From Deltaproteobacteria bacterium (GTDB lineage: Bacteria > Desulfobacterota > Dissulfuribacteria > Dissulfuribacterales > QOAL01): a stretch of DNA of 64,000 nucleotides. Shown piece after piece: positions 1 to 64,000 of the stretch. Below the pieces are notes generated by a model. The model was not told the origin of the DNA. It ran no database searches and saw nothing but the letters and a program-made list of their open reading frames with translations. The stretch is taken from the NCBI GenBank assembly GCA_024275145.1, contig JAJRZR010000044.1, positions 863-64,862 on the forward strand. The letters are read 5' to 3'. Both the position numbers and the translations under genes were made by a program. Each line of letters begins with the position of its first letter. Within the stretch, counting starts at the first letter, position 1.

Positions 1-1
1 T

Positions 2-553
2 GTCTTTTCTGCGTTAGTTGAGGGAGGGCTAGAATATCGAGGGGCGATTATTAGACTAGTAAGAACGCTACGAGGTGGAGATAGGCCTAAAAATGCTGAA
101 AAAGAATTTGAAGACGTTTGCTCCATGCCAAGAGGGTGCTATGAGCCTTGGGGGTTATTTCGCAAACCACTACCTAAAGGCTTTAAAGTCAGTGATTGCC
201 TCAAAAAACACTGCACAGGAGGTTTACGTAGAAAGATGGATGGATCGCCTTTTGAGGATGTTATCGAGAGTGAGCGAACCCCCAAGGAAGAAAAAGAAAT
301 TGCTAATCATCCCAGCTTAAAACCACAATCATTTTTACGAAAAATTGTATACGCTGCCCTGCCTTTAGGTGAAGGTATCATTGTTGACCCCTTCATGGGG
401 TCTGGTTCGACAATTGCTGCTGCTGAATCTATTGGGTATACTTGTATTGGAGTTGAGAGACATATCAAATATTACAAGTTGGCTAAAGATTCTATTCCAA
501 GGCTTGCATCCATTAACAAAGGTGATAATCAGCTTAGTATCTTTGCCTATTGA
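2..553 (+). CDS. DNA methyltransferase, beta-class N4-cytosine/N6-adenine type (C-terminal part; 5' end outside window)
   Basis: Frame 2 is open from base 2. Motif HPSLKP is followed by SAM-binding motif DPFMGSGST and IGVE. Converges on and overlaps the endonuclease gene by 20 nt. Confidence 0.8.
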   Translation, partial: VFSALVEGGLEYRGAIIRLVRTLRGGDRPKNAEKEFEDVCSMPRGCYEPWGLFRKPLPKGFKVSDCLKKHCTGGLRRKMDGSPFEDVIESERTPKEEKEIANHPSLKPQSFLRKIVYAALPLGEGIIVDPFMGSGSTIAAAESIGYTCIGVERHIKYYKLAKDSIPRLASINKGDNQLSIFAY

Positions 554-1187
554 CTGTAACATCATAAATCCAGTTGGCCTTCATTTTACTTACTCCACTT
601 CTATTAACACTTGCTGTAATTGTCCTCCTGCTTGTTTTTGAACGTCCTGAGAAATTCCAGTCTGATTCTTCTAGCTTTGCAGCATAAACACCTTTAAATA
701 CGAACGACTTTGGGCCAATTCCGTTCTTTTTATCATTTGAAGTGTTGCTATCGAAATGAAAAACCATCAACCAAACAGCCTCAGGATTGTGCCCTTGCCA
801 ACCACTCGCGTGCCTAGAGGCTTTTATTTCAACACCTTCATTTGAATATTGCACAGAATTTTGAGGAAATTTGCCTGTCGGAATCAAATCTGGATGGCCA
901 TTATGATATTGGTTTTTTACAAGCGTCGGACAATATTTAGGAATACTCGCATTCATGAACTCGCCAACTATGCTACTGAAGTTTGCCGGCATTAAGAAGC
1001 TTTCTAGGCGAGGCATTCCCTTATTATACAGCTGTTTATTTATGAAGCCGATAAATGAAATAAACTCCTCCATAGCCTTAATAATGTGATCCACCTCAAG
1101 GCCATATGGAAGAGAGCATTCTCTATTAAAACATGAATGGCTAACTGGAACAGGATTGCACGCTTGTTCCTCTGTATTATTTTTCAT
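534..1187 (-). CDS. Type II restriction endonuclease (PD-(D/E)XK-like), family not recognised
   Basis: 217 aa. GHPDLIP ... GVEIKASR fits a PD...ExK core. Start overlaps the stop of the controller gene by 11 nt. Paired with a methyltransferase. Confidence 0.6.
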   Translation of the reverse strand: MKNNTEEQACNPVPVSHSCFNRECSLPYGLEVDHIIKAMEEFISFIGFINKQLYNKGMPRLESFLMPANFSSIVGEFMNASIPKYCPTLVKNQYHNGHPDLIPTGKFPQNSVQYSNEGVEIKASRHASGWQGHNPEAVWLMVFHFDSNTSNDKKNGIGPKSFVFKGVYAAKLEESDWNFSGRSKTSRRTITASVNRSGVSKMKANWIYDVTVNRQRY

Positions 1188-1428
1188 CTTTCTCGGACGT
1201 TGAAAATTGATTTGGCCTTAATAATTGATGCGGTTCAACGCCGAGCACACCAGCTATTTTTTCGACATTTTTAGCAGAAATATTTTTCTCGCCTCTTTCT
1301 ACTGCCCCGATATACGTTCTGTGCAGTTCAGCCAGTTCAGCCAATTTTTCCTGACTGAGTCCTAGTTGCTTGCGCAAGGCTCTGAGATTTTGCCCTATGG
1401 TGGTTAGTATGCCCGACATAATAAGCAA
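1177..1428 (-). CDS. Restriction-modification controller (C) protein, XRE-family HTH
   Basis: 83 aa. LSQEKLAELAELHRTYIGAVERGEKNIS is a typical C-protein/XRE helix-turn-helix. Lies directly upstream of and overlapping the endonuclease gene. ORF-track start is TTG at 1428; an ATG lies at 1419. Confidence 0.75.
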   Translation of the reverse strand: MLIMSGILTTIGQNLRALRKQLGLSQEKLAELAELHRTYIGAVERGEKNISAKNVEKIAGVLGVEPHQLLRPNQFSTSEKDEK

Positions 1429-1445
1429 TATAAACTTCGATGCAC

Positions 1446-1470
1446 TCTATAAGTCTACAGACTATAAGTA
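1446..1470 (-). promoter_or_regulatory. Probable C-box operator/promoter of the C-R operon
   Basis: Coding-strand sequence TACTTATAGTCTGTAGACTTATAGA has two direct ACTTATAG copies and the dyad AGTCT-GT-AGACT, about 18-27 nt upstream of the C gene. GACT/AGTC dyads around TATA are the hallmark of described C-boxes (from memory). Confidence 0.5.
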
Positions 1471-1503
1471 GCATTGCGATTAGAATAGTCGAGCGGATTA
1501 GTG

Positions 1504-1588
1504 GCCGAACGTCTAAAGTCACCAGCAGACAAGACGCAAGGCCGAAGGCCGCAGCGGATTGGCGGTCTGGTGCACCCTATTGTTAGGC
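1504..1588 (-). repeat. Integron attC site (85 bp) closing the RDD-protein cassette
   Basis: Minus-strand reading is GCCTAAC ... GTTCGGC with an internal imperfect dyad. The plus-strand centre ACGCAAGGCC..GCAGCGGATTGGCGGTC is homologous to the centres of the other attC sites. Confidence 0.75.
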
Positions 1589-1619
1589 GACACAATTTGT
1601 AGTAAACACTTTTATGCAA

Positions 1620-2138
1620 TCATACTTCTATTACTATAGTACCTGCAGCAAAATCATGTATTGCTCGCTTCTTGCTTGAAAAAATAATCGAAAAAAACGA
1701 TATAATTCCCAAAAAAATCTTTACTATTATTCGGACATAGGCCTGAAAAAGAGAAATTCTTTCTAAATTAGCAAAATTTCGAACTCTAACTCCCATTATT
1801 TTTTGTCCCACGGTGCATTTTTTGCTCGTAAGCAAGGGCTCATATATAAAAAACATTGAAAGGATAATACTTATTCGTAATAAAATATCGATATTAGTAT
1901 CATTAGAAAAAATATATGATGTAAATACCATCACAATCAGAATGACCATTCCATCTATGAAGGTTGCTAAATACCTCCTTACAATTGTTGGATATTTTAT
2001 TCCGCTGTCACTAGTGGAAACATGGCGAACTTCTTCGGATATTTCTGGTTTCTCACTTTTTAGAAGCCATTCACCGCAATGCTTACATTTTATTGCTTCT
2101 GATTGAATCTCTTCAGCGCAATATGGACATTTTTTCAT
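1620..2138 (-). CDS. RDD-family membrane protein with N-terminal zinc ribbon (integron cassette ORF)
   Basis: CPYC...CKHC zinc ribbon, then hydrophobic helices and RYLATFIDG ... HDFAAGT typical of the RDD domain. Confidence 0.6.
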   Translation of the reverse strand: MKKCPYCAEEIQSEAIKCKHCGEWLLKSEKPEISEEVRHVSTSDSGIKYPTIVRRYLATFIDGMVILIVMVFTSYIFSNDTNIDILLRISIILSMFFIYEPLLTSKKCTVGQKIMGVRVRNFANLERISLFQAYVRIIVKIFLGIISFFSIIFSSKKRAIHDFAAGTIVIEV

Positions 2139-2424
2139 TTCAATGCCCTCCTTCCGTGGCCACTATAATCATTGTTGTCATTTGGAACATGCATAATACT
2201 GGACACCTTTTGCGACTCACACAAAATTATTTCCCTTTCTCAACTTTCACCAATAATAATGTAGGGGCGGACTTTAGTCCGTTCACCCCTCACCCCCAAC
2301 CTCTCTCTCAGAGGGAGAGGAGAATTTACGAATATAAAAAGTGTCTAGTACTAAGCATATTGCGAAACAGTTGTCAACATGAAAACTAATCTATTGACGA
2401 ATTTATTTGCGAATTCAAAAGGTG

Positions 2425-2567
2425 TACAGTAGAGACCTTTGCAAAATTGGTATTCAGCCCGGAACAGCCATTGCGGGGACAGGCAAAATCGCAGATTTTG
2501 CCTGTCCCCATTAGACAAAGCGTAGCGCTTGAACCACCGGCGCCACGTTTTGCAAAGGTCTCAGTAC
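2425..2567. repeat. Nested perfect palindrome (MITE-like or structured element) inside the cassette array
   Basis: 15-bp perfect arms GAGACCTTTGCAAAA (2432-2446) / TTTTGCAAAGGTCTC (2548-2562) enclose a perfect 16-bp stem, 2475-2490 / 2494-2509, with a 3-nt loop. GTAC lies at both outer ends. Confidence 0.6.
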
Positions 2568-2689
2568 TAAGTGGAACATGATAAATTATCCTCCAACCTT
2601 ACCTCTCGAGGCATACGACCTCTTTCCGTTATAAAGTAAACTGGAGAGTAATATGGCACATCTAATTGTTAGGCGATTCTATATGGCCT

Positions 2690-3361
2690 TCATTTCATGA
2701 CATGCATAAGTTGTTGGCCAATATATGCACCGTATATAAATAAAGGGATAAAACCAAATACTCCACCAAGTGGAATAGCAATTAACATCATATAATCTTC
2801 TCCCCAAATTGTTCCTAAAAGAGCCAGCAACATTGTTGATGTCCATGAAACAAGGCCAGCAATAACTAAAAAACCAATTATTGTAAGAAAATTTGGTATA
2901 ATTTGGATTTTATCGATAGGTAGATTAGGATATGCTGAGTGAAGAATTTCTAGAACCAAAATCAATGAAATTGCACCTGATACAAAAGTATGTAATGACT
3001 GAATTTGGCCAAGCACTGGGATAAATGCAAGGATTATAGTTGCAATAAGAATGATTAAAGCGGCCTTTATCATAGGCCAAGGTGTTGAAAATAATATCTT
3101 CCAAGGAAAAGACCAAGCAGCGTCTTCGGAAAATCCAAGCAGAATAGGGAACAAAGTAAATACAAAAATAAGGGTGGCCAGAGCTTGGAATACTGGAGTG
3201 ATAAGCATTCCACCGAGACAGCCCACAGCTTCATTCTTTTCGCCAATTAAACCAAAAATCATTATGGGGCCTACCGAAATAATAGTGTAAATGAGAGCCG
3301 CCACATAAACTTCCCAAAACGTTAGAACTTTTAGACCCCCAATGATTGAGCTCCAGAACAT
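2690..3361 (-). CDS. Polytopic membrane protein of unknown function (integron cassette ORF)
   Basis: 223 aa, about six hydrophobic helices. AAGGAG RBS between the GTTAGGC cassette boundary and the ATG. No family recognised. Confidence 0.6.
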   Translation of the reverse strand: MFWSSIIGGLKVLTFWEVYVAALIYTIISVGPIMIFGLIGEKNEAVGCLGGMLITPVFQALATLIFVFTLFPILLGFSEDAAWSFPWKILFSTPWPMIKAALIILIATIILAFIPVLGQIQSLHTFVSGAISLILVLEILHSAYPNLPIDKIQIIPNFLTIIGFLVIAGLVSWTSTMLLALLGTIWGEDYMMLIAIPLGGVFGFIPLFIYGAYIGQQLMHVMK

Positions 3362-3377
3362 TTATTTCTCCTTTTTT

Positions 3378-3470
3378 GCCTAACGTAAAAGCTTAGGTGC
3401 CGACATGAAGCAAGGCCACGCAAAGCGGGGCTGCAGCGGAATGGCGGTCACCTACAGCGACTTGTTCGGC
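3378..3470 (-). repeat. Integron attC site (93 bp) closing the HigBA cassette
   Basis: Minus-strand reading is GCCGAAC ... GTTAGGC. Identical at 88 of 93 positions to the site at 4980-5072. Confidence 0.8.
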
Positions 3471-3494
3471 CAACAGGCCGATTTGTATATAAAA

Positions 3495-3839
3495 TCAACA
3501 AGTTCTTGCTTCATCTTCTGACTTCAAAACAGGTTCTATCTTGGACAGCTCTTCTTTCATCTGCTGTTCGGCTTGCCATAAATCATAATTCTGTTGCATC
3601 CTAAGCCACAATCCAGGACCATTACCTGCAAATCTGCCTATTCTAAGGGCCATTTGTGGAGTAATCGGATGGGTACAGGCTAATATCCGATGTAACTGTT
3701 GGCGGGAGATGCCAAGCCTCCTGGCTGCTTCAGTAACAGATATACCCAGAGCTGATAGTACGTCTTCACGTAGAATCTCTCCTGGATGAATCGGAGCCCT
3801 TTTTAATGGACGCTTTACAACATATTCTGCCATGATCAC
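3495..3839 (-). CDS. higA: HigA-family antitoxin (XRE HTH)
   Basis: IHPGEILREDVL...ISVTEAARRLGISRQQLHRIL...ITPQMALRIGRF matches the HigA antidote family. Lies 3 nt downstream of higB. Confidence 0.85.
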   Translation of the reverse strand: MIMAEYVVKRPLKRAPIHPGEILREDVLSALGISVTEAARRLGISRQQLHRILACTHPITPQMALRIGRFAGNGPGLWLRMQQNYDLWQAEQQMKEELSKIEPVLKSEDEARTC

Positions 3840-3842
3840 ACC

Positions 3843-4118
3843 TCAGTGATATTGCTCCAGATCAACTCTTAGAGCATGGTCCCTTTCCCATTCAAAAGTA
3901 ATACACCAGGGACCGTTAACGTGAATGCTATAACGCTTTGGTTTTCCTTTAAGACCATGAAAATTAAAACCTGGAATGTTCAACTCCATAAGAACCTCTG
4001 CCTGATCCAAAGCCTCCAGCCTCCTTAATATGCGCCTTTGCAGATCAGATCTGATTTTGGCAGAATGGCCTTTTTCAAACAATTCAACCAGCCCCTTGTG
4101 CTTGAAACTTTTGATCAT
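3843..4118 (-). CDS. higB: HigB-type toxin (plasmid maintenance system killer, RelE/ParE superfamily)
   Basis: 91 aa. MIKSFKHKGL..LF ... LHGLKGKPKRYSIHVNGPWCITFEW matches the HigB/killer family. Toxin-first order is typical of hig loci. Confidence 0.85.
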   Translation of the reverse strand: MIKSFKHKGLVELFEKGHSAKIRSDLQRRILRRLEALDQAEVLMELNIPGFNFHGLKGKPKRYSIHVNGPWCITFEWERDHALRVDLEQYH

Positions 4119-4124
4119 ATTAGC

Positions 4125-4152
4125 AGTGTATCCTATTTTGATACACTGTCAA
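4125..4152 (-). promoter_or_regulatory. Cassette-internal promoter with dyad operator for higBA
   Basis: Minus strand reads TTGACA-16 nt-TACACT. The perfect 8-bp inverted repeat AGTGTATC / GATACACT overlaps the spacer and -10, just upstream of the higB ATG. Confidence 0.5.
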
Positions 4153-4194
4153 TTACCTTGTTACAAAACTATTGGAACCCACCTAATTTATAAG

Positions 4195-4274
4195 GCCGAA
4201 CGATTTACATCAGCGGCTGGCAGCCGCAAAGCGCAGCGGCGCGGTTGACAGTCCGCTGGATGTGATTGTTAGGC
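4195..4274 (-). repeat. Integron attC site (80 bp) closing the methyltransferase cassette
   Basis: Minus-strand reading is GCCTAAC ... GTTCGGC. Inner dyad ACATCAGCGG / CCGCTGGATGT has one unpaired base, as in attC L boxes. Confidence 0.8.
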
Positions 4275-4283
4275 TTATGCTGT

Positions 4284-4979
4284 TCATTTCCTTCCACTAA
4301 TTATTGCAAAGTTCAAATAACGCCAGTGACAAGCTGTATGTTTGAAACCAGTTTCTTCTAGCCACGATAGTTGGTTTTCAATGGAGACCGGATGATCTTT
4401 TCCTTTATGTTTGTTATACCAAAACTCGTCATCCTCACCATTGGTTTTCATAAAATTTCGCCATATCGAATAATGCCATTCTGTTATGAATGGATCGTCA
4501 TCGACGATGATTTCTCTGGCGATAAATATTCCATCTTCTGAGAGTGCCTCGTAAATAACCTGGAAAACAGACTTTCTTTCTTCATCAGTCAAATGATGCA
4601 AGGTCAATCCCGCCAGAACCACATCATAGCCTGACCCGACAGTATCCCTTTTGTAATCTCCCTGCTGAAAGGTGACCCGTCCTTCATATTTGCTTAATCT
4701 CTCTTGGCACAATAAAAGCATCTCTTCGGTTAAATCGAAGGCGTGTACATTCGCTCTCGGATACATTTCTAGAGCAAGCTCAGACAAACCACCTGGACCC
4801 GAACCTAAATCCAGCACCTTTATATCCTGTCCCTTGTCAAATGGGATCAATTCACAAAGAAATCTTTGTCCGGTTTCATATTCAGGAATAATCCGATTCA
4901 TCAAGCCAGCATAATCACCGACCTGTTTTCTGAAATGCTCTTGTACTTGTTTTTCGTCCATGTCTTTCTCGATTTTCAA
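4284..4979 (-). CDS. Class I SAM-dependent methyltransferase (integron cassette ORF)
   Basis: VLDLGSGPGGLS motif I. ORF-track start is TTG at 4979; the likely ATG is at 4961. Confidence 0.75.
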   Translation of the reverse strand: MKIEKDMDEKQVQEHFRKQVGDYAGLMNRIIPEYETGQRFLCELIPFDKGQDIKVLDLGSGPGGLSELALEMYPRANVHAFDLTEEMLLLCQERLSKYEGRVTFQQGDYKRDTVGSGYDVVLAGLTLHHLTDEERKSVFQVIYEALSEDGIFIAREIIVDDDPFITEWHYSIWRNFMKTNGEDDEFWYNKHKGKDHPVSIENQLSWLEETGFKHTACHWRYLNFAIISGRK

Positions 4980-5072
4980 GCCTAACGTAAAAGCTTAGGT
5001 GCCGACATGAAGCAAGGCCACGCAAGGCGTGGCCGCAGCGGAATGGCGGTCACCTACAGCGACTTGTTGTGC
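4980..5072 (-). repeat. Integron attC site (93 bp) closing the first cassette
   Basis: Minus-strand reading is GCACAAC ... GTTAGGC. Near-identical to 3378-3470. Confidence 0.8.
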
Positions 5073-5084
5073 CATTTTTTTCCT

Positions 5085-5729
5085 TTAATTCCCAGTATAT
5101 CCACAAACTCCAGCCCGGGGAGAATTGACAACCGGAAGATACATCTCCTCTCCACATTCATGCTCTTCTGCACATCTAGCACATAACCATCCCTCACCTT
5201 CCCATTGACATTGTGTACAAATTATCTCTGCAGGATTTCTCTTACATTCATCGCATAAAATTATAGGCTGAGCATTACGTGCTACTATCATTATCTTTTG
5301 ATTCCCCTTTATCCTACCTGCATATTTTGACACATATTTCACTGTTAGTTCTGTGGGTTCACCAAAATCATATGTATACTCGAGAATTACCCCTGGCTTG
5401 AAAATTTCATGTATTTTCTTCTGCATGCTTATCTCTCTATACATTCCAGAATACGCAAAGATGCTCATGTGACCACAGCATTCAACCCAAATATCTCGGA
5501 GAAAATTATCTAGATCTCTAAGACGTGCTTTTTCTTTGATAAGTATATGGAGAAAATAGTCTGCATTGTGACTGGCATAAATATGTAAGTAGTAAAGCTG
5601 CCTTGCCTTTACTTTCGGCATTGCTTGGAAGTGCTTGTCCAGACAACTTTTTATATGCCTACCTATTCCAGCTCGTGTAAATTTAGAGCCACATATCCTG
5701 CAAGTTGATTTATTTACTTGAGATTTCAT
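5085..5729 (-). CDS. PRiA4_ORF3-like (MM3350-like) domain protein with N- and C-terminal Cys-rich zinc-binding segments (first integron cassette)
   Basis: CRICGSKF...HIKSC finger. The core YYLHI...LRDLDNFLRDIW...EYTYDFGEPTEL resembles the plasmid pRiA4b ORF-3 family. C-terminus is CDEC..C..C...C..C..HEC. Confidence 0.45.
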   Translation of the reverse strand: MKSQVNKSTCRICGSKFTRAGIGRHIKSCLDKHFQAMPKVKARQLYYLHIYASHNADYFLHILIKEKARLRDLDNFLRDIWVECCGHMSIFAYSGMYREISMQKKIHEIFKPGVILEYTYDFGEPTELTVKYVSKYAGRIKGNQKIMIVARNAQPIILCDECKRNPAEIICTQCQWEGEGWLCARCAEEHECGEEMYLPVVNSPRAGVCGYTGN

Positions 5730-5757
5730 TGCTTCTTCTATGTCTTTTTATGTCTTG

Positions 5758-5880
5758 GCACAACAGTTGTAATAGATGGAAAAAGTCCATTATATCGGCC
5801 TAAATAGCTGGACATATTTTCCAGTTATTCGGCTATAGAACCGATAAAAACGGAAATACCCATCCATCTTTGATTTTTTT
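5758..5880. other. attI region; attI x attC crossover heptamer GTTGTGC (minus strand, 5764-5758)
   Basis: Lies between the first cassette and intI. The six bases after G|TT (TTGTGC) are the exact complement of the R'' box GCACAAC of the first cassette's attC. Confidence 0.5.
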
Positions 5881-6909
5881 GTGAAAAAATCCAGTTATCG
5901 TGATAGTATGTTAGCAGCTATGGAAAATCAAACAAAATTTTACCCTAATCCAAAATTGAAGCTCATGGATCAGGTACGTGAAGTACTTCGATATTACCAC
6001 TACGCATACCGGACAGAGCGATCCTATTGTAGCTGGATACTTCGTTATATTCGTTTTTATAGAGGGAAGGTCCATCCTGCAAAGATGGGCGCAAGGCATG
6101 TAGAAAGGTTCCTTTCACATCTGGCAACCGACGGTGGGGTGTCCGCCTCAACCCAGCGTCAGGCCCTCAATGCCCTCGTTTTTCTTTACAGGGATGTGCT
6201 CCACAAGCCCCTGGGGGGCACTATTGCCCCCATACGCTCCAAGAAAACGCCAAGGCTTCCCACGGTCCTGAGCCAGGAGGAGGCAAAGGGACTTTTAATG
6301 CACCTTTCCGGCTCCCATGCCCTTATGGCAAAGTTACTTTATGGAGCGGGTCTGAGGCTCATGGAATGTATACGTCTTCGGATAAAGGACGTGGACTTTT
6401 CCAGAAACCGTATCCAAGTCAGGATGGGAAAGGGAGGAAAAGATAGATCCACTATCTTGCCTCAGAGTATAAGGGGTGAATTGTACTTTCACATACAGAG
6501 AGTAAAGGTACTGCACCAGGAAGATCTTGAGAATGGCTTTGGCGATGTCTATCTGCCCGAGGCCGTTGCAAGAAAGTACCCGAATGCCCCCAGGGAAACC
6601 GGATGGCAATACGTATTCCCTTCGAAAAGGCTTTCTAAGGACCCGAGATCGGGCAAGGTGATGCGGCATCACGTATTGGAATCAGGCTTGCAGAAGGCGG
6701 TAAAGCGCGCGGCGAAGAGGGCAGGAATCGACAAGCGAGCTACCTGCCATACTCTTCGGCACAGCTTTGCAACCCACATGCTTGAAAGAGGCATCAACAT
6801 TAGAATCCTTCAGGAGCTTATGGGGCATACAGACCTTAAAACCACGGAGATCTACACCCATGTCATGGACAGGGACATCTCCAGGCTTTCTAGCCCCTTG
6901 GATGATTAG
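5881..6909 (+). CDS. intI: Integron integrase (tyrosine recombinase, IntI family)
   Basis: [60 protein letters not shown] and [14 protein letters not shown], plus the IntI-specific insert [24 protein letters not shown]. Divergent from the cassette array. Confidence 0.9.
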
Positions 6910-7412
6910 CCAGGGGGTAAGCCTTTTTCGGGAGGCCTTTTGTGTCTATGCATCACATTGCTTACCTTGACACAAAGGGCTGTGGTAGTTATCAGAGTGG
7001 GCTTATTGACGGCCCAGCCTCATAAACGATACGGTACTTGCCGGGATGATATAAATGGCTATATTTTCATGTTCAGGGGACCTGCCCAGGTTGCCAAACA
7101 GGCACAAATCCAGTCCATGGAGTTTGCTGGTCTGCCCAAGCTTCCTATCGCCGGGTAATTTAAGTTGCAAAGGTATGTCTCTGCCCCTCCACTTCGCGTT
7201 TTGGGCAAGTTTGCTTGTGGCTTCAAGTACCTGAACATCAAGATTGCTGGAATCCGCGCACTCCGGATGAAGCAGACGTTCTGACAGATTACACAACCAG
7301 CCACGGAAATGCCCTCGTTCAGCCAGCATCCTTTTTTCTAGGGGCATTTGACGTCAATCTGACATGAAATTTTGTGGTTTATAACGACATGGCCTTATCG
7401 AAGGAGGAAGTT

Positions 7413-7922
7413 ATGCCCGTCTACGAATTTTATTGTCCGGACTGCCACATGATCTTTAACTTTTTCTCACGAAGGATCAATACGGAGAAACGGCCTGATT
7501 GCCCAAAATGTGGCCGTCCGAAAATAGAAAGACAGGTTTCGATCTTCTCGGTTTCCAAGGGGCTTAAAGAAGAGGATGACACGGGAATGCCTGATCTGGA
7601 CGAATCAAGGATGGAAAAGACCATGATGGCCCTTGCCTCTGAAACAGAGGGAATAGATGAAGAGGACCCGAGGCAGGTCGCCCGTCTTATGAAAAAATTC
7701 TTCAATGCCACGGGTATGAATATGCCATCGGCCATGAAAGAGGCGATAAGCAGGATGGAAGCCGGTGAAGACCCTGAAAAAATAGAGGAAGAGATGGGTG
7801 ATATACTTGGAGATGACGCTGGAGACGAACTTTTTTCTGAAATGTTGGGGAAAACCGGCCTCAAGGGGCTGCGAAAAAGATATATAAGGCCCCAAGTAGA
7901 TGAAACGCTTTATGAACTCTAG
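7413..7922 (+). CDS. FmdB-family zinc-ribbon protein with acidic C-terminal tail
   Basis: MPVYEFYCPDC...CPKCG. GGAGGA RBS upstream of the ATG at 7413; the ORF-track start at 7374 is probably too early. Confidence 0.75.
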   Translation: MPVYEFYCPDCHMIFNFFSRRINTEKRPDCPKCGRPKIERQVSIFSVSKGLKEEDDTGMPDLDESRMEKTMMALASETEGIDEEDPRQVARLMKKFFNATGMNMPSAMKEAISRMEAGEDPEKIEEEMGDILGDDAGDELFSEMLGKTGLKGLRKRYIRPQVDETLYEL

Positions 7923-8721
7923 TGCTCGCCTTCCTGGCATCCCTAACGACCCTGTAGACACATGTGGCTTTATAGGTGAAACGCCCTTTGAAGAGATCGG
8001 TTATCATAACTTCAATCGGTGGGGCGGCATCAGCAATCCACCCTTTAGCAGCCTTAACTGCGGCCTGGCCACTGGAGACAATCCTGCCTCTGTGGCTGAG
8101 AACCTGAAGAGGGTCCAGGAAAGGACTAAAGCACAGGGGCTCGTCCTTGCTGAACAAATTCACATGGCAGGAATCAAGAGGGTAACCGGAAAAGATGCCC
8201 TGAATTTTCACGCCATTGTCAAGGCCCCTTCAAAAATAAGGGAAATTAGAGGAGTCGATGGCCTGGTGACGAACATCCCTGGCATAGCACTGATAATCAA
8301 ACATGCCGATTGCCAGGCAGTGAGTCTATTTGATCCGGTGCAAAGGGCCATTGGGAATATCCATTGTGGATGGCGCGGGAATGTAACAGGTATTCTCATG
8401 GATGCCGTAAGATATATGGAACAATGTTTTAGTTCCAATCCCCAGGATATCTGGGCGGCGATAGGACCATCAATGGGCCCGTGTTGCGGGGAATTCAAGG
8501 GCTGGAAGAGACTGCTACCGGTTGAATTTCATAGATTCAGAACATCTGGCAACCATTTTGATTTTTGGGGTATCAGCCGTGTACAACTCATGATGGCCGG
8601 GATACCGGGTAACCAGATAGCCCTCTCTAAAACATGCACTGTCTGCAACAAGGATTTCTTTTCATACAGACGCCGACACCTTACCGGACGATGTGCAACG
8701 GCAATCATACTTACTAATTGA
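7900..8721 (+). CDS. pgeF: Peptidoglycan editing factor PgeF / YfiH (DUF152, polyphenol-oxidase-like)
   Basis: HADCQAV, HCGWRG and CTVC...FFSYRR motifs. Confidence 0.8.
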   Translation: MKRFMNSSARLPGIPNDPVDTCGFIGETPFEEIGYHNFNRWGGISNPPFSSLNCGLATGDNPASVAENLKRVQERTKAQGLVLAEQIHMAGIKRVTGKDALNFHAIVKAPSKIREIRGVDGLVTNIPGIALIIKHADCQAVSLFDPVQRAIGNIHCGWRGNVTGILMDAVRYMEQCFSSNPQDIWAAIGPSMGPCCGEFKGWKRLLPVEFHRFRTSGNHFDFWGISRVQLMMAGIPGNQIALSKTCTVCNKDFFSYRRRHLTGRCATAIILTN

Positions 8722-8734
8722 GCAATCACAGGTT

Positions 8735-8767
8735 ATCCCAAATTACGTACTCTAAAGACCGAACAAA
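8735..8767 (+). repeat. Solo head of the intergenic repeat family
   Basis: ATCCCAAATTACGTACTCTAAAGACCGAACAAA matches the heads at 14285, 42455, 42815 (rc) and 33037 (rc). Confidence 0.6.
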
Positions 8768-8795
8768 CACCCCTTCTTCCATTTAAAGCAGTTAT

Positions 8796-8919
8796 CCCGG
8801 ATTATGCAGCTCGAGAGTTTGCCGGAGATGCAAGGCATCAGGGGCGCAGACATACTTAGGTATTTCAAATCCCTGATAATGCAGCAGATTCGGCAAACTT
8901 GCTAGCTCCATAATCCGGG
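8796..8919. repeat. 124-bp palindromic short form of the intergenic repeat family
   Basis: 29-nt imperfect inverted termini CCCGGATTATGCAGCTCGAGAGTTTGCCG / CGGCAAACTTGCTAGCTCCATAATCCGGG. These termini match the ends of the long copies. Confidence 0.65.
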
Positions 8920-9126
8920 ATTGAGGCCGAGTCACTGGCTGGATCATTACAGACCGCCTACTCAGGGCCTTGGGGATGGACCTGAGGTTACAGACAAATC
9001 TGGCCAACCTTGCTAGGCTCTTTACAGGATCTTTAGAAAATCGTCTCTAAAAATCTTTATGCGGCCGGTACTTTGGTACCGCATCTCGTGCTAAAGCCTA
9101 AATGAACTTACATCGCAGGAGGAGTA

Positions 9127-10395
9127 GTGGCACACCTTTTACATCACCCTCTATGGGCCCAGTTCTTGATCGTTACCCTGGCTGGCTTCATGATCGGTCT
9201 TGAAATGAAAAGTTACCGGATGCGCGTCCATCCGGACACCTCCAGGCAGATCGGAACAGCCAGGACCTATACCTTCATTGCCATCATGGGTTTTATCTTC
9301 CAGATGATAGGGACCGAACTCTATCTGATAGGATTTGTGATGCTGAGTGCCCACTTTCTGTTCTATTACTGGCACAAACTCCGCCAGGACCGGCTGGGGA
9401 TTCTAAGTTTCCTTGTGGCCTCTCTGGTCTATGGATTTGGCATACTGATCAACCAGTTTCCGATCTGGATCTTCGCTCTGCTATTTGTGGCCGTCATCTT
9501 TATCCTGAACGCAAAGGCCCGCATCAATCTATTTGTTGAGGCTATCGATCCCCAGGAGATCGAAACCTTTGCCAAGCTGATCCTGCTCAGCGCTGTCATC
9601 TTGCCGCTACTGCCCAATAAACCCATCTCACCCTACTTGCCCATCTCAGCATTCAAGATATGGCTTGCAGTAGTGGTGGTGTCCTTGATCTCCTATGTGG
9701 GCTACATTCTGGAATCCTATTTTTTCAAGGCCAAGGGATACTTTCTCACAGGCATCCTGGGTGGCCTCTATTCAAGCACGGCCGCCACCATCGTCCTGGC
9801 GAAGAAAAGTGCCGAAGCCAGGGGTGGTGCCAACATCTTCGCCGCATCCATTATCATTGCCACTACAGTGATGTACCTCCGGCTTTTTGTGATCGCCTTC
9901 ATCTTCAACCACACCATCGCAATCGACATTTCCCGAAACCTGGTGGCCCTGTCACTTTTGTCGGCAGGTATAGCATGGGGCTTCTATGCCAAGAGAAAAA
10001 TCAAGGGCAAAGAGGACCCGATTACTACCCAATCGAACCCATTGGAATTACCCACAGCCTTTCTGTTCGCCTTTCTATTCGTAGCCATGGTATTTGTCAC
10101 ACACATCGTTTTACAGCATTATGGCAATACCGGGCTCAAGGTCCTTTCCTTCATCGTGGGATTCACCGATATCGATCCCTTTATCGTGTCTATACTCACC
10201 TCCAAATTCCGGATAACCACCACAGAGGCTGGAAGCGCCATCCTCATCGCTGCAGGAAGCAACAATATCCTCAAGGCCCTTTACACCTGGTTCTTCAGCT
10301 GGAAAAGAGCCGGGATGCACAGTGCTGTTACATTGATAATACTGGGTATACTGACCATCGCCGCGGGGCTTTTCCTGCCCCACTATCATCTGTGA
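9127..10395 (+). CDS. MgtC/SapB-family membrane protein with DUF4010-like C-terminal half
   Basis: 422 aa, polytopic. The N-terminus GLEMKSYR...IGTARTYTFIAIMG resembles the MgtC domain. Confidence 0.5.
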   Translation: MAHLLHHPLWAQFLIVTLAGFMIGLEMKSYRMRVHPDTSRQIGTARTYTFIAIMGFIFQMIGTELYLIGFVMLSAHFLFYYWHKLRQDRLGILSFLVASLVYGFGILINQFPIWIFALLFVAVIFILNAKARINLFVEAIDPQEIETFAKLILLSAVILPLLPNKPISPYLPISAFKIWLAVVVVSLISYVGYILESYFFKAKGYFLTGILGGLYSSTAATIVLAKKSAEARGGANIFAASIIIATTVMYLRLFVIAFIFNHTIAIDISRNLVALSLLSAGIAWGFYAKRKIKGKEDPITTQSNPLELPTAFLFAFLFVAMVFVTHIVLQHYGNTGLKVLSFIVGFTDIDPFIVSILTSKFRITTTEAGSAILIAAGSNNILKALYTWFFSWKRAGMHSAVTLIILGILTIAAGLFLPHYHL

Positions 10396-10403
10396 GGGAA
10401 AGA

Positions 10404-11705
10404 ATGAAAAAAAAGGCATTCGGACTCTGGAGTGCAGTTTTTCTGGGAATTGGGTCCATGGTAGGGGCCGGGATATTTATAGTCATAGGCCAGGCGGGTG
10501 CAATTGCAGGCAATCTCGTCTGGCTAACGTTCCTCATAGGGGGTATCATCGCATTGCTGAGCGGCTATTCCCTTTCCCAACTGGCCCTGCGCTATCCCAG
10601 CCGAGGTGGGATAATCGAATACCTGGTGCAGTGCTATGATGAAGGATTCTTTTCCGGTTCTATGGGGGTACTTTTTTATCTCTCCCAACTTGTGGCACTT
10701 GCAGCTGTGGCCAAGAGTTTCGGCACCTATGCCGCTACATATATGACCAGTGGGCATCAGATATGGGCCAACGTATTTGCAGTGGGAATTATTGCCCTCT
10801 TTACCCTTATAAACCTGGTGGGCGCAGCCTGGGTGGCACGCAGTGAAAATACCATAGTCGTTATCAAACTGACCATATTGCTGGTTTTCACCATTGCCGC
10901 CCTCTTTTATGTAGACCCCACACATCTCCGGCTCGCCGATGCTCCATCGACAATGAACCTCTTCTATGCCCTTGGACTGGTTTTTTTTGCCTATCAGGGC
11001 TTCAGCGTGATCACCAACAGCGTGGAAGACATGGTCAACCCCAGGAGCACCATGCTAAAATCCATGGCCGTCGCCATAATCATAGTAGCAATCCTCTATA
11101 TTGGTGTATCTATCGTTGTCTTAGGGAATCTGTCCATGGATGAAGTAATCAAGGCAAAAGACTACGCATTGGCCGAGGCTGCCAAGCCGGCCTTTGGCAA
11201 ATTGGGTTTCAAGATAATGGCCGCAACCGCCCTGATCGCCACAGCCAGCGCGATCAATGCTACATTATATGCAGTAAGCGAGATCAGCTATACGCTGGCT
11301 AAAAACGGGTCGTTACCCAAGGAATACGAATATCATGTATTCAATAATACCGAGGGATTGCTTATCAGTGCCGCATTGATCGTCCCTGCAATCCTGTTCA
11401 TGACCCTTGATCAGGTAACCACCGTGGCCGCCATTGCCGTACTGCTGATCCAGGGTTTTACCCATGTGGGTCATCTCCTCAAACGCCGTGAAACCGGAGC
11501 CAATCCCCTGCTCATAATAGTGGCGATTCTCGGCATGTTTAGTGCCGCCTTTATCGCCATTGATTTTACCCGGAAGCAACTACCTAATATCATATATTAT
11601 ATATTTGGAGCCTTCTTCATGGCGTACATGCTGGAAGTGATATTACGATTGACTGTTGGCAGGATAATCAGAAAGACAAGCCGGCATAAAAATAAGATCC
11701 AATGA
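10404..11705 (+). CDS. APC-superfamily amino-acid permease
   Basis: MKKKAFGLWSAVFLGIGSMVGAGIFIVIGQA... with about 12 helices. The 681-aa ORF-track frame is an artefactual upstream extension. Confidence 0.8.
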   Translation: MKKKAFGLWSAVFLGIGSMVGAGIFIVIGQAGAIAGNLVWLTFLIGGIIALLSGYSLSQLALRYPSRGGIIEYLVQCYDEGFFSGSMGVLFYLSQLVALAAVAKSFGTYAATYMTSGHQIWANVFAVGIIALFTLINLVGAAWVARSENTIVVIKLTILLVFTIAALFYVDPTHLRLADAPSTMNLFYALGLVFFAYQGFSVITNSVEDMVNPRSTMLKSMAVAIIIVAILYIGVSIVVLGNLSMDEVIKAKDYALAEAAKPAFGKLGFKIMAATALIATASAINATLYAVSEISYTLAKNGSLPKEYEYHVFNNTEGLLISAALIVPAILFMTLDQVTTVAAIAVLLIQGFTHVGHLLKRRETGANPLLIIVAILGMFSAAFIAIDFTRKQLPNIIYYIFGAFFMAYMLEVILRLTVGRIIRKTSRHKNKIQ

Positions 11706-12248
11706 ACCTGGATTGCCTCCCTTTCATCCCAAACCTTCCTGTCCCCTGGGGCGCAGCCTGGGACATATAGAACGTATGGAAGAGAGATACCCACTGTAGC
11801 CTTTCTACATCGTCTCCGGTGCAAGGCGTGGATTGGTTCGTGGAATTTCGAGATATGACAAAGATTCAAGATGAGCTTCTTGCACCTTGAGATATATATG
11901 GATGCAAAGATGCTGTTGAAATAGCTACATGGATACGTCTCCCAGCAGAAACACGGGAGAAATAGGACATGGATATCCTACAGGTATTCCCTGTACTTAC
12001 TTTCTAGCTTGCCTCCTTGGCAAATTTACGGACTTCATGATCTGATTCCAAGGTGGGCAAGGCGTTGAAGATGCCAAGATTAATTGACAATTACCGCAAA
12101 AGACTATAAGAAAAAATTATTGAAGGTTCTTGGCCGGGTTGTTGATCTATAAGGAATTTCAAGGAAACTAGGTTGGCACCTGTTACGATCCTGGAGAACC
12201 GGGGGAAAGCCAGTCTGGACCTTGACCGTAATCGAAGAGGAGGGGATT

Positions 12249-14168
12249 ATGAAAAGGGTATTCTTAGGTCTGCTTCTGCTTGGAATCACTTACTGTTTCA
12301 TCACGGATTATGCCTTTGGTTTTGGCAAGGATATAGAAATATATTCTGGTGACATAAATATATTCGATGTAGATTATGGTAAGGATTCCGGCTACATTAT
12401 CGTAGCCTTTCAAAAAAAGGATGAAGATGGAATCGAGGTATATCGTTCGCAGGACCACGGCTATACATGGCAAAAGGCCTCTGTTGACATCGCGGCCCCG
12501 AAGAATCTCTCCCGTATAAGGGTTTGTGCCGACAGCTCAGGCGACGCTGCAAGCGTATACCATGTGGATGAAAACGGCTATCTGTATGTCAGTTTCACCA
12601 CATGGAGCACCGTACAGCCTGTAGTGGTCCTTGCCCCGATCAAGATCAGCGATACCCCCATCGTCGAAACAAGCTTTGACGTGGTGGACAACCCTACCGA
12701 GAACCGACGCATTGTCGTATGGTCAACAGGTACCGGCACCAACTCGAAACAACAGATGAAATACTCCTATGGACTCAGCTGGAGCAGCTGGGTAGACTGG
12801 TATTGGGATGGAGGCGGGGCAAGGGAGGACCTTGCCTATACCCCTGGCAGTTCGGATGGCTATATCCATTGGGTTTATAGTAGCCTTGAATATGGCTCCA
12901 CCGAAGAGATTACATACTTCAGGTTCCCTAGCCTTGGCAACTTATATGACAAAAAGATCCGCTTGACCTCAAACAGCGTAAAGGACTATGACCCGAGGGT
13001 AGCTGGAGTTAATGATGACAATTCCACCGTATGGGTGGTCTATAACAGGGATGACGGAAACCACGAGATTGATCTCTATTACCGTTACAGTTTGGATGGA
13101 GGTGCGACTTGGCAGCCCAACGAGTACGCGGTCTCAAAGGTTACAGGGGTGGATGAATATATTGCAGATATAAAATTCTACAAATACTATCCGAACGGTT
13201 GGGTGGATATGGTCTATATCTATGATGATCCAGCGGGTGATCCGGTCAGGAAGGCCATCTGGTGTTATGCATCGGCCAGTGACCCCACAAACTGGCGTGG
13301 GAAATACACGATAAACGACCAAGACGTTCAGGCATGGCCCGAGGATAGCGCACCTAGGATCGTATATTCCCCAGGAGCGCCGGCAAGTGGAGGTGGGGTG
13401 GTATTTTCATACGCAGGAAGACACGGCCTCTATTTCGATGCTCCATGGAACCACACGCTCACGGTCACGGTAAGTGGATCAGGCAAGGTAGTCAGCTCCC
13501 CTGCAGGCATCGATTGCAGTTCGGATAACATTACCAACTCCACCGTATGCAATGCCTCCTTTGCAAATAATACAGCGGTTGCACTGAATGCAACGCCCAT
13601 AGACGGTGACACCTATACATCTTATTTCATCGATTGGGGAGGAGATTGTTCTGGTTCCAGCACATCCTGCGCACTCTCGATGGATGACGACAAGAGCGTT
13701 ACAGCGAACTTTGGGGCCCTGGGCATACCGGTATTTGCCCTGTCACCACCCACCAGCCAGGAGAGCTGGACCTATCCGCCGGTCGTAGATCCTGTAAAAC
13801 AACCGTATGCCAAGGATTGCAGGCCCTTTGCTGTTGGAGATCTTACAACGGGTAATATCACGCTCAAGGTAGGGCTGCCTCCATTTGCAGATGCAGTGGA
13901 TGTCTATCTCGGCCTTTATTTTCCGACGATTGATCCCGACAATGTCTATCTGATTACGACAGGGAATAATATTCAGCCGATATCAGCAGGCTTTACACCA
14001 TTGAAGGCAAATGTCTCCGGTACGGATATAGACGAGACCCTGTTCAGCAACGTTTCCATGTCAGCATTGCCTTCAGGCACCTACTACATGTGTGTAATGG
14101 TAACCCCGGCGGGGACAACGGATTTGAGCGCTTACTACCTTTGGATTACATATTTCGTGGTCCCCTGA
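12249..14168 (+). CDS. Secreted BNR/Asp-box (sialidase-like) repeat protein with InlB-B-repeat-like domain
   Basis: Signal peptide MKRVFLGLLLLGITYCF after a GAGGAGG RBS. Asp-boxes SQDHGYTW and SLDGGATW. TLTVTVSGSGKVVSSPAGIDC...FIDWGGDC..C...VTANF. Confidence 0.6.
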   Translation: MKRVFLGLLLLGITYCFITDYAFGFGKDIEIYSGDINIFDVDYGKDSGYIIVAFQKKDEDGIEVYRSQDHGYTWQKASVDIAAPKNLSRIRVCADSSGDAASVYHVDENGYLYVSFTTWSTVQPVVVLAPIKISDTPIVETSFDVVDNPTENRRIVVWSTGTGTNSKQQMKYSYGLSWSSWVDWYWDGGGAREDLAYTPGSSDGYIHWVYSSLEYGSTEEITYFRFPSLGNLYDKKIRLTSNSVKDYDPRVAGVNDDNSTVWVVYNRDDGNHEIDLYYRYSLDGGATWQPNEYAVSKVTGVDEYIADIKFYKYYPNGWVDMVYIYDDPAGDPVRKAIWCYASASDPTNWRGKYTINDQDVQAWPEDSAPRIVYSPGAPASGGGVVFSYAGRHGLYFDAPWNHTLTVTVSGSGKVVSSPAGIDCSSDNITNSTVCNASFANNTAVALNATPIDGDTYTSYFIDWGGDCSGSSTSCALSMDDDKSVTANFGALGIPVFALSPPTSQESWTYPPVVDPVKQPYAKDCRPFAVGDLTTGNITLKVGLPPFADAVDVYLGLYFPTIDPDNVYLITTGNNIQPISAGFTPLKANVSGTDIDETLFSNVSMSALPSGTYYMCVMVTPAGTTDLSAYYLWITYFVVP

Positions 14169-14178
14169 GCCCTATAGG

Positions 14179-14200
14179 TGCAGGCCCCCAAGGGCCTGCA
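14179..14200 (+). terminator. Terminator-like GC hairpin after the BNR gene
   Basis: TGCAGGCCC-ccaa-GGGCCTGCA, followed by a second palindrome CCCGGTTAACCCGGG. No clear T-tract. Confidence 0.35.
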
Positions 14201-14284
14201 GCCCGGTTAACCCGGGATAATCCTGGCTCAATTAAGATCCCCCAGGGAAACCCCTGATGTATTCCCATCGACCAGCCAGGTATC

Positions 14285-14490
14285 ATCCCAAATTATGTAC
14301 TTCAAATGCCGAACAAAAATATTGTTCCTTAAATTTCAAGATGTTATAAGCAAGGGACCGTTTTCGTTTTTTCACCTAAAAGGTGCAAGCAAAATGCAAT
14401 GAAGTTGTTCGGCATTTGAAGCCGCAAGGGGCTCGAAAGTTTACCGAGTGCTGCTTGCCAAAGACCGGTATGACGTAGAATCCAGTCCAG
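14285..14490 (+). repeat. Full-length copy of the structured intergenic repeat family
   Basis: Head ATCCCAAATTATGTACTTCAAATGCCGAACAA, conserved GTTATAAGCAA / TTCACCTAAA / GCATTTGAAGC / AAGTTTACCGA blocks, degenerate tail GTAGAATCCAG. Confidence 0.65.
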
Positions 14491-14767
14491 GGTGATGGTT
14501 TCCATGTCACGAAATCCCCCGCGGATCTTTTTCAATCTCCTGAAATTGATCTCTGCACATGTTCAGCCTTGTGAACCGTGATCCTGGAAAGAAAACGGCT
14601 GATCATGCCTGGGAGGGAAACCTGGTAAGGCCGACCAGCTTTTGAAATACCTTTATGGAGGTGTATCCCCTCGGAGTAAATGTCAGGCTTGCAAAGGGCA
14701 TTGCCTGTGTTTATGGTATTTAAAAAATGTGGACCCGCCTGGATAAAGCAAGGGAAAGGAGTTTTAA

Positions 14768-15373
14768 TTGACACTGATTCAGATTGCCTTGGCAATAGCT
14801 ACTATTTCCTTTGTTTTCCTTGTTGTCTATATAATAAAATTGACGAAGAGCGTTCAACAGACATTGAAGGTGGTCAATGAAGCGTTCAGCGGCGGAAAGG
14901 CCGGGATGGACAAAATTCTGGGACAGATTGAACCGGTCGTAGCCAATCTCTCCCAGCTTGAAGAGATGACCAAGGAACTCATGTCAGGTCTGGACGGGCG
15001 CATCGCCAGACTTGAGGATGAGGTGATCCCTTTGTTGCAGGATTTGAGAGAAACGGCCAAGGCATATCAACGCCTGGAGGAGGGCCTTGAAAGGCGGATT
15101 GAACAGGACGTGCCCCCGCTTCTTGAGGATCTCCATGATATAACGGGAGATATAAAGGAGCTGACCAGTGACATCAAGGGCAAGGTCGAACAGAGCAAGG
15201 CCCTTTTTGATGCCGTGAGGGAAACCGGAGAGACGATGCGGGTCGTTACTGGCATCGTCCGTTCCGGGCTTTCCGGGTTGGCGGTTCAACTGGCCAGCAT
15301 GGCCGTTGGGGCCAGGGCCTCGCTGGAGTTTATAGCTGATAACCTTACCACTAAAGGAGGTGGCAAAAGATGA
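14768..15373 (+). CDS. DUF948-like membrane-anchored coiled-coil protein
   Basis: N-terminal TM helix followed by a long helical repeat region. Start overlaps nothing; stop overlaps the YtxH gene start. Confidence 0.5.
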   Translation: MTLIQIALAIATISFVFLVVYIIKLTKSVQQTLKVVNEAFSGGKAGMDKILGQIEPVVANLSQLEEMTKELMSGLDGRIARLEDEVIPLLQDLRETAKAYQRLEEGLERRIEQDVPPLLEDLHDITGDIKELTSDIKGKVEQSKALFDAVRETGETMRVVTGIVRSGLSGLAVQLASMAVGARASLEFIADNLTTKGGGKR

Positions 15374-15744
15374 GTTGCGAAGGAAGATTTTCTGCTGGTA
15401 GTGTTGCATTGTCATTTTTACTTGGAAGCGCTGTCGGGGCTGGTCTCGCGGTCTTGCTGACACCCAAATCCGGTCCAGAGACAAGGGAATTTATACGGGA
15501 ACAGGCCTATTCCGCTCGTGGCGAGGCGCTCAAGGTGGCCGATGACGTGAAGGACAAGGCCTCTGAACTTTTGGATAAGAGCAAGGAGGTTGTTGAGCAG
15601 AAAAAGGCAATCCTTGAATCGGCTTTAGAGGCCGGGAAGGCCGCCATGGAGCGTGAGAAGGAACGTCTGATTGCTAAGATCAAGAAAGAAGAGGAAGAGG
15701 GACTGGCCGGAGAGGCAACGGCTGGGGAAGGCCCCGAGGCATAA
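15370..15744 (+). CDS. YtxH domain-containing protein
   Basis: LLGSAVGAGLAVLLTPKSGPETREFI motif followed by a charged helical tail. Confidence 0.7.
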   Translation: MSCEGRFSAGSVALSFLLGSAVGAGLAVLLTPKSGPETREFIREQAYSARGEALKVADDVKDKASELLDKSKEVVEQKKAILESALEAGKAAMEREKERLIAKIKKEEEEGLAGEATAGEGPEA

Positions 15745-15771
15745 GGGAGAGAGTTGGCCTTATATTATAGC

Positions 15772-15846
15772 GGGAGCGCCCCCTGTTCATCCCTGAAGAA
15801 CGCCAACAAGCATGGTATATGAAAGGGATGAACAGGGGGCGCTCCC
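15772..15846. terminator. Perfect 23-bp inverted repeat between convergent genes (possible bidirectional terminator)
   Basis: GGGAGCGCCCCCTGTTCATCCCT (15772-15794) and its exact complement (15824-15846), with a 29-nt loop. Confidence 0.35.
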
Positions 15847-15980
15847 TGATAAGGACTGTGGCCGCGCACCATATAGGCTTCCAGCATCAATTTTCTATTA
15901 TGCAGGCCCTTGTTGGCTGAGCCAAACAGGATCTTGTTGCATTGGAGATCGTGGAAAGTTGCTGGGCTGTCTCTGCAGGC

Positions 15981-16802
15981 TCAAGGCAATTTTACCCCCT
16001 TCGTCCAGCCGAGTTTTTCCCTCAGTATACTGAAATAATCCCTGGCAGGGGACTTGATCAGCTTCAGGTAGCCTTCCGCCTTTTTGATTTCGATCCGGTC
16101 TCCCTCGCGGAGGCTGTGGCCTATCTGTCCGTCCATGACCAGGCTTATTTCCTCTGGTTCGTAGTCTATTCTTATGGAAATATTCCTGTCTGCCGACAGG
16201 AGCAAGGGGCGGGCACTCAATGCAAAGGGGCATATCGGAGTAAGAACGAATGCCTCGATTGCCGGGTGCAGGATGGGGCCTCCGGCAGACAGATTGTAGC
16301 CGGTCGAACCAGTGGCCGTTGAGATAATGAGGCCGTCACCGCGGTAGACCGTGAGAAACGAATCACCTGCCCAGGTCGGTAGCGTGATCATCTTCGCCAG
16401 TGCCCCTTTGGTTATGACCGCCTCGTTCAATGCATAATATGTCGTTGGCCCGTCACCGTTTCTGTTCAGGGTTATGGCCAGCATCATCCTTTCATCCAGT
16501 TCGAAGGTGCCGTTCAACATATCTTCGAGGGCCTTTTCCATCTCATCCATGTGGACCTCAGTCAAAAAGCCGAGCCCCCCTAGATTGATGCCCAAAAGGG
16601 GTATTCCAAGCTGGTAGGCCTTGCTGGCGATATGCAGCAATGTCCCGTCTCCTCCAAGCACAACTACCGCCTGGCTTTCCGGCACAACCTGCCCAAGGGT
16701 TATCTTGACACCGTGTTCACGCAGAAATCTTGAAAGGGCCACAGCCGCCTTCCTAGGGCGGGCGGCCCGATGTTTAATGATCAGACTGATGTGCTTTATC
16801 AT
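15981..16802 (-). CDS. nadK: NAD(+) kinase
   Basis: VVVLGGDGTLL, GINLGGLGFL and STATGSTGY motifs. Confidence 0.9.
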   Translation of the reverse strand: MIKHISLIIKHRAARPRKAAVALSRFLREHGVKITLGQVVPESQAVVVLGGDGTLLHIASKAYQLGIPLLGINLGGLGFLTEVHMDEMEKALEDMLNGTFELDERMMLAITLNRNGDGPTTYYALNEAVITKGALAKMITLPTWAGDSFLTVYRGDGLIISTATGSTGYNLSAGGPILHPAIEAFVLTPICPFALSARPLLLSADRNISIRIDYEPEEISLVMDGQIGHSLREGDRIEIKKAEGYLKLIKSPARDYFSILREKLGWTKGVKLP

Positions 16803-16834
16803 GTGGCTTGGAGATTGGTGTCGGTCTTTTGGGA

Positions 16835-19495
16835 TCAGGGGCCGACGATCACCAGCACGTAGGCCTCGGTATTGAGGAATTTCTTTGCCGCATCCATTAC
16901 CTGATCACTGGTGACCTTTCCTATCTGCTTAATGTATTCTGAGGAATAGTTGTAGCCCAGGCCGTAGAGTTCATTGAGCGCCATATCCATGGCCTGTGCG
17001 CCGTTTGTCTGAAGGCCTATTTCGTATCTTCCAATCAACCATTTCTTTGCCCTTTCCAACTCATCGTTGCCTACTGGCTCGTCCAGAATCTGGTAGATTT
17101 CCTTCCAGAGGGCCTTTTGTGCCCTGCTTTTCTTCTCAGGGGCACAGGCGATATAGAAGGCAAAGGAGCCATAATCCAGCCCGAGGCCAAGAAACGATGT
17201 GACCGAATAGGCAAGGCTTTTCTTGTCCCGCAGATCGGTGAAGAGGCGACCGCCCTGGCCGGACAATATTGCATTCAAGACCTCCAGTGAATAGCGTTCA
17301 GGGCTACTGATAGTGGTTCCAGGGAATCCAAGTACTATATGGTCCTGTTGTTTTTCCCTTTTAAGGTTCAAAAAACGTGGTGAGTCAAGTGGTTCAGGGG
17401 CAGGAGGGGTGGGGAGCACGAAGTCTGTTTCTGCCTGCCAACCTCCAAACAGGGTCTTGATCTCGGAGATGACCTCATCGGTGTTTACGTCTCCTACTAT
17501 TGATAAAACCCCACGTTCGGGGACCGCGTAGTCCTTGTATGCCTTCTGGAGATCTGCAGCCGTCAAGGTCTTTATCGTTTCGACTGTGCCAAGAGGGTTC
17601 ATGCCATAGGGGTGCGGTGAAAACAGAAGCCTGTTGAATTCCCTTATGGCCACCCCGGGCAGATAATCTTCTTGCTGCCTTATCCTTGCTATTATGAGTT
17701 GCCTGAGTTTTTCGACTTCGTTCGTGGGGAAGGTCGGGGTGAGGACGATCTCAGTAAAAAGGCCAAGGCCTTTTTCCAGGTTCTGGGTAAGGAAGCGGCC
17801 TTGCAGGCCAAAGGTGTTCTGGCCGGAAAAACCGCTGATACTTCCGCCCATACCGTCGATCATCTCTGAGATCCCAAGGGCACTGTGGGAATCGGTTCCC
17901 TTGGTCCAGGCCCTTGCAAGGAAATTGAAAAGGCCGTTGTTCTTGGGCCGTTCATACCTGACTCCCCCGGGGAATACAAGCCTTACGGCCACAGTTGGGA
18001 CCTCTGGCGCCTCGAGAATCAGAACGGTTAGGCCATTTGTGAGGGTAAAGCGTCTGACCGGCCGCACCAATATGCCGGCGCCGCCTGCCTCGATTCCCGA
18101 GGCCTCAAGCTCTGCTTCCTGGGCGGTGATCCCCAGGTCGTCAACGGTAAGTGCAGGGATATGGCCTTCAGGGGCTATGAGACTTACTGAAAAATTTTTC
18201 CGTCCCAAATACTTGCGGGCTACCCTCTGGATATCTTCGGCACTTACCTTTCTGATCCTTTCCAGGTATATCCTTTCTGCCGCTGGGTCGCCGGCCATGG
18301 TTTGAAAGAGCCCCAGTTTTCTGGCCTCTCCCTCCATGGTCTCCTGGCTGTAAACGAAGCCGGTCTCCACCTGTATCTTTGCCTTTTCCAATTCTTCGTC
18401 AAGGACCTGTTCATTCTGCAACCGGTAGATCTCCTTAAGGATTTGGGATAGGGCAGGCTGGATGTTTCCAGGATCCAGGGTGGCGGTTACCTCAAAAAGC
18501 CCTGGGCCAGCCGGAGTGAAGGCCGAGGCATCGATGCTGTGGACCAGTTGCAGCCTTTCCTTGAGGGCCTGTGCAAGCCTGGAGCTATCGCCCCTTCCAA
18601 GCAGGGCTGCCAGGACGTCTATGGCAGGCACATCAGGACCATTGAAGTCAGGAATGCCGGAAAAGGCAATGGCCAGGTATCCCTCGTTTATGTCCATGGC
18701 CTCTGCTGATAGCCTGGGTTTTTCTTGGGCGGGTTCCGAAGGTTCCTGGGATGGTTCTGCCGCAATGGCCTCAGCACCTCCGAAGGTATCCCTGATCAAG
18801 GATAACGCCCTGTTAGACTCTACGTCGCCTGCAACCACGACCGACATGAGCGCTGGCCTGTATCTCCTGGCCATATAATCCAATATATCCTGCCTGGTAA
18901 AGGACTTGACGGTCTCAGGGTACCCAATTACCGGTCTGCGGTACGGATAGACCTTGTAGGCGGTCTCCATGAGCATTCTGTACAGTCTTGCCTGGGGGCT
19001 GTCCTCCCTCATTCGCATCTCTTCCAGAACGACCTTTTTTTCCCTTTCGAGTTCCTTGCTGTCAAATGTGGAATGAAAGACTGCATCCGATAGTATATCG
19101 AGGGCCGTATCCAGATACTGCTTGGGGACGACGCAGTGATATACCGTGTAATCCACTGAGGTGTAAGCATTGATGGTGCCACCCACCGATTCGATGGCCC
19201 TGGCCAGCTCACCTGGTCCTCGTTTTTTCGTGCCCTTGAAGATCATGTGTTCAATGAGATGGGTAATTCCAGCCTCTTTATCGGTTTCATAGGCACTTCC
19301 TGCCTTAACCCATACCTGGACTGCGACCACAGGTGCCCGGTGGCTTTCCTTGACGATGGCATTAAGGCCGTTTGGCAACACGACCTTGCTGAGCCCTGGT
19401 AAGAGTTCCTTGGCCCTGGAGGTCAGGGGAAAGGCTGCGAGCAAGCAGATAGCCGCCAACAGAAACGGTACGAAGGTTTTAGTGGTCAGAAGCAT
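16835..19495 (-). CDS. M16-family (pitrilysin/insulinase-like) zinc peptidase, duplicated two-unit form, secreted
   Basis: Signal peptide. HLIEHMIFKGT inverted zinc motif. 886 aa with two M16 units. Confidence 0.85.
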   Translation of the reverse strand: MLLTTKTFVPFLLAAICLLAAFPLTSRAKELLPGLSKVVLPNGLNAIVKESHRAPVVAVQVWVKAGSAYETDKEAGITHLIEHMIFKGTKKRGPGELARAIESVGGTINAYTSVDYTVYHCVVPKQYLDTALDILSDAVFHSTFDSKELEREKKVVLEEMRMREDSPQARLYRMLMETAYKVYPYRRPVIGYPETVKSFTRQDILDYMARRYRPALMSVVVAGDVESNRALSLIRDTFGGAEAIAAEPSQEPSEPAQEKPRLSAEAMDINEGYLAIAFSGIPDFNGPDVPAIDVLAALLGRGDSSRLAQALKERLQLVHSIDASAFTPAGPGLFEVTATLDPGNIQPALSQILKEIYRLQNEQVLDEELEKAKIQVETGFVYSQETMEGEARKLGLFQTMAGDPAAERIYLERIRKVSAEDIQRVARKYLGRKNFSVSLIAPEGHIPALTVDDLGITAQEAELEASGIEAGGAGILVRPVRRFTLTNGLTVLILEAPEVPTVAVRLVFPGGVRYERPKNNGLFNFLARAWTKGTDSHSALGISEMIDGMGGSISGFSGQNTFGLQGRFLTQNLEKGLGLFTEIVLTPTFPTNEVEKLRQLIIARIRQQEDYLPGVAIREFNRLLFSPHPYGMNPLGTVETIKTLTAADLQKAYKDYAVPERGVLSIVGDVNTDEVISEIKTLFGGWQAETDFVLPTPPAPEPLDSPRFLNLKREKQQDHIVLGFPGTTISSPERYSLEVLNAILSGQGGRLFTDLRDKKSLAYSVTSFLGLGLDYGSFAFYIACAPEKKSRAQKALWKEIYQILDEPVGNDELERAKKWLIGRYEIGLQTNGAQAMDMALNELYGLGYNYSSEYIKQIGKVTSDQVMDAAKKFLNTEAYVLVIVGP

Positions 19496-19758
19496 GTCGG
19501 GAGTTCTCCTTTATCAATAAACTTCTGTAATATCAAGAAGATATAGGGTTGTGAAAATTTGGACCGCTGTCTTATTAAGCCTTGACAGAATGTGTGAGTT
19601 TTGGTACACGTCCATATGTTATATATCTATCCTATATATTCGACTGGTTATAAATATCTTTATTTTCCTATGGGCGCAAGCAGTTCCGGGGGAGCAGCAC
19701 CACAAGGACCGGTTGAATCATGCCTTTAAATATAAATAACTTGGGGAGGAGCTTTTGA

Positions 19759-21003
19759 ATGGGTGAAGAAAGTGTCTTCGCTAGCAAAGTCAAGGGACTG
19801 TACAAGGCCTTATGCCAGACGGAGTGGAATGCAACTACTGCGGGCATAATAGTCGGGCTTCTGACTATTTTGATAATGGCCTGGTGGCGTCCATGGGGCG
19901 CAGTCGGTGCTGTCAGAAACTGGGGAGACTGGGTCTTATATGGGATCGCCCACATGACAGGGAGCGATTGGGGATTCCTGGGCCTTTTTGACGAACCCCC
20001 GAAACACTGGCTGCGGAGTTCCGGTTCGGTAATAGGGATTGGTTTCGTAGCAGGTGCATTTCTCTCTGCAAACCTCGGCAACGATTTCGCTCTTCGTTTT
20101 CCACCAATTTTAGAGCTGGTCAAGGCAATGGTGGCAGGTATCTGCATGGGCGTCGGTGCTGCACTGGCAGGCGGATGTAACGTGGGCGGGTTCTATTGTG
20201 CCATAGGCAACCTGGCGGCCAACGGGTTTACCATGTGGCTTGGCCTCGTCATAGGTGTTATCATCGGCCTGAAGTACATATATTGGGAGATGGAACACAT
20301 TACGTGGGGGAGCGGGGGCGCAAAAACCATTGATTTTCCTTACGCACTAAAGATCATCATTGGAATTATTACCCTTGGCCTCCTCATATGGGGCGCATAT
20401 CAATACGCTGGAAGCGATAGCGATTATGTGGCCTCCTTGAGTGGTATATTGATAATCTCCGCTGGCCTTGGTTATACGATGCAAAGAGGACGCTGGTGTA
20501 TGGTGCAGGGCTTCAGAGAGCCTCACATGACCGGTGATTGTAAGATGGCCAAGTCGGTAGCGCTCAGTATTGCCATCGTTGCGGTAGGGGCCGTTGTTCT
20601 GAAATACGGGGTTCCGGTCAGGGCCGATGGTGATCCGGTCCTTGCCCCGATCAACTACGTTCGAGGCACTTTTGGCTGGGGCTCCATCGTGGGAGGCATG
20701 ATCTTTGGTTTTGGGGCAATGCTTGCCGGTGGTTGCGGTACCGGTACGCTCTGGCGTGTAGGCGAGGGCCAGATAAAGCTTTGGTTGGTAGTGCCCTTCT
20801 TTGGCATTTCCAATGCCATCATGGATGCCTGGTTCAAAGACAATGACTTTGAGGCCGATGGCGTACTCGGTAAATATGTCTATCTTCCAGATACGTTCCT
20901 GGGATATGGAGGTACCCTGGCCCTTATCTTCATTGCCATGTTGCTATGGTATCTGATCGTAGACTGGAACGAAGATACAAATAAGCTTTTGGTTGAAATG
21001 TAG
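19759..21003 (+). CDS. YeeE/YedE-family sulfur-compound transporter
   Basis: Polytopic, with two sulf_transp-like halves carrying conserved Cys motifs LAGGCNVGG and LAGGCGTGTLWRVGEG. Confidence 0.8.
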   Translation: MGEESVFASKVKGLYKALCQTEWNATTAGIIVGLLTILIMAWWRPWGAVGAVRNWGDWVLYGIAHMTGSDWGFLGLFDEPPKHWLRSSGSVIGIGFVAGAFLSANLGNDFALRFPPILELVKAMVAGICMGVGAALAGGCNVGGFYCAIGNLAANGFTMWLGLVIGVIIGLKYIYWEMEHITWGSGGAKTIDFPYALKIIIGIITLGLLIWGAYQYAGSDSDYVASLSGILIISAGLGYTMQRGRWCMVQGFREPHMTGDCKMAKSVALSIAIVAVGAVVLKYGVPVRADGDPVLAPINYVRGTFGWGSIVGGMIFGFGAMLAGGCGTGTLWRVGEGQIKLWLVVPFFGISNAIMDAWFKDNDFEADGVLGKYVYLPDTFLGYGGTLALIFIAMLLWYLIVDWNEDTNKLLVEM

Positions 21004-21065
21004 AGTGCTGTTCAAAAATCTGGTTAACCCTTTGGCAAGACTATCTAAATTAAAAAGGAGGAGTT

Positions 21066-21323
21066 ATGAGCGAATACAAACAAGCCCCGGAAGGTTTGCA
21101 GGTAGCGAGGACGCTGGATGCAAAGGGCCTCAGCTGCCCGATGCCGCTTCTTAGGACCAAGAAAGAGATAGAAAAGGTCAACTCTGGTGAGATCCTTGAG
21201 GTTCTGGGCACCGATCCTGGTTCCCGTAACGATATCCCGGGATGGTGTGCCCGTGCAGGCCATGAGTACCTGGGGGAGAAGGAAGACGAAGGTTTCTTTC
21301 ATTTCTTCATAAAGAAAAAATAG
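21066..21323 (+). CDS. TusA-family sulfurtransferase
   Basis: LDAKGLSCPMPLL active-site motif, 85 aa. Confidence 0.85.
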   Translation: MSEYKQAPEGLQVARTLDAKGLSCPMPLLRTKKEIEKVNSGEILEVLGTDPGSRNDIPGWCARAGHEYLGEKEDEGFFHFFIKKK

Positions 21324-21428
21324 GTTTCTCGGTCCCGGCGATTAAAAGCAGCCATTTTAGATACATTGTATGTATCAAGATGGCTGTATGGCAATATTAA
21401 GACCAAATATTAAGGGAGGATACCACGG

Positions 21429-21761
21429 ATGTCAGCCGATCCAAACAAATTGGGGATTTTTGTCACGTCTCCCCAGCACATGCGGCATATTTTGGGCATT
21501 ACCCATGCCGCTGTCAGGGCTGGGAAGAAGGTTCAGGTATTTTTTACATTCAAGGCGATTCACCTCACCAAGCACCCGGATTTCGTAAAGCTTGCCAACC
21601 TCTGTGATATTGAGGAGCTTGCTATCTGCGCCGATAGTTATACCTGCGAGGGATATGACGTAGAAAAGGATGTACCCAAGGGTTTGGTGCCCCGTCAGAT
21701 GCGTACCCAGGCATTTCACGGCGCGATCATTGATGAATGCGGTAAATATATAGTTCTTTAA
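21429..21761 (+). CDS. DsrE/DsrF-like small protein
   Basis: 110 aa. LGIFVTS...GKKVQVFFT...ICADS pattern. GGAGGA RBS. Confidence 0.5.
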   Translation: MSADPNKLGIFVTSPQHMRHILGITHAAVRAGKKVQVFFTFKAIHLTKHPDFVKLANLCDIEELAICADSYTCEGYDVEKDVPKGLVPRQMRTQAFHGAIIDECGKYIVL

Positions 21762-21777
21762 AAACGGAGGCTTAAGA

Positions 21778-22119
21778 ATGGAGTCAAAAAAGATATATTT
21801 CCTTTTAACCAACAGGATGTACGCAGGAGATGCCGTGCGTTCTTCCTTGGGCCTCGCCATAGAGAATCATTACTCCTACCCTGTCTTCCTGCATGAGGAA
21901 TACCCAAGGTTCTCCAACTACGTGACAGAGAACATAGACTGGATCAGGGATATGGAAGGTGATGCATTTACTGTTGACGCGGATTCACCCGAGGGCGTGG
22001 AATTGACAAAAATTTCCCTGGAAGAGCTTGGGGAAAAACTGCGTGAGGCAGATTTTATAATTCCTTACGGCCTGCCAAAGCAGTCCAAGACTCCGCCGCC
22101 GGCTTGCTCAGAAGAGTAG
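21778..22119 (+). CDS. Conserved hypothetical protein of the YedE-TusA-DsrE-like cluster
   Basis: 113 aa, ACGGAGG RBS, tightly packed after the DsrE-like gene. Confidence 0.5.
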   Translation: MESKKIYFLLTNRMYAGDAVRSSLGLAIENHYSYPVFLHEEYPRFSNYVTENIDWIRDMEGDAFTVDADSPEGVELTKISLEELGEKLREADFIIPYGLPKQSKTPPPACSEE

Positions 22120-22134
22120 AGGGGGGATATCAAC

Positions 22135-22326
22135 ATGAGTGAAGAAAAAAAGATGAAAATATTGCAGGTGTATCGTTCCGAGCCCTGCGAAAGCGTAAAG
22201 AAACTTGTAGAGATATTGAACAGGGACAGGGATGCCATGGAATTCAAGCTGTATGTTGGGGATCCCAACTATGACAACCTGGTCGAGATGATTTTTGAAG
22301 CGGATCAGACCGTATGTTGGTGGTAG
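22135..22326 (+). CDS. Small conserved hypothetical protein of the YedE-TusA-DsrE-like cluster
   Basis: 63 aa, purine-rich RBS, last gene before the terminator. Confidence 0.45.
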   Translation: MSEEKKMKILQVYRSEPCESVKKLVEILNRDRDAMEFKLYVGDPNYDNLVEMIFEADQTVCWW

Positions 22327-22385
22327 TTGCCAATTAAAACTTGAAGGCAACTCCTCAAGGTTTTGTCTATATGTATGAGCAGATG

Positions 22386-22422
22386 AAAGGCCCCGCTGGT
22401 ATCTATCCAAGGGGCCTTTTTT
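22386..22422 (+). terminator. Rho-independent terminator of the sulfur-relay operon
   Basis: AAAGGCCCC-16 nt-GGGGCCTTT followed by a T-run. Overlaps the stop of the convergent cbiFG gene. Confidence 0.65.
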
Positions 22423-24271
22423 ATGCCCCTTCAGTCTCCAGTATGAATTGCCTTGCCGCCAGGGCCATGGTGACATCCCTGGTCTTTTCCTTCTTTATGT
22501 AAAGCATCGCTTCCTTGCCAGCGGCCAGAATAGCGGATGGCTCGGCGACACCTGATGCGCCAACGGCCTTGAGGGCGTGGATGGAGATACCCTCCAGGGG
22601 AACAGCATTCAGTTCGTCTGCCGGGAAAAAGACTACTTCCATTTTCCAATCCCTTGCCAGTGCGGTTATGCAACGTTCGTCTCTCTTTGCATCAATAGTT
22701 GATATACAGAAGATGGTGTCCCGGCTGATATGGTGCCTTGCAAGGAATGCCTCAACGGCCCTTTCCAGGACTAGGGTGCTAGTGCCCCGGTTGCAGCCCA
22801 GTCCAAGGGCAAAGATTCGTGGATAGAGACGAAGGATCTCACGCGATGCAGGGGGGGAAAGGAATGGAGATATGATAACATGGGCCTTTTCCCTGTCAGG
22901 TACCAGGTTCAACCCGTGTGGGAGCCCACTTACATGGATGATTGGATCCACAAAGACATCAGCGGAACCATGGGCCACGATATGGGCAGAGGCCGTCTTC
23001 ACCTTTTCCCATGAATCAGGAACAAGCCCTTGATGCCTTACCCACAGGTCCAGGGAAACCAGGCCCAGGGCATCCGAGGCCGTGGTTATTACGGGATTCA
23101 TGCCCAGCCCTTTCGCGATTTCAATGGCAAGCCTGTTGGCACCGCCGATATGGCCCGAAAGCAGGCTGATGACATTGCGCCGGGATTCGTCCATCACTAC
23201 CACTGCCGGATCATGGAACTTGTCTCCAATCAGGGGGGCGATGACCCTGACCACTATCCCGACAGCCATGATGAAAATCAGTCGATTTCCCCTGGCCCAA
23301 TATCTTTTGAATCCCCCCTTTGCCATTATCCTTTTGTAGGAAAGCAGCTTGGGATGAGAACCAGGGCCAAGATGCCGCGCCACCTTCTCTGCCAGGGCCT
23401 TTCCTCCGGGTGTGATATATGTGATCAGGGTGATAGGGGAGGCCGGCCGGTCTTCAAGGTGAGGCATCCTTTCCGGGTCTGCCCTGCGATAGCCATGGGA
23501 AAAACCAGGATGATAGAGTAGTGATCTCTTTGTTGCTGTCTTACTGTCCTGCCGCAGTGCGTCGCCTACCAGGATGACAGCGGTTTTTTTGATTCCTGTG
23601 TCTTCTATTATCTTTTTTAGATCCTTGAGCCTTCCAACATATGTCCTTTCTTCTGGCCAACTGACCTTTTCCAGAACAGCTACCGGGGTTTCAGGTCCGT
23701 ATCCCCCGGTCAACAGTTTCTTTTGGACCTTTTCAATGTGACCAACGCTCAGGTAAAGGATCAGGCTGGCCCCAAGGGCTGCAATCTTTTCAAGCTCCTC
23801 CGGGGCAGGCACAGGCGTGCGACCGGAGGCCCTGGAAAATATTACGGTCTGGCTGATGCCTGGAACCGTCAATTCCCTGCCCAGGCTGGCTGCAGCCGCA
23901 AGACCTGCAGTTACCCCGGGAACAACAAAGAAGGGAATATCCTGCAAACGAAGCCGATGGATTTGTTCGTGGATGGTGCTGTACAGCGTTGGATCGCCGG
24001 TATGGAGCCTGACGACCCGTTTGCCCGCAAGTACATTTTTTGTAATCAGGGAGATGACCTCTTCCAGGGTCATGCCCGCAGAGTTGAAAATTGTTGCCTT
24101 AAGCCCTCTTACCAGGGCGGAAGGGATCAAGGAGCCGGTGTAGATAACCAGGTCCGCCTCTTTGAGCAGGCGTCTGCCCTTGACGGTAATCAGACCAGGA
24201 TCTCCTGGGCCTGCGCCCACGAAGGCAACCGGATATATTGTTTCTGGTCGAGGTGGATCGTCTGTAGACAA
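22421..24271 (-). CDS. Fused cobalt-precorrin-4 C11-methyltransferase (CbiF/CobM) and cobalt-precorrin-5A hydrolase (CbiG)
   Basis: N-terminus VAFVGAGPGDPGLITVKGRRLLKEADLVIYTGSLIP. C-terminus LGLGCNRGTS...ISTIDAKRDE typical of CbiG. Confidence 0.8.
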   Translation of the reverse strand: MSTDDPPRPETIYPVAFVGAGPGDPGLITVKGRRLLKEADLVIYTGSLIPSALVRGLKATIFNSAGMTLEEVISLITKNVLAGKRVVRLHTGDPTLYSTIHEQIHRLRLQDIPFFVVPGVTAGLAAAASLGRELTVPGISQTVIFSRASGRTPVPAPEELEKIAALGASLILYLSVGHIEKVQKKLLTGGYGPETPVAVLEKVSWPEERTYVGRLKDLKKIIEDTGIKKTAVILVGDALRQDSKTATKRSLLYHPGFSHGYRRADPERMPHLEDRPASPITLITYITPGGKALAEKVARHLGPGSHPKLLSYKRIMAKGGFKRYWARGNRLIFIMAVGIVVRVIAPLIGDKFHDPAVVVMDESRRNVISLLSGHIGGANRLAIEIAKGLGMNPVITTASDALGLVSLDLWVRHQGLVPDSWEKVKTASAHIVAHGSADVFVDPIIHVSGLPHGLNLVPDREKAHVIISPFLSPPASREILRLYPRIFALGLGCNRGTSTLVLERAVEAFLARHHISRDTIFCISTIDAKRDERCITALARDWKMEVVFFPADELNAVPLEGISIHALKAVGASGVAEPSAILAAGKEAMLYIKKEKTRDVTMALAARQFILETEGA

Positions 24272-24274
24272 AGG

Positions 24275-25489
24275 CTAGCCCCCCGAAATGGCCCCTGCCA
24301 TTTTGAAGATTGGAAGATACATGGCCACGATTATCGAACCGATTGTCCAACCCAGGAAAACGATCATAAATGGCTCGATCAGGCTGGTAAGTGCATCCAC
24401 CGCGGTATCCACCTCCTGGTCATAAAAGTCAGCGATCTTGTTCAGCATTTGGTCCAGGGCACCGGTGGTTTCACCCACGGATATCATCTGAACCACCATG
24501 TTGGGAAATATGCCACTTTCCTGTAAGGGCGCGGCTATGGTCCTGCCTTCACTTATACTTGCCCTCACCCCCTTTATGGCCTCTTCCACGATCTTGTTAC
24601 CAGCAGTGCCAGAGGCCACGTTGAGGGCCTCTATTATGGGGACCCCGCTGTTTATGAGTGTGCCCAGTGTCCGGGTGAATTTTGCCACTGCCACCTTCCT
24701 CAGGAGGGGCCCAAAGACCGGTGCCTTCAATATCAGCCTGTCGACGATCTTTCGCCCGGATTTTGTATTGTAATACTTTTTGAACAGGAAGATAGATACC
24801 ACAATTCCTGCCACCATGACAAGGAAATAGGACTTCACGAAGTCACTCAGGTTGACAACCAACTGGGTCGGAAGGGGTAAGGCCTTGCCGAAGTCGGCGA
24901 ACATCTTCTGAAATACGGGGATGACAAAGATAAGGATAACGGCCAGGACCAGGAAGGCAATGGCAAGTACGATGGTCGGGTAGGTGAGGGCGCCCTTGAC
25001 CTTGCTCTTCAACGCTTGGGCCTTTTCCATATAGGCCGCAAGGCGGCGGAGTACCTCGTCAAGGATGCCGCCCATCTCTCCTGCTGCCACCATGTTGCAA
25101 AAGAGCCTGTCAAATTGCTTTGGGTGCTTTTTCAGCGCATCGGCAAAGGTGGCACCACTTTCTACGTCGGCCTTTATCTCTTGAAGGATCTTTTTGAGTG
25201 TCGGGTTGTCTTGTTGCGTTGCCAGGATTTCCAGGCCTTGGATCAAGGGCAGGCCGGCATCGATCATGGTGGAAAGCTGCCGGGTAAATATTACAATATC
25301 CTTTGTTTTGACCTTGGGTTGCAGGAACGATATGTTTTCAAACAGATCCTTTGGTTTGGTCTTGATCTTTGAGGGTGTTATACGCTGTCTGCGAAGCAGC
25401 AGCCTTGCCGCCCGTTCATCCTGGGCCTCGATTTCACCCTTACGTTTTTCTCCAGATGTAGTGGTTCCTTCCCAAACAAAAACCGCCAT
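24275..25489 (-). CDS. pilC: Type IV pilus assembly / type II secretion platform protein (GspF/PilC family)
   Basis: MAVFVWEGTTTSGEKRKGEIEA... with two T2SSF repeats. The ATG at 25489 is preferred over the ORF-track start at 25549. Confidence 0.85.
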   Translation of the reverse strand: MAVFVWEGTTTSGEKRKGEIEAQDERAARLLLRRQRITPSKIKTKPKDLFENISFLQPKVKTKDIVIFTRQLSTMIDAGLPLIQGLEILATQQDNPTLKKILQEIKADVESGATFADALKKHPKQFDRLFCNMVAAGEMGGILDEVLRRLAAYMEKAQALKSKVKGALTYPTIVLAIAFLVLAVILIFVIPVFQKMFADFGKALPLPTQLVVNLSDFVKSYFLVMVAGIVVSIFLFKKYYNTKSGRKIVDRLILKAPVFGPLLRKVAVAKFTRTLGTLINSGVPIIEALNVASGTAGNKIVEEAIKGVRASISEGRTIAAPLQESGIFPNMVVQMISVGETTGALDQMLNKIADFYDQEVDTAVDALTSLIEPFMIVFLGWTIGSIIVAMYLPIFKMAGAISGG

Positions 25490-26008
25490 GGATGCTCCTT
25501 GGTCAACCTTTAATGGGGATCGTACCCCCAAGATCTCAACCCGTTCCATTTATGGGACACGTGCCTTCCAAAAAGGATATTGGCCCTTTGGAATGCAAGG
25601 GGAACGAGGGAGGTATCATCTCAAACCCCTGTCGATGGTTTTCAGGGACAAATACGGGGACGATCCCATTTCCAGGTAGTAAAAATGCAATAATGGGGCC
25701 TTAAAAATAGAATCGGCCAATAGGCATAAAAACTTTATGGACCATAAAAAGCCGGATTTCTATAGCGCTTGAATTTGTTATAGGTAGCAAGGTAGAAGGC
25801 GCAGATATGCCTGGGTGCTTCACCCCCTGAGAATTCAGCGGATCTGGTAGGGTTGCAATCCCCTTGCGGCATCAAACGTCTTGCCATCGGGCCGTGTTTT
25901 CAATGCCCTTGGGCTACGGCGGAGAAGGGTTGGGTTTGAAGCCGTAGACTTTCGGGGCCGCAAGGCCGATATCTTACAGGTGGCCCTGGGTCATGTCTTC
26001 ACGATGGC

Positions 26009-26332
26009 TCAGAAAAACTTGAACCATGCTTCGTGTGCCTCCTTCAAAGAAAGACCCGGTATTAGATAGACCTTGTTTCTGGATTTGGCACCGGAGTGCA
26101 GGATAATAATCGACTTTGGCACCTTAAATATTTTTGACAGAAATTTTTGACAGGCCTTGTTGGCTGCACCATCAACTGGCGGGGCGTTGACCTTCAGCTT
26201 TAGCCGGTTTTCGTAGACCCCGGCCGCTGCAGTCCGTGTCGCCCTGGGCTGAACCCTTAGCCTTACGAGTATGCCTTCCTTGCCTTCCTCTAGGAAGGCA
26301 AGGGATTTCCCCAATGTTTCAGCCTGTTTCAC
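26009..26332 (-). CDS. DUF167 (YggU) family protein
   Basis: LRVQPRATRT...LKLKVNAPPVDGAANKA...GAKSRNK. Confidence 0.8.
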   Translation of the reverse strand: MKQAETLGKSLAFLEEGKEGILVRLRVQPRATRTAAAGVYENRLKLKVNAPPVDGAANKACQKFLSKIFKVPKSIIILHSGAKSRNKVYLIPGLSLKEAHEAWFKFF

Positions 26333-27125
26333 GGCAATGTCTCAAAAGGGTAGGGCCAAGTTGCTGGACTTCATTGAACATTTTCAGGAAGGAGGATATA
26401 TCCCCCCTTTTGACAATGCCTTCCAATTCCATCGCGTATCGGCTGAAGGTCTCTATGGCCTTGGGACTATGGGGATTGTCTAGCTGTATGGCAGCGTAGA
26501 GCTTAGGGTCCTGAAGGCAGAGCCTGGCTACGATGTTCATCTGCCTTTCAAAGCTTGGTGTGGCCAACTCAAGGATGTGCCTGATGTTGATTTCTTCTTC
26601 TTCCAGCGACTTGCCCAGGCAGAGCAGGATGAAATGATTGAGGGCCTGGACCCAGGCCATGGCACGGTCGTGTTCCTCAGGGGAAAAGATCGTGGTAAGC
26701 GCACCTTGCTCATCCAGTAGTCCCTGCCACCACTTGAGCCATTTGTGGCCACGTCCTGGGCATAGGGCTACCCGTTTGCCTTCTATGCCTTTTTCTCCAG
26801 GGCCGAATAGTGGGTGGGTCCCCGCAACTTCACATTTTGAGTTTTCGAGCATGCAGGCCACCTGTTTTTCTTTGAGCGAGCACAGATCCGTAAGAAACCC
26901 GTTCTCTGCCATGGCCGGTGCTACCTGGGTCACCACCTCTGGAAATACATCCATGGGCACTGCAAGTATTACGACCTGGCATGATTCAGCAAGATCCGTT
27001 GCCTTAAGCTCTGTGTCTACGTCAGAGACTAGGACGGTGAAACCGCATCCGCTGAGGAATTTGTCGAACCACTTTCCCATGCGGCCAAGGCCTCCTACTA
27101 TTCCGATGTTTATGCCCTCATTCAT
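26319..27125 (-). CDS. tyrA: Prephenate (arogenate) dehydrogenase
   Basis: [14 protein letters not shown] Rossmann motif and [14 protein letters not shown]. Sits in the shikimate/aromatic operon. Confidence 0.8.
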
Positions 27126-28183
27126 GTATTTCTATGGCCCATTTCCTGAGTAGGTGATCAGCCAGCACAAGCCTTACCATGGCCTCGCATACGGGAACTA
27201 TTCTTGGTATCGCGGATACGTCGTGTCTGCCACCTATGTTGATTTTGATCGGTTCACCGTGGGTATTGATCGTGTCCTGATCCCTTGAAATAGATGGAAT
27301 AGGCTTGATCGCCGCCCGGGCTATTACAGGCTCGCCGTTAGAGATGCCTGCCAGGATTCCCCCCTGCATTGTTGGTCAGGAAGCCTTCTGGAGTTATCGG
27401 ATCGTTGTCCTGTGAACCGAGAAGCCGTGCGGCCCTGAAACCGGCCCCTATTTCGGCCCCCTTGACCGCCCCGATGGACATGAGGGCCTTGGCCAATTCG
27501 GCATCCAATTTGTCAAAGACCGGGTCTCCCAGTCCTGCAGGTACCCCCGTGGCCATGGTTTCGACTATGCCACCTATCGAATCCCCGGAGGCTCTTGCCT
27601 CTCTGGCCCGCTCTTCCATCGTCTTTGCAGCATCCTGGTCAGGACAGAATAGCCGGTTTAGCCTTACCGCATCAAGATCCACTTGTCTGGCTACTATGCC
27701 ACCAAACTCTATGGTATACGATAGGACCTCTATGCCGCAGGTATCAAGCAGCACCTGGGCCACTGCGCCTGCTGCCACCCTTGCTGCGGTCTCCCTGCCG
27801 GATGCACGGCCACCGCCTCGATAGTCGCGGATGCCGTACCTCTTGAGGTAGGTATAGTCGCCGTGGCCTGGCCTGAATACATCCTTTATGGCATCATAGG
27901 AACGGCTCCTTGCATCCTTGTTTTCTATCAAAAGGCAGATTGGAGTCCCGGTAGTCATACCTTCAAAGACACCAGAGAGTATCCGTACCTTGTCCGGTTC
28001 CTTCCTAGGGCTTTCGGTTATGCCGCCCTTGCCTGGTCGCCGTCTGTCCAGTGCCTCCTGTATCACGGACTCATCAAGTGGAAGACGGGGGGGGCAACCA
28101 TCAATGACGGCGCCAATGGCGGGGCCATGGGACTCCCCCCAGGTAGTGACCCTGAAAAATGATCCAAAGCTGTTTCCTGGCAT
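27118..28183 (-). pseudogene. aroC: Chorismate synthase, split by a +1 frameshift in a G6 (plus-strand C6) run at 27359-27364
   Basis: The N-terminal ORF ends ...FLTNNAGG then goes out of frame. The second ORF continues [12 protein letters not shown]. Removing one G restores [15 protein letters not shown]. Confidence 0.85.
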
Positions 28184-28198
28184 TGTTCCCTATCCCTT

Positions 28199-28792
28199 TT
28201 AAGAAGGATCTGTTTCCCGTTTGGCAATCCTGGCGATCCAAGCGGCAATTCCTTCTGGATCCTTGCCGGTCGTATCTACAGCGAAGTGGGAAAATCTTTG
28301 GTATAGGGGGATCCTTGTCTCTAGGACCGTTCTTATCTCCTCTTCAAGATTCCTCCCGGAAGAAAGAGCAGGTCTCTGTTCGCCGGACTTTTCATCCGCC
28401 CTTATACGCTCAATTATATCCTGTGGCCTGGCCGTTAACCATATGACCAGGGCATTTTCCTTGACGGATGCCATAAGGTCTTGATGAAGCACTGCCCCGC
28501 CACCACAGGCGATGACCGTATCCTGGCAGGAGTGTGAAAGTTCCTTGAGGGCCTTGGCCTCGAGTGACCTGAAACGTTCCCACCCATCCTGCTTGACCAT
28601 GCCTGCAATGGTATTCCCGGCCCGATCCTGTATGAAGGCATCGAGGTCGATGAACCCGTAACCCAGTCTCCCGGCCAGTATCCTTCCAACCGTGGTCTTA
28701 CCCGTGGCCCTGTAGCCTATAAGGAAGATGTTTCGGGGGCGGGAAGGTCTTTCCATAGGCTCCAGAAGCCAGGGAATGATTTCTTTACGCAT
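28199..28792 (-). CDS. aroK: Shikimate kinase
   Basis: NIFLIGYRATGKTTVGRILA P-loop. The true start is probably the internal Met at 28756. Confidence 0.85.
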   Translation of the reverse strand: MRKEIIPWLLEPMERPSRPRNIFLIGYRATGKTTVGRILAGRLGYGFIDLDAFIQDRAGNTIAGMVKQDGWERFRSLEAKALKELSHSCQDTVIACGGGAVLHQDLMASVKENALVIWLTARPQDIIERIRADEKSGEQRPALSSGRNLEEEIRTVLETRIPLYQRFSHFAVDTTGKDPEGIAAWIARIAKRETDPS

Positions 28793-29988
28793 TCAGGGTC
28801 CTTTATGATGATGCCGGGCACCTTTCTGCCCGCCACGGCAAAGGACATGGCAATCCTGTGATCGTCGTAGGTTTCAATGACAGCACCATGTAAAGGCACC
28901 TGGCCCTTTATTGTGAGTCCGTCTGCCATTTCCTCAACCAATCCACCCATTCGTCTGAGTTCCGATGCCACTGCCTTAAGCCGGTCCGTTTCCTTGATCC
29001 TGAGGTGGGCCACGTTCTTTATGACCGTAGTTCCCCTGGCAAAGGCCGCAACAATCGCAAGGGTGGGAACCATGTCAGGCCATCGTGACATGTCTATCTC
29101 TATGGCCTTGAGTTCCTTTCCCTGGACTGGTCCGTGAACGGTGGTACCATTGGGGCCCTTGTGCACCCTGCATCCCATCATTTCCAGTATGTCCACAAAG
29201 GAAGCGTCACCCTGGAGTGCCTTTTCCCCTATGTTTTCCACCGTGAGACCGAAACCACCTATGGCCGCTGCTGCCCAGAAGTAAGATGCGCTCGATGCAT
29301 CCCCTTCCACCTGGTATTCCGTAGGCCTGTAACCCGTTGCAGACACTATGAACCGTTCTCCATCCTCCACGACATCCGCGCCAAAGGCCTTCATTACGGC
29401 AAGGGTTATGTCAACATAGGGCCTTGAAACCAGTGGGCCGTCCAGTTCAATTACCGAGGAGGACCGGGCACAAGGCGCAACCAGAAGCAGGGAGGAGAGA
29501 AACTGGCTGCTCTTTGCCCCAGCTATTCGGGTTTTCCCACCTGGCAGTCCCTGACTTGATATCCTGACCGGCGGGCACCCTGTGTCCTCGATGCCTTGAG
29601 CATCTATGCCCCATTTCCCCAGGGCATCCAAAAGGGGCTGGACCGGTCTTTCGGACATTCTTTCCGTGCCTGTGAGGGTCACGGTGCCCCGTCCAAGGCC
29701 TGCAACCGATGTCATGAACCGGATGCCTGTGCCATTGTTTCCCATGAAGATCTCTTGTCCAGACAGTTCTATTTGGCCCCCTCGGCCCTGGACATTCCAG
29801 ATATTGCCACCCGATGAGGTCTTTATCCCCACGGCCCTAAGGGCATCTGTCAACAATCGGGTGTCCTCGCTCTCGAGGGGTCCCGCAAGCCTGCTTGTAC
29901 CAGTAGCAAGGGCGGCCGTCACCAGGGCCCGCTGGGTTATGCTTTTTGATCCTGGCACCCTGATTCTATGTACCGATGTCATGGGCAT
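28717..29988 (-). CDS. aroA: 3-phosphoshikimate 1-carboxyvinyltransferase (EPSP synthase)
   Basis: VPGSKSITQRAL, LGNNGTGIRF-like and DHRIAMSFAVAG motifs. Confidence 0.9.
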   Translation of the reverse strand: MPMTSVHRIRVPGSKSITQRALVTAALATGTSRLAGPLESEDTRLLTDALRAVGIKTSSGGNIWNVQGRGGQIELSGQEIFMGNNGTGIRFMTSVAGLGRGTVTLTGTERMSERPVQPLLDALGKWGIDAQGIEDTGCPPVRISSQGLPGGKTRIAGAKSSQFLSSLLLVAPCARSSSVIELDGPLVSRPYVDITLAVMKAFGADVVEDGERFIVSATGYRPTEYQVEGDASSASYFWAAAAIGGFGLTVENIGEKALQGDASFVDILEMMGCRVHKGPNGTTVHGPVQGKELKAIEIDMSRWPDMVPTLAIVAAFARGTTVIKNVAHLRIKETDRLKAVASELRRMGGLVEEMADGLTIKGQVPLHGAVIETYDDHRIAMSFAVAGRKVPGIIIKDPECVKKSFPGFWSLWKDLPAPETSSL

Positions 29989-30004
29989 CCTTCATTATCG
30001 TGGT

Positions 30005-30832
30005 TCATGTTCTTGTCCCTCTGAGCGCCTTTTCCATGGCAGCCACTGGGGCTGGTTGCCATGTCCACAGCTCAAACTGGGCTACGGCCTGTAGAAGCAG
30101 CATTCTGAGGCCGTTTATAGTCCTGCATCCTGCCTTGGCTGCCTCCCTGAGAAGGGCTGTCTCAAGCGGGGAGTAGACGATATCCATCACGCATTCAAAC
30201 CTTGGGAGTATGTTGGCAGGCACGGGCAGTTCCTTGTCGTTGGGCGCCATTCCTACCGGCGTGGTGTTGATCAGAATAGAGGCATCAATATCCTCCCATC
30301 CTTCAAGACCAGACCACGTGGCATCGCAGATTTCAGCAATCCGCCTGGCCTTTTCAGGTGTCCTGTTAGCGATATGGACCTTGACCCCCTTGTCTGCAAG
30401 TCCCACGCATATAGCCCTGGCAGAACCGCCTGCCCCTATTACCAGGGCCTTTTTCCCTGCAAGCTCAATGGTCTCTTCCAGTGCCTTGGTGGCACCTATC
30501 CAGTCCGTATTGGCCCCCGCAAGCCTTTCGCCCTTGTTTATCACCGTATTGACCGCGCCTATCCTGCCTGCCACGGGGTCTATTTCGTCAAGCAAGGGAA
30601 TTATCGCCTCCTTGTGGGGGATGGTGACCGAAAGACCCTTGAGGCCAAGGGCCTTGACCCCTGAAATGGCCCCCTTGAGGTAGGTGACGTCAAAGGCAAG
30701 ATAGATGGCATTGGTGCCGCTTGCCCTGAATGCGGCGTTGTGCATGGCCGGGCTCAGGCTGTGCGAGACAGGATGCCCGATGATTCCATAGAGGGATGTA
30801 GATGTGTCGGGTAACCAGGATGCCATTTTCAC
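30005..30832 (-). CDS. aroE: Shikimate dehydrogenase
   Basis: LYGIIGHPVSHSLSPAMHNAAF, GLSVTIPHK, VIGAGGSARA. Confidence 0.9.
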   Translation of the reverse strand: MKMASWLPDTSTSLYGIIGHPVSHSLSPAMHNAAFRASGTNAIYLAFDVTYLKGAISGVKALGLKGLSVTIPHKEAIIPLLDEIDPVAGRIGAVNTVINKGERLAGANTDWIGATKALEETIELAGKKALVIGAGGSARAICVGLADKGVKVHIANRTPEKARRIAEICDATWSGLEGWEDIDASILINTTPVGMAPNDKELPVPANILPRFECVMDIVYSPLETALLREAAKAGCRTINGLRMLLLQAVAQFELWTWQPAPVAAMEKALRGTRT

Positions 30833-30834
30833 AC

Positions 30835-32772
30835 CTATTTGTCCGATTGGATCTTTGCCTTCACCCAGTTAAGCAGGCTTCCAGAGGCCAGTATCAGCCT
30901 GTCCCTGTCAGAAAGCTCCAGCCTGGCCTGGATGGGGTCTCCCTGGTCGATTTTGATGGTGACACTATCGGCACCCGAAAGAACCGCCTGCCTGATACCC
31001 GGAATCACTATCCTGGTATCCTGGGTTATGCGGTCGTAGTCCCTGGGGTCGGCAAAGGTCAACGGAACAATCCCAAAGTTGATGAGATTCGCCTTGTGTA
31101 TCCTGGCAAAGCTTTTTACGAGTTTTGCCCTTACGCCAAGGAAGCGCGGGGCGAGTGCCGCATGTTCCCTCGATGAGCCCTGTCCATAATTTTCCCCTCC
31201 CACCACGATGACCGATGATTGTTCCTGCGCCTTTTGGGGAAAATCAGGATCCACGGAGGAAAATACGTATTTGCTTATCGCAGGTATGTTACTCCTGAGT
31301 GGAAGTATCTTGCTCCCTGCAGGCATGATGTGGTCAGTGGTTATATTGTCCCCTACCTTTAACAGTATCACTGCCTCCAAATCCTCTGGAAGTGGGTCGA
31401 AATCAGGCAGAGGCTTGATGTTTGGCCCCCTGACGATCTCTATATCAGTGCCATCTTCCGGTGGTGGTATTATGCCGTTATCGTTTACGATAAAGGAATC
31501 AGGATAGGAAAACCTCGGCGCCTCCCCTAGATCCCTTGGGTCGGTGATCTTGCCAGTGATGGCGGAGGCGACCGCCGTCTCGGGGCTGCAAAGATAGACC
31601 TGGTCGTCCCTGGTGCCGCTCCTGCCTGGAAAGTTCCTGGTAAAGGTCCTCAGGGAGATGGTCCCGGTAGCCGGCGCCTGTCCCATGCCTATACAACCCA
31701 GGCAGCCGCACTGGTGGATCCTTGCCCCGCTGTGATACAGCCTCTTCATTGCACCTTCTATATCTGCATTTTCAAGTACCTGCCTGCTTCCAGGATTTAT
31801 CTCAAAGCTTACGGTCCTTGAAATCTCGTGGTTTCCAAGCACCTGGGCTGCCATGACGATATCCCGGTAGGAGGAATTGGCGCAGCTTCCAATTATGACC
31901 TGGGCAACCGGTCGGCCCGCCACTTCCTTTACCGGTACCACGTTGTCCGGGGAGGAAGGACAGGCTATCATCGGCTCAAGTGCAGATAGGTCGATGGAAA
32001 CGACATCGCAATAGGCCGCATCCCTGTCGGCGTTGAGCTTGCTCCAGGCATCGCCCCGTTTTTGTCCCTCCAGGAAGCCTTTAGTGATATCGTCTGAAGG
32101 GAAGACCGTCCCCGTTGCCCCAAGTTCTGTTCCCAGGTTGGCTATTGCACCACGGTCGGTGGCCGACAAGGTTGCCACCCCGGGTCCGAAGTATTCTATT
32201 ACCTTCCCAACCCCTCCCTTGACACTGAGCCGTCTGAGCAATTCAAGGATTACATCCTTCGCCGAGACCCAAGGCCCTAGCCTTCCGGTAAGTTCCACCC
32301 CTAGGACCTCTGGCATCCTCAAGTAGAAAGGTTGCCCGGCCATTGCCATGGCCACGTCAAGTCCTCCAGCACCTATGGCAAGCATCCCCAGTCCTCCGGC
32401 AGTAGGGGTATGACTGTCTGAACCCAGCAAGGTCTTTGCCGGGATGGCGAACCTTTCGAAATGAACCTGGTGGCAGATTCCATTGCCCGGCCTGGAAAAA
32501 TAGATTCCGTATCTGGCGGCAATCGATTGTAGGAAACGGTGGTCATCGGCATTCCTAAAGTCTGTTTGAAGGAGATTGTGATCCACATAGCTTACGGAAA
32601 GCTCGGTCTGTACCTTAGGAATGCCAATGGCCTCGAATTCCAGATAGGCCATGGTCCCTGTGGCATCTTGGGTGAGTGTCTGGTCGATGTGGATAGCGAT
32701 CTGATTGCCAGGTGTCATCTCGCCTTCCACCAGATGGTTGGCTATGATTTTTTCAGTTGCAGTCAAACCCAT
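30835..32772 (-). CDS. Aconitase-family hydratase, ~645-aa single-chain (Aquifex-type putative aconitate hydratase)
   Basis: KIIANHL...IDQTLTQDATGTMAYLEFEA, GSDSHT, GSCANSS, plus a swivel domain with GENYGQGSSREHAA. Confidence 0.75.
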   Translation of the reverse strand: MGLTATEKIIANHLVEGEMTPGNQIAIHIDQTLTQDATGTMAYLEFEAIGIPKVQTELSVSYVDHNLLQTDFRNADDHRFLQSIAARYGIYFSRPGNGICHQVHFERFAIPAKTLLGSDSHTPTAGGLGMLAIGAGGLDVAMAMAGQPFYLRMPEVLGVELTGRLGPWVSAKDVILELLRRLSVKGGVGKVIEYFGPGVATLSATDRGAIANLGTELGATGTVFPSDDITKGFLEGQKRGDAWSKLNADRDAAYCDVVSIDLSALEPMIACPSSPDNVVPVKEVAGRPVAQVIIGSCANSSYRDIVMAAQVLGNHEISRTVSFEINPGSRQVLENADIEGAMKRLYHSGARIHQCGCLGCIGMGQAPATGTISLRTFTRNFPGRSGTRDDQVYLCSPETAVASAITGKITDPRDLGEAPRFSYPDSFIVNDNGIIPPPEDGTDIEIVRGPNIKPLPDFDPLPEDLEAVILLKVGDNITTDHIMPAGSKILPLRSNIPAISKYVFSSVDPDFPQKAQEQSSVIVVGGENYGQGSSREHAALAPRFLGVRAKLVKSFARIHKANLINFGIVPLTFADPRDYDRITQDTRIVIPGIRQAVLSGADSVTIKIDQGDPIQARLELSDRDRLILASGSLLNWVKAKIQSDK

Positions 32773-32808
32773 TAATATTTCTCCAATCTTGCTATGTCCT
32801 TCTTTAAA

Positions 32809-33037
32809 CCCAAATTATGCAAGTCGCAAGTTTACTAAAGATGCCAAGCAAAGGAGGCGTAGAACGTACTTTGGTACCTCATGACATCGCCAGTAGATTT
32901 GGTGAAATTGCAAGCCCCTTGTAACTTCAAATGTCTAACAAATTTGATCGGATTCCAAGGTGCCGTCCAAATAAATATCTATAGGTGCTCATAACGCTTT
33001 AAAAAAATGTCCGGCACTTGGAGTGTATAATTTAGCC
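32809..33037 (-). repeat. Full-length copy (inverted orientation) of the structured intergenic repeat family
   Basis: Begins CCCAAATTATGCAAGTCGCAAGTTTAC, matching the rc of the tail of copy 42455-42709. Ends ...CACTTGGAGTGTATAATTTAG, the rc of the head. Confidence 0.6.
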
Positions 33038-33495
33038 TGATCCTGCCTCTGGACCGTATCTTCCCGTCCTTGTGGTGCGGCATCACTATACGGGCGGGGC
33101 CGCATGAAGGTTTGGGTTGAAGGCCCCATATATTACAGCAAACTTGACACTGAGCAAATAGGACTGATAATAAAACATATAATATGAGAGGGGGAACTGG
33201 TATTTTTTGTTAGCTGGGTTTTTTGATTTCGATAAGGGTGTCTCTAAAAAAACCTTCATGCAACCCGTACCTAAGGATGCCCTTCCCAGTAACCGACTAC
33301 AGGGTTATTGCTAAAAATTGTAAAAGTTCTTGATCCATATGCGGTTACAGGCGTACATATCCAAGGCGGAAGGCACGCAGACATGCTATCCCCGTACCTG
33401 AAGTGTATGACTACACGGTAGATGTATGTCCTGTGATTGCATGCTTTTACATGTATACCAGGGGTTCATCTAAAACGCCTATCCAGGAGGAAAAA

Positions 33496-33951
33496 ATGGT
33501 AGAGATTAAGAAGATTGTGTATCCTATTGATTTTACAGAAAATTCTGAAAAAGTTTTGCCCTACGTGAAATTGATGGTGGAAAAGCTTGGGGCCGATCTG
33601 GATATCGTCCACGTGGTAAAGAGCGCAGAGGAGTTCGCAGGCTACGAAATGGGAGCGGCCCTTTATACCACTTGGGAGAAGGAATTGACCGAGGGCGCCC
33701 AGAAGGCGATGGAAAGATTTGTCGAAGAGCATATGTCAGACATGAAAAACGTGGGTACCTCCGTTTTGTTAGGTGATCCGGTAGAGGAAATAGTAGATTA
33801 CGCCAAGAAGAACAATATAGGGTTGATCGTCATCGGCACCCACGGAAGAAAGGGGCTTGAAAGGATCCTGTTCGGCAGCGTAGCAGAGGGTGTTGTAAAA
33901 AATGCACCATGTCCTGTGTTGAGTGTCAATCCATTTAGGCTTCCTTCCTAG
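33496..33951 (+). CDS. Universal stress protein (UspA family)
   Basis: KKIVYPIDFTENS...LIVIGTHGRKGLERILFGSVAEGVVKNAPCPVL. GGAGGA RBS before the ATG at 33496. Confidence 0.85.
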   Translation: MVEIKKIVYPIDFTENSEKVLPYVKLMVEKLGADLDIVHVVKSAEEFAGYEMGAALYTTWEKELTEGAQKAMERFVEEHMSDMKNVGTSVLLGDPVEEIVDYAKKNNIGLIVIGTHGRKGLERILFGSVAEGVVKNAPCPVLSVNPFRLPS

Positions 33952-34264
33952 GTCCTTATGCCTGCCACGGGCTGTTTGTACAGGCGGCTCCAGGCATGAA
34001 GATACAACTAGAGGCCTCTGAAAAATTTCCCCTTTTGTCCGGTAGCCGCGTCGATACCGAGTGGATATGCCCTCATGCGTTCCAGGTATGCTGCGCCTTT
34101 TCGCCTTCTCGACGCCCTGCTCTCGAACGAAACAATTACTTTTCAGGGGTCTCTCCTTTTGATGTCCAACATTCCCAGTAATAAGATCCAAGGGCCCGTT
34201 GTTTCCAGGAATCCGTTCATCCTTCCAAGGAAAGGCCCTATAGCTTACCGTTCTATTTAGGCCT

Positions 34265-36907
34265 TTGTCTGGCACCTTAGATAAAATACACCCTTCTACT
34301 ATAATCACCGCCCACTTGAATGCAGATTTTGATGCGCTTTCATCGGCATTTGCGGCAAGCAAGCTCTATCCCGATGCGGTTATAGTCCTTCCTGGTTCCC
34401 AGGAGAGAGGCCTGCGGGAGTTTTTTTTGAGATCAGGAGGTTATTTTATAGATGTAAAGAAGATGAAGGATGTGGATTTGGATCGTCTAAAGCGCCTGGT
34501 GATTGTGGATACGAAGCAGAAGGGCAGACTTGGTCCGCTGGCAGAGCTTGTAGACAGGCCCGGCATAGAACTCCATGTCTTCGACCATCATCCATCTGCC
34601 CCAGGCGACATAGAGGCGGCGCAGACCGTCTTCAGGCCTGTTGGGGCAAACGTAACCATCATGGTAGATCTCTTGAGAGACAAGGGGCTTCCCATAGGCC
34701 CGGACGAGGCCACTTTCTTGGCCCTCGGTATATATGAAGATACAGGTTCCTTCACCTTCAATTCTACTACCCCGGATGACCTGCGGGCGGCTGCCTGGTT
34801 GCTGGAGAAGGGTGCAGACCTCAAGACCATATCCGAGCTCCTGGGACACAGGTTTACCCCTGAGCACGTTGGCCTGCTCGACGATCTCTTGAGTACCGCC
34901 GCCACCTATACCATGGCAGGGATACCAATAACTGTTGCAAAGACGAGTTCCCCCAATTATGTGGAGGATTTTGCGGTGCTGGCCCATGAACTCATGGACA
35001 TGGAAAAGCTGCCGGTCGTCTTTGCCTTGGCGCTTATGGCGGAGCAGGTGTTGATAGTTGGTAGGAGTAGGATCGACGCGGTAGATGTCGGCAAGGTCCT
35101 GAGGGCACTGGGAGGCGGTGGACATCCAATGGCCGCCTCGGCCTCGCTCAAGGGTGTCACCCTTGCAGAGGCAGAGGAGATGCTTGTCTCCGAGCTTCAG
35201 CGCCAGATAGGAACACAGCCCAAGGTCAGGGACATAATGTCAAGGCCGGTGATCTCGGTAGGACCGGGAACCCCTCTATATGAGGTGCACGATGTGCTCA
35301 CCCGTTATGGGATCTCTGTGGTTCCCGTGGTTCAGGAGGGCAAGGTGATTGGCCTGATCTCGAGGCGTACGGTTGAAAAGGCCATTTACCATGGCCTTGC
35401 AAAGCTTCCTGTAACTGAATACATGGGTACAGACTTCCAGGTGGTCGGTCCCGAAGATACCTTTGACAGGGTACAGGAACTCATTATCGAAAACCGGCAA
35501 CGATTTGTCCCGGTAGTCAGTAATGGGAGGGTAACAGGGGTGATCACCAGGACAGATCTGCTCCAGATACTTGGTGGTGACCCATCCAGGCAACCAGAAC
35601 CCCTGCTTAGCGCAAGGGAGCAGCGCAGGAATATCTCATCGCTTCTCAGGGAGAAGCTCCCGGGTCATCTACTCGATTTGCTCAGGACTGCAGGGGAAGT
35701 GGCGGAGCAGATGGGGTGCCAGGTGTATGTGGTTGGCGGGTTTGTGCGGGATTTGTTGTTAAGGAGGCAGAATTACGATATCGATCTGGTGGTTGAAGGT
35801 GACGGCATTGCCTTTGCCGAGAGGTTTGCGGAGAGATACGGAGGTAAGGTGCGTGCCCATGAAAAGTTCGGTACCGCAGTGGTGATATTGCCGGACGGAT
35901 TCAAGGTGGACGTCGCAACTGCCCGCCTTGAGTATTATGAATACCCTGCTGCAATGCCCACGGTTGCCCTTTCTTCCATAAAGCTTGACCTCTTTCGGAG
36001 GGATTTTACCATCAATACCCTTGCCGTGAAGCTCAATCCCAAGGAATTCGGGTTGATGATCGATTTCTTTGGCGGCCAGAGGGACATAAAAGACAGGATA
36101 ATAAGGGTGCTCCACAGCCTTAGCTTCGTGGAGGATCCGACCAGGGTCTTCAGGGCCGTTCGCTTTGAACAGCGTTTTGGGTTCAGGATCGGCAAGCACA
36201 CACTCAGGCTTATCAAAAATGCGGTTTCCCTGGATATATTTTCCAGGCTTTCCGGCAAAAGGCTCTTGACCGAATTGCGTCTCATACTGGAAGAGCAAGA
36301 TCCGAGGCCGGTTATAAGGCGCATGGCCCAGCTCGACCTGCTGAGGGCCGTGCATCCAGCCATCCGGTATACCACAAGGTTACGGAAGGTGCTCAATCGT
36401 ACATATGATGTCCTGACCTGGTATGAACTCCTCTACCGAACCGAGAGACCTGAAAAGTGGATGGTATACCTGATGGCGCTTCTGTCTCAGCTTAAGAAGG
36501 GGCAATTGAAAGAGGCACTTGATAGGTTGGGGCTTTCTGGACGAAGGTATGTTATATTTACGGAAGGGGTTTTCAGTGGGCTTGCGGCCTTGGACTATTT
36601 GACCAAAAAGATAAGCTTGAGGCCAAGCCAGGTCTTCTTGTCACTAAGAGAACTCAAACTGGAGGTGCTCCTCCATCTCATGGCCCGAACGGATAGCGAG
36701 CAGGCGAGGCATAGGATCTCCAGGTTCATAACGGAATTCAGGCGGGTAAGGCCGATACTTTCCGGCAAGGATCTAAAGGCCCTGGGGCTTGAACCTGGCC
36801 CGGTATTTCGCCAGATATTGGAGCGACTCAGGCTTGAAAGGCTCGACGGAATGATCAAGACGAGGACGGATGAGATATCCCTCGCCAGGTCCTATCTCAA
36901 GGCATGA
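34265..36907 (+). CDS. DHH/DHHA1 - CBS pair - poly(A) polymerase/CCA-adding nucleotidyltransferase multidomain protein
   Basis: HLNADFDALSS (DHH), GGGGH (DHHA1), two CBS motifs, VYVVGGFVRDLLL...DIDLVV nucleotidyltransferase head. Confidence 0.75.
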   Translation: MSGTLDKIHPSTIITAHLNADFDALSSAFAASKLYPDAVIVLPGSQERGLREFFLRSGGYFIDVKKMKDVDLDRLKRLVIVDTKQKGRLGPLAELVDRPGIELHVFDHHPSAPGDIEAAQTVFRPVGANVTIMVDLLRDKGLPIGPDEATFLALGIYEDTGSFTFNSTTPDDLRAAAWLLEKGADLKTISELLGHRFTPEHVGLLDDLLSTAATYTMAGIPITVAKTSSPNYVEDFAVLAHELMDMEKLPVVFALALMAEQVLIVGRSRIDAVDVGKVLRALGGGGHPMAASASLKGVTLAEAEEMLVSELQRQIGTQPKVRDIMSRPVISVGPGTPLYEVHDVLTRYGISVVPVVQEGKVIGLISRRTVEKAIYHGLAKLPVTEYMGTDFQVVGPEDTFDRVQELIIENRQRFVPVVSNGRVTGVITRTDLLQILGGDPSRQPEPLLSAREQRRNISSLLREKLPGHLLDLLRTAGEVAEQMGCQVYVVGGFVRDLLLRRQNYDIDLVVEGDGIAFAERFAERYGGKVRAHEKFGTAVVILPDGFKVDVATARLEYYEYPAAMPTVALSSIKLDLFRRDFTINTLAVKLNPKEFGLMIDFFGGQRDIKDRIIRVLHSLSFVEDPTRVFRAVRFEQRFGFRIGKHTLRLIKNAVSLDIFSRLSGKRLLTELRLILEEQDPRPVIRRMAQLDLLRAVHPAIRYTTRLRKVLNRTYDVLTWYELLYRTERPEKWMVYLMALLSQLKKGQLKEALDRLGLSGRRYVIFTEGVFSGLAALDYLTKKISLRPSQVFLSLRELKLEVLLHLMARTDSEQARHRISRFITEFRRVRPILSGKDLKALGLEPGPVFRQILERLRLERLDGMIKTRTDEISLARSYLKA

Positions 36908-36982
36908 GGTCCCCTGCCATCGTTCATCAGATGCCTGCCTTACCTGAGGTTCTTTGTATATAAAGTAAACAGAAACCGGGAT

Positions 36983-37630
36983 ATGATTGACATTGCAGAA
37001 ACCATACAGAAAATTGCCATACTGACACCGCCCATCCTGATGGCGGTCACTGTCCATGAGATGGCCCATGGATGGGTCGCATACAGGTTAGGGGACCCAA
37101 CGGCAAAGGCCATGGGAAGGCTCACGCTCAATCCCTTGAAGCATCTGGATCTTTGGGGAACCTTGGCCTTTTTTATCACGCAGGCCATAGGTTGGGCAAA
37201 GCCCGTACCTGTGAATCCTGCCTATTTCAAGAATCCAAAGGTGGATATGATATGGGTATCCCTTGCCGGGCCAGCGGCAAATATACTGCTCGCCATTGTC
37301 AGCGCGGCTATTCTCAGGCAAACCATATGGCCCCTGAGCCTTTGGTTGCAGTCCTCTGGGTATATCCTCAGGCCACTTCTCTATATGGCCTATGTGAGCA
37401 TACAGATCAACCTGGGCCTGGCGGTTTTCAACCTGATTCCGATTCCGCCTCTTGACGGTAGCAAGATCTTTATGGGACTGCTTCCCAGGAATTTTGCAAT
37501 ACAATACAGCAGACTCGAACCATACGGCTTCCTGCTCATATTGGCCTTGATCTTTACAGGGGCCATACACCGGATTATAGTCCCGCTGATTTTTTCTTTG
37601 AATCATATCCTTATTGGAAATATTCTCTAA
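36983..37630 (+). CDS. M50 site-2-protease-family zinc metalloprotease
   Basis: HEMAHG motif and NLIPIPPLDGSK. Confidence 0.8.
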   Translation: MIDIAETIQKIAILTPPILMAVTVHEMAHGWVAYRLGDPTAKAMGRLTLNPLKHLDLWGTLAFFITQAIGWAKPVPVNPAYFKNPKVDMIWVSLAGPAANILLAIVSAAILRQTIWPLSLWLQSSGYILRPLLYMAYVSIQINLGLAVFNLIPIPPLDGSKIFMGLLPRNFAIQYSRLEPYGFLLILALIFTGAIHRIIVPLIFSLNHILIGNIL

Positions 37631-37642
37631 GGCAGGTCTTAG

Positions 37643-38656
37643 ATGTCGGAACACAAAAGACAGCGGGTATTGAGCGGTATGCGCCCCTCTGGTAAATTGC
37701 ACCTCGGACACCTGCACGGTGTGCTGAGCAACTGGAAAAGGTTGCAGGACACCTACGATTGTTTCTTTTTCGTAGCGGACTGGCATGCCTTGACCACCAA
37801 TTACGAAAGGCCTTACGAGATTCCAGCAAACATTGATGAAATGCTCCTGGATTGGCTTGCTGTGGGTATCGATCCCGAGAAGGCGACCATCTTTGTGCAG
37901 TCGGAGATAAAGGAACATGCCGAGCTTCACCTACTTCTGTCCATGATCACCCCACTTTCCTGGCTTGAACGCAATCCTACCTATAAGGAGCAGCGTCAAG
38001 AGTTAAAGGAAAAGGACCTGGCCACGTACGGTTTCCTTGGTTACCCGGTGCTCCAGTCTGCCGATATCATCATGTACAAGGCCAACAAGGTCCCGGTCGG
38101 TGTGGATCAACTCCCCCACGTGGAACTTACCCGTGAGATTACCCGGCGATTCAATTACCTCTATGGTGAGGTATTCCCAGTGCCCGATCCGCTTCTGGCA
38201 GAGGTTCCAAAGCTTCCAGGGCTGGATGGCAGGAAGATGAGTAAGAGTTACGGGAATGCCATCTTCCTATCCGATCCCCCAGAAGTAGTGGAAAAGAAGG
38301 TAGCCACCATGGTCACCGATATTGAGCGCCCTAGACGTTCCGATCCTGGTGACCCAGAAAAGAGGTGTGTGGCCTTCAATCTCCACAAGCTCTATCTTTC
38401 CAGGGAGAGGCTTGAACAGATCATAGATGATTGTAAGTCCGCAAGACTCGGTTGCGTCCAGTGCAAAAGGGAGCTTGCCCATGCAATCATCGAGGCCTTG
38501 AGTCCCATATGGAAACGCCGTGAGTCCCTGGCCGCCAGGCCTGAGAGGGTCAAAGAGATATTGGCCCTTGGTGCAAAGAGGGCCAGAGGAGTGGCGGCAG
38601 ATACCATGTCCCAGGCGAGGAGCGCCCTGTGGACCCGGAATGTCAGGTCAGATTAA
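37643..38656 (+). CDS. trpS: Tryptophan--tRNA ligase
   Basis: SGMRPSGKLHLGHLHG (HIGH) and KMSKS motifs. Confidence 0.92.
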   Translation: MSEHKRQRVLSGMRPSGKLHLGHLHGVLSNWKRLQDTYDCFFFVADWHALTTNYERPYEIPANIDEMLLDWLAVGIDPEKATIFVQSEIKEHAELHLLLSMITPLSWLERNPTYKEQRQELKEKDLATYGFLGYPVLQSADIIMYKANKVPVGVDQLPHVELTREITRRFNYLYGEVFPVPDPLLAEVPKLPGLDGRKMSKSYGNAIFLSDPPEVVEKKVATMVTDIERPRRSDPGDPEKRCVAFNLHKLYLSRERLEQIIDDCKSARLGCVQCKRELAHAIIEALSPIWKRRESLAARPERVKEILALGAKRARGVAADTMSQARSALWTRNVRSD

Positions 38657-39390
38657 ATGCCTTTGAAGGCCCTTTGGACCTTCTTCTTCACCTTATTAAC
38701 AAGAATAAGCTGGATATCGCCGATATCCCCATCTCCCTTGTCACCAATCAGTACCTGGAGTACCTGGAGCTGATGAAGGCCTTGGATATAGTGGTGGCAG
38801 GAGAGTATCTGGTCATGGCTGCAACCCTTATGCACATCAAGTCCAGGATGTTGCTGCCAAGGCCTGAGGATAGCGAGGCATCCGAAGACCCTCGGCTTGA
38901 GATAGTCAGGCCGCTTCAGGAGCTGGCCATGGTGAGGGAATTGGCAAATGCACTGGATAGCAGGCCGGTGCTGGGCAGGGACGTATTCGTCAGGGAGCAG
39001 GCCCTGGCCCTCGATGGCCGGATCGGACTGGAGGATGGGATCCATGGTAAAGTGGATGCCACGCTGCATGCGTATACGTGCGAGGCAGGCCTTGCAGATC
39101 TATTGACCGCCTTGAAGCGTGTCCTTGGACGACAATCTTTGCCAAGGGCAATAGAAATAACGAGGGCCCGGGCAACCCTTTCCGAAAGAATGGAGAGCCT
39201 GTCCAGGGAACTCGATATGAGAGGACACCTCAGTTTCTTTGAATTGTTTCCGGTTTCTGACCGATCCTTTATCATAGTTACCTTCCTTGCCGTTCTTGAA
39301 CTTGCAAGGCAGTCGATTGTAAGGATAGTACAGGAAGGGGAGGGCAGGGATATAAGGATATTCAAGAGGTCCCGCCAGGCTGCCCCCTGA
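38629..39390 (+). CDS. scpA: Segregation and condensation protein A
   Basis: FEGPLDLLLHLI...DI.I..VT.QYL signature. Confidence 0.85.
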   Translation: MDPECQVRLNAFEGPLDLLLHLINKNKLDIADIPISLVTNQYLEYLELMKALDIVVAGEYLVMAATLMHIKSRMLLPRPEDSEASEDPRLEIVRPLQELAMVRELANALDSRPVLGRDVFVREQALALDGRIGLEDGIHGKVDATLHAYTCEAGLADLLTALKRVLGRQSLPRAIEITRARATLSERMESLSRELDMRGHLSFFELFPVSDRSFIIVTFLAVLELARQSIVRIVQEGEGRDIRIFKRSRQAAP

Positions 39391-39511
39391 ACTTCTTGCG
39401 GCAGTGCCCGATGTTTTCCCTTGCAAGGGCTCCCTGTCTCGTTAGGGATCGATACGGCTCCAAGAGGGCGCAGACGGTATATGTGAACCTCCACCAGATT
39501 GGGCGATATAG

Positions 39512-41791
39512 CTATCGACCTGTACCCCAGCCCCCTATACCCAGGAGTTCCAGATGTAGGGTTATGCTGGTTTCATAGTTGTCGTGCTTTAGCCTGCCCT
39601 CCAGCGCCCAACAGTTTGACTGGTAACGAAGCCCATAGGTGGATTCCAGCTCGCTTCTCTTCGCAAAGGATTGCTTCAGGTGATAGATTCCATACCACGA
39701 TGGAGAAATCACTGCCCACAAATCCAGGTTTAATTCGTTGATGTCCGTAAGATCGTGATAACGGTAGACGATGTCCAGACGATCCCCAGCAGTACTGCCA
39801 AGATGTGCCAACAGGTTATAGGTAGTGAACCCCTTTCCATAGAAATTATAGGTGGTGTCGTACCTAAGGAAATATTTTGGATCAGGCCTGAACTCCAGCT
39901 CTGCATAGGCATCTGACAGGGGCCTCCTTTTCGTTCCATGGGGCAAGGCCCTTATACTTTCCCTGATATCGAAACGCTGCCTGAACACGAAGCGTACTAT
40001 ATCGGCATAGGCATAACGGTCTCTGCCAATGGTCCTTTTAGTGCTCAGAAAGGAGAGCAGGGATAATGTGATACGGTTTAGCGGCTCCAGCCTGTCTATA
40101 CCGAAATGTTCCGATGTCTCGAGGGCAGTGATATAAGAGGTGTGATCCAATGACTCCGAGCCGCCGGCAACATCTATTTCTGGTATGTCTTTTTGGTTTT
40201 TAGGAGGGCGATATTCGTAGGTAAGCCTTGGCCTTATAGTATGACGCATGGTCAGGGTGGCAGATGGGTGGTAAAGCCGTGCAAAGCTCTTGCTGGCATC
40301 TGCCTCCAGTTTATACAGCAATCTATTCTTGGTGTTGGCAGGTTCCTTGACCTCGTGGCTGGATCCACCGGCATGGCTGTGTCCGCTGGTCTGGTAGAAG
40401 GTCTCCTCTATGGTGGTGCTAAGAAGCAGATTGGCCCACCCGGCCATATCAATCGGCAGAGATATCCTGGGGGCAAGGTGTATCCTTTGTTCCCTGGAAC
40501 CCGCCTCACGCCAATAATTTACATAGGAGGCCTCTCCATCATAGAATAACGGGGTGTTGAGAAGCCTTGTTCGGAAACCATGAAGGACAAACAGGGGTAT
40601 CGTCTGTATGGTCTGGTCCTGCTTCCCCTCCTGATTGTCGTTGTATCGACCCTCTGAACCGATGAAGCTGTCCAGGTAGTTCCTGGTGATTTGCAGGGTT
40701 GAGGGCCGGTTGAGATCCGTATCGTCCACCAGTGAGCGGTCAAAGGCCTTTCTGAAGGTCCTGTTGGTCTTTGTGTAGCCCATAGGGCCATAATCGAACT
40801 CCTGGAGATAGTCCCGATCGCTGACCATGTCGACGTCCAGTTTTGCCTGGAATCCGAGCGGTAATTGCTGGTTAAGCTTGCCCCTTAGCCACCATCGCTT
40901 TTCGTTTCCCCTTATGATCTTGTCGTTGTTGTAGTCTCGGTCTTCCTTGGTATCCACCAGGTAATTGAAACGAAAGATACCCTTGTCTCTGTCTGAGAAT
41001 ACATGCCTGAACTCTATGCCTTCCATCCATCCCCTGTTGGACATGATGTGTTGATAGAACGTGGCATCCATACTGTCGTTTATGGCCAGGAAAAATGGTA
41101 TATTTATACCTGTACCATTCCTTTTGGTGGTGGAAAAATAGGGCAAGAGGAAGCCTGTCTTGCGGTATTTGTTTATTGGCATTACCACCCAGGGGGAATA
41201 AAATACGGGAATATTTCTTATATTGAATGTCGTGTGCCTGGCCACCGCGTTGCCGGCAATCGTAAGCCTCAAATCCCGGCATCTTATACTCCATGCCTGC
41301 CTGGGCAGTGGGCAGGTGCTGATGGTGGCCTCCTCTGCCTTGTATTCTTCTGGGCCGGTCTTCCACAGTTTCCCTGCAGTCAGGTGTATGTTGTTTCTTT
41401 GCAGGAACAGATGGGCGTTTTCTACCGAGCCGGTCCGGGTCGCCAGGTTCAATTCCCCCTCGCTACCGTTGAGCACGTCCTGTCCCATGTGGATTACGAC
41501 CGATCCATTGGCCTTTACCTTTTCATGGATCTTATCATACAGGATGGTATCTGCGGAAATTCTGAGGTTGCCACGCCAGACCTTCACCCCGCCCTGGGCC
41601 AGAATAACGCCGGTATCCTGGTAGAAGGTCATACGCTCTGCCTTGATATGCCAGGGCTCGCTGCGGTATCCCTGTCGGGATGTCCCGGGTGCTGTGGAGC
41701 AGAGTCCGGGGGAGTAGCCTGCCATCGATAATACGATGAATGACAAGGTGGAGAGAAACCCTATTTTTAGAAGAAGGGGTAGGTGATTCAT
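39512..41791 (-). CDS. lptD: LPS-assembly outer-membrane protein LptD
   Basis: Signal peptide, OstA-like N-domain, large beta-barrel, 759 aa. Confidence 0.8.
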   Translation of the reverse strand: MNHLPLLLKIGFLSTLSFIVLSMAGYSPGLCSTAPGTSRQGYRSEPWHIKAERMTFYQDTGVILAQGGVKVWRGNLRISADTILYDKIHEKVKANGSVVIHMGQDVLNGSEGELNLATRTGSVENAHLFLQRNNIHLTAGKLWKTGPEEYKAEEATISTCPLPRQAWSIRCRDLRLTIAGNAVARHTTFNIRNIPVFYSPWVVMPINKYRKTGFLLPYFSTTKRNGTGINIPFFLAINDSMDATFYQHIMSNRGWMEGIEFRHVFSDRDKGIFRFNYLVDTKEDRDYNNDKIIRGNEKRWWLRGKLNQQLPLGFQAKLDVDMVSDRDYLQEFDYGPMGYTKTNRTFRKAFDRSLVDDTDLNRPSTLQITRNYLDSFIGSEGRYNDNQEGKQDQTIQTIPLFVLHGFRTRLLNTPLFYDGEASYVNYWREAGSREQRIHLAPRISLPIDMAGWANLLLSTTIEETFYQTSGHSHAGGSSHEVKEPANTKNRLLYKLEADASKSFARLYHPSATLTMRHTIRPRLTYEYRPPKNQKDIPEIDVAGGSESLDHTSYITALETSEHFGIDRLEPLNRITLSLLSFLSTKRTIGRDRYAYADIVRFVFRQRFDIRESIRALPHGTKRRPLSDAYAELEFRPDPKYFLRYDTTYNFYGKGFTTYNLLAHLGSTAGDRLDIVYRYHDLTDINELNLDLWAVISPSWYGIYHLKQSFAKRSELESTYGLRYQSNCWALEGRLKHDNYETSITLHLELLGIGGWGTGR

Positions 41792-41836
41792 GTCACAATG
41801 AGGTTAGTATCATAAGGCAGGTGGAGTTTCAATTGC

Positions 41837-42454
41837 TTATGGGCCCAACATGGTAAAAAGCATTATCAGCAATCCACCGGCAAGAAGGCACCAATCCAAC
41901 GGCCGATATCTTGGTAGTGTCAATCCGCTGAATATTACCAGCAAGAGCATGGCGCAGAAGACGTCCGACAATACCACCCATGCCATGTGGGTTTTGAAGG
42001 CCTTGTGGAGGTTGTTGAGCCAGGTCCATGGCTGTCGATATCTTTTGTCTATGCGAAGCATCCTACCATCTCTGGGGTGGATAATATAGGTAGTTTTGCC
42101 ATGGGAACCATAGAGAAATTCAATGGACTCGTCTCCACGTATGCGTATTACCGTTGGATCATCCATCCGGTTGATCTGCTTTTTGTACATGTCTATGAAC
42201 GTTCTCATCACGGACGTGTCTGAGGTGGGTACACTGGATACGGTGACATCCTTTGCAATGAAGAAGGCAAAATACCTCCTGTGATTCAATAGTATACCGG
42301 TAAGACAGTAAAAAATTACAAGCCCTGCCACAACAAGGCCAATCCATCGATGTATTTTTCTCCAGGAGCGTTTGTTGAGCAGGTCAAGGTGTGTCATAAT
42401 CAAGACCTTTCCCGATACATTCTTTGATGCGGAATAAATTCGATCGGCTTTCAA
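41837..42454 (-). CDS. PepSY-associated TM-helix membrane protein
   Basis: WRKIHRWIGLVVAGLVIFYCLTGILLNH motif. The start is possibly at the internal Met (42397). Confidence 0.45.
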   Translation of the reverse strand: MKADRIYSASKNVSGKVLIMTHLDLLNKRSWRKIHRWIGLVVAGLVIFYCLTGILLNHRRYFAFFIAKDVTVSSVPTSDTSVMRTFIDMYKKQINRMDDPTVIRIRGDESIEFLYGSHGKTTYIIHPRDGRMLRIDKRYRQPWTWLNNLHKAFKTHMAWVVLSDVFCAMLLLVIFSGLTLPRYRPLDWCLLAGGLLIMLFTMLGP

Positions 42455-42709
42455 CCCGAATTATGCACTTCAAATGTTGAATAAATAAAATTGTGCTAAA
42501 AATTACAAGAGGTTATAAGCAAATCAGCATCCTCTTCGGTTCACCTAAAGATACATCAACTTCTTAACGAAATCATCCAGCATTTGAAGCTACATGGGGC
42601 CCTCAAGTTTGCCGAAATGACTGCGTTGTCGGGTACTTGAAGTACACAAGTAGGTCTTGCGTGTCCTCCGCCTTGCATCTTCGCTAACTTGCGAACTGCA
42701 TAATCCGGG
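42455..42709 (+). repeat. Full-length copy (255 bp) of the structured intergenic repeat family
   Basis: Termini CCCGAATTATGCA / TGCATAATCCGGG are inverted repeats. The internal pair ACTTCAAATG / CATTTGAAG and the conserved blocks are shared with 14285-14490. Confidence 0.7.
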
Positions 42710-42782
42710 TTCAAAGTACCATTTAGTTGAACATCCATGTATATTAAATGCGCACAACTGTTTTAAATAAAAGAAAAATTAT

Positions 42783-42815
42783 TTCTGTTCGGTGCCTGAA
42801 GTACTAATTTGGGAT
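42783..42815 (-). repeat. Solo inverted head of the intergenic repeat family, 16 nt upstream of the radical-SAM start codon
   Basis: The rc reads ATCCCAAATTAGTACTTCAGGCACCGAACAGAA. Confidence 0.6.
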
Positions 42816-42830
42816 CAAGGTTGAGGACAT

Positions 42831-44165
42831 ATGGCAACCGTCGAATCAAAAGGATCGCCGTCATCCTTCAAAGGCCCAAGGGATATTCCAGCCATGGACA
42901 ATTCCTGCGAAGATACTAGATTTGCCCTGTGGGAAAAAGGGCTCTTTTCATACAAGAAGGTCAGTTATCCGGTTCGTTACGGATGGTTCCATGAGATCGT
43001 GACAAGGCGCTTTACCTGTCAGTTCAATCTGAACGGCGAGCCACGGTTTTTCAAGTTGAACAGCAACGATTGGCCACATCCTGCCGAATGGCTGGGGCGT
43101 ACGCTGGGCAACGATTGGCTGTATCATGCTACCCTTGGATACAGTGATACCTTCAGCCTTACCGGTGAGTATTATTACCCATTTCTGCCATATCCCAGCA
43201 ACAATATATTTCCGGGCTCACCCCTTGGGCTTCCCGTGGTCAGGGATGGCATCAGGATGGCCGGAAACGTGTATTCCGTTGCGGCCTCTTTGTTGGGGCA
43301 GGGCCTAGTGTATGGTGATGCCGAAAGGGCTGCCATGGCCAGGATGGCCAGGTGGTCTCCGGGACGGCTTAGGAAACGTAGCCAGGAGCTCAGGGCGATA
43401 TTGAAGGCTACTGTCCCAGTGTTGCCGCCAGATACCAGACATGTGGCCTATGATGTAATACCAGTCATGGTAATGGAGGGGTGCCTCTTCAACTGCGGTT
43501 TCTGCCAGGTTAAATCCGGGGCTGATTTTCGGGTCAGGACCAGGCATGAGATCGAAGAACAGCTCTACAGGCTTAGGGATTTCTTCGGGGAGGATCTGCT
43601 AAATTACTGTTCGCTCTTTCTTGGGCAGCATGATGGGCTGGCTGCCGGTGTCGAAACGCTGTGCCTTACAGTTGACGCGGCATGGCATATCCTGGACATG
43701 AAGCGTTCCCCTTTCCCCAGGCTCAATATATTCGTATTCGCCAGTGCACGATCTTTCCTTTCATGCAGCCCTGGAGATTTTGATCGCTTGAATGGTCTGG
43801 GTTGCCAGGTCTACATCAATATTGGCCTTGAATCCTTTGATCAGCCTACCCTTGACTATCTCAAGAAACCCATGGGTGCATGCGAGGCAAGGGATGCCTT
43901 CAGCCGGATGATCGAGGTCAACCGTGGCTATTCGAATATTGAGATCAGTGGGAATGTGCTCATCGGGCCGTCACTACCTGATAGCCATATGGATGCGTTG
44001 GAAGAGACCGTTTGCGATCTTCTTCCTAGTTATTATCCAAAGGGCGGACTTTATATCTCTCCCGTGCAGGGTGAAACCAGGAAGCGTTGGGTCATTGAAG
44101 GGCTACATAGGTTAAAGAACCTGAGGCGTATCGATTCCTTTCTCTACTTGATCCGGCGCCTTTGA
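42831..44165 (+). CDS. Radical SAM protein with ~200-aa unrecognised N-terminal domain
   Basis: CLFNCGFC (CxxxCxxC) at about residue 210. GAGGA RBS. Confidence 0.65.
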   Translation: MATVESKGSPSSFKGPRDIPAMDNSCEDTRFALWEKGLFSYKKVSYPVRYGWFHEIVTRRFTCQFNLNGEPRFFKLNSNDWPHPAEWLGRTLGNDWLYHATLGYSDTFSLTGEYYYPFLPYPSNNIFPGSPLGLPVVRDGIRMAGNVYSVAASLLGQGLVYGDAERAAMARMARWSPGRLRKRSQELRAILKATVPVLPPDTRHVAYDVIPVMVMEGCLFNCGFCQVKSGADFRVRTRHEIEEQLYRLRDFFGEDLLNYCSLFLGQHDGLAAGVETLCLTVDAAWHILDMKRSPFPRLNIFVFASARSFLSCSPGDFDRLNGLGCQVYINIGLESFDQPTLDYLKKPMGACEARDAFSRMIEVNRGYSNIEISGNVLIGPSLPDSHMDALEETVCDLLPSYYPKGGLYISPVQGETRKRWVIEGLHRLKNLRRIDSFLYLIRRL

Positions 44166-44209
44166 TCCAGACCTTCATGCCGACTGCTGGCACTTTGTCT
44201 CGTTCGGAA

Positions 44210-44884
44210 TCACCTCTTCATGATATGATTTCGTATGAACATTACCATGTTTATCCTGATGAGCAGGGATAGAGGAAGTGGCTTGGTGACCACCTTTACC
44301 TTGCCCTTTTTTATCGCATCTATGATGGTCTCCGTGTCTGGATAGGCCTCGATCAGGGAATAGGTGGTATTGAACTGGCACCTTTGATGTGCATCAGAGG
44401 TGCCCACGACAGGAAGGCCATGCTGGCGCGCCAGCCGCAGTGCCTTCTTGTTGAAATCAAGGCGGGGGCAATAATGGTGTGACAGCTCTACGGCGTCAAA
44501 GAGTCGTATGTTCTTCCTGAAAAGGGCACGCAGTGCCACGGTACTGGGGAAATAGGGATGGGGTGCAATTATCAGGTTGTCCTGGTCCTTCAGGCCATAG
44601 AGTTCCTCCAGCCTTGCAGGGTTTATGCGGGAGAAGTCAAAGTTCAGAAGTAGCACGTGACGTCCTTGTATCGTGGCCTCCATTCCGGGAATGAGGACAA
44701 TGCCGCGTTCCCTGGCGTAATCCCTGAGATACCTGTTGTAGAGACACGAGTTGTGATTGGTGATGGCGAGTACAGAGTAACCGTATTCCCGTGCCCGGTC
44801 TATCAGGTCCGTGGCACTATAACGTATGGTGTCTTCTGGGTCCTCTGATGTATGGATATGGAGATCGGCTTTTAATAAGGGCAT
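44210..44884 (-). CDS. PHP-domain metal-dependent phosphoesterase
   Basis: KADLHIHTSEDP...LAITNHN...GTSDAH motifs. Confidence 0.75.
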   Translation of the reverse strand: MPLLKADLHIHTSEDPEDTIRYSATDLIDRAREYGYSVLAITNHNSCLYNRYLRDYARERGIVLIPGMEATIQGRHVLLLNFDFSRINPARLEELYGLKDQDNLIIAPHPYFPSTVALRALFRKNIRLFDAVELSHHYCPRLDFNKKALRLARQHGLPVVGTSDAHQRCQFNTTYSLIEAYPDTETIIDAIKKGKVKVVTKPLPLSLLIRINMVMFIRNHIMKR

Positions 44885-44899
44885 ATTTGTTTGGTCGGC

Positions 44900-45403
44900 C
44901 TAACGCGGGTTCCGCCTTACCCCAAGTCTGTAGAGTATGGGAGACAGGATGATGTCAAACAGGATGAAGAGACCTGTTAGCAGGAACACCTCTATCCATG
45001 TCAGACAAAGCTCGGTCCTCAGTATGGCAAGTGAGAACATGGATTCGAGGCCCTGGTCGATCAAGGGAACACTCGCACCGCTTCGAAGTCCCCTTCGTCT
45101 CTTTATGAAGCTGGACAGGAGGTCACCTCCCATGGAAATGGCAGCAAGCTTCATCCCAGGTGCCAGCCCAATACCTGTGAGATTCGAAAATATGCCGGCA
45201 CCGGCAATCGACAGTATAAGACCCCTCCATGTCTTGTGAGGACCGAAGACAGGACGTCCATCCAGCCACCTTATGCCGAGATCCACCGGCGCGGCCATGC
45301 GTTCACCCATGAGCCACCGGCCAAGTATGGGAAGAAAGTTACTCACCCCCAGGATAAGCAGGATCAGGAAATCCTTTTTTAGAAGGGATAAGACGTTATC
45401 CAC
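44900..45403 (-). CDS. CDP-archaeol synthase-like (DUF46/CarS family) membrane protein
   Basis: 167 aa, polytopic. GPHKTWRG and GDLLSSFIKRR motifs. Confidence 0.5.
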   Translation of the reverse strand: MDNVLSLLKKDFLILLILGVSNFLPILGRWLMGERMAAPVDLGIRWLDGRPVFGPHKTWRGLILSIAGAGIFSNLTGIGLAPGMKLAAISMGGDLLSSFIKRRRGLRSGASVPLIDQGLESMFSLAILRTELCLTWIEVFLLTGLFILFDIILSPILYRLGVRRNPR

Positions 45404-45438
45404 GTTGAATATTGATCCGGTCCTGCTAGTTTATAAGA

Positions 45439-46152
45439 CTATATCCTTTCCATTACAATCAGGGTCCTTTTCAGACCGGTGAGAGGTTGCAATGCCTCTA
45501 TGGGCCTGGCCCGGAAGCCCAGTTCATCGAGTGCCTTGGCAGAGTGTTCCAGCTCTTCCATGCCCTTCGGGCCCTTCATGGCAACTACTATCGACCGTCC
45601 TGACATCAACGGTCCTGCCAGCCGGGCGAGATACACGATACTTCCAATTGCCTGGCTTACTATGCAGTCGAATCCGTGCCTGCGCCCCATGATGCCTGGC
45701 GCCTGGCCGTCCCCTATCCTAAGATGTTCTGCCTGGATCCTGGTGAGGCCAAGCCTTGCTATGACATTCTTCAGAAAGGATATCTTTTTCCTGACCGCAT
45801 CAACGAGTACCAGCTCGAGGTCCGGTCGGAGGATCTTGAGGATGAGTCCGGGCACCCCTGCCCCCGTTCCTATATCGAGAACGGATCCCTTGTCCGCTGG
45901 TAGCCACTTGGCCAGAACAAGGGTATCTCCTATGTGCTTCAGTGCCATCTCCTGCCTGGAACGTATGCCTGTAAGATTGACCACTGCATTCCATTGGTGA
46001 AGTTCCTCCAGGTAGATATTGAGCTGGTCTGCTGCCTGGCAGGGCCATGCCCCTCCGGTATCCTTGAGCAGGTGCTCGATTATATCCCTGTGAAGAAGCC
46101 CTTTGTTTGTCTCCATCATGGCAGGAATCCTCCGTGCAGCCCGTATGACCAA
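45439..46152 (-). CDS. rsmG: 16S rRNA (guanine527-N7)-methyltransferase
   Basis: WN..VNLTGIRS....KHI.D and VLDIGTGAGVPGL motifs. Confidence 0.85.
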   Translation of the reverse strand: MVIRAARRIPAMMETNKGLLHRDIIEHLLKDTGGAWPCQAADQLNIYLEELHQWNAVVNLTGIRSRQEMALKHIGDTLVLAKWLPADKGSVLDIGTGAGVPGLILKILRPDLELVLVDAVRKKISFLKNVIARLGLTRIQAEHLRIGDGQAPGIMGRRHGFDCIVSQAIGSIVYLARLAGPLMSGRSIVVAMKGPKGMEELEHSAKALDELGFRARPIEALQPLTGLKRTLIVMERI

Positions 46153-46254
46153 GTGCCGGGGCGAAGAAAATACCGCCCCTATATCCTCACAGTGGGAGGT
46201 CTCTTCCAGATTGGAGGCTATTCGCCAGTAAAAAAACCGCGGGTGTCGCCGCCC

Positions 46255-47625
46255 CTATTGCTCAGTTTCCTGGGAGAGGTTTGCAAAGCTGGAATATCTC
46301 GCAATAAACGCAAGGCTTACCACGCCGGTAGGACCATTTCTTTGCTTGGCAACGATTATCTCTGCTCTCCCACGATTTGGGTTGTCTTCTGAGCGGTTGT
46401 ATACCTCGTCCCGATATATGAATGCTATTATGTCGGCATCCTGTTCGATAGCCCCTGATTCTCTGAGGTCAGACATCTGGGGGCGCTTGTTGGGTCTGTC
46501 TTCGACCTTGCGGTTGAGCTGGGAAAGGGCCACGACCGGCACGCTAAGCTCCTTTGCCATGGCCTTGAGGGATCGCGATATCTCTGATATCTCCTGCTCC
46601 CGCCGTTCAGCGCCTCCCCTGCCCCTCATCAACTGAAGGTAATCGACAAAGACCAGCCCCAGGTTGTGCTCACTCTTGAGCCTTCTTGACTTGGCCCGCA
46701 TCTCCAGCACAGAGAGCGCGGGTGTATCATCTATGAAGATTGGGGCCTGGGATAGGTTGTTGGCAGCGGCTATGAGCTTTGGCCAATCCCTGTCGCTCAG
46801 GAATCCGGTTCGGACCTTCTGTGCATCTATCATTGCCTCCGAACACAGCATTCTCAAGGCCAGCTGTTCCTTGGACATCTCCAGGGAGAAAAAGGCGACC
46901 GAGATTCCCTGGGTTACCCCGACATGTTGGGCGATGTTGAGGGCGAAGGCCGTCTTACCCATGCTAGGTCGTCCAGCTATGATGATGAGATCAGAGGGCT
47001 GGAAGCCCGCGGTCATTTTATCCAGATCCGAAAACCCTGAGGGGACCCCGGTAATAAGCTCCTTGCGTTCAAAGAGGTCCTCTACCTTTTTGATGCTCTC
47101 CTTTAACACGCCGCGTAGGGTGTGAAAGGATTGCTTTATCTTTGACTGCGAGATGTCAAAGATAGAGGCCTCGGCGTTTTACAGTATTTCATCCACATCG
47201 CCCGCCTCTTCATAGCACATCTGGGCAATGTCCGAACTCTTTTGTATGAGGCGTCTCAATACCGCCTTGTCCCTTACAATCTTTGCATAGTAACCTATGT
47301 TCGAGGCCACTGGCATGGTTTCTGCCAGCTCTGCCAGATAGGCGGCCCCACCTATTGCCTCAAGTTTGCCCTTTGTCTTGAGGGCGCTGCCTACAGTTAC
47401 TAGATCCTGTGGCTCGTTTCTGTCGAACAGCTCCAGTATGACGGAATATATTATCCCATGGGCCTCCTTATAAAAGTCCTCGGGCCTCAAGAGTTCTATG
47501 ACCTTGAGGAGAGCGCGATCTTCGGTGAGGATTCCCCCAAGCACACATTGCTCTGCCTCCAGGCTTTGGGGCGGGATACGGTAATCTGCAATATCCTTCG
47601 CCGATTTGCGACGTGATAGAGCCAT
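46255..47625 (-). pseudogene. dnaB: Replicative DNA helicase DnaB interrupted by a single in-frame TAA (47179-47181)
   Basis: N-terminal ORF PPQSLEAEQCVLGGIL...DEIL, then TAA, then the same frame continues NAEASIFDISQSKIKQSFHTLRGVLKE... into the RecA-like domain (GRPSMGKTAF). Confidence 0.9.
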
Positions 47626-47724
47626 TTGAAGGTTACTTCTGGGGCACTCTTGATGCCCTACTTTTCATATCAGGTATATATGGCAGCGTAAACAAGGAAC
47701 GTATGAGGATTTTCGGCAGGGGTA

Positions 47725-48171
47725 TTACCCCTCGGCTACTATTTTGACCATTACTGTGGCGGTGACATCCGGGCTGAGCTTCACAGGTACCTCAAATTCA
47801 CCTAGCGATTTAATCGGCTCCTCCAGTTGAATCTTTTTCTTGTCCACATTGTAGCCATGTTCCTCGATAGCCCTTGCGATATCCATGCTGGTAACCGATC
47901 CGTATAGCCTGTCCTCTTCGCCGACCTTTACCGGGATCCTCAGATCAAGCCCTGCAAGTTGATTTGCCAGGGCCTCGAATTCCTCCTTTTGCTTAGCAGC
48001 CTTGGCCAGAATAAGTGCCCTCTGCCGTTCCATCTGGGCCACATTTTTTCTGTCTGCGATCAATGCCTTACCCTTAGGAAGCAGGTAGTTCCTGGCATAG
48101 CCAGCAGCTACCTTGACGATGTCTCCAGCCTTTCCCAGGGAAGGGATGGTTTCATTCAATATTATTTCCAT
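47725..48171 (-). CDS. rplI: 50S ribosomal protein L9
   Basis: MEIILNETIPSLGKAGDIVKVAAGYARNYLLPKG. Confidence 0.95.
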   Translation of the reverse strand: MEIILNETIPSLGKAGDIVKVAAGYARNYLLPKGKALIADRKNVAQMERQRALILAKAAKQKEEFEALANQLAGLDLRIPVKVGEEDRLYGSVTSMDIARAIEEHGYNVDKKKIQLEEPIKSLGEFEVPVKLSPDVTATVMVKIVAEG

Positions 48172-48331
48172 CTAAACACCTCCAGGCATTTTTTGTTAAC
48201 AATTGATTTCATCCGTAGTAGCGGGTCATTGATACACAAGGCACCCTGCAAAACTCCTCTTTACAGAGGCCTATCAAACCCTCATGCAGGCCGCGCTTCT
48301 GGCGTCACCGGGCATGAAAATACTGTTATGA

Positions 48332-49321
48332 TCACCCTTGTTCCTCGTCTTTTTGGCCAAGTTTTCGAATCCTTTTCCGAAAATCAAACCAGGTGTCCAG
48401 CAGCCCCAATATGGAAATTCCCAATAGACCATACCACTGTATCCCAAGCAATATGTAAGTAAACCACTTCAAATAGACCGGGACCTTCAGATGGCGAAAC
48501 AGGTAGCCCATTATGGCCAGTCCCTGTAGGAAATATACCGCACCAAGGAAGAGCAGGAGATTATCACCGGCCTGTTTCCAGATACCGTATCCGAAAAGTG
48601 ATATGCCTCCCCCGGCTATGACACCCCATATCAGGCCTTCCGGGAACCTCCAATCGGTAAAATCCGGTCCAAAAGGGCTATAGTGCCAGCGTTTCCGAAA
48701 GCAGATTCTGGCGGTCATCATGTTGGTGAGAGCTGAAAACAGGAAGACTATGGAGAGCAGGCCGGGAAGTAGCCGGATCACCAGGTTCTTGAACTCGGCA
48801 AACCATGCGTCAAGTGCCGCGGCGTCAAAGGGGGAGCCTTCCTTATAGGCGGCAAGTCCCCTGTCGAAATCCTGGGATATTGAGCCGACCAGTTTGTGAT
48901 AGGCCTCTGACAGACCTGTCCCGGTACCCAAGGTAAGGGAAATCAAAAAGACAAAGGTCAAAAGCGCCAGGCCTGCCACTAGGGTCTGTGTTCCAGCCCA
49001 GTTCTTACCCTTGGCGATAATCAGCACTGCGGCAAGTCCGGCGGCCTGGAAAAGCCATCCGAGACCCATGGTATGCCCCATAATAATCGTAAGAGCAGAG
49101 CCTGCCGCAAGGATTATTACAAGGCCGGTCAAGGCCATACCCATGCTCAGCAAACCAAGGCTACACGCTATGAGTCCGGGGAACACCAGTTGCCCAAAGA
49201 TTTCCATCCCTGGCAACGCAAGCGGCAGGAACAGCAGCAACACGGCGATCCCCAATCCAGGCATCTGTTTGTCATGCCGCGGTATCTTGGGGCCTTCACC
49301 CCTGTCTTTTTTGCTAAGCAC
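48332..49321 (-). CDS. DUF2232-like polytopic membrane protein (rpsR-rplI linked)
   Basis: 329 aa, many helices. Occupies the conserved position between rpsR and rplI. Confidence 0.5.
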   Translation of the reverse strand: MLSKKDRGEGPKIPRHDKQMPGLGIAVLLLFLPLALPGMEIFGQLVFPGLIACSLGLLSMGMALTGLVIILAAGSALTIIMGHTMGLGWLFQAAGLAAVLIIAKGKNWAGTQTLVAGLALLTFVFLISLTLGTGTGLSEAYHKLVGSISQDFDRGLAAYKEGSPFDAAALDAWFAEFKNLVIRLLPGLLSIVFLFSALTNMMTARICFRKRWHYSPFGPDFTDWRFPEGLIWGVIAGGGISLFGYGIWKQAGDNLLLFLGAVYFLQGLAIMGYLFRHLKVPVYLKWFTYILLGIQWYGLLGISILGLLDTWFDFRKRIRKLGQKDEEQG

Positions 49322-49518
49322 CTAAACTTTCATGCCTGCCAAGCCCTTGTACAGGCACCCCTGGACATGAAAAAATACAGCCTCGATGGAGGATGCATTT
49401 TCACGGTAATAATTGATACTGGAGCACGGCCACATGGTCCGTAACCGTATGCCTGTCAGGAATCTTACATACCTTTCAGCAACAACCTGTAATCAGTTAA
49501 GCCATACATGCTACGGAC

Positions 49519-49788
49519 TCAGCCTTGTTGAAGGGCATGCCCGGACGTGAAAGGCATGAGTGCCATTATCCTTGCCTTTTTTATGGCATTGGTGAGCTTT
49601 CTTTGATGCCTGGCACATGTGCCGGTCACCCTTCTTGGCAGGATCTTGCCCCTTTCGGTAACGAAATGCCCCAGTAATTGAGAGTCCTTGAAGTCGAGGA
49701 CGATTGATTTGTCGGCACAAAAACGGCAAACCTTACGACGGACATATATTCTGCGTCTCCTTGGACGCCTGGTGGGTGTATGCTGCAT
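49519..49788 (-). CDS. rpsR: 30S ribosomal protein S18
   Basis: CRFC...[30 protein letters not shown]. Confidence 0.95.
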
Positions 49789-49809
49789 TATTCCCGCTCC
49801 TTCCTGTCT

Positions 49810-50181
49810 TTATGTTCCTTCACCCTGCTCCTCTGGGGTCGAGCCGGTTTCGGTTTCCTTGGCCTGGGCAATCTTTGCAGGATCAAACTTGTCAGACAAC
49901 TTTGTGGTGATGAATTTCAACACACCTTCATCTAGGCGCAGATTCCTGGTCAATTCTGCAACAGTAGAAGCCTTGGCCCCGTATTCGAGGACCACGTAAT
50001 AACCATGGGTCTGTTTTTGAACTGCGTATGCCAGTTTTTTGAGGGGCCAAGGATCCACTTTTATGATCTGGCCATCGTCAGAGACGATAATATCCTGTAA
50101 CTTGTTGTTGGTCTTCTCCCGTTGTTCATCATTGAGATCAGGATGGAGGAGATAAAAGGTCTCGTAATGCCGCAATTTCAT
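49810..50181 (-). CDS. rpsF: 30S ribosomal protein S6
   Basis: MKLRHYETFYLLHPDL...WPLKKLAY. Confidence 0.93.
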   Translation of the reverse strand: MKLRHYETFYLLHPDLNDEQREKTNNKLQDIIVSDDGQIIKVDPWPLKKLAYAVQKQTHGYYVVLEYGAKASTVAELTRNLRLDEGVLKFITTKLSDKFDPAKIAQAKETETGSTPEEQGEGT

Positions 50182-50514
50182 AATGTGGCCTCCTTTCGGT
50201 CATTTTCTTCTGGCCAGGCGAATTTCACGGGACAGAAATTCGGTATGGCAAGGAGGATTAAATGTGAGGCCTTTAATTACATCACGGGAGACGGCCAGTC
50301 AAGGGTCAAATCTGCATCCCGGAACCGGCTGTGGTACGTTGTGTCCTTGTTTTTTTGACAGGATGCGCTTGGCAGATTACTTGCTCTGTCCCCTTGTATG
50401 ACCTATTTTTATTTAAACAGTAGCTTGTTCGGTCAGGTCCGGCCGTTTCCCGATGCTGCCTTTTTGCTTTGAAGGTTTCTGACCGGTTTGCGCAAGAACA
50501 CATGGAGGATTGGA

Positions 50515-50949
50515 ATGGCTATTATCAAGATCCGCGTACAACGTGCCCCGAGGCGCCTTGAGGACAGGCTGAGATGCCTGGTAGACGATATGCTGTTGTT
50601 CAACCAACCGGTTGCCCTTTGCGATGGCAGTTGGGTACCTTCCTTGGATGTCTATGAAAGCAAGGATGCCGTGTACCTGGTCTTCGATGCCGCTGGTATT
50701 GAGAAAGAGAGCTTGGAGCTTGTTGTAGAGGGCCAGGTGATACGCATTACCGGACAGAGGAATTCCCCAGTGGCGCTCAGGCAGAAGAGGTATCTTCAGA
50801 TGGAGATCGAATACGGTCCGTTTGAACGGACTGTGCGAATCCCCGTAGCATTCGATCCGGACGAGGTTGATGCGAGGTATGAAAATGGCATGTTAGTCGT
50901 GCGCCTTAATAAGAGGCCAAACGATGCGGTGACTGTAAAGATAACATAG
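50515..50949 (+). CDS. Hsp20/alpha-crystallin family small heat-shock protein
   Basis: WVPSLDVYESKDAVYLVFDAAGI...FERTVRIP...ARYENGMLVVRL. GGAGGA RBS before the ATG at 50515. Confidence 0.85.
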   Translation: MAIIKIRVQRAPRRLEDRLRCLVDDMLLFNQPVALCDGSWVPSLDVYESKDAVYLVFDAAGIEKESLELVVEGQVIRITGQRNSPVALRQKRYLQMEIEYGPFERTVRIPVAFDPDEVDARYENGMLVVRLNKRPNDAVTVKIT

Positions 50950-51068
50950 GCCCTCTGAATTCCCTGCTTTGTCCATACAGGGAGGTATTGCTGCCCGGTT
51001 GACATTAGACCCTGTGAATTCTTGTTTGGCAGAATATTTCGGAGGTCTCAATTCAATAGAGGTCTGAC

Positions 51069-53453
51069 ATGGAAAACGTTTTAGATACAAAAGAAAAGGC
51101 GCAACAGAATACTGTGCGTGAGCTTCCGGTACTACCCAGCAAGGACGTGGTGCTTTTCCCCCACATGGTAGTGCCCTGGGTCATAGAGCCTCCCAATCTG
51201 GTTAAGATGATAGACGATGCCCTGGCAACGGACAGGACCATTGCAGTGGTTGCTGTAAAGGGAGAGGCGGAAACCGGTGAGCCAGAGCTCTATGGCGTAG
51301 GAACCATAGGCCTGATTCTCCGTATGGCCAAGAACGAACAGGGGCATGCAAAATTGATAGTCCAGGGGGTTACCAGGGTCAGAATACTGGAGATCACCGG
51401 CAAGGAGCCATATATAAAGGCAAGGATCGAGCCGGTACAGGACGAATTGACCCATGACATGGAGACCCAGGCCCTGGTGGTAAATATACGCCAGGTCTTT
51501 TCCAAGGTACTTGAACTATCTCCAAACCTTCCAAAGGAGTTGGCAGCGGTCGTCATGAATATAGATGATCCAAGGGTCCTGGCAGATATCGTGGTGAGCC
51601 ACCTGAATATATCCATTGAGGAAAAGCAATCCGTGTTGGAGACCTTGGATGTCAAGAAACGTCTTCAGATAGCCTTCAGGATATTGTCGGAGCAGCTTGA
51701 AATCCTTGAACTGGGCTACAAGATCCAGTCTCAGGTCAAGGACCAGGTAGACAAGACCCAGAAGGAATATTACCTGCGTGAGCAACTCAAGGCCATCCAG
51801 AAGGAATTGGGGGAAGGCGAGGAAAAGCCAGACGAGTTGGCAGAACTTAAAGAGAAGCTCGAAGCAAGAAACCTGCCGGAGGACGCCAGGGAGGAGGCTG
51901 AACGGGAGCTTCAGAGACTTGCCAGGATGCACCCCTCGTCATCGGAGTATACTGTTGCCAGGACCTATCTCGATTGGATCCTAGAACTTCCGTGGGATAA
52001 ACATACTGAGGACCACCTGGACCTCGACAAGGCAGAGAAGATTTTGAATAGGGATCACTATGACCTTGAAAAGATCAAGAAGCGTATACTCGAATACCTG
52101 GCTGTCAGAAAGCTTAAGCCAGATGCCCAGGGTCCCATTCTGTGTTTTGTTGGCCCTCCCGGTACAGGCAAGACATCCCTTGGTAGGTCCATCGCCAGTT
52201 CGTTGGGGCGCAAGTTCTACAGGATAGCCCTTGGCGGGGTCAGGGACGAGGCTGAGATAAGAGGGCACCGCAGGACCTATGTCGGGGCCATGCCGGGACG
52301 CATCATCCAGGGACTCAGAAAGGTAGGGGTCAAGAACCCTGTGATCATGCTGGATGAGATCGACAAGATTGGCGCTGATTACCGGGGGGATCCTGCCTCT
52401 GCCCTCCTGGAGGTGCTAGACCCTGAGCAGAATTCCCACTTTACTGACAACTATTTGGGCGTTGAGTTCGATCTGTCCAGGATAATCTTCATAGCCACTG
52501 CCAATATTCTGGACACCATCCCTGGTCCGCTCCTGGACCGTATGGAGGTACTGGAGCTTTCGGGATACACCCTTGAGGAAAAACTGGAGATCGCCAAGAG
52601 GTATCTGATACCAAGACAGCTCGAGGCCAACGGCCTGAACAGGCGCAATCTCACCATAGAGAAGAGGGCGTTGGCAAAGATAATAAGCCTCTATACAAGG
52701 GAGGCTGGCGTCAGAAATCTTGAGCGGCAAATAGCAGCGGTTTGCAGGGTGGTAGCCCGACAAGTGGCCCAGGGTAAGACGGAGAAGGTCGTAGTCAAGT
52801 CCTCCAACCTGGCTGACTTCCTGGGTAAGCCCCGCTATCAACCCGAAGTGGCAGAAAGAACCAGGGTTCCAGGGGTCGCCACCGGCCTTGCCTGGACCCC
52901 TGCCGGCGGCGAGATACTGTTCATAGAGGCTACCAGGATGGACGGCTCCGGGAAGTTGTTGCTTACCGGAAAGCTTGGCGAGGTGATGAAGGAGTCCGCC
53001 CATACCGCTCTGAGTTATATCCGTTCAAAGGCATGTGACCTGAAGATTCCAGTGGATATATTCAAGAGTGACGATATTCATATTCATGTCCCTGCCGGTG
53101 CAATTCCAAAGGATGGCCCTTCTGCAGGCGTGGCGATCTGTGTTGCCTTGGTCTCCCTGTTGACAGGTCAGCCAGTAAGGCCTGATGTGGCCATGACCGG
53201 TGAAATAAGCCTCAGGGGCATTGTATTGCCCGTTGGCGGCATCAAGGAAAAGGTGCTTGCGGCACACAGGGCGGGGATCAGAGAGGTGATACTGCCCAAG
53301 CGTAATGCCAACGACCTGGATGACCTGCCTGAACAGGTGAGGGGGGCCTTGAAGTTTCATCTGGTTTCTCGGGTCGATGAGGCGATTCATATTGTTTTCA
53401 AGGGCAGAAGGAACAGACGGCCCCGTGTTGACACGAAGCGGTGTGTTAGGTAA
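51069..53453 (+). CDS. lon: ATP-dependent Lon protease
   Basis: LON N-domain, GPPGTGKTS Walker A, PKDGPSAG catalytic Ser motif. Confidence 0.95.
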   Translation: MENVLDTKEKAQQNTVRELPVLPSKDVVLFPHMVVPWVIEPPNLVKMIDDALATDRTIAVVAVKGEAETGEPELYGVGTIGLILRMAKNEQGHAKLIVQGVTRVRILEITGKEPYIKARIEPVQDELTHDMETQALVVNIRQVFSKVLELSPNLPKELAAVVMNIDDPRVLADIVVSHLNISIEEKQSVLETLDVKKRLQIAFRILSEQLEILELGYKIQSQVKDQVDKTQKEYYLREQLKAIQKELGEGEEKPDELAELKEKLEARNLPEDAREEAERELQRLARMHPSSSEYTVARTYLDWILELPWDKHTEDHLDLDKAEKILNRDHYDLEKIKKRILEYLAVRKLKPDAQGPILCFVGPPGTGKTSLGRSIASSLGRKFYRIALGGVRDEAEIRGHRRTYVGAMPGRIIQGLRKVGVKNPVIMLDEIDKIGADYRGDPASALLEVLDPEQNSHFTDNYLGVEFDLSRIIFIATANILDTIPGPLLDRMEVLELSGYTLEEKLEIAKRYLIPRQLEANGLNRRNLTIEKRALAKIISLYTREAGVRNLERQIAAVCRVVARQVAQGKTEKVVVKSSNLADFLGKPRYQPEVAERTRVPGVATGLAWTPAGGEILFIEATRMDGSGKLLLTGKLGEVMKESAHTALSYIRSKACDLKIPVDIFKSDDIHIHVPAGAIPKDGPSAGVAICVALVSLLTGQPVRPDVAMTGEISLRGIVLPVGGIKEKVLAAHRAGIREVILPKRNANDLDDLPEQVRGALKFHLVSRVDEAIHIVFKGRRNRRPRVDTKRCVR

Positions 53454-53646
53454 CATTAACGGATTTCCTGGATTTTGGGCCATTAACTTCATGATCTTTC
53501 AGGCTATCCATGTTAAGGGGATATCTCTAAAAAGTGTATGATCATGGGGAGAACTGTTGTTAAGCATCTCCATGCCCGGGTTGTGTGTAGCAATGTCCAG
53601 GGGTATCTCGAATATCAGGGCTGCATGAAGGCCTGGCAGGTAAACA

Positions 53647-54981
53647 ATGTTTGATTCGCTAAGTGACCGCCTGAATTCTGTTTTTAAACGGCTTAAAAGC
53701 CACGGTAAGCTCTCGGAGCAGGATATAAAAGAGGGCCTGCGTGAGGTACGTCTGGCATTGCTTGAGGCGGACGTGAATTACAAGGTGGTAAAGGATTTCG
53801 TGGCCAGGGTAAGGAGCAGGGCCACCGGCCACGAGGTAATGGATAGCCTTACCCCTGGCCAACAGGTGGTCAAGATTGTCCATGAAGAACTCATAAATCT
53901 CCTTGGGAAACACAATCAGCAGATAAATCTTGCCGGTCATCAGCCAGCGGTCATTCTGTTGGTTGGTTTGCAGGGATCTGGCAAGACTACTACCGCTGCA
54001 AAACTTGCAAGATGGTTGAAAAAAAGAGGGAGAAAGCCCTATCTGGCCCCAGCAGATGTATACAGGCCAGCGGCCATAGAACAGTTGACCACCCTGGGAA
54101 AGCAGATTTCGATTCCGGTCTTTCCCTCGGAAGGTTCCATGAATCCGGTAGATATCGCACGGCAGGCGGTCGCCAGGGCGGGCATGTCCAATCTTGACAC
54201 GGTGATCCTCGATACCGCTGGACGTCTCCATGTGGACGAGGAACTGATGGGCGAACTCAAGGAGATCAAGGCGGTGGTCGATCCGCAGGAGATTCTTCTT
54301 GTGGCAGATGCCATGACCGGACAGGATGCGGTCAATATTGCAAAAAAATTTGATGAGGATCTCGCCATAACCGGCGTAGTCCTCACGAAGCTGGAGGGCG
54401 ATGCCAGGGGTGGGGCCGCCCTTTCCATCCAGGCGGTGACCGGCAAACCCATAAAACTTGTGGGGGTTGGGGAAAAGTTGAATGCCCTGGAGCCCTTTCA
54501 CCCTGACAGGATAGCCAGCAGGATCCTTGGAATGGGGGATGTGCTTACCCTTATTGAAAAGGCCCAGGACAGCATGGACCGTGGAAAGGCCCTGGAGCTT
54601 CAACGTAAGTTGAAAAGGGATGCCTTTACCCTGGAAGACTTCAAGGATCAATTGGTCCAGATAAGGAAAATGGGCAGCCTGGAACAGATAATATCCATGA
54701 TTCCAGGGCTCAACAAGATGAAGAAGAGGCTCAAGGGGGCCATGCCGGATGAAAGGGAATTCGTCAAGATCGAGGCGATCATTAATTCTATGACCCCCCT
54801 TGAGCGAAGAAAATATACCATTATAAATGCAAGCAGGCGCAGGAGGATCGCCAAGGGTAGTGGTACCACGGTTCAGGATGTAAACCAGTTGCTGAAAAAT
54901 TACTCTGAGATGAACAAGATGTTCAAAAAGATGCGAAAGGGCAAATTCAAGCAGTTCCCAAAGGGTCTCCTGCCCTTTTGA
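53647..54981 (+). CDS. ffh: Signal recognition particle protein Ffh
   Basis: MFDSLSDRL, GLQGSGKTTT, DTAGRL, Met-rich M domain. Confidence 0.95.
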   Translation: MFDSLSDRLNSVFKRLKSHGKLSEQDIKEGLREVRLALLEADVNYKVVKDFVARVRSRATGHEVMDSLTPGQQVVKIVHEELINLLGKHNQQINLAGHQPAVILLVGLQGSGKTTTAAKLARWLKKRGRKPYLAPADVYRPAAIEQLTTLGKQISIPVFPSEGSMNPVDIARQAVARAGMSNLDTVILDTAGRLHVDEELMGELKEIKAVVDPQEILLVADAMTGQDAVNIAKKFDEDLAITGVVLTKLEGDARGGAALSIQAVTGKPIKLVGVGEKLNALEPFHPDRIASRILGMGDVLTLIEKAQDSMDRGKALELQRKLKRDAFTLEDFKDQLVQIRKMGSLEQIISMIPGLNKMKKRLKGAMPDEREFVKIEAIINSMTPLERRKYTIINASRRRRIAKGSGTTVQDVNQLLKNYSEMNKMFKKMRKGKFKQFPKGLLPF

Positions 54982-55109
54982 GCTTAATGCATGGTTTGTA
55001 AGGGTACTTTCAGGCATGAAAGAATACCACCTGGAGGGGAAAGTTTTTCAACAACGGGATCATTATCCCATGGAAATTTCTGGAAAACGTTTAAACATGG
55101 AGGACTATA

Positions 55110-55370
55110 ATGGCAATCAAGATACGTTTGACAAGGGGAGGCCGTAAGAAAAGGCCTTTTTACCGGATAGTTGCGGCAAACTCCGGTGCAAAGAGGGATG
55201 GCAGGTTCCTTGAGATTCTAGGAACGTATGATCCCTTGAAGGATCCGGCAGAGGTAAGGATCAACAGGCAAAAACTTGATAAGTGGCTGAGCCGTGGAGC
55301 GAAACCTTCCGACACGGTAAGGAGTATTTTGTCTAGGGCCTCTCAGGATTCTACGGTAGCTACTGGTTAG
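55110..55370 (+). CDS. rpsP: 30S ribosomal protein S16
   Basis: [21 protein letters not shown]. Confidence 0.95.
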
Positions 55371-55741
55371 GTAATTCTTTGTGTACCTTGAGCCGTGTTG
55401 ATTTAATTATGCGGTGTCGAGCTGATTGATCCGACACCTAGGTATCCATCTTGGTTGTGGACGGATACCCACAGTCTGCCAGGCTTTTTGCGTGTAACAA
55501 GTGGAGTAGGTTGCAGGGTCCGGATGATCCTGAGGCTTCTTGATTTGTTATGGGAAAATATTCCCCTATTATCAGGATGTATTTTCATGCCCAGGCATAC
55601 GGGCTGCAAGAAGGTTTGCCATAAATACATTCTCACATCGGGGCTGTATTTTACGCTCAGGGTGTGGCCTGATTGTAGGGCCGCACGAAGATTTGGGTAG
55701 GGGTTATGCTGCTAGCAGGGCTTAACCGTGGAGGTGAGACT

Positions 55742-55972
55742 ATGAGGGAACTGGTGGAGTATATTGCAAAGGCGCTGGTAGATAATCCAGAGGCTGTAGA
55801 GGTTGAAGAGATCGAAGGTAAGCAGACCTCTGTCATAGAACTCAAGGTGGCCAAGGAGGACCTGGGCAAGATAATCGGCAGGCAGGGCCGTACCGCCAGG
55901 GCCATGAGGACCATATTGAACGCGGCGTCCACCAAGTTGAACAAGCGTTCCGTCCTGGAGATTCTTGAATAG
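55742..55972 (+). CDS. KH-domain RNA-binding protein (YlqC/UPF0109)
   Basis: [18 protein letters not shown]...[30 protein letters not shown] before the ATG at 55742. Confidence 0.85.
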
Positions 55973-55977
55973 GAAGT

Positions 55978-56508
55978 GTGGATGGGGAAAAAGATGGACT
56001 TGTAGCCTTGGGAAGGATTTCAAGGCCTCATGGCGTAAGGGGAGAGGTCCAGGTCTATCCCTATTCTGGGCCGGAATCTATTGCAGGTATTCGGGAAATC
56101 CATCTTCGCCATATCACCGGCAGGTCGAGTACCCATAGGGTCCTTAGATCAAGGATCAAGGGGCCGAAGGCCGTAATACTATCCCTGGACGGCATAACGG
56201 ACAGGGATAAGGCTGAGGAAATGCGGGGTGCCGAGATCCTCGTTCCAAGACGATCCCTTACAAGGTCAGAAGGGGAATATTTTTGGTATGAGCTTGAGGG
56301 GTTGGAGGTAGTTACCCAGGACGGCAAGTCCCTGGGTGTCATACGGGAAATTATCGAGACAGGGGCAAACGATGTCCTCGTCGTACAGGGTCCCCGGGGT
56401 GAAGTCCTGCTACCGGTCATCGAGGAGGTGATAAGGCAGGTGGATATCGAAAGGGGAACCTGTACGGTGGAGCCTTTGCCCGGCCTTCTGGAAATCTATG
56501 ATCTTTGA
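55978..56508 (+). CDS. rimM: Ribosome maturation factor RimM
   Basis: [19 protein letters not shown]... PRC-barrel C-terminus. Confidence 0.9.
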
Positions 56509-57232
56509 CATACTTACCATTTTCCCTGATTTTTTCCGTTCCCCCCTTGAAGGAGGGATATTGCGCCGTGGCATAGAGGCTGGACTGATTTCGGTAAATC
56601 CTGTCAACCTCAGGGACTTCACGTCTGACCGCCACAGAACCGTTGACGACAGGCCATTTGGAGGCGGTGAGGGGATGGTGATGAAACCCGAGCCGATATT
56701 AAAGGCCCTCGACTCACTGCAGATATCACCCCTTGATGCCAAGGTGATCCTGATGAGTCCCAGGGGAAGGGTGTTCAATCAATCCATTGCGGCGGAGCTT
56801 TCGGTGGAAAGACGCCTGGTCATAATTTGCGGCAGATACGAAGGGGTGGATCAAAGGATCTCCGATCACTGTGTGGATATGGAGTTGTCGATAGGGGATT
56901 ACGTATTGTCAGGAGGAGAAGCCGCTGCCCTGGTGGTGATGGAGGCAGTCGGTCGGCTGATTCCAGGGGTCCTCGGTTGTGAGGATTCGGCCCGCAACGA
57001 TTCCTTCAGTAATGGAATCCTTGAATATCCCCAGTATACACGTCCCAGGAGGTTTAGAGGTTGGGAAGTCCCCCCGGTGCTTCTTTCGGGTGATCATGCT
57101 GCAATAGCCAGATGGCGCCGCCGTGAGGCATTAAAGGCAACCTTGCGCCGTCGTCCGGACCTGCTTGGAAAGGCCAAACTCGATCCAGAAGACCTGAGGC
57201 TTCTGGATGGGCTGAAGGAGGAGAGGCCCTGA
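56498..57232 (+). CDS. trmD: tRNA (guanine37-N1)-methyltransferase
   Basis: [44 protein letters not shown]. Confidence 0.95.
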
Positions 57233-57786
57233 TATTCCTGGCACTGGTTCATTATCCTGTCAAGAACAGGGCAGGGGAGATTATCGTATCTGCCGTAACC
57301 AATCTGGATATCCATGATATCGCCAGGGCGGCCAGGACCTATGGCATAAGCAAGTATTACATCGTTACACCAATCGGAGAACAGCGTGATCTGGTAAATA
57401 CCCTTTTACGCCATTGGCAGGCAGATGTTGGTGGAAGGATCAACCCGGACAGGAAAGAGGCGCTTGATCTGGTTGAAACCGCATCGAGCCTTGAATCCGT
57501 ATGTCAGGAGATTGTCTCCATTACCGGGGAAGAGCCTTTCGTCATGGGCACGTCGGCTCTCAAATCCGATGGGTGTATCAGCTGGCGAGATGTGAGAAAA
57601 AGGGTGGAAGAATCAGATGCTGGTAGTATATTATTGGTTTTTGGTACGGCATCTGGTTTGGCCCCTGAGGTATTACAGGCCTGCGACGGGATCTTGTGCC
57701 CCATAGAAGGTGGCAGTGCCTATAACCATCTGTCTGTGAGGAGTGCCGTAGCCATTGTCCTGGATCGGCTTTTGGGTGGCAGATAA
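57232..57786 (+). CDS. SPOUT-type RNA methyltransferase (TM1570/PF09936-like) with no canonical start codon
   Basis: The frame is open from 57127. Translation from 57232 gives (I)[46 protein letters not shown]. The only ATG/GTG/TTG in frame is at 57544, far inside the domain. ATA at 57232 overlaps the trmD TGA (TGATA). Confidence 0.6.
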
Positions 57787-57859
57787 CTTTGCTGCCCGTA
57801 TTTACAGGTACATGAAGAAAAAGGCAGCTGTAAGCCTTGCACCAAGGAGGTTACCATCT

Positions 57860-58216
57860 ATGAATATTATACGAAAACTAGCATTTGAAGAAATGCGCGC
57901 GGATTTGCCGGAGTTCAGGCCGGGAGATACGGTACGGGTTCATGTCAAGATCCGTGAATCCGCGGAAAAGGAACGTATCCAGGTATTTGAAGGTGTCGTG
58001 ATAAGCCGAAAAGGAAGCGGTCTGTCGGAGACCTTCACTGTACGCAAGATTTCTTATGGCGTTGGGGTCGAAAGGATCTTTCCTGTCCATTCGCCCAGGA
58101 TAGAGCGCATAGAGCTTGTGGAAGAGGGCCGTCATAACAGGGCCAAGCTTTACTATCTTAGAGGGCTCAGGGGTAAGGCCGTCCGGCATAAGGTCCGTCG
58201 GCGTACCACCAGATAG
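57860..58216 (+). CDS. rplS: 50S ribosomal protein L19
   Basis: [43 protein letters not shown]. Confidence 0.95.
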
Positions 58217-58219
58217 CAG

Positions 58220-58879
58220 GTGTATGGGCACGTGGAACAGGCCCCGGATCTACTCCGCTATGAACGTATGCTATGGGATTTGGGGCTTGACCTGGTTGCC
58301 GGTGTCGACGAGGTGGGAAGGGGCTGTCTGGCAGGCCCTGTAGTCGCTGCCGCGGTTATACTGCCGAGGGATAAGGTATTGCTCCAGGAATTGGGCGGCG
58401 TCAGGGATTCGAAATCACTGACCAGCCAGGCCCGCAAACGTCTGGATAAGGAGATACGCCTCCGCGCATTGTCACTGGCCATCAGCCAGGTGGAACCTTC
58501 AGAAATAGATCGCATCAACATCCTCAACGCCTCTCTCAAGGCTATGAGCCAGGCAATAGATGGCCTGGATCACCGTCCTGACGTCATTCTGGTTGACGGT
58601 AATCAATTCATTCCCCATACTATTCCACAAAAGGTTATAATAAAAGGGGACAGCCGGTCCCTGACGGTTGCATCCGCATCGATTGTGGCCAAGGTCTTCA
58701 GGGATCACCTCATGGAGCGTATGGACAGGAAGTTCCCCGGATATCAGTTCGGGCGTCACAAGGGCTATGCTACCCGGCGTCACAAGGAGGCATTGTGCCT
58801 GCATGGGCCCTGTCCCATACACAGAAAGAGCTTCTCCGGAGTAAAAGAACATCTGGATAAGACCAGGGACTTGCCATGA
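58220..58879 (+). CDS. rnhB: Ribonuclease HII
   Basis: VAGVDEVGRGCLAGPVVAAAV and DSKSLT motifs. Confidence 0.92.
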   Translation: MYGHVEQAPDLLRYERMLWDLGLDLVAGVDEVGRGCLAGPVVAAAVILPRDKVLLQELGGVRDSKSLTSQARKRLDKEIRLRALSLAISQVEPSEIDRINILNASLKAMSQAIDGLDHRPDVILVDGNQFIPHTIPQKVIIKGDSRSLTVASASIVAKVFRDHLMERMDRKFPGYQFGRHKGYATRRHKEALCLHGPCPIHRKSFSGVKEHLDKTRDLP

Positions 58880-59250
58880 ATGATCGATCTCCAAAGGGGT
58901 TGGGAAGGCTGGCCGAGGATATGGCGGCGGATTTTTTCATATCACGTGGATATACTGTGCTCGAGAGGAATTACCGGACGCCGGTTGGCGAGATAGACCT
59001 TATAGTGAAGGGTCCCTCCCAGATAGTCTTTGCCGAAGTGAAGGCCAGAAGGGGTAACAAATGCGGCAGGCCTGAAGAGGCAGTTACTCCTGGCAAGCAG
59101 ACGAAAATAAGCCGTGCGGCCTCGATGTTTCTTCAATCAAGGGGATGGCTTGATCGGGATATCAGGTTTGATGTAGTCGCGATTACATTTGTGGGCAGTG
59201 ATGAAACGAAAATCAATCACATTCCGTGGGCCTTCGATGTCCAGGCATAA
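58876..59250 (+). CDS. YraN-family (UPF0102) endonuclease-like protein
   Basis: GRLAEDMAADFFISRGYTVLERNYRTPVGEIDLIV. Confidence 0.85.
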   Translation: MNDRSPKGLGRLAEDMAADFFISRGYTVLERNYRTPVGEIDLIVKGPSQIVFAEVKARRGNKCGRPEEAVTPGKQTKISRAASMFLQSRGWLDRDIRFDVVAITFVGSDETKINHIPWAFDVQA

Positions 59251-59262
59251 AGGGGTTGTTTC

Positions 59263-60639
59263 ATGACTACGCGTATTCAAAGGGATATAGCAGAGATAAA
59301 GAACATGATACTGCAGATGTCCGCCCTTGTTGAGGAATCCGTGCGTACTGCTATCCTCACCTGCCAGCGCCAGGATGAAGATTTGGCGAAAAGGGTAATC
59401 GACCGGGACTGGGAGATTGACAAGATAGAGGTGGATATCGACAGCCTGGTGTTGAAGACCCTGGCCCTTCAACAGCCCATGGCCGCTGATTTGCGTTTCC
59501 TCACGTCGGCGATGCAGATTGCCGAGCAATTGGAAAGGGTTGGCGACCATGCGGTGAACATTGCCGAGCAGGTTGCAGGCCTCATAGAAAAAAGTGACGA
59601 AATACCGGTCTATTCGTCCAGCCTCAACGAGATGGCCAACGTGGCAATAGATATGTTGGGCGAAAGTATAAACGCCTTCGTTTATGGGGACAGCGAGATG
59701 GCCAGGGATGTCAGGACGAGGGACCAGGAGGTGGATGATCTCTATGCCGATGTTGTGCACAAGGAAATCGCGGAGATGGAAAGTGGTACGTCCAACGTGA
59801 GGACTAGTGTCTACCACATAATACTTGCCCTCAACATAGAACGTATCGCAGACCTAGCCACCAATATAGCAGAGGATGTCATATTCCTGGTGGAAGGACG
59901 GTTGATTCGCCATGGAGAGGAGGTTGACCTGGGAAGAAGTAGTGGCGAGGAGCCGGGCGAAGCGGAGAGGGAGAGGTGTCCCAAGACCGATCATTCCTTC
60001 AGGCGCGAGCCCCTGGAGTGCCTGGAAAATCATGCCAGGCACGTACACGATTGCCTTAGCAAGGCTGCAGAGGCCGTCATGGCCTACATTGACGGGGACA
60101 TGGAGCGGTTTGAAAAACTCGTGGTGGATGTAAGTGAACTGGAACATGCGGCGGATCTGGTAAAGCGAAACGTAAGGGCCCATCTGCCACGGGGCATAAT
60201 AATGCCTATCGACAAGTTTGAGCTGTTTCTCTATCTCAATGAACAGGATGCCATTGCGGATACAGCCGAAGACGTACTTGAATGGATAACCTACCGTCGT
60301 TCCGGGTTCACCCAGGAGTTCAAGGAAGGCCTTGAGGGATTGATGGAAAAATGTCTAGATATCAGTAAGAGCCTTGCACCAATTCTGCACGCGGCCCGCA
60401 CATATTTCCAGACTGGGGATGAAGACGTTAGGGTCCATGTGAAGGACGGCATCCGGGGGCTGAGGGGCAAGGAACACGACGCCGATTTCCTAGAGCATGA
60501 ACTCAAGAAACACATCTTTGACTCGGAGCAGGATTCCCTTTCGGTTTTTTATCAGGTCAGGCTCGTCGAGTTGGTGGGGCTATCTGCGGATCACGCAGAG
60601 AGTGCGGCAGATATACTAAGGTCCATGATCGCAAGATAG
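59263..60639 (+). CDS. PhoU-domain protein fused to a DUF47 (PhoU_div-like) domain
   Basis: The N-terminal ~220 aa form a two-repeat PhoU (ERVGDHAVNIAE, ERIADLATNIAE). The C-terminal ~220 aa carry ELEHAADLVKRNV...DAIADTAEDV, typical of DUF47. Confidence 0.65.
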   Translation: MTTRIQRDIAEIKNMILQMSALVEESVRTAILTCQRQDEDLAKRVIDRDWEIDKIEVDIDSLVLKTLALQQPMAADLRFLTSAMQIAEQLERVGDHAVNIAEQVAGLIEKSDEIPVYSSSLNEMANVAIDMLGESINAFVYGDSEMARDVRTRDQEVDDLYADVVHKEIAEMESGTSNVRTSVYHIILALNIERIADLATNIAEDVIFLVEGRLIRHGEEVDLGRSSGEEPGEAERERCPKTDHSFRREPLECLENHARHVHDCLSKAAEAVMAYIDGDMERFEKLVVDVSELEHAADLVKRNVRAHLPRGIIMPIDKFELFLYLNEQDAIADTAEDVLEWITYRRSGFTQEFKEGLEGLMEKCLDISKSLAPILHAARTYFQTGDEDVRVHVKDGIRGLRGKEHDADFLEHELKKHIFDSEQDSLSVFYQVRLVELVGLSADHAESAADILRSMIAR

Positions 60640-60674
60640 GGTCATGCGCCCTGTGGCTATACAACATGGCGCCT

Positions 60675-61568
60675 TCAGCATGTGAAGTTATCGGCGTGCT
60701 TGTCAACCAGTATGAAACCGGTTCTTACCTTGGTGTTGACACCTACCTTGCCGTTTTCTGCAATCCGTTCCAGGCGCTTGTATACAAGTGCCTTTTCATC
60801 CCGGGACAGGGGCCGGTAAAGTTCAAGCTGCCATATAAGTGTCTTGGCTTGCCTTTCGATGTCCCTTTCCCTGCGCCAGCATCCATGAAAGAATCTAAGG
60901 TTGGGGGCAAGTCCCATCGTATAGAGATAATTTACAAGGGCCTGTATGTCCATATGCCTCTTGTCCGGTTTGCGGCCTATGATTTCTTCGCACAGGCTGT
61001 TGAACAATAGATTTTCCTTTATGCCAGCCCAGCATACCAGACCAAGGAACCTTTGGGAGATATCCAGGAACCTGTCCAGGTTTTTCATATCTTTCAGCAG
61101 CGGAGCCAGGGAAACAAAGACGAGGTCGAATCTTTCGGTTGTGTCGTACACATTCCAGTCTGCCTGGATAATCTCCAGGTTACCTACGCCTATCCTGTCC
61201 CTTTTCTCCTTGAGCTTGGCTAGCATACCTTTGGATATATCCAGGCAGGTGACCTTCTTACAATAGGGGGCCATGCGAACGGCGTACGTGCCGGTTCCAC
61301 ACGCCACATCAAGTACTGTGTTCCCAGGCGCCAGTGCCCCGAATGCTCGTAACCCATCAATTATGGAGTTTACCTGATGCATATAGTCCTTACAGTTATC
61401 TAGGTCATCGTAGGTGGCCGCTGCTGCATCCCAGCATTCTCCCCTCATGCATCTTTTTTTCAGTGGGCCAGCATTCTTTTCCCTGGCATATGCACGCCAA
61501 AAATCAGGGGAATGAGGGGGGATGGCGTAAAGAGATTTATTTTTTTCCTTTTTTGTTGTATCAAGCAT
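60675..61568 (-). CDS. Class I SAM-dependent methyltransferase
   Basis: VLDVACGTGTYAV motif I. The AGGAGA RBS favours the Met at 61568 over the ORF-track start at 61667. Confidence 0.75.
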   Translation of the reverse strand: MLDTTKKEKNKSLYAIPPHSPDFWRAYAREKNAGPLKKRCMRGECWDAAAATYDDLDNCKDYMHQVNSIIDGLRAFGALAPGNTVLDVACGTGTYAVRMAPYCKKVTCLDISKGMLAKLKEKRDRIGVGNLEIIQADWNVYDTTERFDLVFVSLAPLLKDMKNLDRFLDISQRFLGLVCWAGIKENLLFNSLCEEIIGRKPDKRHMDIQALVNYLYTMGLAPNLRFFHGCWRRERDIERQAKTLIWQLELYRPLSRDEKALVYKRLERIAENGKVGVNTKVRTGFILVDKHADNFTC

Positions 61569-61617
61569 GTAGTCTCCTGGAGAGATACCTAGGACGGGTA
61601 AGCATATCCGTGAAACT

Positions 61618-62214
61618 GTGGAGCATTCTATGAAATCATTTAAACAACTTTTGGATGAATCGGTCAAGATTCATGGCCACTTGTGCCCTGGACAGGTGCT
61701 GGGAGTAAGGCTTTCCATGCTGGGCCTGAGGCTTTTGGGTATAGACGATCCGAAGGGGACCGACAGGAAATCCCTGATGGTATACGTGGAGATCGACCGC
61801 TGTGCCACTGATGCCATACAGTCTGTGACTGGGTGCAGCCTTGGCAAGAGATCCCTCAGATGGGTGGATTACGGGGTAATGGCCGCCACGTTTATAAGCC
61901 TCAAGGAGAACAATGCCTACAGGATCGTGGCCAGGGAGGAGGCAAGAGGGCTTGCCGATAGGTATGTACCGGGTATTGCCGATAAGTATAGGCGACAACT
62001 TGAGGCATACAAGCTTATGACGGATGAGGAACTTTTTTCGGTTCAGAGGGTGCGCGTGGATATCCCCGCATCCGACATGCCGGGAAGACCCATCCGGCGG
62101 GTTCGGTGCAGCAGGTGTGGAGATTACGTACAGGATTGCCGTGAAGTGGAAAGGGAAGGGGTTATATTGTGCAGGGCCTGTGCCTACGGTGGATATTACG
62201 AGGTGATATCATGA
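61618..62214 (+). CDS. FmdE-family protein with C-terminal zinc ribbon
   Basis: HGHLCPGQVLGVR...DRCATDAIQ and CSRCGD...CRAC. Confidence 0.75.
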   Translation: MEHSMKSFKQLLDESVKIHGHLCPGQVLGVRLSMLGLRLLGIDDPKGTDRKSLMVYVEIDRCATDAIQSVTGCSLGKRSLRWVDYGVMAATFISLKENNAYRIVAREEARGLADRYVPGIADKYRRQLEAYKLMTDEELFSVQRVRVDIPASDMPGRPIRRVRCSRCGDYVQDCREVEREGVILCRACAYGGYYEVIS

Positions 62215-63281
62215 ATATCTGTCCTGATGATACCGTCTTGACCAGCTCGACAAGGCTCAGAAAGGTGCCGGTGGAGGAGGCCCTGGGCATGGTGTTGCCT
62301 CATGACATGACCGAGATCATCCCTGGTAAGAAGAAGGGACCGGCATTCAAGAAGGGACACATAGTCAGGCCTGAAGATATTCCGAGGCTTAAAAACATGG
62401 GCAAGAACCATGTTTATGTACTTGAACTTGGGCGTAGCGATCTTCATGAAGATGAGGCCGCCTTGGCGTTGGCAAGGGCGGTAGCAGGACCTGGAGTCGT
62501 CTTCAATGACAACGTCAGCGAGGGGAAGGTCTCCCTGAAGGCCGAAATTGATGGCCTGCTCAAGGTGGAAAGATATCCGCTCCAGCAATTTAATGAGCTT
62601 GGCGATGTCATGCTGGCAACCAAGCACTGTAACGTGCTGGTAAGGGCAGGGGATCTGGTAGCCGCCGGCCGGGCGATTCCTCTGGTGATATCAGCGGCAA
62701 TTGTCGATAAGGCAGTGGGGATAGCCAGGCAGGCAGGTGGTCTCGTAAGCGTCAAGCCCCTTTTGATAAAGAAGGCCTCTATAATCGTAACTGGGCGGGA
62801 GGTGTACGAGGGGTTGGTCAAGGACGCCTTCGGGCCGGCCATGGAGGGCAAGCTCAAGGGGCTTGGCGTAAATATCCTTTCCACGTCCATCGTGCCGGAT
62901 GATCAACTGGCAATAGTAGAAAGGATAGACCAGGCACTAGAGGCCGGTGCGGAGTTGATCCTGTGTACCGGGGGCATGTCCGTTGATCCTGATGATGTCA
63001 CCAGGGCTGCCATCAGGCGTGCAGGGGCCACGGGCTTGGTATACGGCAGCCCTGTATTGCCAGGGGCCATGTTCCTCGTAGCCTATATAGGCGATGTCCC
63101 TATCCTTGGAATTCCGGCCTGCGGCATGTATTTTAAGATCACCATCCTGGACCTGGTGCTCCCAAGGATACTTGCAGGTGAACGTATAAACAGGTCGGAT
63201 ATCGCCGCCCTTGGCCATGGTGGCCTATGCAGCCAATGCAAGGTATGTCATTATCCCGTTTGTCCATTTGGCAAGAATTGA
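62211..63281 (+). CDS. Molybdopterin-binding (MoCF-biosynthesis/MoeA-like) domain protein
   Basis: LILCTGGMSVDPDDVTRAAI motif. The ATG overlaps the FmdE stop (ATGA). Confidence 0.55.
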   Translation: MNICPDDTVLTSSTRLRKVPVEEALGMVLPHDMTEIIPGKKKGPAFKKGHIVRPEDIPRLKNMGKNHVYVLELGRSDLHEDEAALALARAVAGPGVVFNDNVSEGKVSLKAEIDGLLKVERYPLQQFNELGDVMLATKHCNVLVRAGDLVAAGRAIPLVISAAIVDKAVGIARQAGGLVSVKPLLIKKASIIVTGREVYEGLVKDAFGPAMEGKLKGLGVNILSTSIVPDDQLAIVERIDQALEAGAELILCTGGMSVDPDDVTRAAIRRAGATGLVYGSPVLPGAMFLVAYIGDVPILGIPACGMYFKITILDLVLPRILAGERINRSDIAALGHGGLCSQCKVCHYPVCPFGKN

Positions 63282-63504
63282 AGGAGGAGGCCTTTTCTGC
63301 CTATCCCTGTTTTTTACGGAAGTATATATCTTGATGCCCCAGCGGCCAGCTACAACCTTTTCGGGGAATATCGTGTAAGCGCATGGCATCATACAGATTG
63401 AACTGTGCTGGAACCATTTGAAAGTCCACTGTTGGCCAAAGAAGCATACTGTATGGGCACACCTAACAGGGACGGACAGGGAATGCTTCTATTAAAGGAG
63501 TAAT

Positions 63505-63810
63505 ATGTTTATCATCAGTAATTTTCTGAATTCTCTGGCAACTATTCTCGACATAGCCCTTAACTTGTATATGTGGGCGTTTATCATCGCAGCGCTACTG
63601 TCATGGGTAAATCCCGATCCCTACAATCCAATCGTAAGGTTTCTGAACAATATTACGGACCCGGTAATCTATCGGGTAAGGAGGGTGTTGCCCTTGCAAT
63701 TCGGTGGAATCGATCTGACGCCAATGGTGATAATCCTGGCAATCATATTCTTGAGAGGGTTCATAGTTACCACACTCCATCAATTGGCCTATTCTATTGC
63801 TCTAAGGTGA
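63505..63810 (+). CDS. YggT-family membrane protein
   Basis: 101 aa. LSWVNPDPYNPIVRFLNNITDPV...PLQFGGIDLTP. Confidence 0.8.
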   Translation: MFIISNFLNSLATILDIALNLYMWAFIIAALLSWVNPDPYNPIVRFLNNITDPVIYRVRRVLPLQFGGIDLTPMVIILAIIFLRGFIVTTLHQLAYSIALR

Positions 63811-63816
63811 TCTATC

Positions 63817-64000
63817 ATGACCGTAATGCCCAATGAGATCCTGGAAAAGGAATTTTCGACAAGATTCAGGGGTTATAATCCCGAGGAGGTGGATGCATTC
63901 CTGGAAGAGGTGTCAGAGGAACTTGCCACCGTGATCCAGGAACGAAATGCCTTGAGGGATCAGGTGGCTTCGTACAAGGCAAGGATCGAGGAGATAAATC
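63817..64000 (+). CDS. DivIVA-domain protein (N-terminal part; continues beyond window)
   Basis: MTVMPNEILEKEFSTRFRGYNPEEVDAFLEEV. Open to the window end. Follows yggT, as in dcw-distal clusters. Confidence 0.8.
   Translation, partial: MTVMPNEILEKEFSTRFRGYNPEEVDAFLEEVSEELATVIQERNALRDQVASYKARIEEIN

Follow-up and report, generated by a model that had tools for sequence, protein, structure and literature searches.

The integrase end of a probable chromosomal integron from an uncultured Desulfobacterota-type bacterium

The window described here, by which we mean the whole 64,000-nt stretch analyzed out of a 73,156-nt contig, carries at its left end an integron integrase gene, intI, an adjoining attI region, four delimited cassettes with their attC sites and, at the very edge, a type II restriction-modification locus (Table 1). 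intI is divergent from the cassette array, its transcription is directed away from attI, and its reading frame is intact. The visible array comprises four delimited cassettes rather than tens, with at most ~9 kb more on the contig. On the other side, 57 kb of housekeeping genes begin directly right of intI, and this flank (7.4–64 kb) encodes PgeF, aconitase, cobalamin synthesis, LptD, the CCA-adding enzyme and Lon. GC content is 38–43% in the array versus 47–51% in the chromosome.

Table 1. Features at the left end of the window, from the window edge to intI. R1 and R2 are the two attC covariance models described in the text.
Feature	Position	Strand	Remarks
Type II restriction-modification locus	2-1509		left of last attC
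DNA methyltransferase, type II	2-553	+	PADLOC MTase_II, 141 bits, profile positions 200-326 of 331
REase-like ORF	534-1187	-	PADLOC REase_II, 27.6 bits (weak)
C (control) protein	1177-1428	-	PADLOC Control_protein, 83.8 bits
Cassette 4, composite	1510-3383	-	1,874 bp; starts TTAGGC (3383-3378); R'' of attC 1504-1588 is GCCTAAC
attC of cassette 4	1504-1588	-	85 nt
RDD-family zinc-ribbon membrane protein ORF, cassette 4	1620-2138	-	RDD PF06271, 61.5 bits
Noncoding stretch, cassette 4	2139-2653
MITE, inside cassette 4	2432-2562		131 nt; perfect 15-nt terminal inverted repeats GAGACCTTTGCAAAA
attC R''-arm relic, cassette 4	2654-2674		contains GCCTAAC (2674-2668)
Membrane protein ORF, cassette 4	2690-3361	-
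Cassette 3	3384-4200	-	817 bp; starts TTCGGC, own R'' GCCGAAC
attC of cassette 3	3378-3470	-	93 nt
higA antitoxin, cassette 3	3495-3839	-	TIGR02607, 107 bits (cutoff 47.7)
higB toxin, cassette 3	3843-4118	-	HigB-like_toxin PF05015, 63 bits
Cassette 2	4201-4985	-	785 bp; starts TTAGGC, own R'' GCCTAAC
attC of cassette 2	4195-4274	-	80 nt; E 2e-10 (R2)
Class I SAM-dependent methyltransferase ORF, cassette 2	4284-4979	-	Methyltransf_25/31/12/11 domains
Cassette 1	4986-5763	-	778 bp; starts TTGTGC, own R'' GCACAAC
attC of cassette 1	4980-5072	-	93 nt; 97.9 bits (R1); 61.1 bits, E 1.8e-12 (R2)
ORF in cassette 1	5085-5729	-	214 aa, Cys-rich; distant pRiA4b ORF-3-like family
attI and intI-attI intergenic region	5758-5880	-	R box, L-like box, repeats, conservation with relatives
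attI R box GTTGTGC	5764-5758	-	predicted crossover G|TT between 5764 and 5763
L-like box TTACAAC	5772-5766		within attI region
Three exact ATARMTGGAMA repeats	5772-5828		attI region; one adjoins L box
Candidate -10 TATAAT	~5795-5790	-	lone; ~25 nt upstream of crossover; read from sequence
intI, integron integrase	5881-6909	+	342 aa, GTG start; ATG alternatives at 5908, 5920

We found that the intI product is a tyrosine recombinase of the integron-integrase type. The preliminary description, made from the DNA alone, had read this ORF as an integron integrase on the strength of its tyrosine-recombinase boxes and an extra segment, which are present as quoted, and had proposed a check against an integrase-specific profile; TIGR02249 (integron integrase) reaches 440 bits, where 265 is the cutoff, whereas the XerC and XerD profiles give 133–138 bits, far under their cutoffs of ~330. 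Generic Phage_integrase and SAM-like domains are also present. The protein aligns over its full length (residues 31–340, E 8.9e-94, 318 bits) with the solved Vibrio integrase VchIntIA (2A3V), relative to which the catalytic R, K, HxxR, H and Y motifs are conserved, IYTHV among them. This alignment takes in the extra segment said to set IntI apart from XerCD-like enzymes, a segment that the XerC and XerA alignments skip, splitting around residues 206–270. The peptide cited as IntI1 proved genuine (100% match in at least 5,000 plasmid records), and judged by position it would correspond to the window's extra segment.

The four attC sites have the very coordinates given in the preliminary description, and in folding calculations the bottom strand is steadier than the top by 4 kcal/mol in every one (for the cassette 2 site, −22.4 versus −18.4 kcal/mol), with the R and L stems and extrahelical bases that it had suggested looking for. 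A 28-pair hairpin is common to the four, with compensatory changes at 9 of its pairs; its consensus structure consists of an R stem, a spacer, an L stem and two bulges on the 3' arm, one an invariant T. The textbook R box is GTTRRRY, which two of the boxes here, GTTCGGC and GTTGTGC, do not fit. As had been reported, the sites of cassettes 1 and 3 differ at 5 of 93 positions (95% identity); homogeneity of the kind cited as typical of sedentary chromosomal integrons is seen in this pair alone, the remaining five being 62–71% identical.

We used two covariance models of our own that stand in for the curated attC model of IntegronFinder, a program that calls intI plus at least one attC a complete integron: R1, made from the four window sites, and R2, built exclusively on 75 attC sites from foreign genomes. 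Rfam has no attC family. Run over the loci of IntI relatives, R1 returned those 75 sites, 74 of them on the strand and side expected of a divergent array. With R2, the window in turn yielded its four known sites (E 8e-13 to 2e-10), scoring on a par with those of the relatives, and nothing further at E under 0.8 on the strand expected, over all 64 kb. In the alignment of the 75 related sites, pairing holds in 96% of cells, against 33–43% in slid controls, and compensatory changes occur at 24 of the 28 pairs; the pairing counts are somewhat inflated because the alignment was fitted to the model.

In all four window cassettes, the first six bases are perfectly complementary to the R'' box of the same cassette, whereas the R boxes of a single attC, as placed in the array, are perfect complements in none of the four. 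The four hexamer and heptamer pairs quoted in support of this rule are all exact reverse complements, although the heptamer of the fourth, GCCTAAC at 2674–2668, lies in a half-site relic that lacks the attC fold rather than in an attC. Permutation within the window alone gives only ~1/12, so the comparative data bear the weight: of 53 pairs of neighboring attC sites from the window and relatives together, 37 keep the rule, though only some of these are informative, since many share identical GCCTAAC/GTTAGGC boxes that match in any order. Among the informative cases is the second-closest relative, which has three different box types. The rule, in the window and in relatives, supports the interpretation that the cassettes were once circles closed through one attC; of IntI-dependent cassette excision and insertion it would be no more than a historical trace.

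Comparison with relatives also supports a predicted attI crossover between 5763 and 5764. The attI region resembles that of the closest relative (79% over 117 nt) and of three others, a likeness that sets in with the R box's AAC and vanishes on the cassette side. The exact ATARMTGGAMA motif is confined to this region in the whole 64 kb, and a palindrome with 12-nt arms lies at 5803–5829. A scan of 5600–6300 for sigma-70 consensus promoters gave no Pc or Pint match; a Pc promoter would presumably drive cassette 1.

The cassettes had been described as a reservoir of uncharacterized functions, a description too broad for the HigBA pair, the SAM-dependent methyltransferase and, should it be a cassette, the C-R-M restriction-modification system. 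The cassette 1 protein has 830 homologues, with PF07929 on the more distant ones, and at two loci the homologues do not adjoin attC sites. Upstream of higB lies the best promoter-like match in 1–6100, TTGACA-16-TACACT (4152–4125, minus strand), overlapping an operator palindrome (4119–4132/4140–4153). The self-promoted HigBA pair is probably an array stabilizer.

Cassette 4 is a composite that unites the membrane-protein gene with the RDD gene; we infer that it arose by fusion. Between the two genes lies the relic, which shares 72% identity with the arm of the cassette 4 attC over 32 nt and includes the 10-mer ATTGTTAGGC, present 3 times in the window versus 0.11 expected. An intact attC at 2668–2674 was considered and rejected, both covariance models being blank there and 2567–2678 unfolded (z +0.9). 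The TTAGGC that opens the cassette fits the R'' of the attC at 1504–1588 as well as it fits the GCCTAAC of the relic.

The same cassette harbors a miniature element with an inner perfect 16-bp hairpin (DNA fold z −8.0), flanked on both sides by AGTA, a 4-bp target duplication. Its terminal inverted repeats match those of the IS5-family element ISNme1 exactly (PMC4596501, Table 2). The exact repeat pair at this spacing occurs in 63 genome stretches across many phyla, many of them within the same genomes, and 28 of 67 copies of the repeat-bounded element show a 5-bp target duplication. With the repeats of its parent, small size, no transposase, multiple copies and a target duplication, it is a MITE of the IS5 family (ISNme1 type); no parent IS lies within the window. 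It resembles the ISNme1-derived MITEs known as Neisseria ATR elements in its 15-nt repeats, size (~110–140 nt), multicopy nature and short target duplications. It differs from them in its Desulfobacterota-like host and its position inside an integron cassette, and its internal sequence is unrelated to that of the other copies.

Beyond the last attC, ~1.5 kb remain before the window edge. Neither model finds an attC in 1–1500, and the restriction-modification locus there has a cassette-like GC content of ~40%. Every ORF left of intI had been placed on the opposite strand, a statement that fails at the plus-strand methyltransferase, which is convergent with the C and REase genes and whose frame (frame 2) is already open at base 2 and leaves the window. 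The locus may be a fifth cassette, starting with TTCGGC at 1509–1504, or chromosomal flank.

Together, we consider it highly likely (roughly 93%) that positions 1–6909 cover a chromosomal integron at its integrase end, in an uncultured bacterium of Desulfobacterota type. This bears out the preliminary reading of a chromosomal integron with divergent integrase, attI and cassettes, through the IntI profile, the VchIntIA match and the attC model as well as strong attC covariation, the folding bias toward the bottom strand and the housekeeping flank. We infer the mechanism from the integron family. The bottom strand of attC (the window's plus strand) would fold into an imperfect hairpin with an R-box stem, an unpaired spacer, an L-box stem and two single-base bulges on the R''–L'' arm. 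Recombination of that folded strand by IntI would insert a cassette when the partner is double-stranded attI and release a circular one when the partner is another attC. Cleavage would take place between G and TT, so that the first six bases of an integrated cassette complement its own R'' box. In cassette 4, decay of an internal attC would have left a half-site, and an IS5-type MITE has inserted there. The integrase may be active today.

Part of the array is degenerating, as the decayed attC and the MITE insertion show, and an alternative is that the whole is a decaying, inactive integron: a fossil platform, colonized by a MITE and losing attC sites, whose cassettes are now fixed chromosomal genes. 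The unfolded relic, the IS5-type element within a cassette, the absence of consensus Pc and Pint matches and the count of four or five visible cassettes at most are all consistent with this reading. It is nevertheless unlikely: the intI frame is intact with every catalytic motif conserved, and four intact attC sites score like those of relatives. The 95% identity of two attC sites on different cassettes and the perfectly kept junction rule further argue against long neutral decay.

Far less likely still is a mobile integron on a plasmid, transposon or genomic island. An array richer in AT than the neighboring DNA, intI flanks non-syntenic with those of the closest relative and the presence of a MITE could point that way, but housekeeping genes fill the 57 kb directly right of intI, and we found no transposase, tni, conjugation or plasmid genes beside it. 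IntI3 is 47% identical to the window IntI and the best plasmid-borne IntI 56%, none reaching 60%; with the class-1-type equivalog profile NF011946 also under its cutoff (300.9 versus 435 bits), membership of mobile integron classes 1–5 was rejected. The divergence of IntI from that of the second-closest relative, a MAG (73%), moreover parallels that of Lon (75%). Classes 1–3 (IntI1, IntI3) do share the machinery and site architecture of the window; unlike them, it has no Tn402/Tn21 context, resistance cassettes or 3' conserved segment. Finally, a XerC/D-like or phage-type recombinase beside REP-like intergenic palindromes, suggested by the generic domains and by how common such palindromes are in bacteria, is refuted by the Xer and integron profile scores, the IntI-specific insert, the R and L boxes of the repeats, their folding bias between strands and their G|TT junction rule, and the match of these repeats to sites upstream of intI in dozens of genomes and to nothing else in the window.

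The chromosomal integron has ~140 related IntI loci in GTDB representative genomes, and Desulfobacterota are already among the integron-bearing phyla (PMC8618304). That arrays outside Gammaproteobacteria are poorly explored, as had been suggested, therefore carries little novelty here. The best matches in the collections searched are 80% for IntI, from the closest relative, and 75% for Lon, from MAG JALWNK01, which is also the source of the second-closest IntI (73%) and carries the same attC type. The host appears to be an uncultured, sulfate-reducer-like bacterium of Desulfobacterota type. The similar IntI and Lon values, which point to the same MAG, would suit vertical inheritance of the platform, but the genes flanking the closest relative's integron show no synteny with the window flanks. 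Related integrons in MAGs of Desulfobacterota or 'Deltaproteobacteria', with IntI 64–80% identical to that of the window, include JALWNK010000058.1 (the second-closest locus), Desulfobulbaceae, Candidatus Electrothrix and Desulfospira joergensenii. They share the attI core …AAC|AGT..TAATA..TGGAAA and the same attC family on the same strand and side (45–76 bits in JALWNK010000058.1), keep the junction rule and differ in cassette content and flanking genes.

The Vibrio cholerae superintegron (VchIntIA/IntI4, VCR) offers a broader comparison. It and the window are alike in chromosomal setting, divergent intI, an IntI alignable over its full length, mutually related attC sites, self-promoted toxin–antitoxin cassettes and cassettes of mostly unknown function. 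The two integrases are only distant kin (318 bits), and the host phyla differ. The superintegron has ~180 cassettes, with highly uniform VCRs of ~120 nt; the window shows 4 attC sites of 80–93 nt that are 62–95% identical.

What the window provides is one more case of a system already well known, an ordinary chromosomal integron rather than a new kind. A more ambitious view, which we regard as doubtful, is that the platform belongs to an integron type restricted to its lineage and still active, from a deep Desulfobacterota clade of which few members have been sampled, in which the conserved ATARMTGGAMA repeats and the palindrome with 12-nt arms could be new accessory IntI-binding or regulatory sites, non-canonical R boxes would be tolerated and cassettes would fuse by attC decay beside a MITE insertion. 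If this were true, attC decay and fusion would be a route to multi-gene cassettes.

The chromosomal integron platform in the window is genuine. Its four attC sites are intact, and these sites, together with the integrase (IntI), the attI site and a housekeeping flank, support the preliminary description of 1–6909 as a chromosomal integron. The integrase had been placed with exact coordinates, and its 440 bits on TIGR02249, the NCBIfam profile for integron integrases, exceed the curated cutoff of 265. The protein remains under the cutoff on all XerC, XerD and XerA models of the NCBIfam profile search and, at 300.9 bits, under the 435 cutoff of the class-1-type equivalog NF011946; Pfam returns only generic Phage_integrase and SAM-like domains. 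The best solved-structure match is the Vibrio cholerae integron integrase 2A3V ("IntI4"; E 8.9e-94, residues 31–340), in an alignment that takes in the R, K, HxxR, H and Y motifs and pairs a segment of 27 residues with GVWLPTALKEKYPNAPYEFRWHYLFPS of 2A3V. XerC-like and XerA alignments to IntI are split in two and omit residues ~206–270, the integron-specific insert. The IntI1 peptide given as its counterpart in the preliminary description is genuine, with 100% matches in at least 5000 plasmid records.

Features of the integron platform and the left end of the window
Feature	Position	Strand	Basis or remark
Type II DNA methyltransferase, C-terminal third	2–553	+	PADLOC MTase_II 141 bits, profile positions 200–326/331
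REase-like ORF, 217 aa	534–1187	−	weak PADLOC REase_II, 27.6 bits
Control (C) protein	1177–1428	−	PADLOC 83.8 bits
attC	1504–1588	read R''…R' on −	DNA fold, covariance models
RDD-family zinc-ribbon membrane protein	1620–2138	−	Pfam search
MITE, 131 nt	2432–2562		perfect 15-nt terminal inverted repeats GAGACCTTTGCAAAA, inner perfect 16-bp hairpin
Membrane protein	2690–3361	−	unannotated, multi-pass
attC	3378–3470	read R''…R' on −	DNA fold, covariance models
Cassette 3, HigB/HigA	3384–4200	−	Pfam, NCBIfam
attC	4195–4274	read R''…R' on −	DNA fold, covariance models
Cassette 2, class I SAM methyltransferase	4201–4985	−	Pfam, NCBIfam
attC	4980–5072	read R''…R' on −	DNA fold, covariance models
Cassette 1, 214-aa Cys-rich protein	4986–5763	−	
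intI	5881–6909	+	342-aa ORF, integron integrase

All four attC sites likewise lie where they were originally placed. Aligned, they share a hairpin of 28 pairs, with compensatory changes in 9, in which the R stem (GCC.AACG/TGTT.GGC) is followed by a 4–5-nt unpaired spacer and then by a long L stem with two single-base bulges, both on the 3' arm of the + strand and one of them an invariant T. Because the cassettes lie on the − strand, the + strand is the attC bottom strand, and the folding check proposed with the preliminary description favored it at every site: folded as DNA, the + strand is more stable by 4 kcal/mol at 4/4 sites (+ versus −, −15.9/−11.9, −20.0/−15.4, −22.4/−18.4 and −23.4/−19.4 kcal/mol). 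Such a bottom-strand bias is an expected property of attC sites. Two sites, 3378–3470 and 4980–5072, are 95% identical. Three of their five differences fall in the apical stem (3424–3432 versus 5026–5034), the tip of which is a perfect GGCCACGC/GCGTGGCC in 4980–5072 and is weakened in 3378–3470; the remaining two are R''-box bases that co-vary with the first bases of the site's own cassette.

Two home-built covariance models stood in for the attC model of IntegronFinder, Rfam having no attC family. The first (R1), built from the four window sites and run on 80 reference-genome loci with IntI relatives, yielded 75 sites at E < 0.01 in genomes ranging from Desulfobulbaceae MAGs to Luteimonas. 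As in the window, 74 of the 75 are found on the + strand and on the upstream side of intI. The second (R2), built from those 75 foreign sites alone and run with filters off on the whole 64-kb window, recovered precisely the four attC sites described above (E 8e-13 to 2e-10) plus their reverse strands, with all other matches in the 64 kb at E > 2. In the foreign sites, 96% of cells are paired, versus 33–43% in slid controls, and in 24/28 pairs both partners vary; fitting the alignment to the model biases these figures somewhat in favor of the structure, but the margin is large. Rfam searches of the window at gathering thresholds were negative, and at E < 1 the region 1–7000 gave nothing above noise. 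In three Luteimonas spp. loci (L056, L059 and L077) the arrays are long and the cassettes very short (220–900 nt between attC); the attC upstream of intI alternate between two lengths, about 68 nt and about 120 nt, and the GCCTAAC/GTTAGGC boxes are identical in nearly all.

The junctions carry a textbook cassette-circularization signature that is unusually clear. When the − strand is cut at G|TT, the first six bases of a cassette exactly complement its own R'' box (TTGTGC/GCACAAC, TTAGGC/GCCTAAC and TTCGGC/GCCGAAC), whereas the R boxes inside one attC, as placed in the array, are perfect complements in 0/4. Successive insertion of single circular cassettes is expected to leave this pattern. 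Given the few box types, a permutation on the window alone gives only about 1 in 12. Taking the window and its relatives together, the rule holds in 37/53 adjacent attC pairs, many of them uninformative through identical GCCTAAC/GTTAGGC boxes; the informative ones include L002, a relative's locus with three box types. Of the complementarity originally proposed, the rule itself is exact, but the fourth box cited for it, GCCTAAC at 2674–2668, lies outside any attC.

On the − strand, the attI reads …CCATCTATTACAACTG|TTGTGCC…, and similarity to the attI regions of relatives runs from the box's AAC towards intI (79% identity over 117 nt in locus L001; L033, L005 and L006 match in the core). On the cassette side the sequences diverge, with variable R-box bases differing between genomes, and the crossover is accordingly set at 5764|5763. 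The attI–intI intergenic region also contains, at 5772–5828 and nowhere else, three exact copies of ATARMTGGAMA, one abutting the L-like box and two making the palindrome AATAGCTGGACATATTTTCCAGTTATT. These repeats may serve IntI as accessory sites or a regulator as its operator. Similar TGGAAA/TTTCCA blocks occupy the same place in L001, L005–L008, L010, L013, L014, L016, L024 and L033. A sigma-70 promoter scan for Pc and Pint found no consensus match.

At the GCCTAAC box at 2674–2668, neither R1 nor R2 finds an attC. A fifth attC at 2567–2678 was considered and rejected: it scores 9.1 bits with R1 (E 6.9), is absent with R2, reaches 4.5 bits in a truncated search and has no more fold than its shuffled versions (z +0.9). 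The box is probably the surviving R''–L'' arm of a lost attC. Positions 2654–2685 share 72% identity with the corresponding arm of attC 1504–1588, and the 10-mer ATTGTTAGGC occurs in 3 copies in the window versus 0.11 expected. The TTAGGC at 3383–3378 is matched equally well by the R'' of attC 1504–1588 and the relic belongs to no attC; therefore, the membrane-protein and RDD-family ORFs today make up a single composite cassette of 1,874 bp, cassette 4.

The noncoding gap between these two ORFs measures 529 nt and contains a MITE. Its 15-nt ends match exactly the ISNme1 (IS5 family) ends given in Table 2 of PMC4596501, which makes 2432–2562 an IS5-type MITE. The exact repeat pair, at equal spacing, recurs in 63 reference-genome stretches that span at least eight phyla, its hosts including Neisseria, Suttonella, Chlorobiota, Chloroflexota, Bacteroidales, Thermodesulfobacteriales and CPR bacteria, among others; this phylogenetic spread of identical ends is striking. 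Conservation among the copies is restricted to the ends. A 5-bp target duplication is present in 28/67 copies, and the window MITE has AGTA at both ends. To its left, 235 nt (2197–2431) lie between 16-nt inverted repeats TACTGGACACCTTTTG/CAAAAGGTGTACAGTA (2197–2212/2416–2431), the MITE adjoining the right end, and hold a GGGGTGAGGGG/CCCTCTGAGAGAGAGG-type hairpin motif. We rejected this pair as a second MITE: no evidence points to a repeat family, and a genome-wide scan with its inner 10+10 nt gave 43 matches, mostly single-copy, against our own chance estimate of ~17–40. Folded as RNA, noncoding 2139–2690 has a z of −4.6.

None of the cassettes carries a recognizable resistance gene, as had been observed from the outset. 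The cassette 1 protein has 830 homologues, all hypothetical, the more distant ones with PF07929 (pRiA4b ORF-3-like); its 64–69% homologues in loci L304 and L305 have no attC nearby, and we do not regard it as a traveling cassette. The top promoter-like site in 1–6100 (TTGACA-16-TACACT, 4152–4125) lies just upstream of higB in cassette 3, and an operator-like palindrome (4119–4153, ATTAGCAGTGTATC…GATACACTGTCAAT) overlaps this near-consensus promoter. The putative promoter and palindrome would fit, as expected, a self-regulated toxin–antitoxin cassette. Chromosomal integrons typically carry toxin–antitoxin and restriction–modification cassettes (PMC8618304).

Contrary to the preliminary description, not every ORF left of intI lies on the opposite strand: the methyltransferase ORF is on the + strand, where frame 2 is open from base 2 to 553. 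Its MTase_II match begins at profile position 200; the gene therefore runs off the window. The C protein, the REase-like ORF and this convergent methyltransferase make a C-R-M restriction–modification locus. We do not call the 217-aa ORF a restriction enzyme: the weak REase_II match is the sole support, and the ORF has no PDB relative and no Pfam or NCBIfam match. The locus lies directly past the last attC (1504–1588), with no further attC beyond it in the window, and may be a fifth cassette or chromosomal flank. The array, first described as complete, may therefore extend past the left end of the window; the source contig, with its 73,156 nt, exceeds the window by no more than about 9 kb.

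The setting of the integron is chromosomal. Right of intI lie an FmdB-type zinc-ribbon gene, pgeF, an amino-acid permease, cobalamin-synthesis genes, aconitase, a CCA-adding enzyme, lptD and lon, and GC content is 38–43% in the array and 47–51% in intI and the chromosome. Among GTDB representative genomes, the closest IntI show 80% and 73% identity, and IntI-based scans of genome and metagenome collections reached at best 80% and 73%, respectively; the closest hosts are "Deltaproteobacteria", Desulfobulbaceae, Electrothrix and Thermodesulfobacteriota MAGs. Plasmid-borne IntI are at most 56% identical to that of the window (IntI3, 47%). One MAG, JALWNK01, has both the closest Lon (75%) and the 73% IntI; its integron shares the window's attC type but has different flanking genes. 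Across the 80 related loci, no cassette or right-flank protein recurs near intI, bar weak HigBA and HTH matches.

Desulfobacterota integrons are already documented (PMC8618304), and this locus, a known kind of system, leaves existing knowledge of integrons unchanged. It adds one well-delimited platform (intI, attI and four intact attC) from a lineage whose nearest sequenced relatives are only ~75% identical in Lon, and its attC relic and MITE insertion provide a small example of array decay. It is also a possible test case for integron activity outside Proteobacteria, including attI accessory sites, R-box tolerance and host-factor dependence.

Follow-up and report, generated by a model that had tools for sequence, protein, structure and literature searches.

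Nine copies of a repeat family, comprising full, truncated and fragmentary forms, are present in the window (the whole 64-kb stretch of DNA analysed here). The copies were located with an nhmmer profile that was built from 66 full-length copies of other genomes and then run on the window. In addition, the 33-nt core pattern of the family occurs three times in the window, while 100 shuffles gave no match. The original prediction listed four loci together with solo heads; all six of the listed loci are real, with some extents corrected as described below. The list was incomplete, as relics at 25881-25760 (- strand), 33423-33359 (- strand) and 7149-7354 had been missed. The window copies are intergenic and today belong to the upstream regions of several genes.

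Copy B (positions 42455-42709, + strand) is the sole full-length copy in the window (255 bp; nhmmer E-value = 2e-46, model positions 1-255). Its terminal repeats are CCCGAATTATGCA and TGCATAATCCGGG, and a perfect 5-bp duplication, TTCAA, borders it on both sides (positions 42450-42454 and 42710-42714). Adjoining it is copy I (42715-42813, - strand), a 5′ fragment of about 100 nt (nhmmer match from 42813 to ~42717, model positions 1-104) that contains the head, the loop and what is left of the TCACC hairpin. This segment had been taken for a 33-nt solo head at 42783-42815, but the fragment extends from 42813 to ~42715 on the - strand. The outer end of copy I is 17 nt upstream of the ATG of the radical-SAM gene; a copy directly against the start of this gene was correctly noted before, and it is this 5′ fragment. 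In the closest relative, homology of the upstream region picks up again exactly at the outer end of copy I.

Copy C (32809-33037, - strand) is near full length with 229 bp (nhmmer 33033-32809, E-value = 1e-28). There is a short deletion in its left loop, its left terminus is degenerate (GCT as opposed to CCC) and no duplication remains. The right end of copy C is 36 nt upstream of the start of the aconitase gene (Pfam aconitase match). One promoter-like match is present in the scanned regions, at 33144-33171, outside copy C. Copy F (33359-33423, - strand), a right-half fragment of 65 nt (E-value = 5e-7, model positions 162-223), is located at the start of a universal-stress-protein gene. Copy A (14287-14448, + strand) consists of the left 162 nt only (E-value = 2e-28, model positions 1-162) and breaks off directly after …TTTACCGA; it was previously drawn to 14490, but homology ends at 14448.

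Copy D (8796-8919) is a 124-bp palindromic short form, as first described, but its composition is that of two mutually facing right ends, each with the terminal repeat and the right-hand hairpin arm (nhmmer 8909-8796 = model positions 142-255, E-value = 2e-28; 8884-8919 = model positions 220-255). Directly adjoining it is copy H (8737-8767, + strand), a head fragment with a weak nhmmer signal (E-value = 0.09). Its identity to the head consensus is 25 out of 31, while the best match in shuffled windows is 19-21, and the solo head reported near 8735-8767 is upheld. Copy E (25752-25901, - strand) is a decayed right half (nhmmer 25881-25760, E-value = 3.5e-10, model positions 124-247) upstream of a type II secretion protein F gene (Pfam T2SSF match). 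Copy G (7149-7354, - strand), heavily decayed and in two pieces (nhmmer 7354-7204, E-value = 3e-5; 7149-7214, E-value = 1e-3), is just downstream of an integron integrase gene. The window copies are ~70% identical among themselves and mostly truncated, with the target duplication kept in one only. They are old, inactive relics of a transposon.

The ends of the element are 13-bp terminal inverted repeats, CCCGGATTATGCA…TGCATAATCCGGG, which show Watson-Crick pairing in 677 of 754 cells (58 copies). A hairpin, TCACC-loop-GGTGA, is found ~75-100 nt in from the left end. The first description, made from the window copies, holds for the terminal inverted repeats, for an internal ACTTCAAATG/CATTTGAAG pair and for the conserved blocks, but the range of the blocks differs: GTTATAAGCAA is specific to the subfamily of the window genome, while TTCACC…GGTG and the core GGGGC…TTTACCGA are family-wide. 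The internal pair had been read as a second long stem. The pair itself is present, but it is accounted for by a repeated subterminal motif, ACTTCAARTGCC, and not by an RNA fold. Element sizes range from 51 to 285 bp, and there is no conserved frame and no homology to a transposase; the view that the element is intergenic and non-coding stands.

The apparent “structure” is the architecture of the transposon itself and not an RNA fold. The outer stem represents the paired terminal repeats, the long left stem the head motif with an internal inverted copy of itself, and the long right stem the right end with its own internal inverted copy. The small TCACC-loop-GGTGA hairpin is inherited from IS1380-type elements, in whose untranslated left end it lies.

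More than 100 copies were recovered from 22 related MAG assemblies, mostly of Desulfobacterota of hydrothermal vents, with the core pattern at 54 loci and the head pattern at >104 loci. One example is MAG JALVJO01, where the 33-nt core pattern is present at 20 loci and further loci have the head pattern only. Viral contigs gave 0 matches to the head pattern. A perfect 5-bp direct flank is seen in 62 of 109 distinct head-to-tail elements, against about 5 expected (flank shuffling, mean 5.0, maximum 15 in 2000 shuffles), and the insertion sites share the consensus W-T-N-A-W. In L052, L038 and L086, genomes that are syntenic with the window, copies are found at other places, and the closest relative has no element upstream of the radical-SAM gene. 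In alignments of filled and empty sites with the syntenic loci, divergence of the intergenic DNA is too great for an empty site to be placed to the exact base.

The copies fall into discrete size classes of ~255, 148, 124 and 79 bp, each of them amplified; the 79-bp form, which has a head-24 + tail-55 structure, recurs at least 7 times. These natural deletion forms show that ~24 nt of head and ~55 nt of tail are sufficient for movement. The repeat family has transposed. Because terminal inverted repeats and 5-bp duplications are found together with deletion derivatives that have been amplified and with insertion sites that vary among genomes, the family is a MITE, which was one of three possibilities offered by the original prediction. 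One property is not explained by this. Although conservation of the internal core GCCGCAAGGGGC is very high, it is absent from the 148-bp and 79-bp forms, and as these have been amplified without it, conservation of the core is unaccounted for and counts against the MITE explanation.

The second possibility offered was that of a REP/REPIN-type element mobilised by a RAYT (an IS200/IS605-like Y1 transposase), with which an origin as a Tn3-derived miniature element (TIME) may be considered. The palindromic architecture, the intergenic position and the high copy number are REPIN-like traits, and a 5-bp AT-rich duplication is typical for the Tn3 family as well. However, REPINs have 20-35-nt REP palindromes, show no target duplication and require a RAYT transposase, whereas the repeats described here have 13-bp terminal repeats and 5-bp duplications. 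Tn3-type ends are ~38 bp and start with GGGG, but the ends of this family are 13 bp, have CCC as their first letters and agree with IS1380 ends in as many as 13 of 13 positions; the left-end hairpin is also common to the family and to IS1380 elements. Among the open reading frames of the loci examined there was neither a Y1 nor a Tn3 transposase. A REPIN is excluded by the presence of target duplications and IS1380-type ends, and the REPIN and TIME readings taken together are extremely improbable. A sigma-54 promoter, a group II intron and an ωRNA, which were considered on reading the sequence, were also rejected: the spacing is wrong, and terminal repeats with duplications indicate a DDE transposon.

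The explanation preferred here is that the repeats are a non-autonomous MITE of ~255 bp derived from an IS1380-family insertion sequence, with a probability of roughly 85%. In members of the IS1380 family the ends start with CC, the terminal repeat is short and the duplication is 4-5 bp long (ISfinder description). The MITE displays these family traits, i.e. ends CCC…GGG, a 13-bp repeat and a 5-bp duplication, and the autonomous IS1380 elements examined are alike in this. ISEcp1 begins with CCTAGATTCTACGTCAGTACTTCAAAAAGC… at its left end and has TTCACCCATTGGGTGAA at nt 75. IS1380-family elements of Bacillota (1.62-1.75 kb) have the terminal repeat CCTGAATTATTCA and display the same hairpin at nt 74-77 of their left ends; 36 of 59 of them show a perfect 5-bp AT-rich duplication. 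The right end of L252 and L253 is CCCGGATTATTCA or CCCGAATTATTCA, which is 12/13 identical to a MITE terminus. An alignment of the left ends of four MITE copies and six autonomous elements, the latter from three phyla, shows no variation at the terminal positions or in the TCACC…GGTGA hairpin.

Among known systems, close resemblance is seen with ISEcp1 and the related Bacillota IS1380 subgroup, e.g. the 1.62-kb element of Ligilactobacillus acidipiscis and the element of Proteiniclasticum sediminis. Their ends read CCYGRATTMT…, as does the MITE end, which agrees with the Bacillota elements at 11-12 of 13 positions and with ISEcp1 at 8 of 14. Both sides show a 5-bp AT-rich target duplication and the TCACC-loop-GGTGA hairpin at 74-86 nt from the left terminus, and a further likeness is the subterminal CTTCAAA motif that ISEcp1 has inside both ends. 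Unlike these elements of 1.6-1.75 kb, the MITE is 255 bp long and is without a transposase gene, its right half is a long hairpin on GCTCGCAAGTTTGCCGAA that has no counterpart in them, and its hosts are Desulfobacterota of hydrothermal vents.

A full-length insertion sequence with the same termini, which the original prediction had named among the findings that would speak against it, exists at the level of the family. Seven full-length IS1380-family elements from metagenome contigs (L255-L259, L261 and L262) carry the exact 13-bp repeat CCCGGATTATGCA at one or both ends. Six of them have both ends on the contig and measure 1595-1666 bp, and the elements encode IS1380-type transposases (tblastn E-values of 1e-32 to 1e-69). 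Their subterminal sequence is unrelated to that of the MITE, their flanks resemble YTAR (CTAG-like) and not the 5-bp W-T-N-A-W, and the TCACC hairpin is missing; because of these differences they are not the direct parent.

An autonomous element with the subterminal sequences of the MITE and a 5-bp duplication, i.e. a direct parent, was not found in the searches made, including those of the host MAGs. A tblastn search with eight IS1380 transposases detected no transposase or remnant in the window, as had been stated before, nor in 171 related loci (~0.9 Mb). Clustering of all open reading frames of at least 150 aa from the loci gave no recurrent transposase, but sensor kinases, AAA_14/DUF4143 ATPases and chemoreceptors. 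From genome contigs, a profile search yielded Bacillota elements only, and a scan joining the terminal repeat with the back-translated E..IKE transposase motif yielded family members with identical ends and no direct parent. Pairs of terminal repeats 1-3 kb apart, sought in 145 loci, were tried as parents and rejected, as they represent neighbouring MITEs around housekeeping genes. Genes seen between neighbouring MITEs are those for an acyltransferase, an O-antigen ligase, and a D-aminopeptidase-like open reading frame (identified by eye only) with an ABC ATPase.

By inference from the IS1380 family, a DDE transposase of this family, encoded elsewhere, would mobilise the MITE. The transposase would bind the 13-bp terminal inverted repeats and probably also the subterminal motif ACTTCAARTGCC. 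Insertion into AT-rich W-T-N-A-W sites would proceed by a 5-bp staggered cut, giving the 5-bp duplication.

A comparison can also be made with the eukaryotic piggyBac, of which IS1380 is the relative in bacteria and for which IS1380 transposases have been used as prokaryotic outgroup (PMC10813416). The piggyBac ends are 13-bp terminal repeats beginning with CCC and ending with GGG, as in the MITE, and both have asymmetrically placed subterminal repeats and a T-T-(N)-A-A-like AT-rich target (PMC10813416 and general knowledge). However, piggyBac duplicates 4 bp (TTAA) and the MITE 5 bp, and the likeness is one of architecture only. Among bacterial repeats, the Correia elements of Neisseria, ERIC/IRU, RUP and the Tn3-derived TIMEs are also small, non-coding and multicopy with terminal repeats and target duplication (PMC4133298 and general knowledge). 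They are likewise intergenic and strongly folding and show mosaic and deletion variants, but they differ from the MITE in transposase family, ends and duplication length.

The third possibility offered originally is that the repeats are structured small RNAs, to which cis-regulatory RNA elements may be added; on this view the functional product would be the three-stem fold, with mobility either secondary or lacking. Several properties would agree with this. A young MAG copy folds very stably (-100.4 kcal/mol, z = -7.6), copies are situated in 5′ intergenic regions, and the core holds a small GCAA-loop hairpin. There are also two-sided changes between subfamilies at stem positions 25:124, 26:123, 148:239 and 151:236, which would fit selection on a folded strand and which count against the MITE explanation as well.

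In other respects the sequences do not behave as RNA genes. Rfam 15 gives 0 matches at the gathering score in the 64-kb window on either strand. RNAalifold finds essentially no consensus structure across subfamilies in 58 copies, since these cannot be aligned well with one another in the left loop; stem pairs were thereafter counted on hand-defined helices. On the + strand, the non-Watson-Crick pairs show no enrichment of G·U (58 G·U as compared with 186 A·C), and ACAA also occurs in place of the GCAA loop. In the window copies the fold has decayed: copy B has z = -3.0 as RNA and -1.2 as DNA, and copy C, with z = -0.6, folds no better than shuffles. The amplified 79-bp and 148-bp forms do not have most of the “structure”, no promoter-like or terminator-like site is predicted inside copies B and C, and the target-site duplications show that copies arrived by transposition. 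The proteins and DNA of the window gave no match in the contig and run indexes. Among sequencing runs, no RNA run with a MAG copy was found, matches being in vent DNA metagenomes only. The RNA gene reading is unsupported and very unlikely; no Rfam match, no G·U excess and a decayed fold stand against it.

The position of copies next to genes brings up a different question, i.e. whether the elements are a MITE as described but some copies have been exapted, with a right end that would serve as a 5′ UTR or as an outward promoter like those of ISEcp1 and ISPme1, and in this way drive or modulate the aconitase, radical-SAM and secretion genes. The right ends of copies B, C and E are aimed at the start of a co-oriented gene at a distance of 36-200 nt. 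IS1380 members are known for mobilisation of flanking DNA and for strong outward promoters (PMC9330008). Among MAG copies, the tail is directed toward 36 gene starts and 24 gene ends, and the head toward 28 starts and 35 ends. This orientation bias relative to neighbouring genes is weak and not significant, however, no sigma-70-like promoter is predicted within copy B or C, and the window copies decay without visible constraint. Exaptation of this kind is improbable, although less so than an RNA gene.

Beyond the MITE assignment, a more tentative proposal concerns the conserved parts of the element. The TCACC-loop-GGTGA hairpin and ACTTCAARTGCC could be IS1380-wide cis-elements, i.e. transposase-binding or regulatory sites comparable to the asymmetric subterminal repeats of piggyBac, and the MITE family would then be the first IS1380-derived MITE lineage described; in addition, the core GCCGCAAGGGGC and the right-hand hairpin could have a function of their own, as an aid to propagation or as RNA. 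A function of the core is suggested because the 255-bp form keeps it although shorter forms transpose without it. A literature search of incomplete coverage found no paper that assigns a MITE to IS1380. The proposal as a whole is possible but doubtful.

The repeats are an ordinary genomic parasite and not a new RNA gene. Nine intergenic stretches of the window are explained as transposon debris, among them those in front of the genes for the aconitase, the radical-SAM protein, the secretion protein and the stress protein, and in annotation these should not be called small open reading frames or RNA genes. The IS1380/piggyBac lineage gains a well-defined MITE family with a clear target preference and a natural deletion series. 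The hairpin shared with ISEcp1 provides a small, testable lead on the control of IS1380-type elements, and this lead has practical relevance, as resistance genes are mobilised and expressed by ISEcp1. The MITE family has spread through many uncultured lineages of sulfate reducers at hydrothermal vents, where it breaks genome assemblies and may seed rearrangements.

The repeat family described in the original prediction is real. Its shared termini and conserved blocks are reproduced both by a reading of the four main loci and by a mechanical repeat search; BLASTN with the 255-bp copy as query recovers the other three main copies at about 68%–75% identity, and a 33-nt core pattern has 3 matches in the window vs. 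0 in 100 shuffles. An nhmmer profile of 66 full-length copies, all from other genomes, finds copy B at positions 42455–42709 (+, full length, E-value = 2e-46), copy C at 33033–32809 (−, nearly full, 1e-28), copy A at 14287–14448 (+, left 162 nt only, 2e-28) and copy D at 8796–8919 (two right ends face to face, 2e-28). The four loci and solo heads originally listed are thus present, but the list was incomplete, as the profile adds three relics: copy E at 25881–25760 (3.5e-10), copy F at 33423–33359 (5e-7) and copy G at 7149–7354 (3e-5 and 1e-3). The head (left-end) fragment at 8737 is identical at 25 of 31 positions, compared with 19–21 in shuffles. The supposed solo head at 42783–42815 is a real copy, but its extent was underestimated; it is a 5′ fragment of ~100 nt, immediately adjacent to copy B. 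All window copies are intergenic and the window contains no transposase or transposase remnant, both as predicted.

Two other features of the window may be mentioned. Positions 1–6909 hold a chromosomal integron, with an integrase gene at 5881–6909 (+; TIGR02249 'integron integrase', 440 bits vs. a cut-off of 265) and a divergent array of small open reading frames on the − strand, including a methyltransferase and an RDD/zinc-ribbon protein. These are spaced by ~95-nt repeats (3378–3472 and 4980–5074, 95% identical) that open with GCCTAAC, an attC-like inverse core; shorter relatives at 1547–1599, 2654–2685 and 4245–4274 contain GTTAGGC, an attC-like core. Between convergent open reading frames at 15772–15846 there is a perfect 23-bp inverted repeat (GGGAGCGCCCCCTGTTCATCCCT / AGGGATGAACAGGGGGCGCTCCC, 29 nt between arms), probably a bidirectional terminator.

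The repeats are MITE-like in every respect tested, and we put the probability that they are a MITE at about 0.9. Copies are bounded by CCCGGATTATGCA…TGCATAATCCGGG. Perfect 5-bp direct flanking repeats are present in 62 of 109 distinct elements, while shuffling right flanks among elements gives 5.0 perfect matches on average and never more than 15. The duplicated pentamers are of the form W-T-N-A-W, e.g. ATTAT, TTTAA, TTCAA, TTTAT and TTGAA; copy B has TTCAA at both ends. Many copies have arbitrary truncation points. Lengths fall into four discrete classes. Most copies measure about 255 bp. Two palindromic classes consist of opposed heads (about 148 bp, the terminal repeat being perfect over 27 bp) or opposed tails (124 bp, the class of copy D), and in the fourth, of about 79 bp, the first 24 nt of the head are joined to ~55 nt of the tail. 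This shortest form occurs at least seven times with an identical junction and was therefore itself transposed; movement thus does not require the internal "structured" region. Insertion sites also differ between genomes, as the syntenic loci L052, L038 and L086 (L-numbers denote loci or elements in other genomes or metagenome contigs) have copies at positions other than those of the window.

Several independent truncated copies share a break after …TTTACCGA(A) at model position 162 (copy A at 14448, L006 and L138, possibly L110 and L045). The base of the right hairpin may be a hot spot for deletions, or the break may mark a natural left-end boundary; the transposase start codon in autonomous IS1380 elements lies 152–175 nt from the left end.

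A young copy displays a three-way fold (z = −7.6). Its outer stem is formed by the terminal repeat. In the left stem the head motif ACTTCAAATGCC (nt 13–24) is paired with an internal inverted copy (nt 124–135), and in the right stem the right end is likewise paired with an internal inverted copy of itself; the head motif occurs a third time (GGGCACTTGAAGTACC), 63–76 nt from the right end. Each half can exist by itself, as shown by the palindromic forms of 148 bp and 124 bp, each of which has a long and perfect terminal repeat of its own. The simplest reading of the sequence is that the stems represent putative repeated protein-binding motifs and former termini. ISEcp1 resembles this layout in having CTTCAAAAA inside both ends at unequal distances, and piggyBac has a similar repeated-motif layout.

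The suggestion of a structured small RNA is not upheld. Counted on 58 copies, stem pairs are mostly unchanged Watson-Crick pairs and G·U is not in excess (58 vs. 186 A·C). Four positions are changed on both sides between subfamilies, which can arise from shared subfamily ancestry, recombination between palindromic precursors or templated quasi-palindrome repair. RNAalifold gives no consensus structure and Rfam gives no match. The fold has decayed in the window copies (copy B, z = −3.0 when folded as RNA and −1.2 when folded as DNA; copy C, z = −0.6), which argues against selection in this genome for a structure in either RNA or DNA. The repeats lack the defining features of an RNA family, of a Tn3-derived element and of REPIN/RAYT, and the REP/REPIN-like reading is dropped accordingly.

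Outside the window the core pattern matches 54 loci and the head pattern more than 104 loci among the matches listed, together in at least 22 MAG assemblies. Nearly all hosts among the matches listed are hydrothermal-vent Desulfobacterota/Thermodesulfobacteriota. Single matches are in MAGs labelled Lentisphaera (L077) and Thiomargarita (L121), and a MAG labelled Micrarchaeota (L253) carries a Clostridia-type IS1380 element; these represent either horizontal transfer or binning contamination.

Copies in L032 (about 460–470) and L013 (1128–1580) are broken by other insertions, showing nested insertion into the AT-rich loops of the MITE. Five loci with MITE copies (L012, L075, L103, L109 and L130) also contain paralogous AAA_14 + DUF4143 ATPase genes, and in three of them (L012, L103 and L109) the gene starts ~5–80 nt outside a MITE head; Pfam rules these out as transposases. 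In L113 (JALVRI010000525.1, − strand) a distance of 3 kb separates a head from a core-plus-tail; together they form an element of 3052 bp, counted from the head, with a perfect shared TTCAA duplication. It encloses an ABC-type ATPase open reading frame, homologous to one beside a MITE in L008, and another that by eye resembles D-aminopeptidase (DppA). Capture of cargo by a non-autonomous element, in the manner of the IS1380 "transposable modules", could account for this, as could a rearrangement or an assembly chimera.

The aconitase gene starts 36 nt beyond the end of copy C and the radical-SAM gene 17 nt beyond that of the 5′ fragment, while the gene for a type II secretion protein F lies downstream of copy E. 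MAG S143_34 (WFZW01; 80% aa identity in the radical-SAM protein), which is the window's closest relative, has no copy upstream of the radical-SAM gene, and its homology to the window restarts precisely where the 5′ fragment has its outer end. Outward promoters are known in IS1380 members (PMC9330008). In copies B and C, however, no sigma-70-like site is predicted, and among 72 MAG copies the orientation with respect to neighbouring genes shows only a weak bias (tail facing a gene start in 36 and a gene end in 24). Exaptation of the window copies by neighbouring genes is thus possible but unsupported; the copies are relics.

The CCC…GGG-type ends place the MITE with IS1380. The left end of ISEcp1, confirmed by identity at 42/42 positions across 3644 plasmid records (the transposase of the element is annotated as 'IS1380-like element ISEcp1 family transposase'), is CCTAGATTCTACGTCAGTACTTCAAAAAGC…, with TTCACCCATTGGGTGAA at nt 75, and that of the MITE is CCCGGATTATGCACTTCAAATGCC…, with TTCACCCAAAAGGTGAA at nt 85. 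The link is strengthened by further IS1380-family elements, one from a Ligilactobacillus plasmid and about 60 others, also from Bacillota. They are 1.62–1.75 kb in length with the terminal repeat CCTGAATTATTCA, the TCACC-loop-GGTGA hairpin that the MITE also has, in their case at nt 74–77, and a perfect 5-bp AT-rich duplication in 36 of 59. The right ends of L252 (a Proteiniclasticum sediminis element) and L253 are CCCGGATTATTCA and CCCGAATTATTCA, 12/13 identical to a MITE terminus. In a joint left-end alignment of four MITE copies and six autonomous IS1380-family elements from three phyla, no columns are invariant other than those of the terminal positions and the hairpin.

IS1380 left ends from Gammaproteobacteria and Bacillota (L172, 2201–2400; L174, 582–740; L194–L253) share a TCACCC-loop-GGGTGA hairpin at nt 74–77, for which we know of no described role. 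An A-rich run follows it, then a TRTGNTAAAGT-like stretch, possibly the −10 element of the transposase promoter.

Neither the window nor the MITE loci contain an IS1380 transposase or remnant. Metagenome contigs were scanned for the MITE terminal repeat followed 462–492 nt inward (distances measured beforehand) by the reverse complement of the back-translated E..IKE motif. Seven of the eight loci found are full-length elements (1595–1666 bp in the six whose contig includes both ends), which encode IS1380-type transposases (tblastn E-values 1e-32 to 1e-69) and have exact CCCGGATTATGCA at one or both ends. Their subterminal sequences are unlike those of the MITE and their flanks are CTAG-like, so that they establish the family of the MITE and not its direct parent. 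No paper assigning a MITE to IS1380 was found, within an incomplete coverage of the literature, and no priority is claimed. The MITE is probably of IS1380-family origin.
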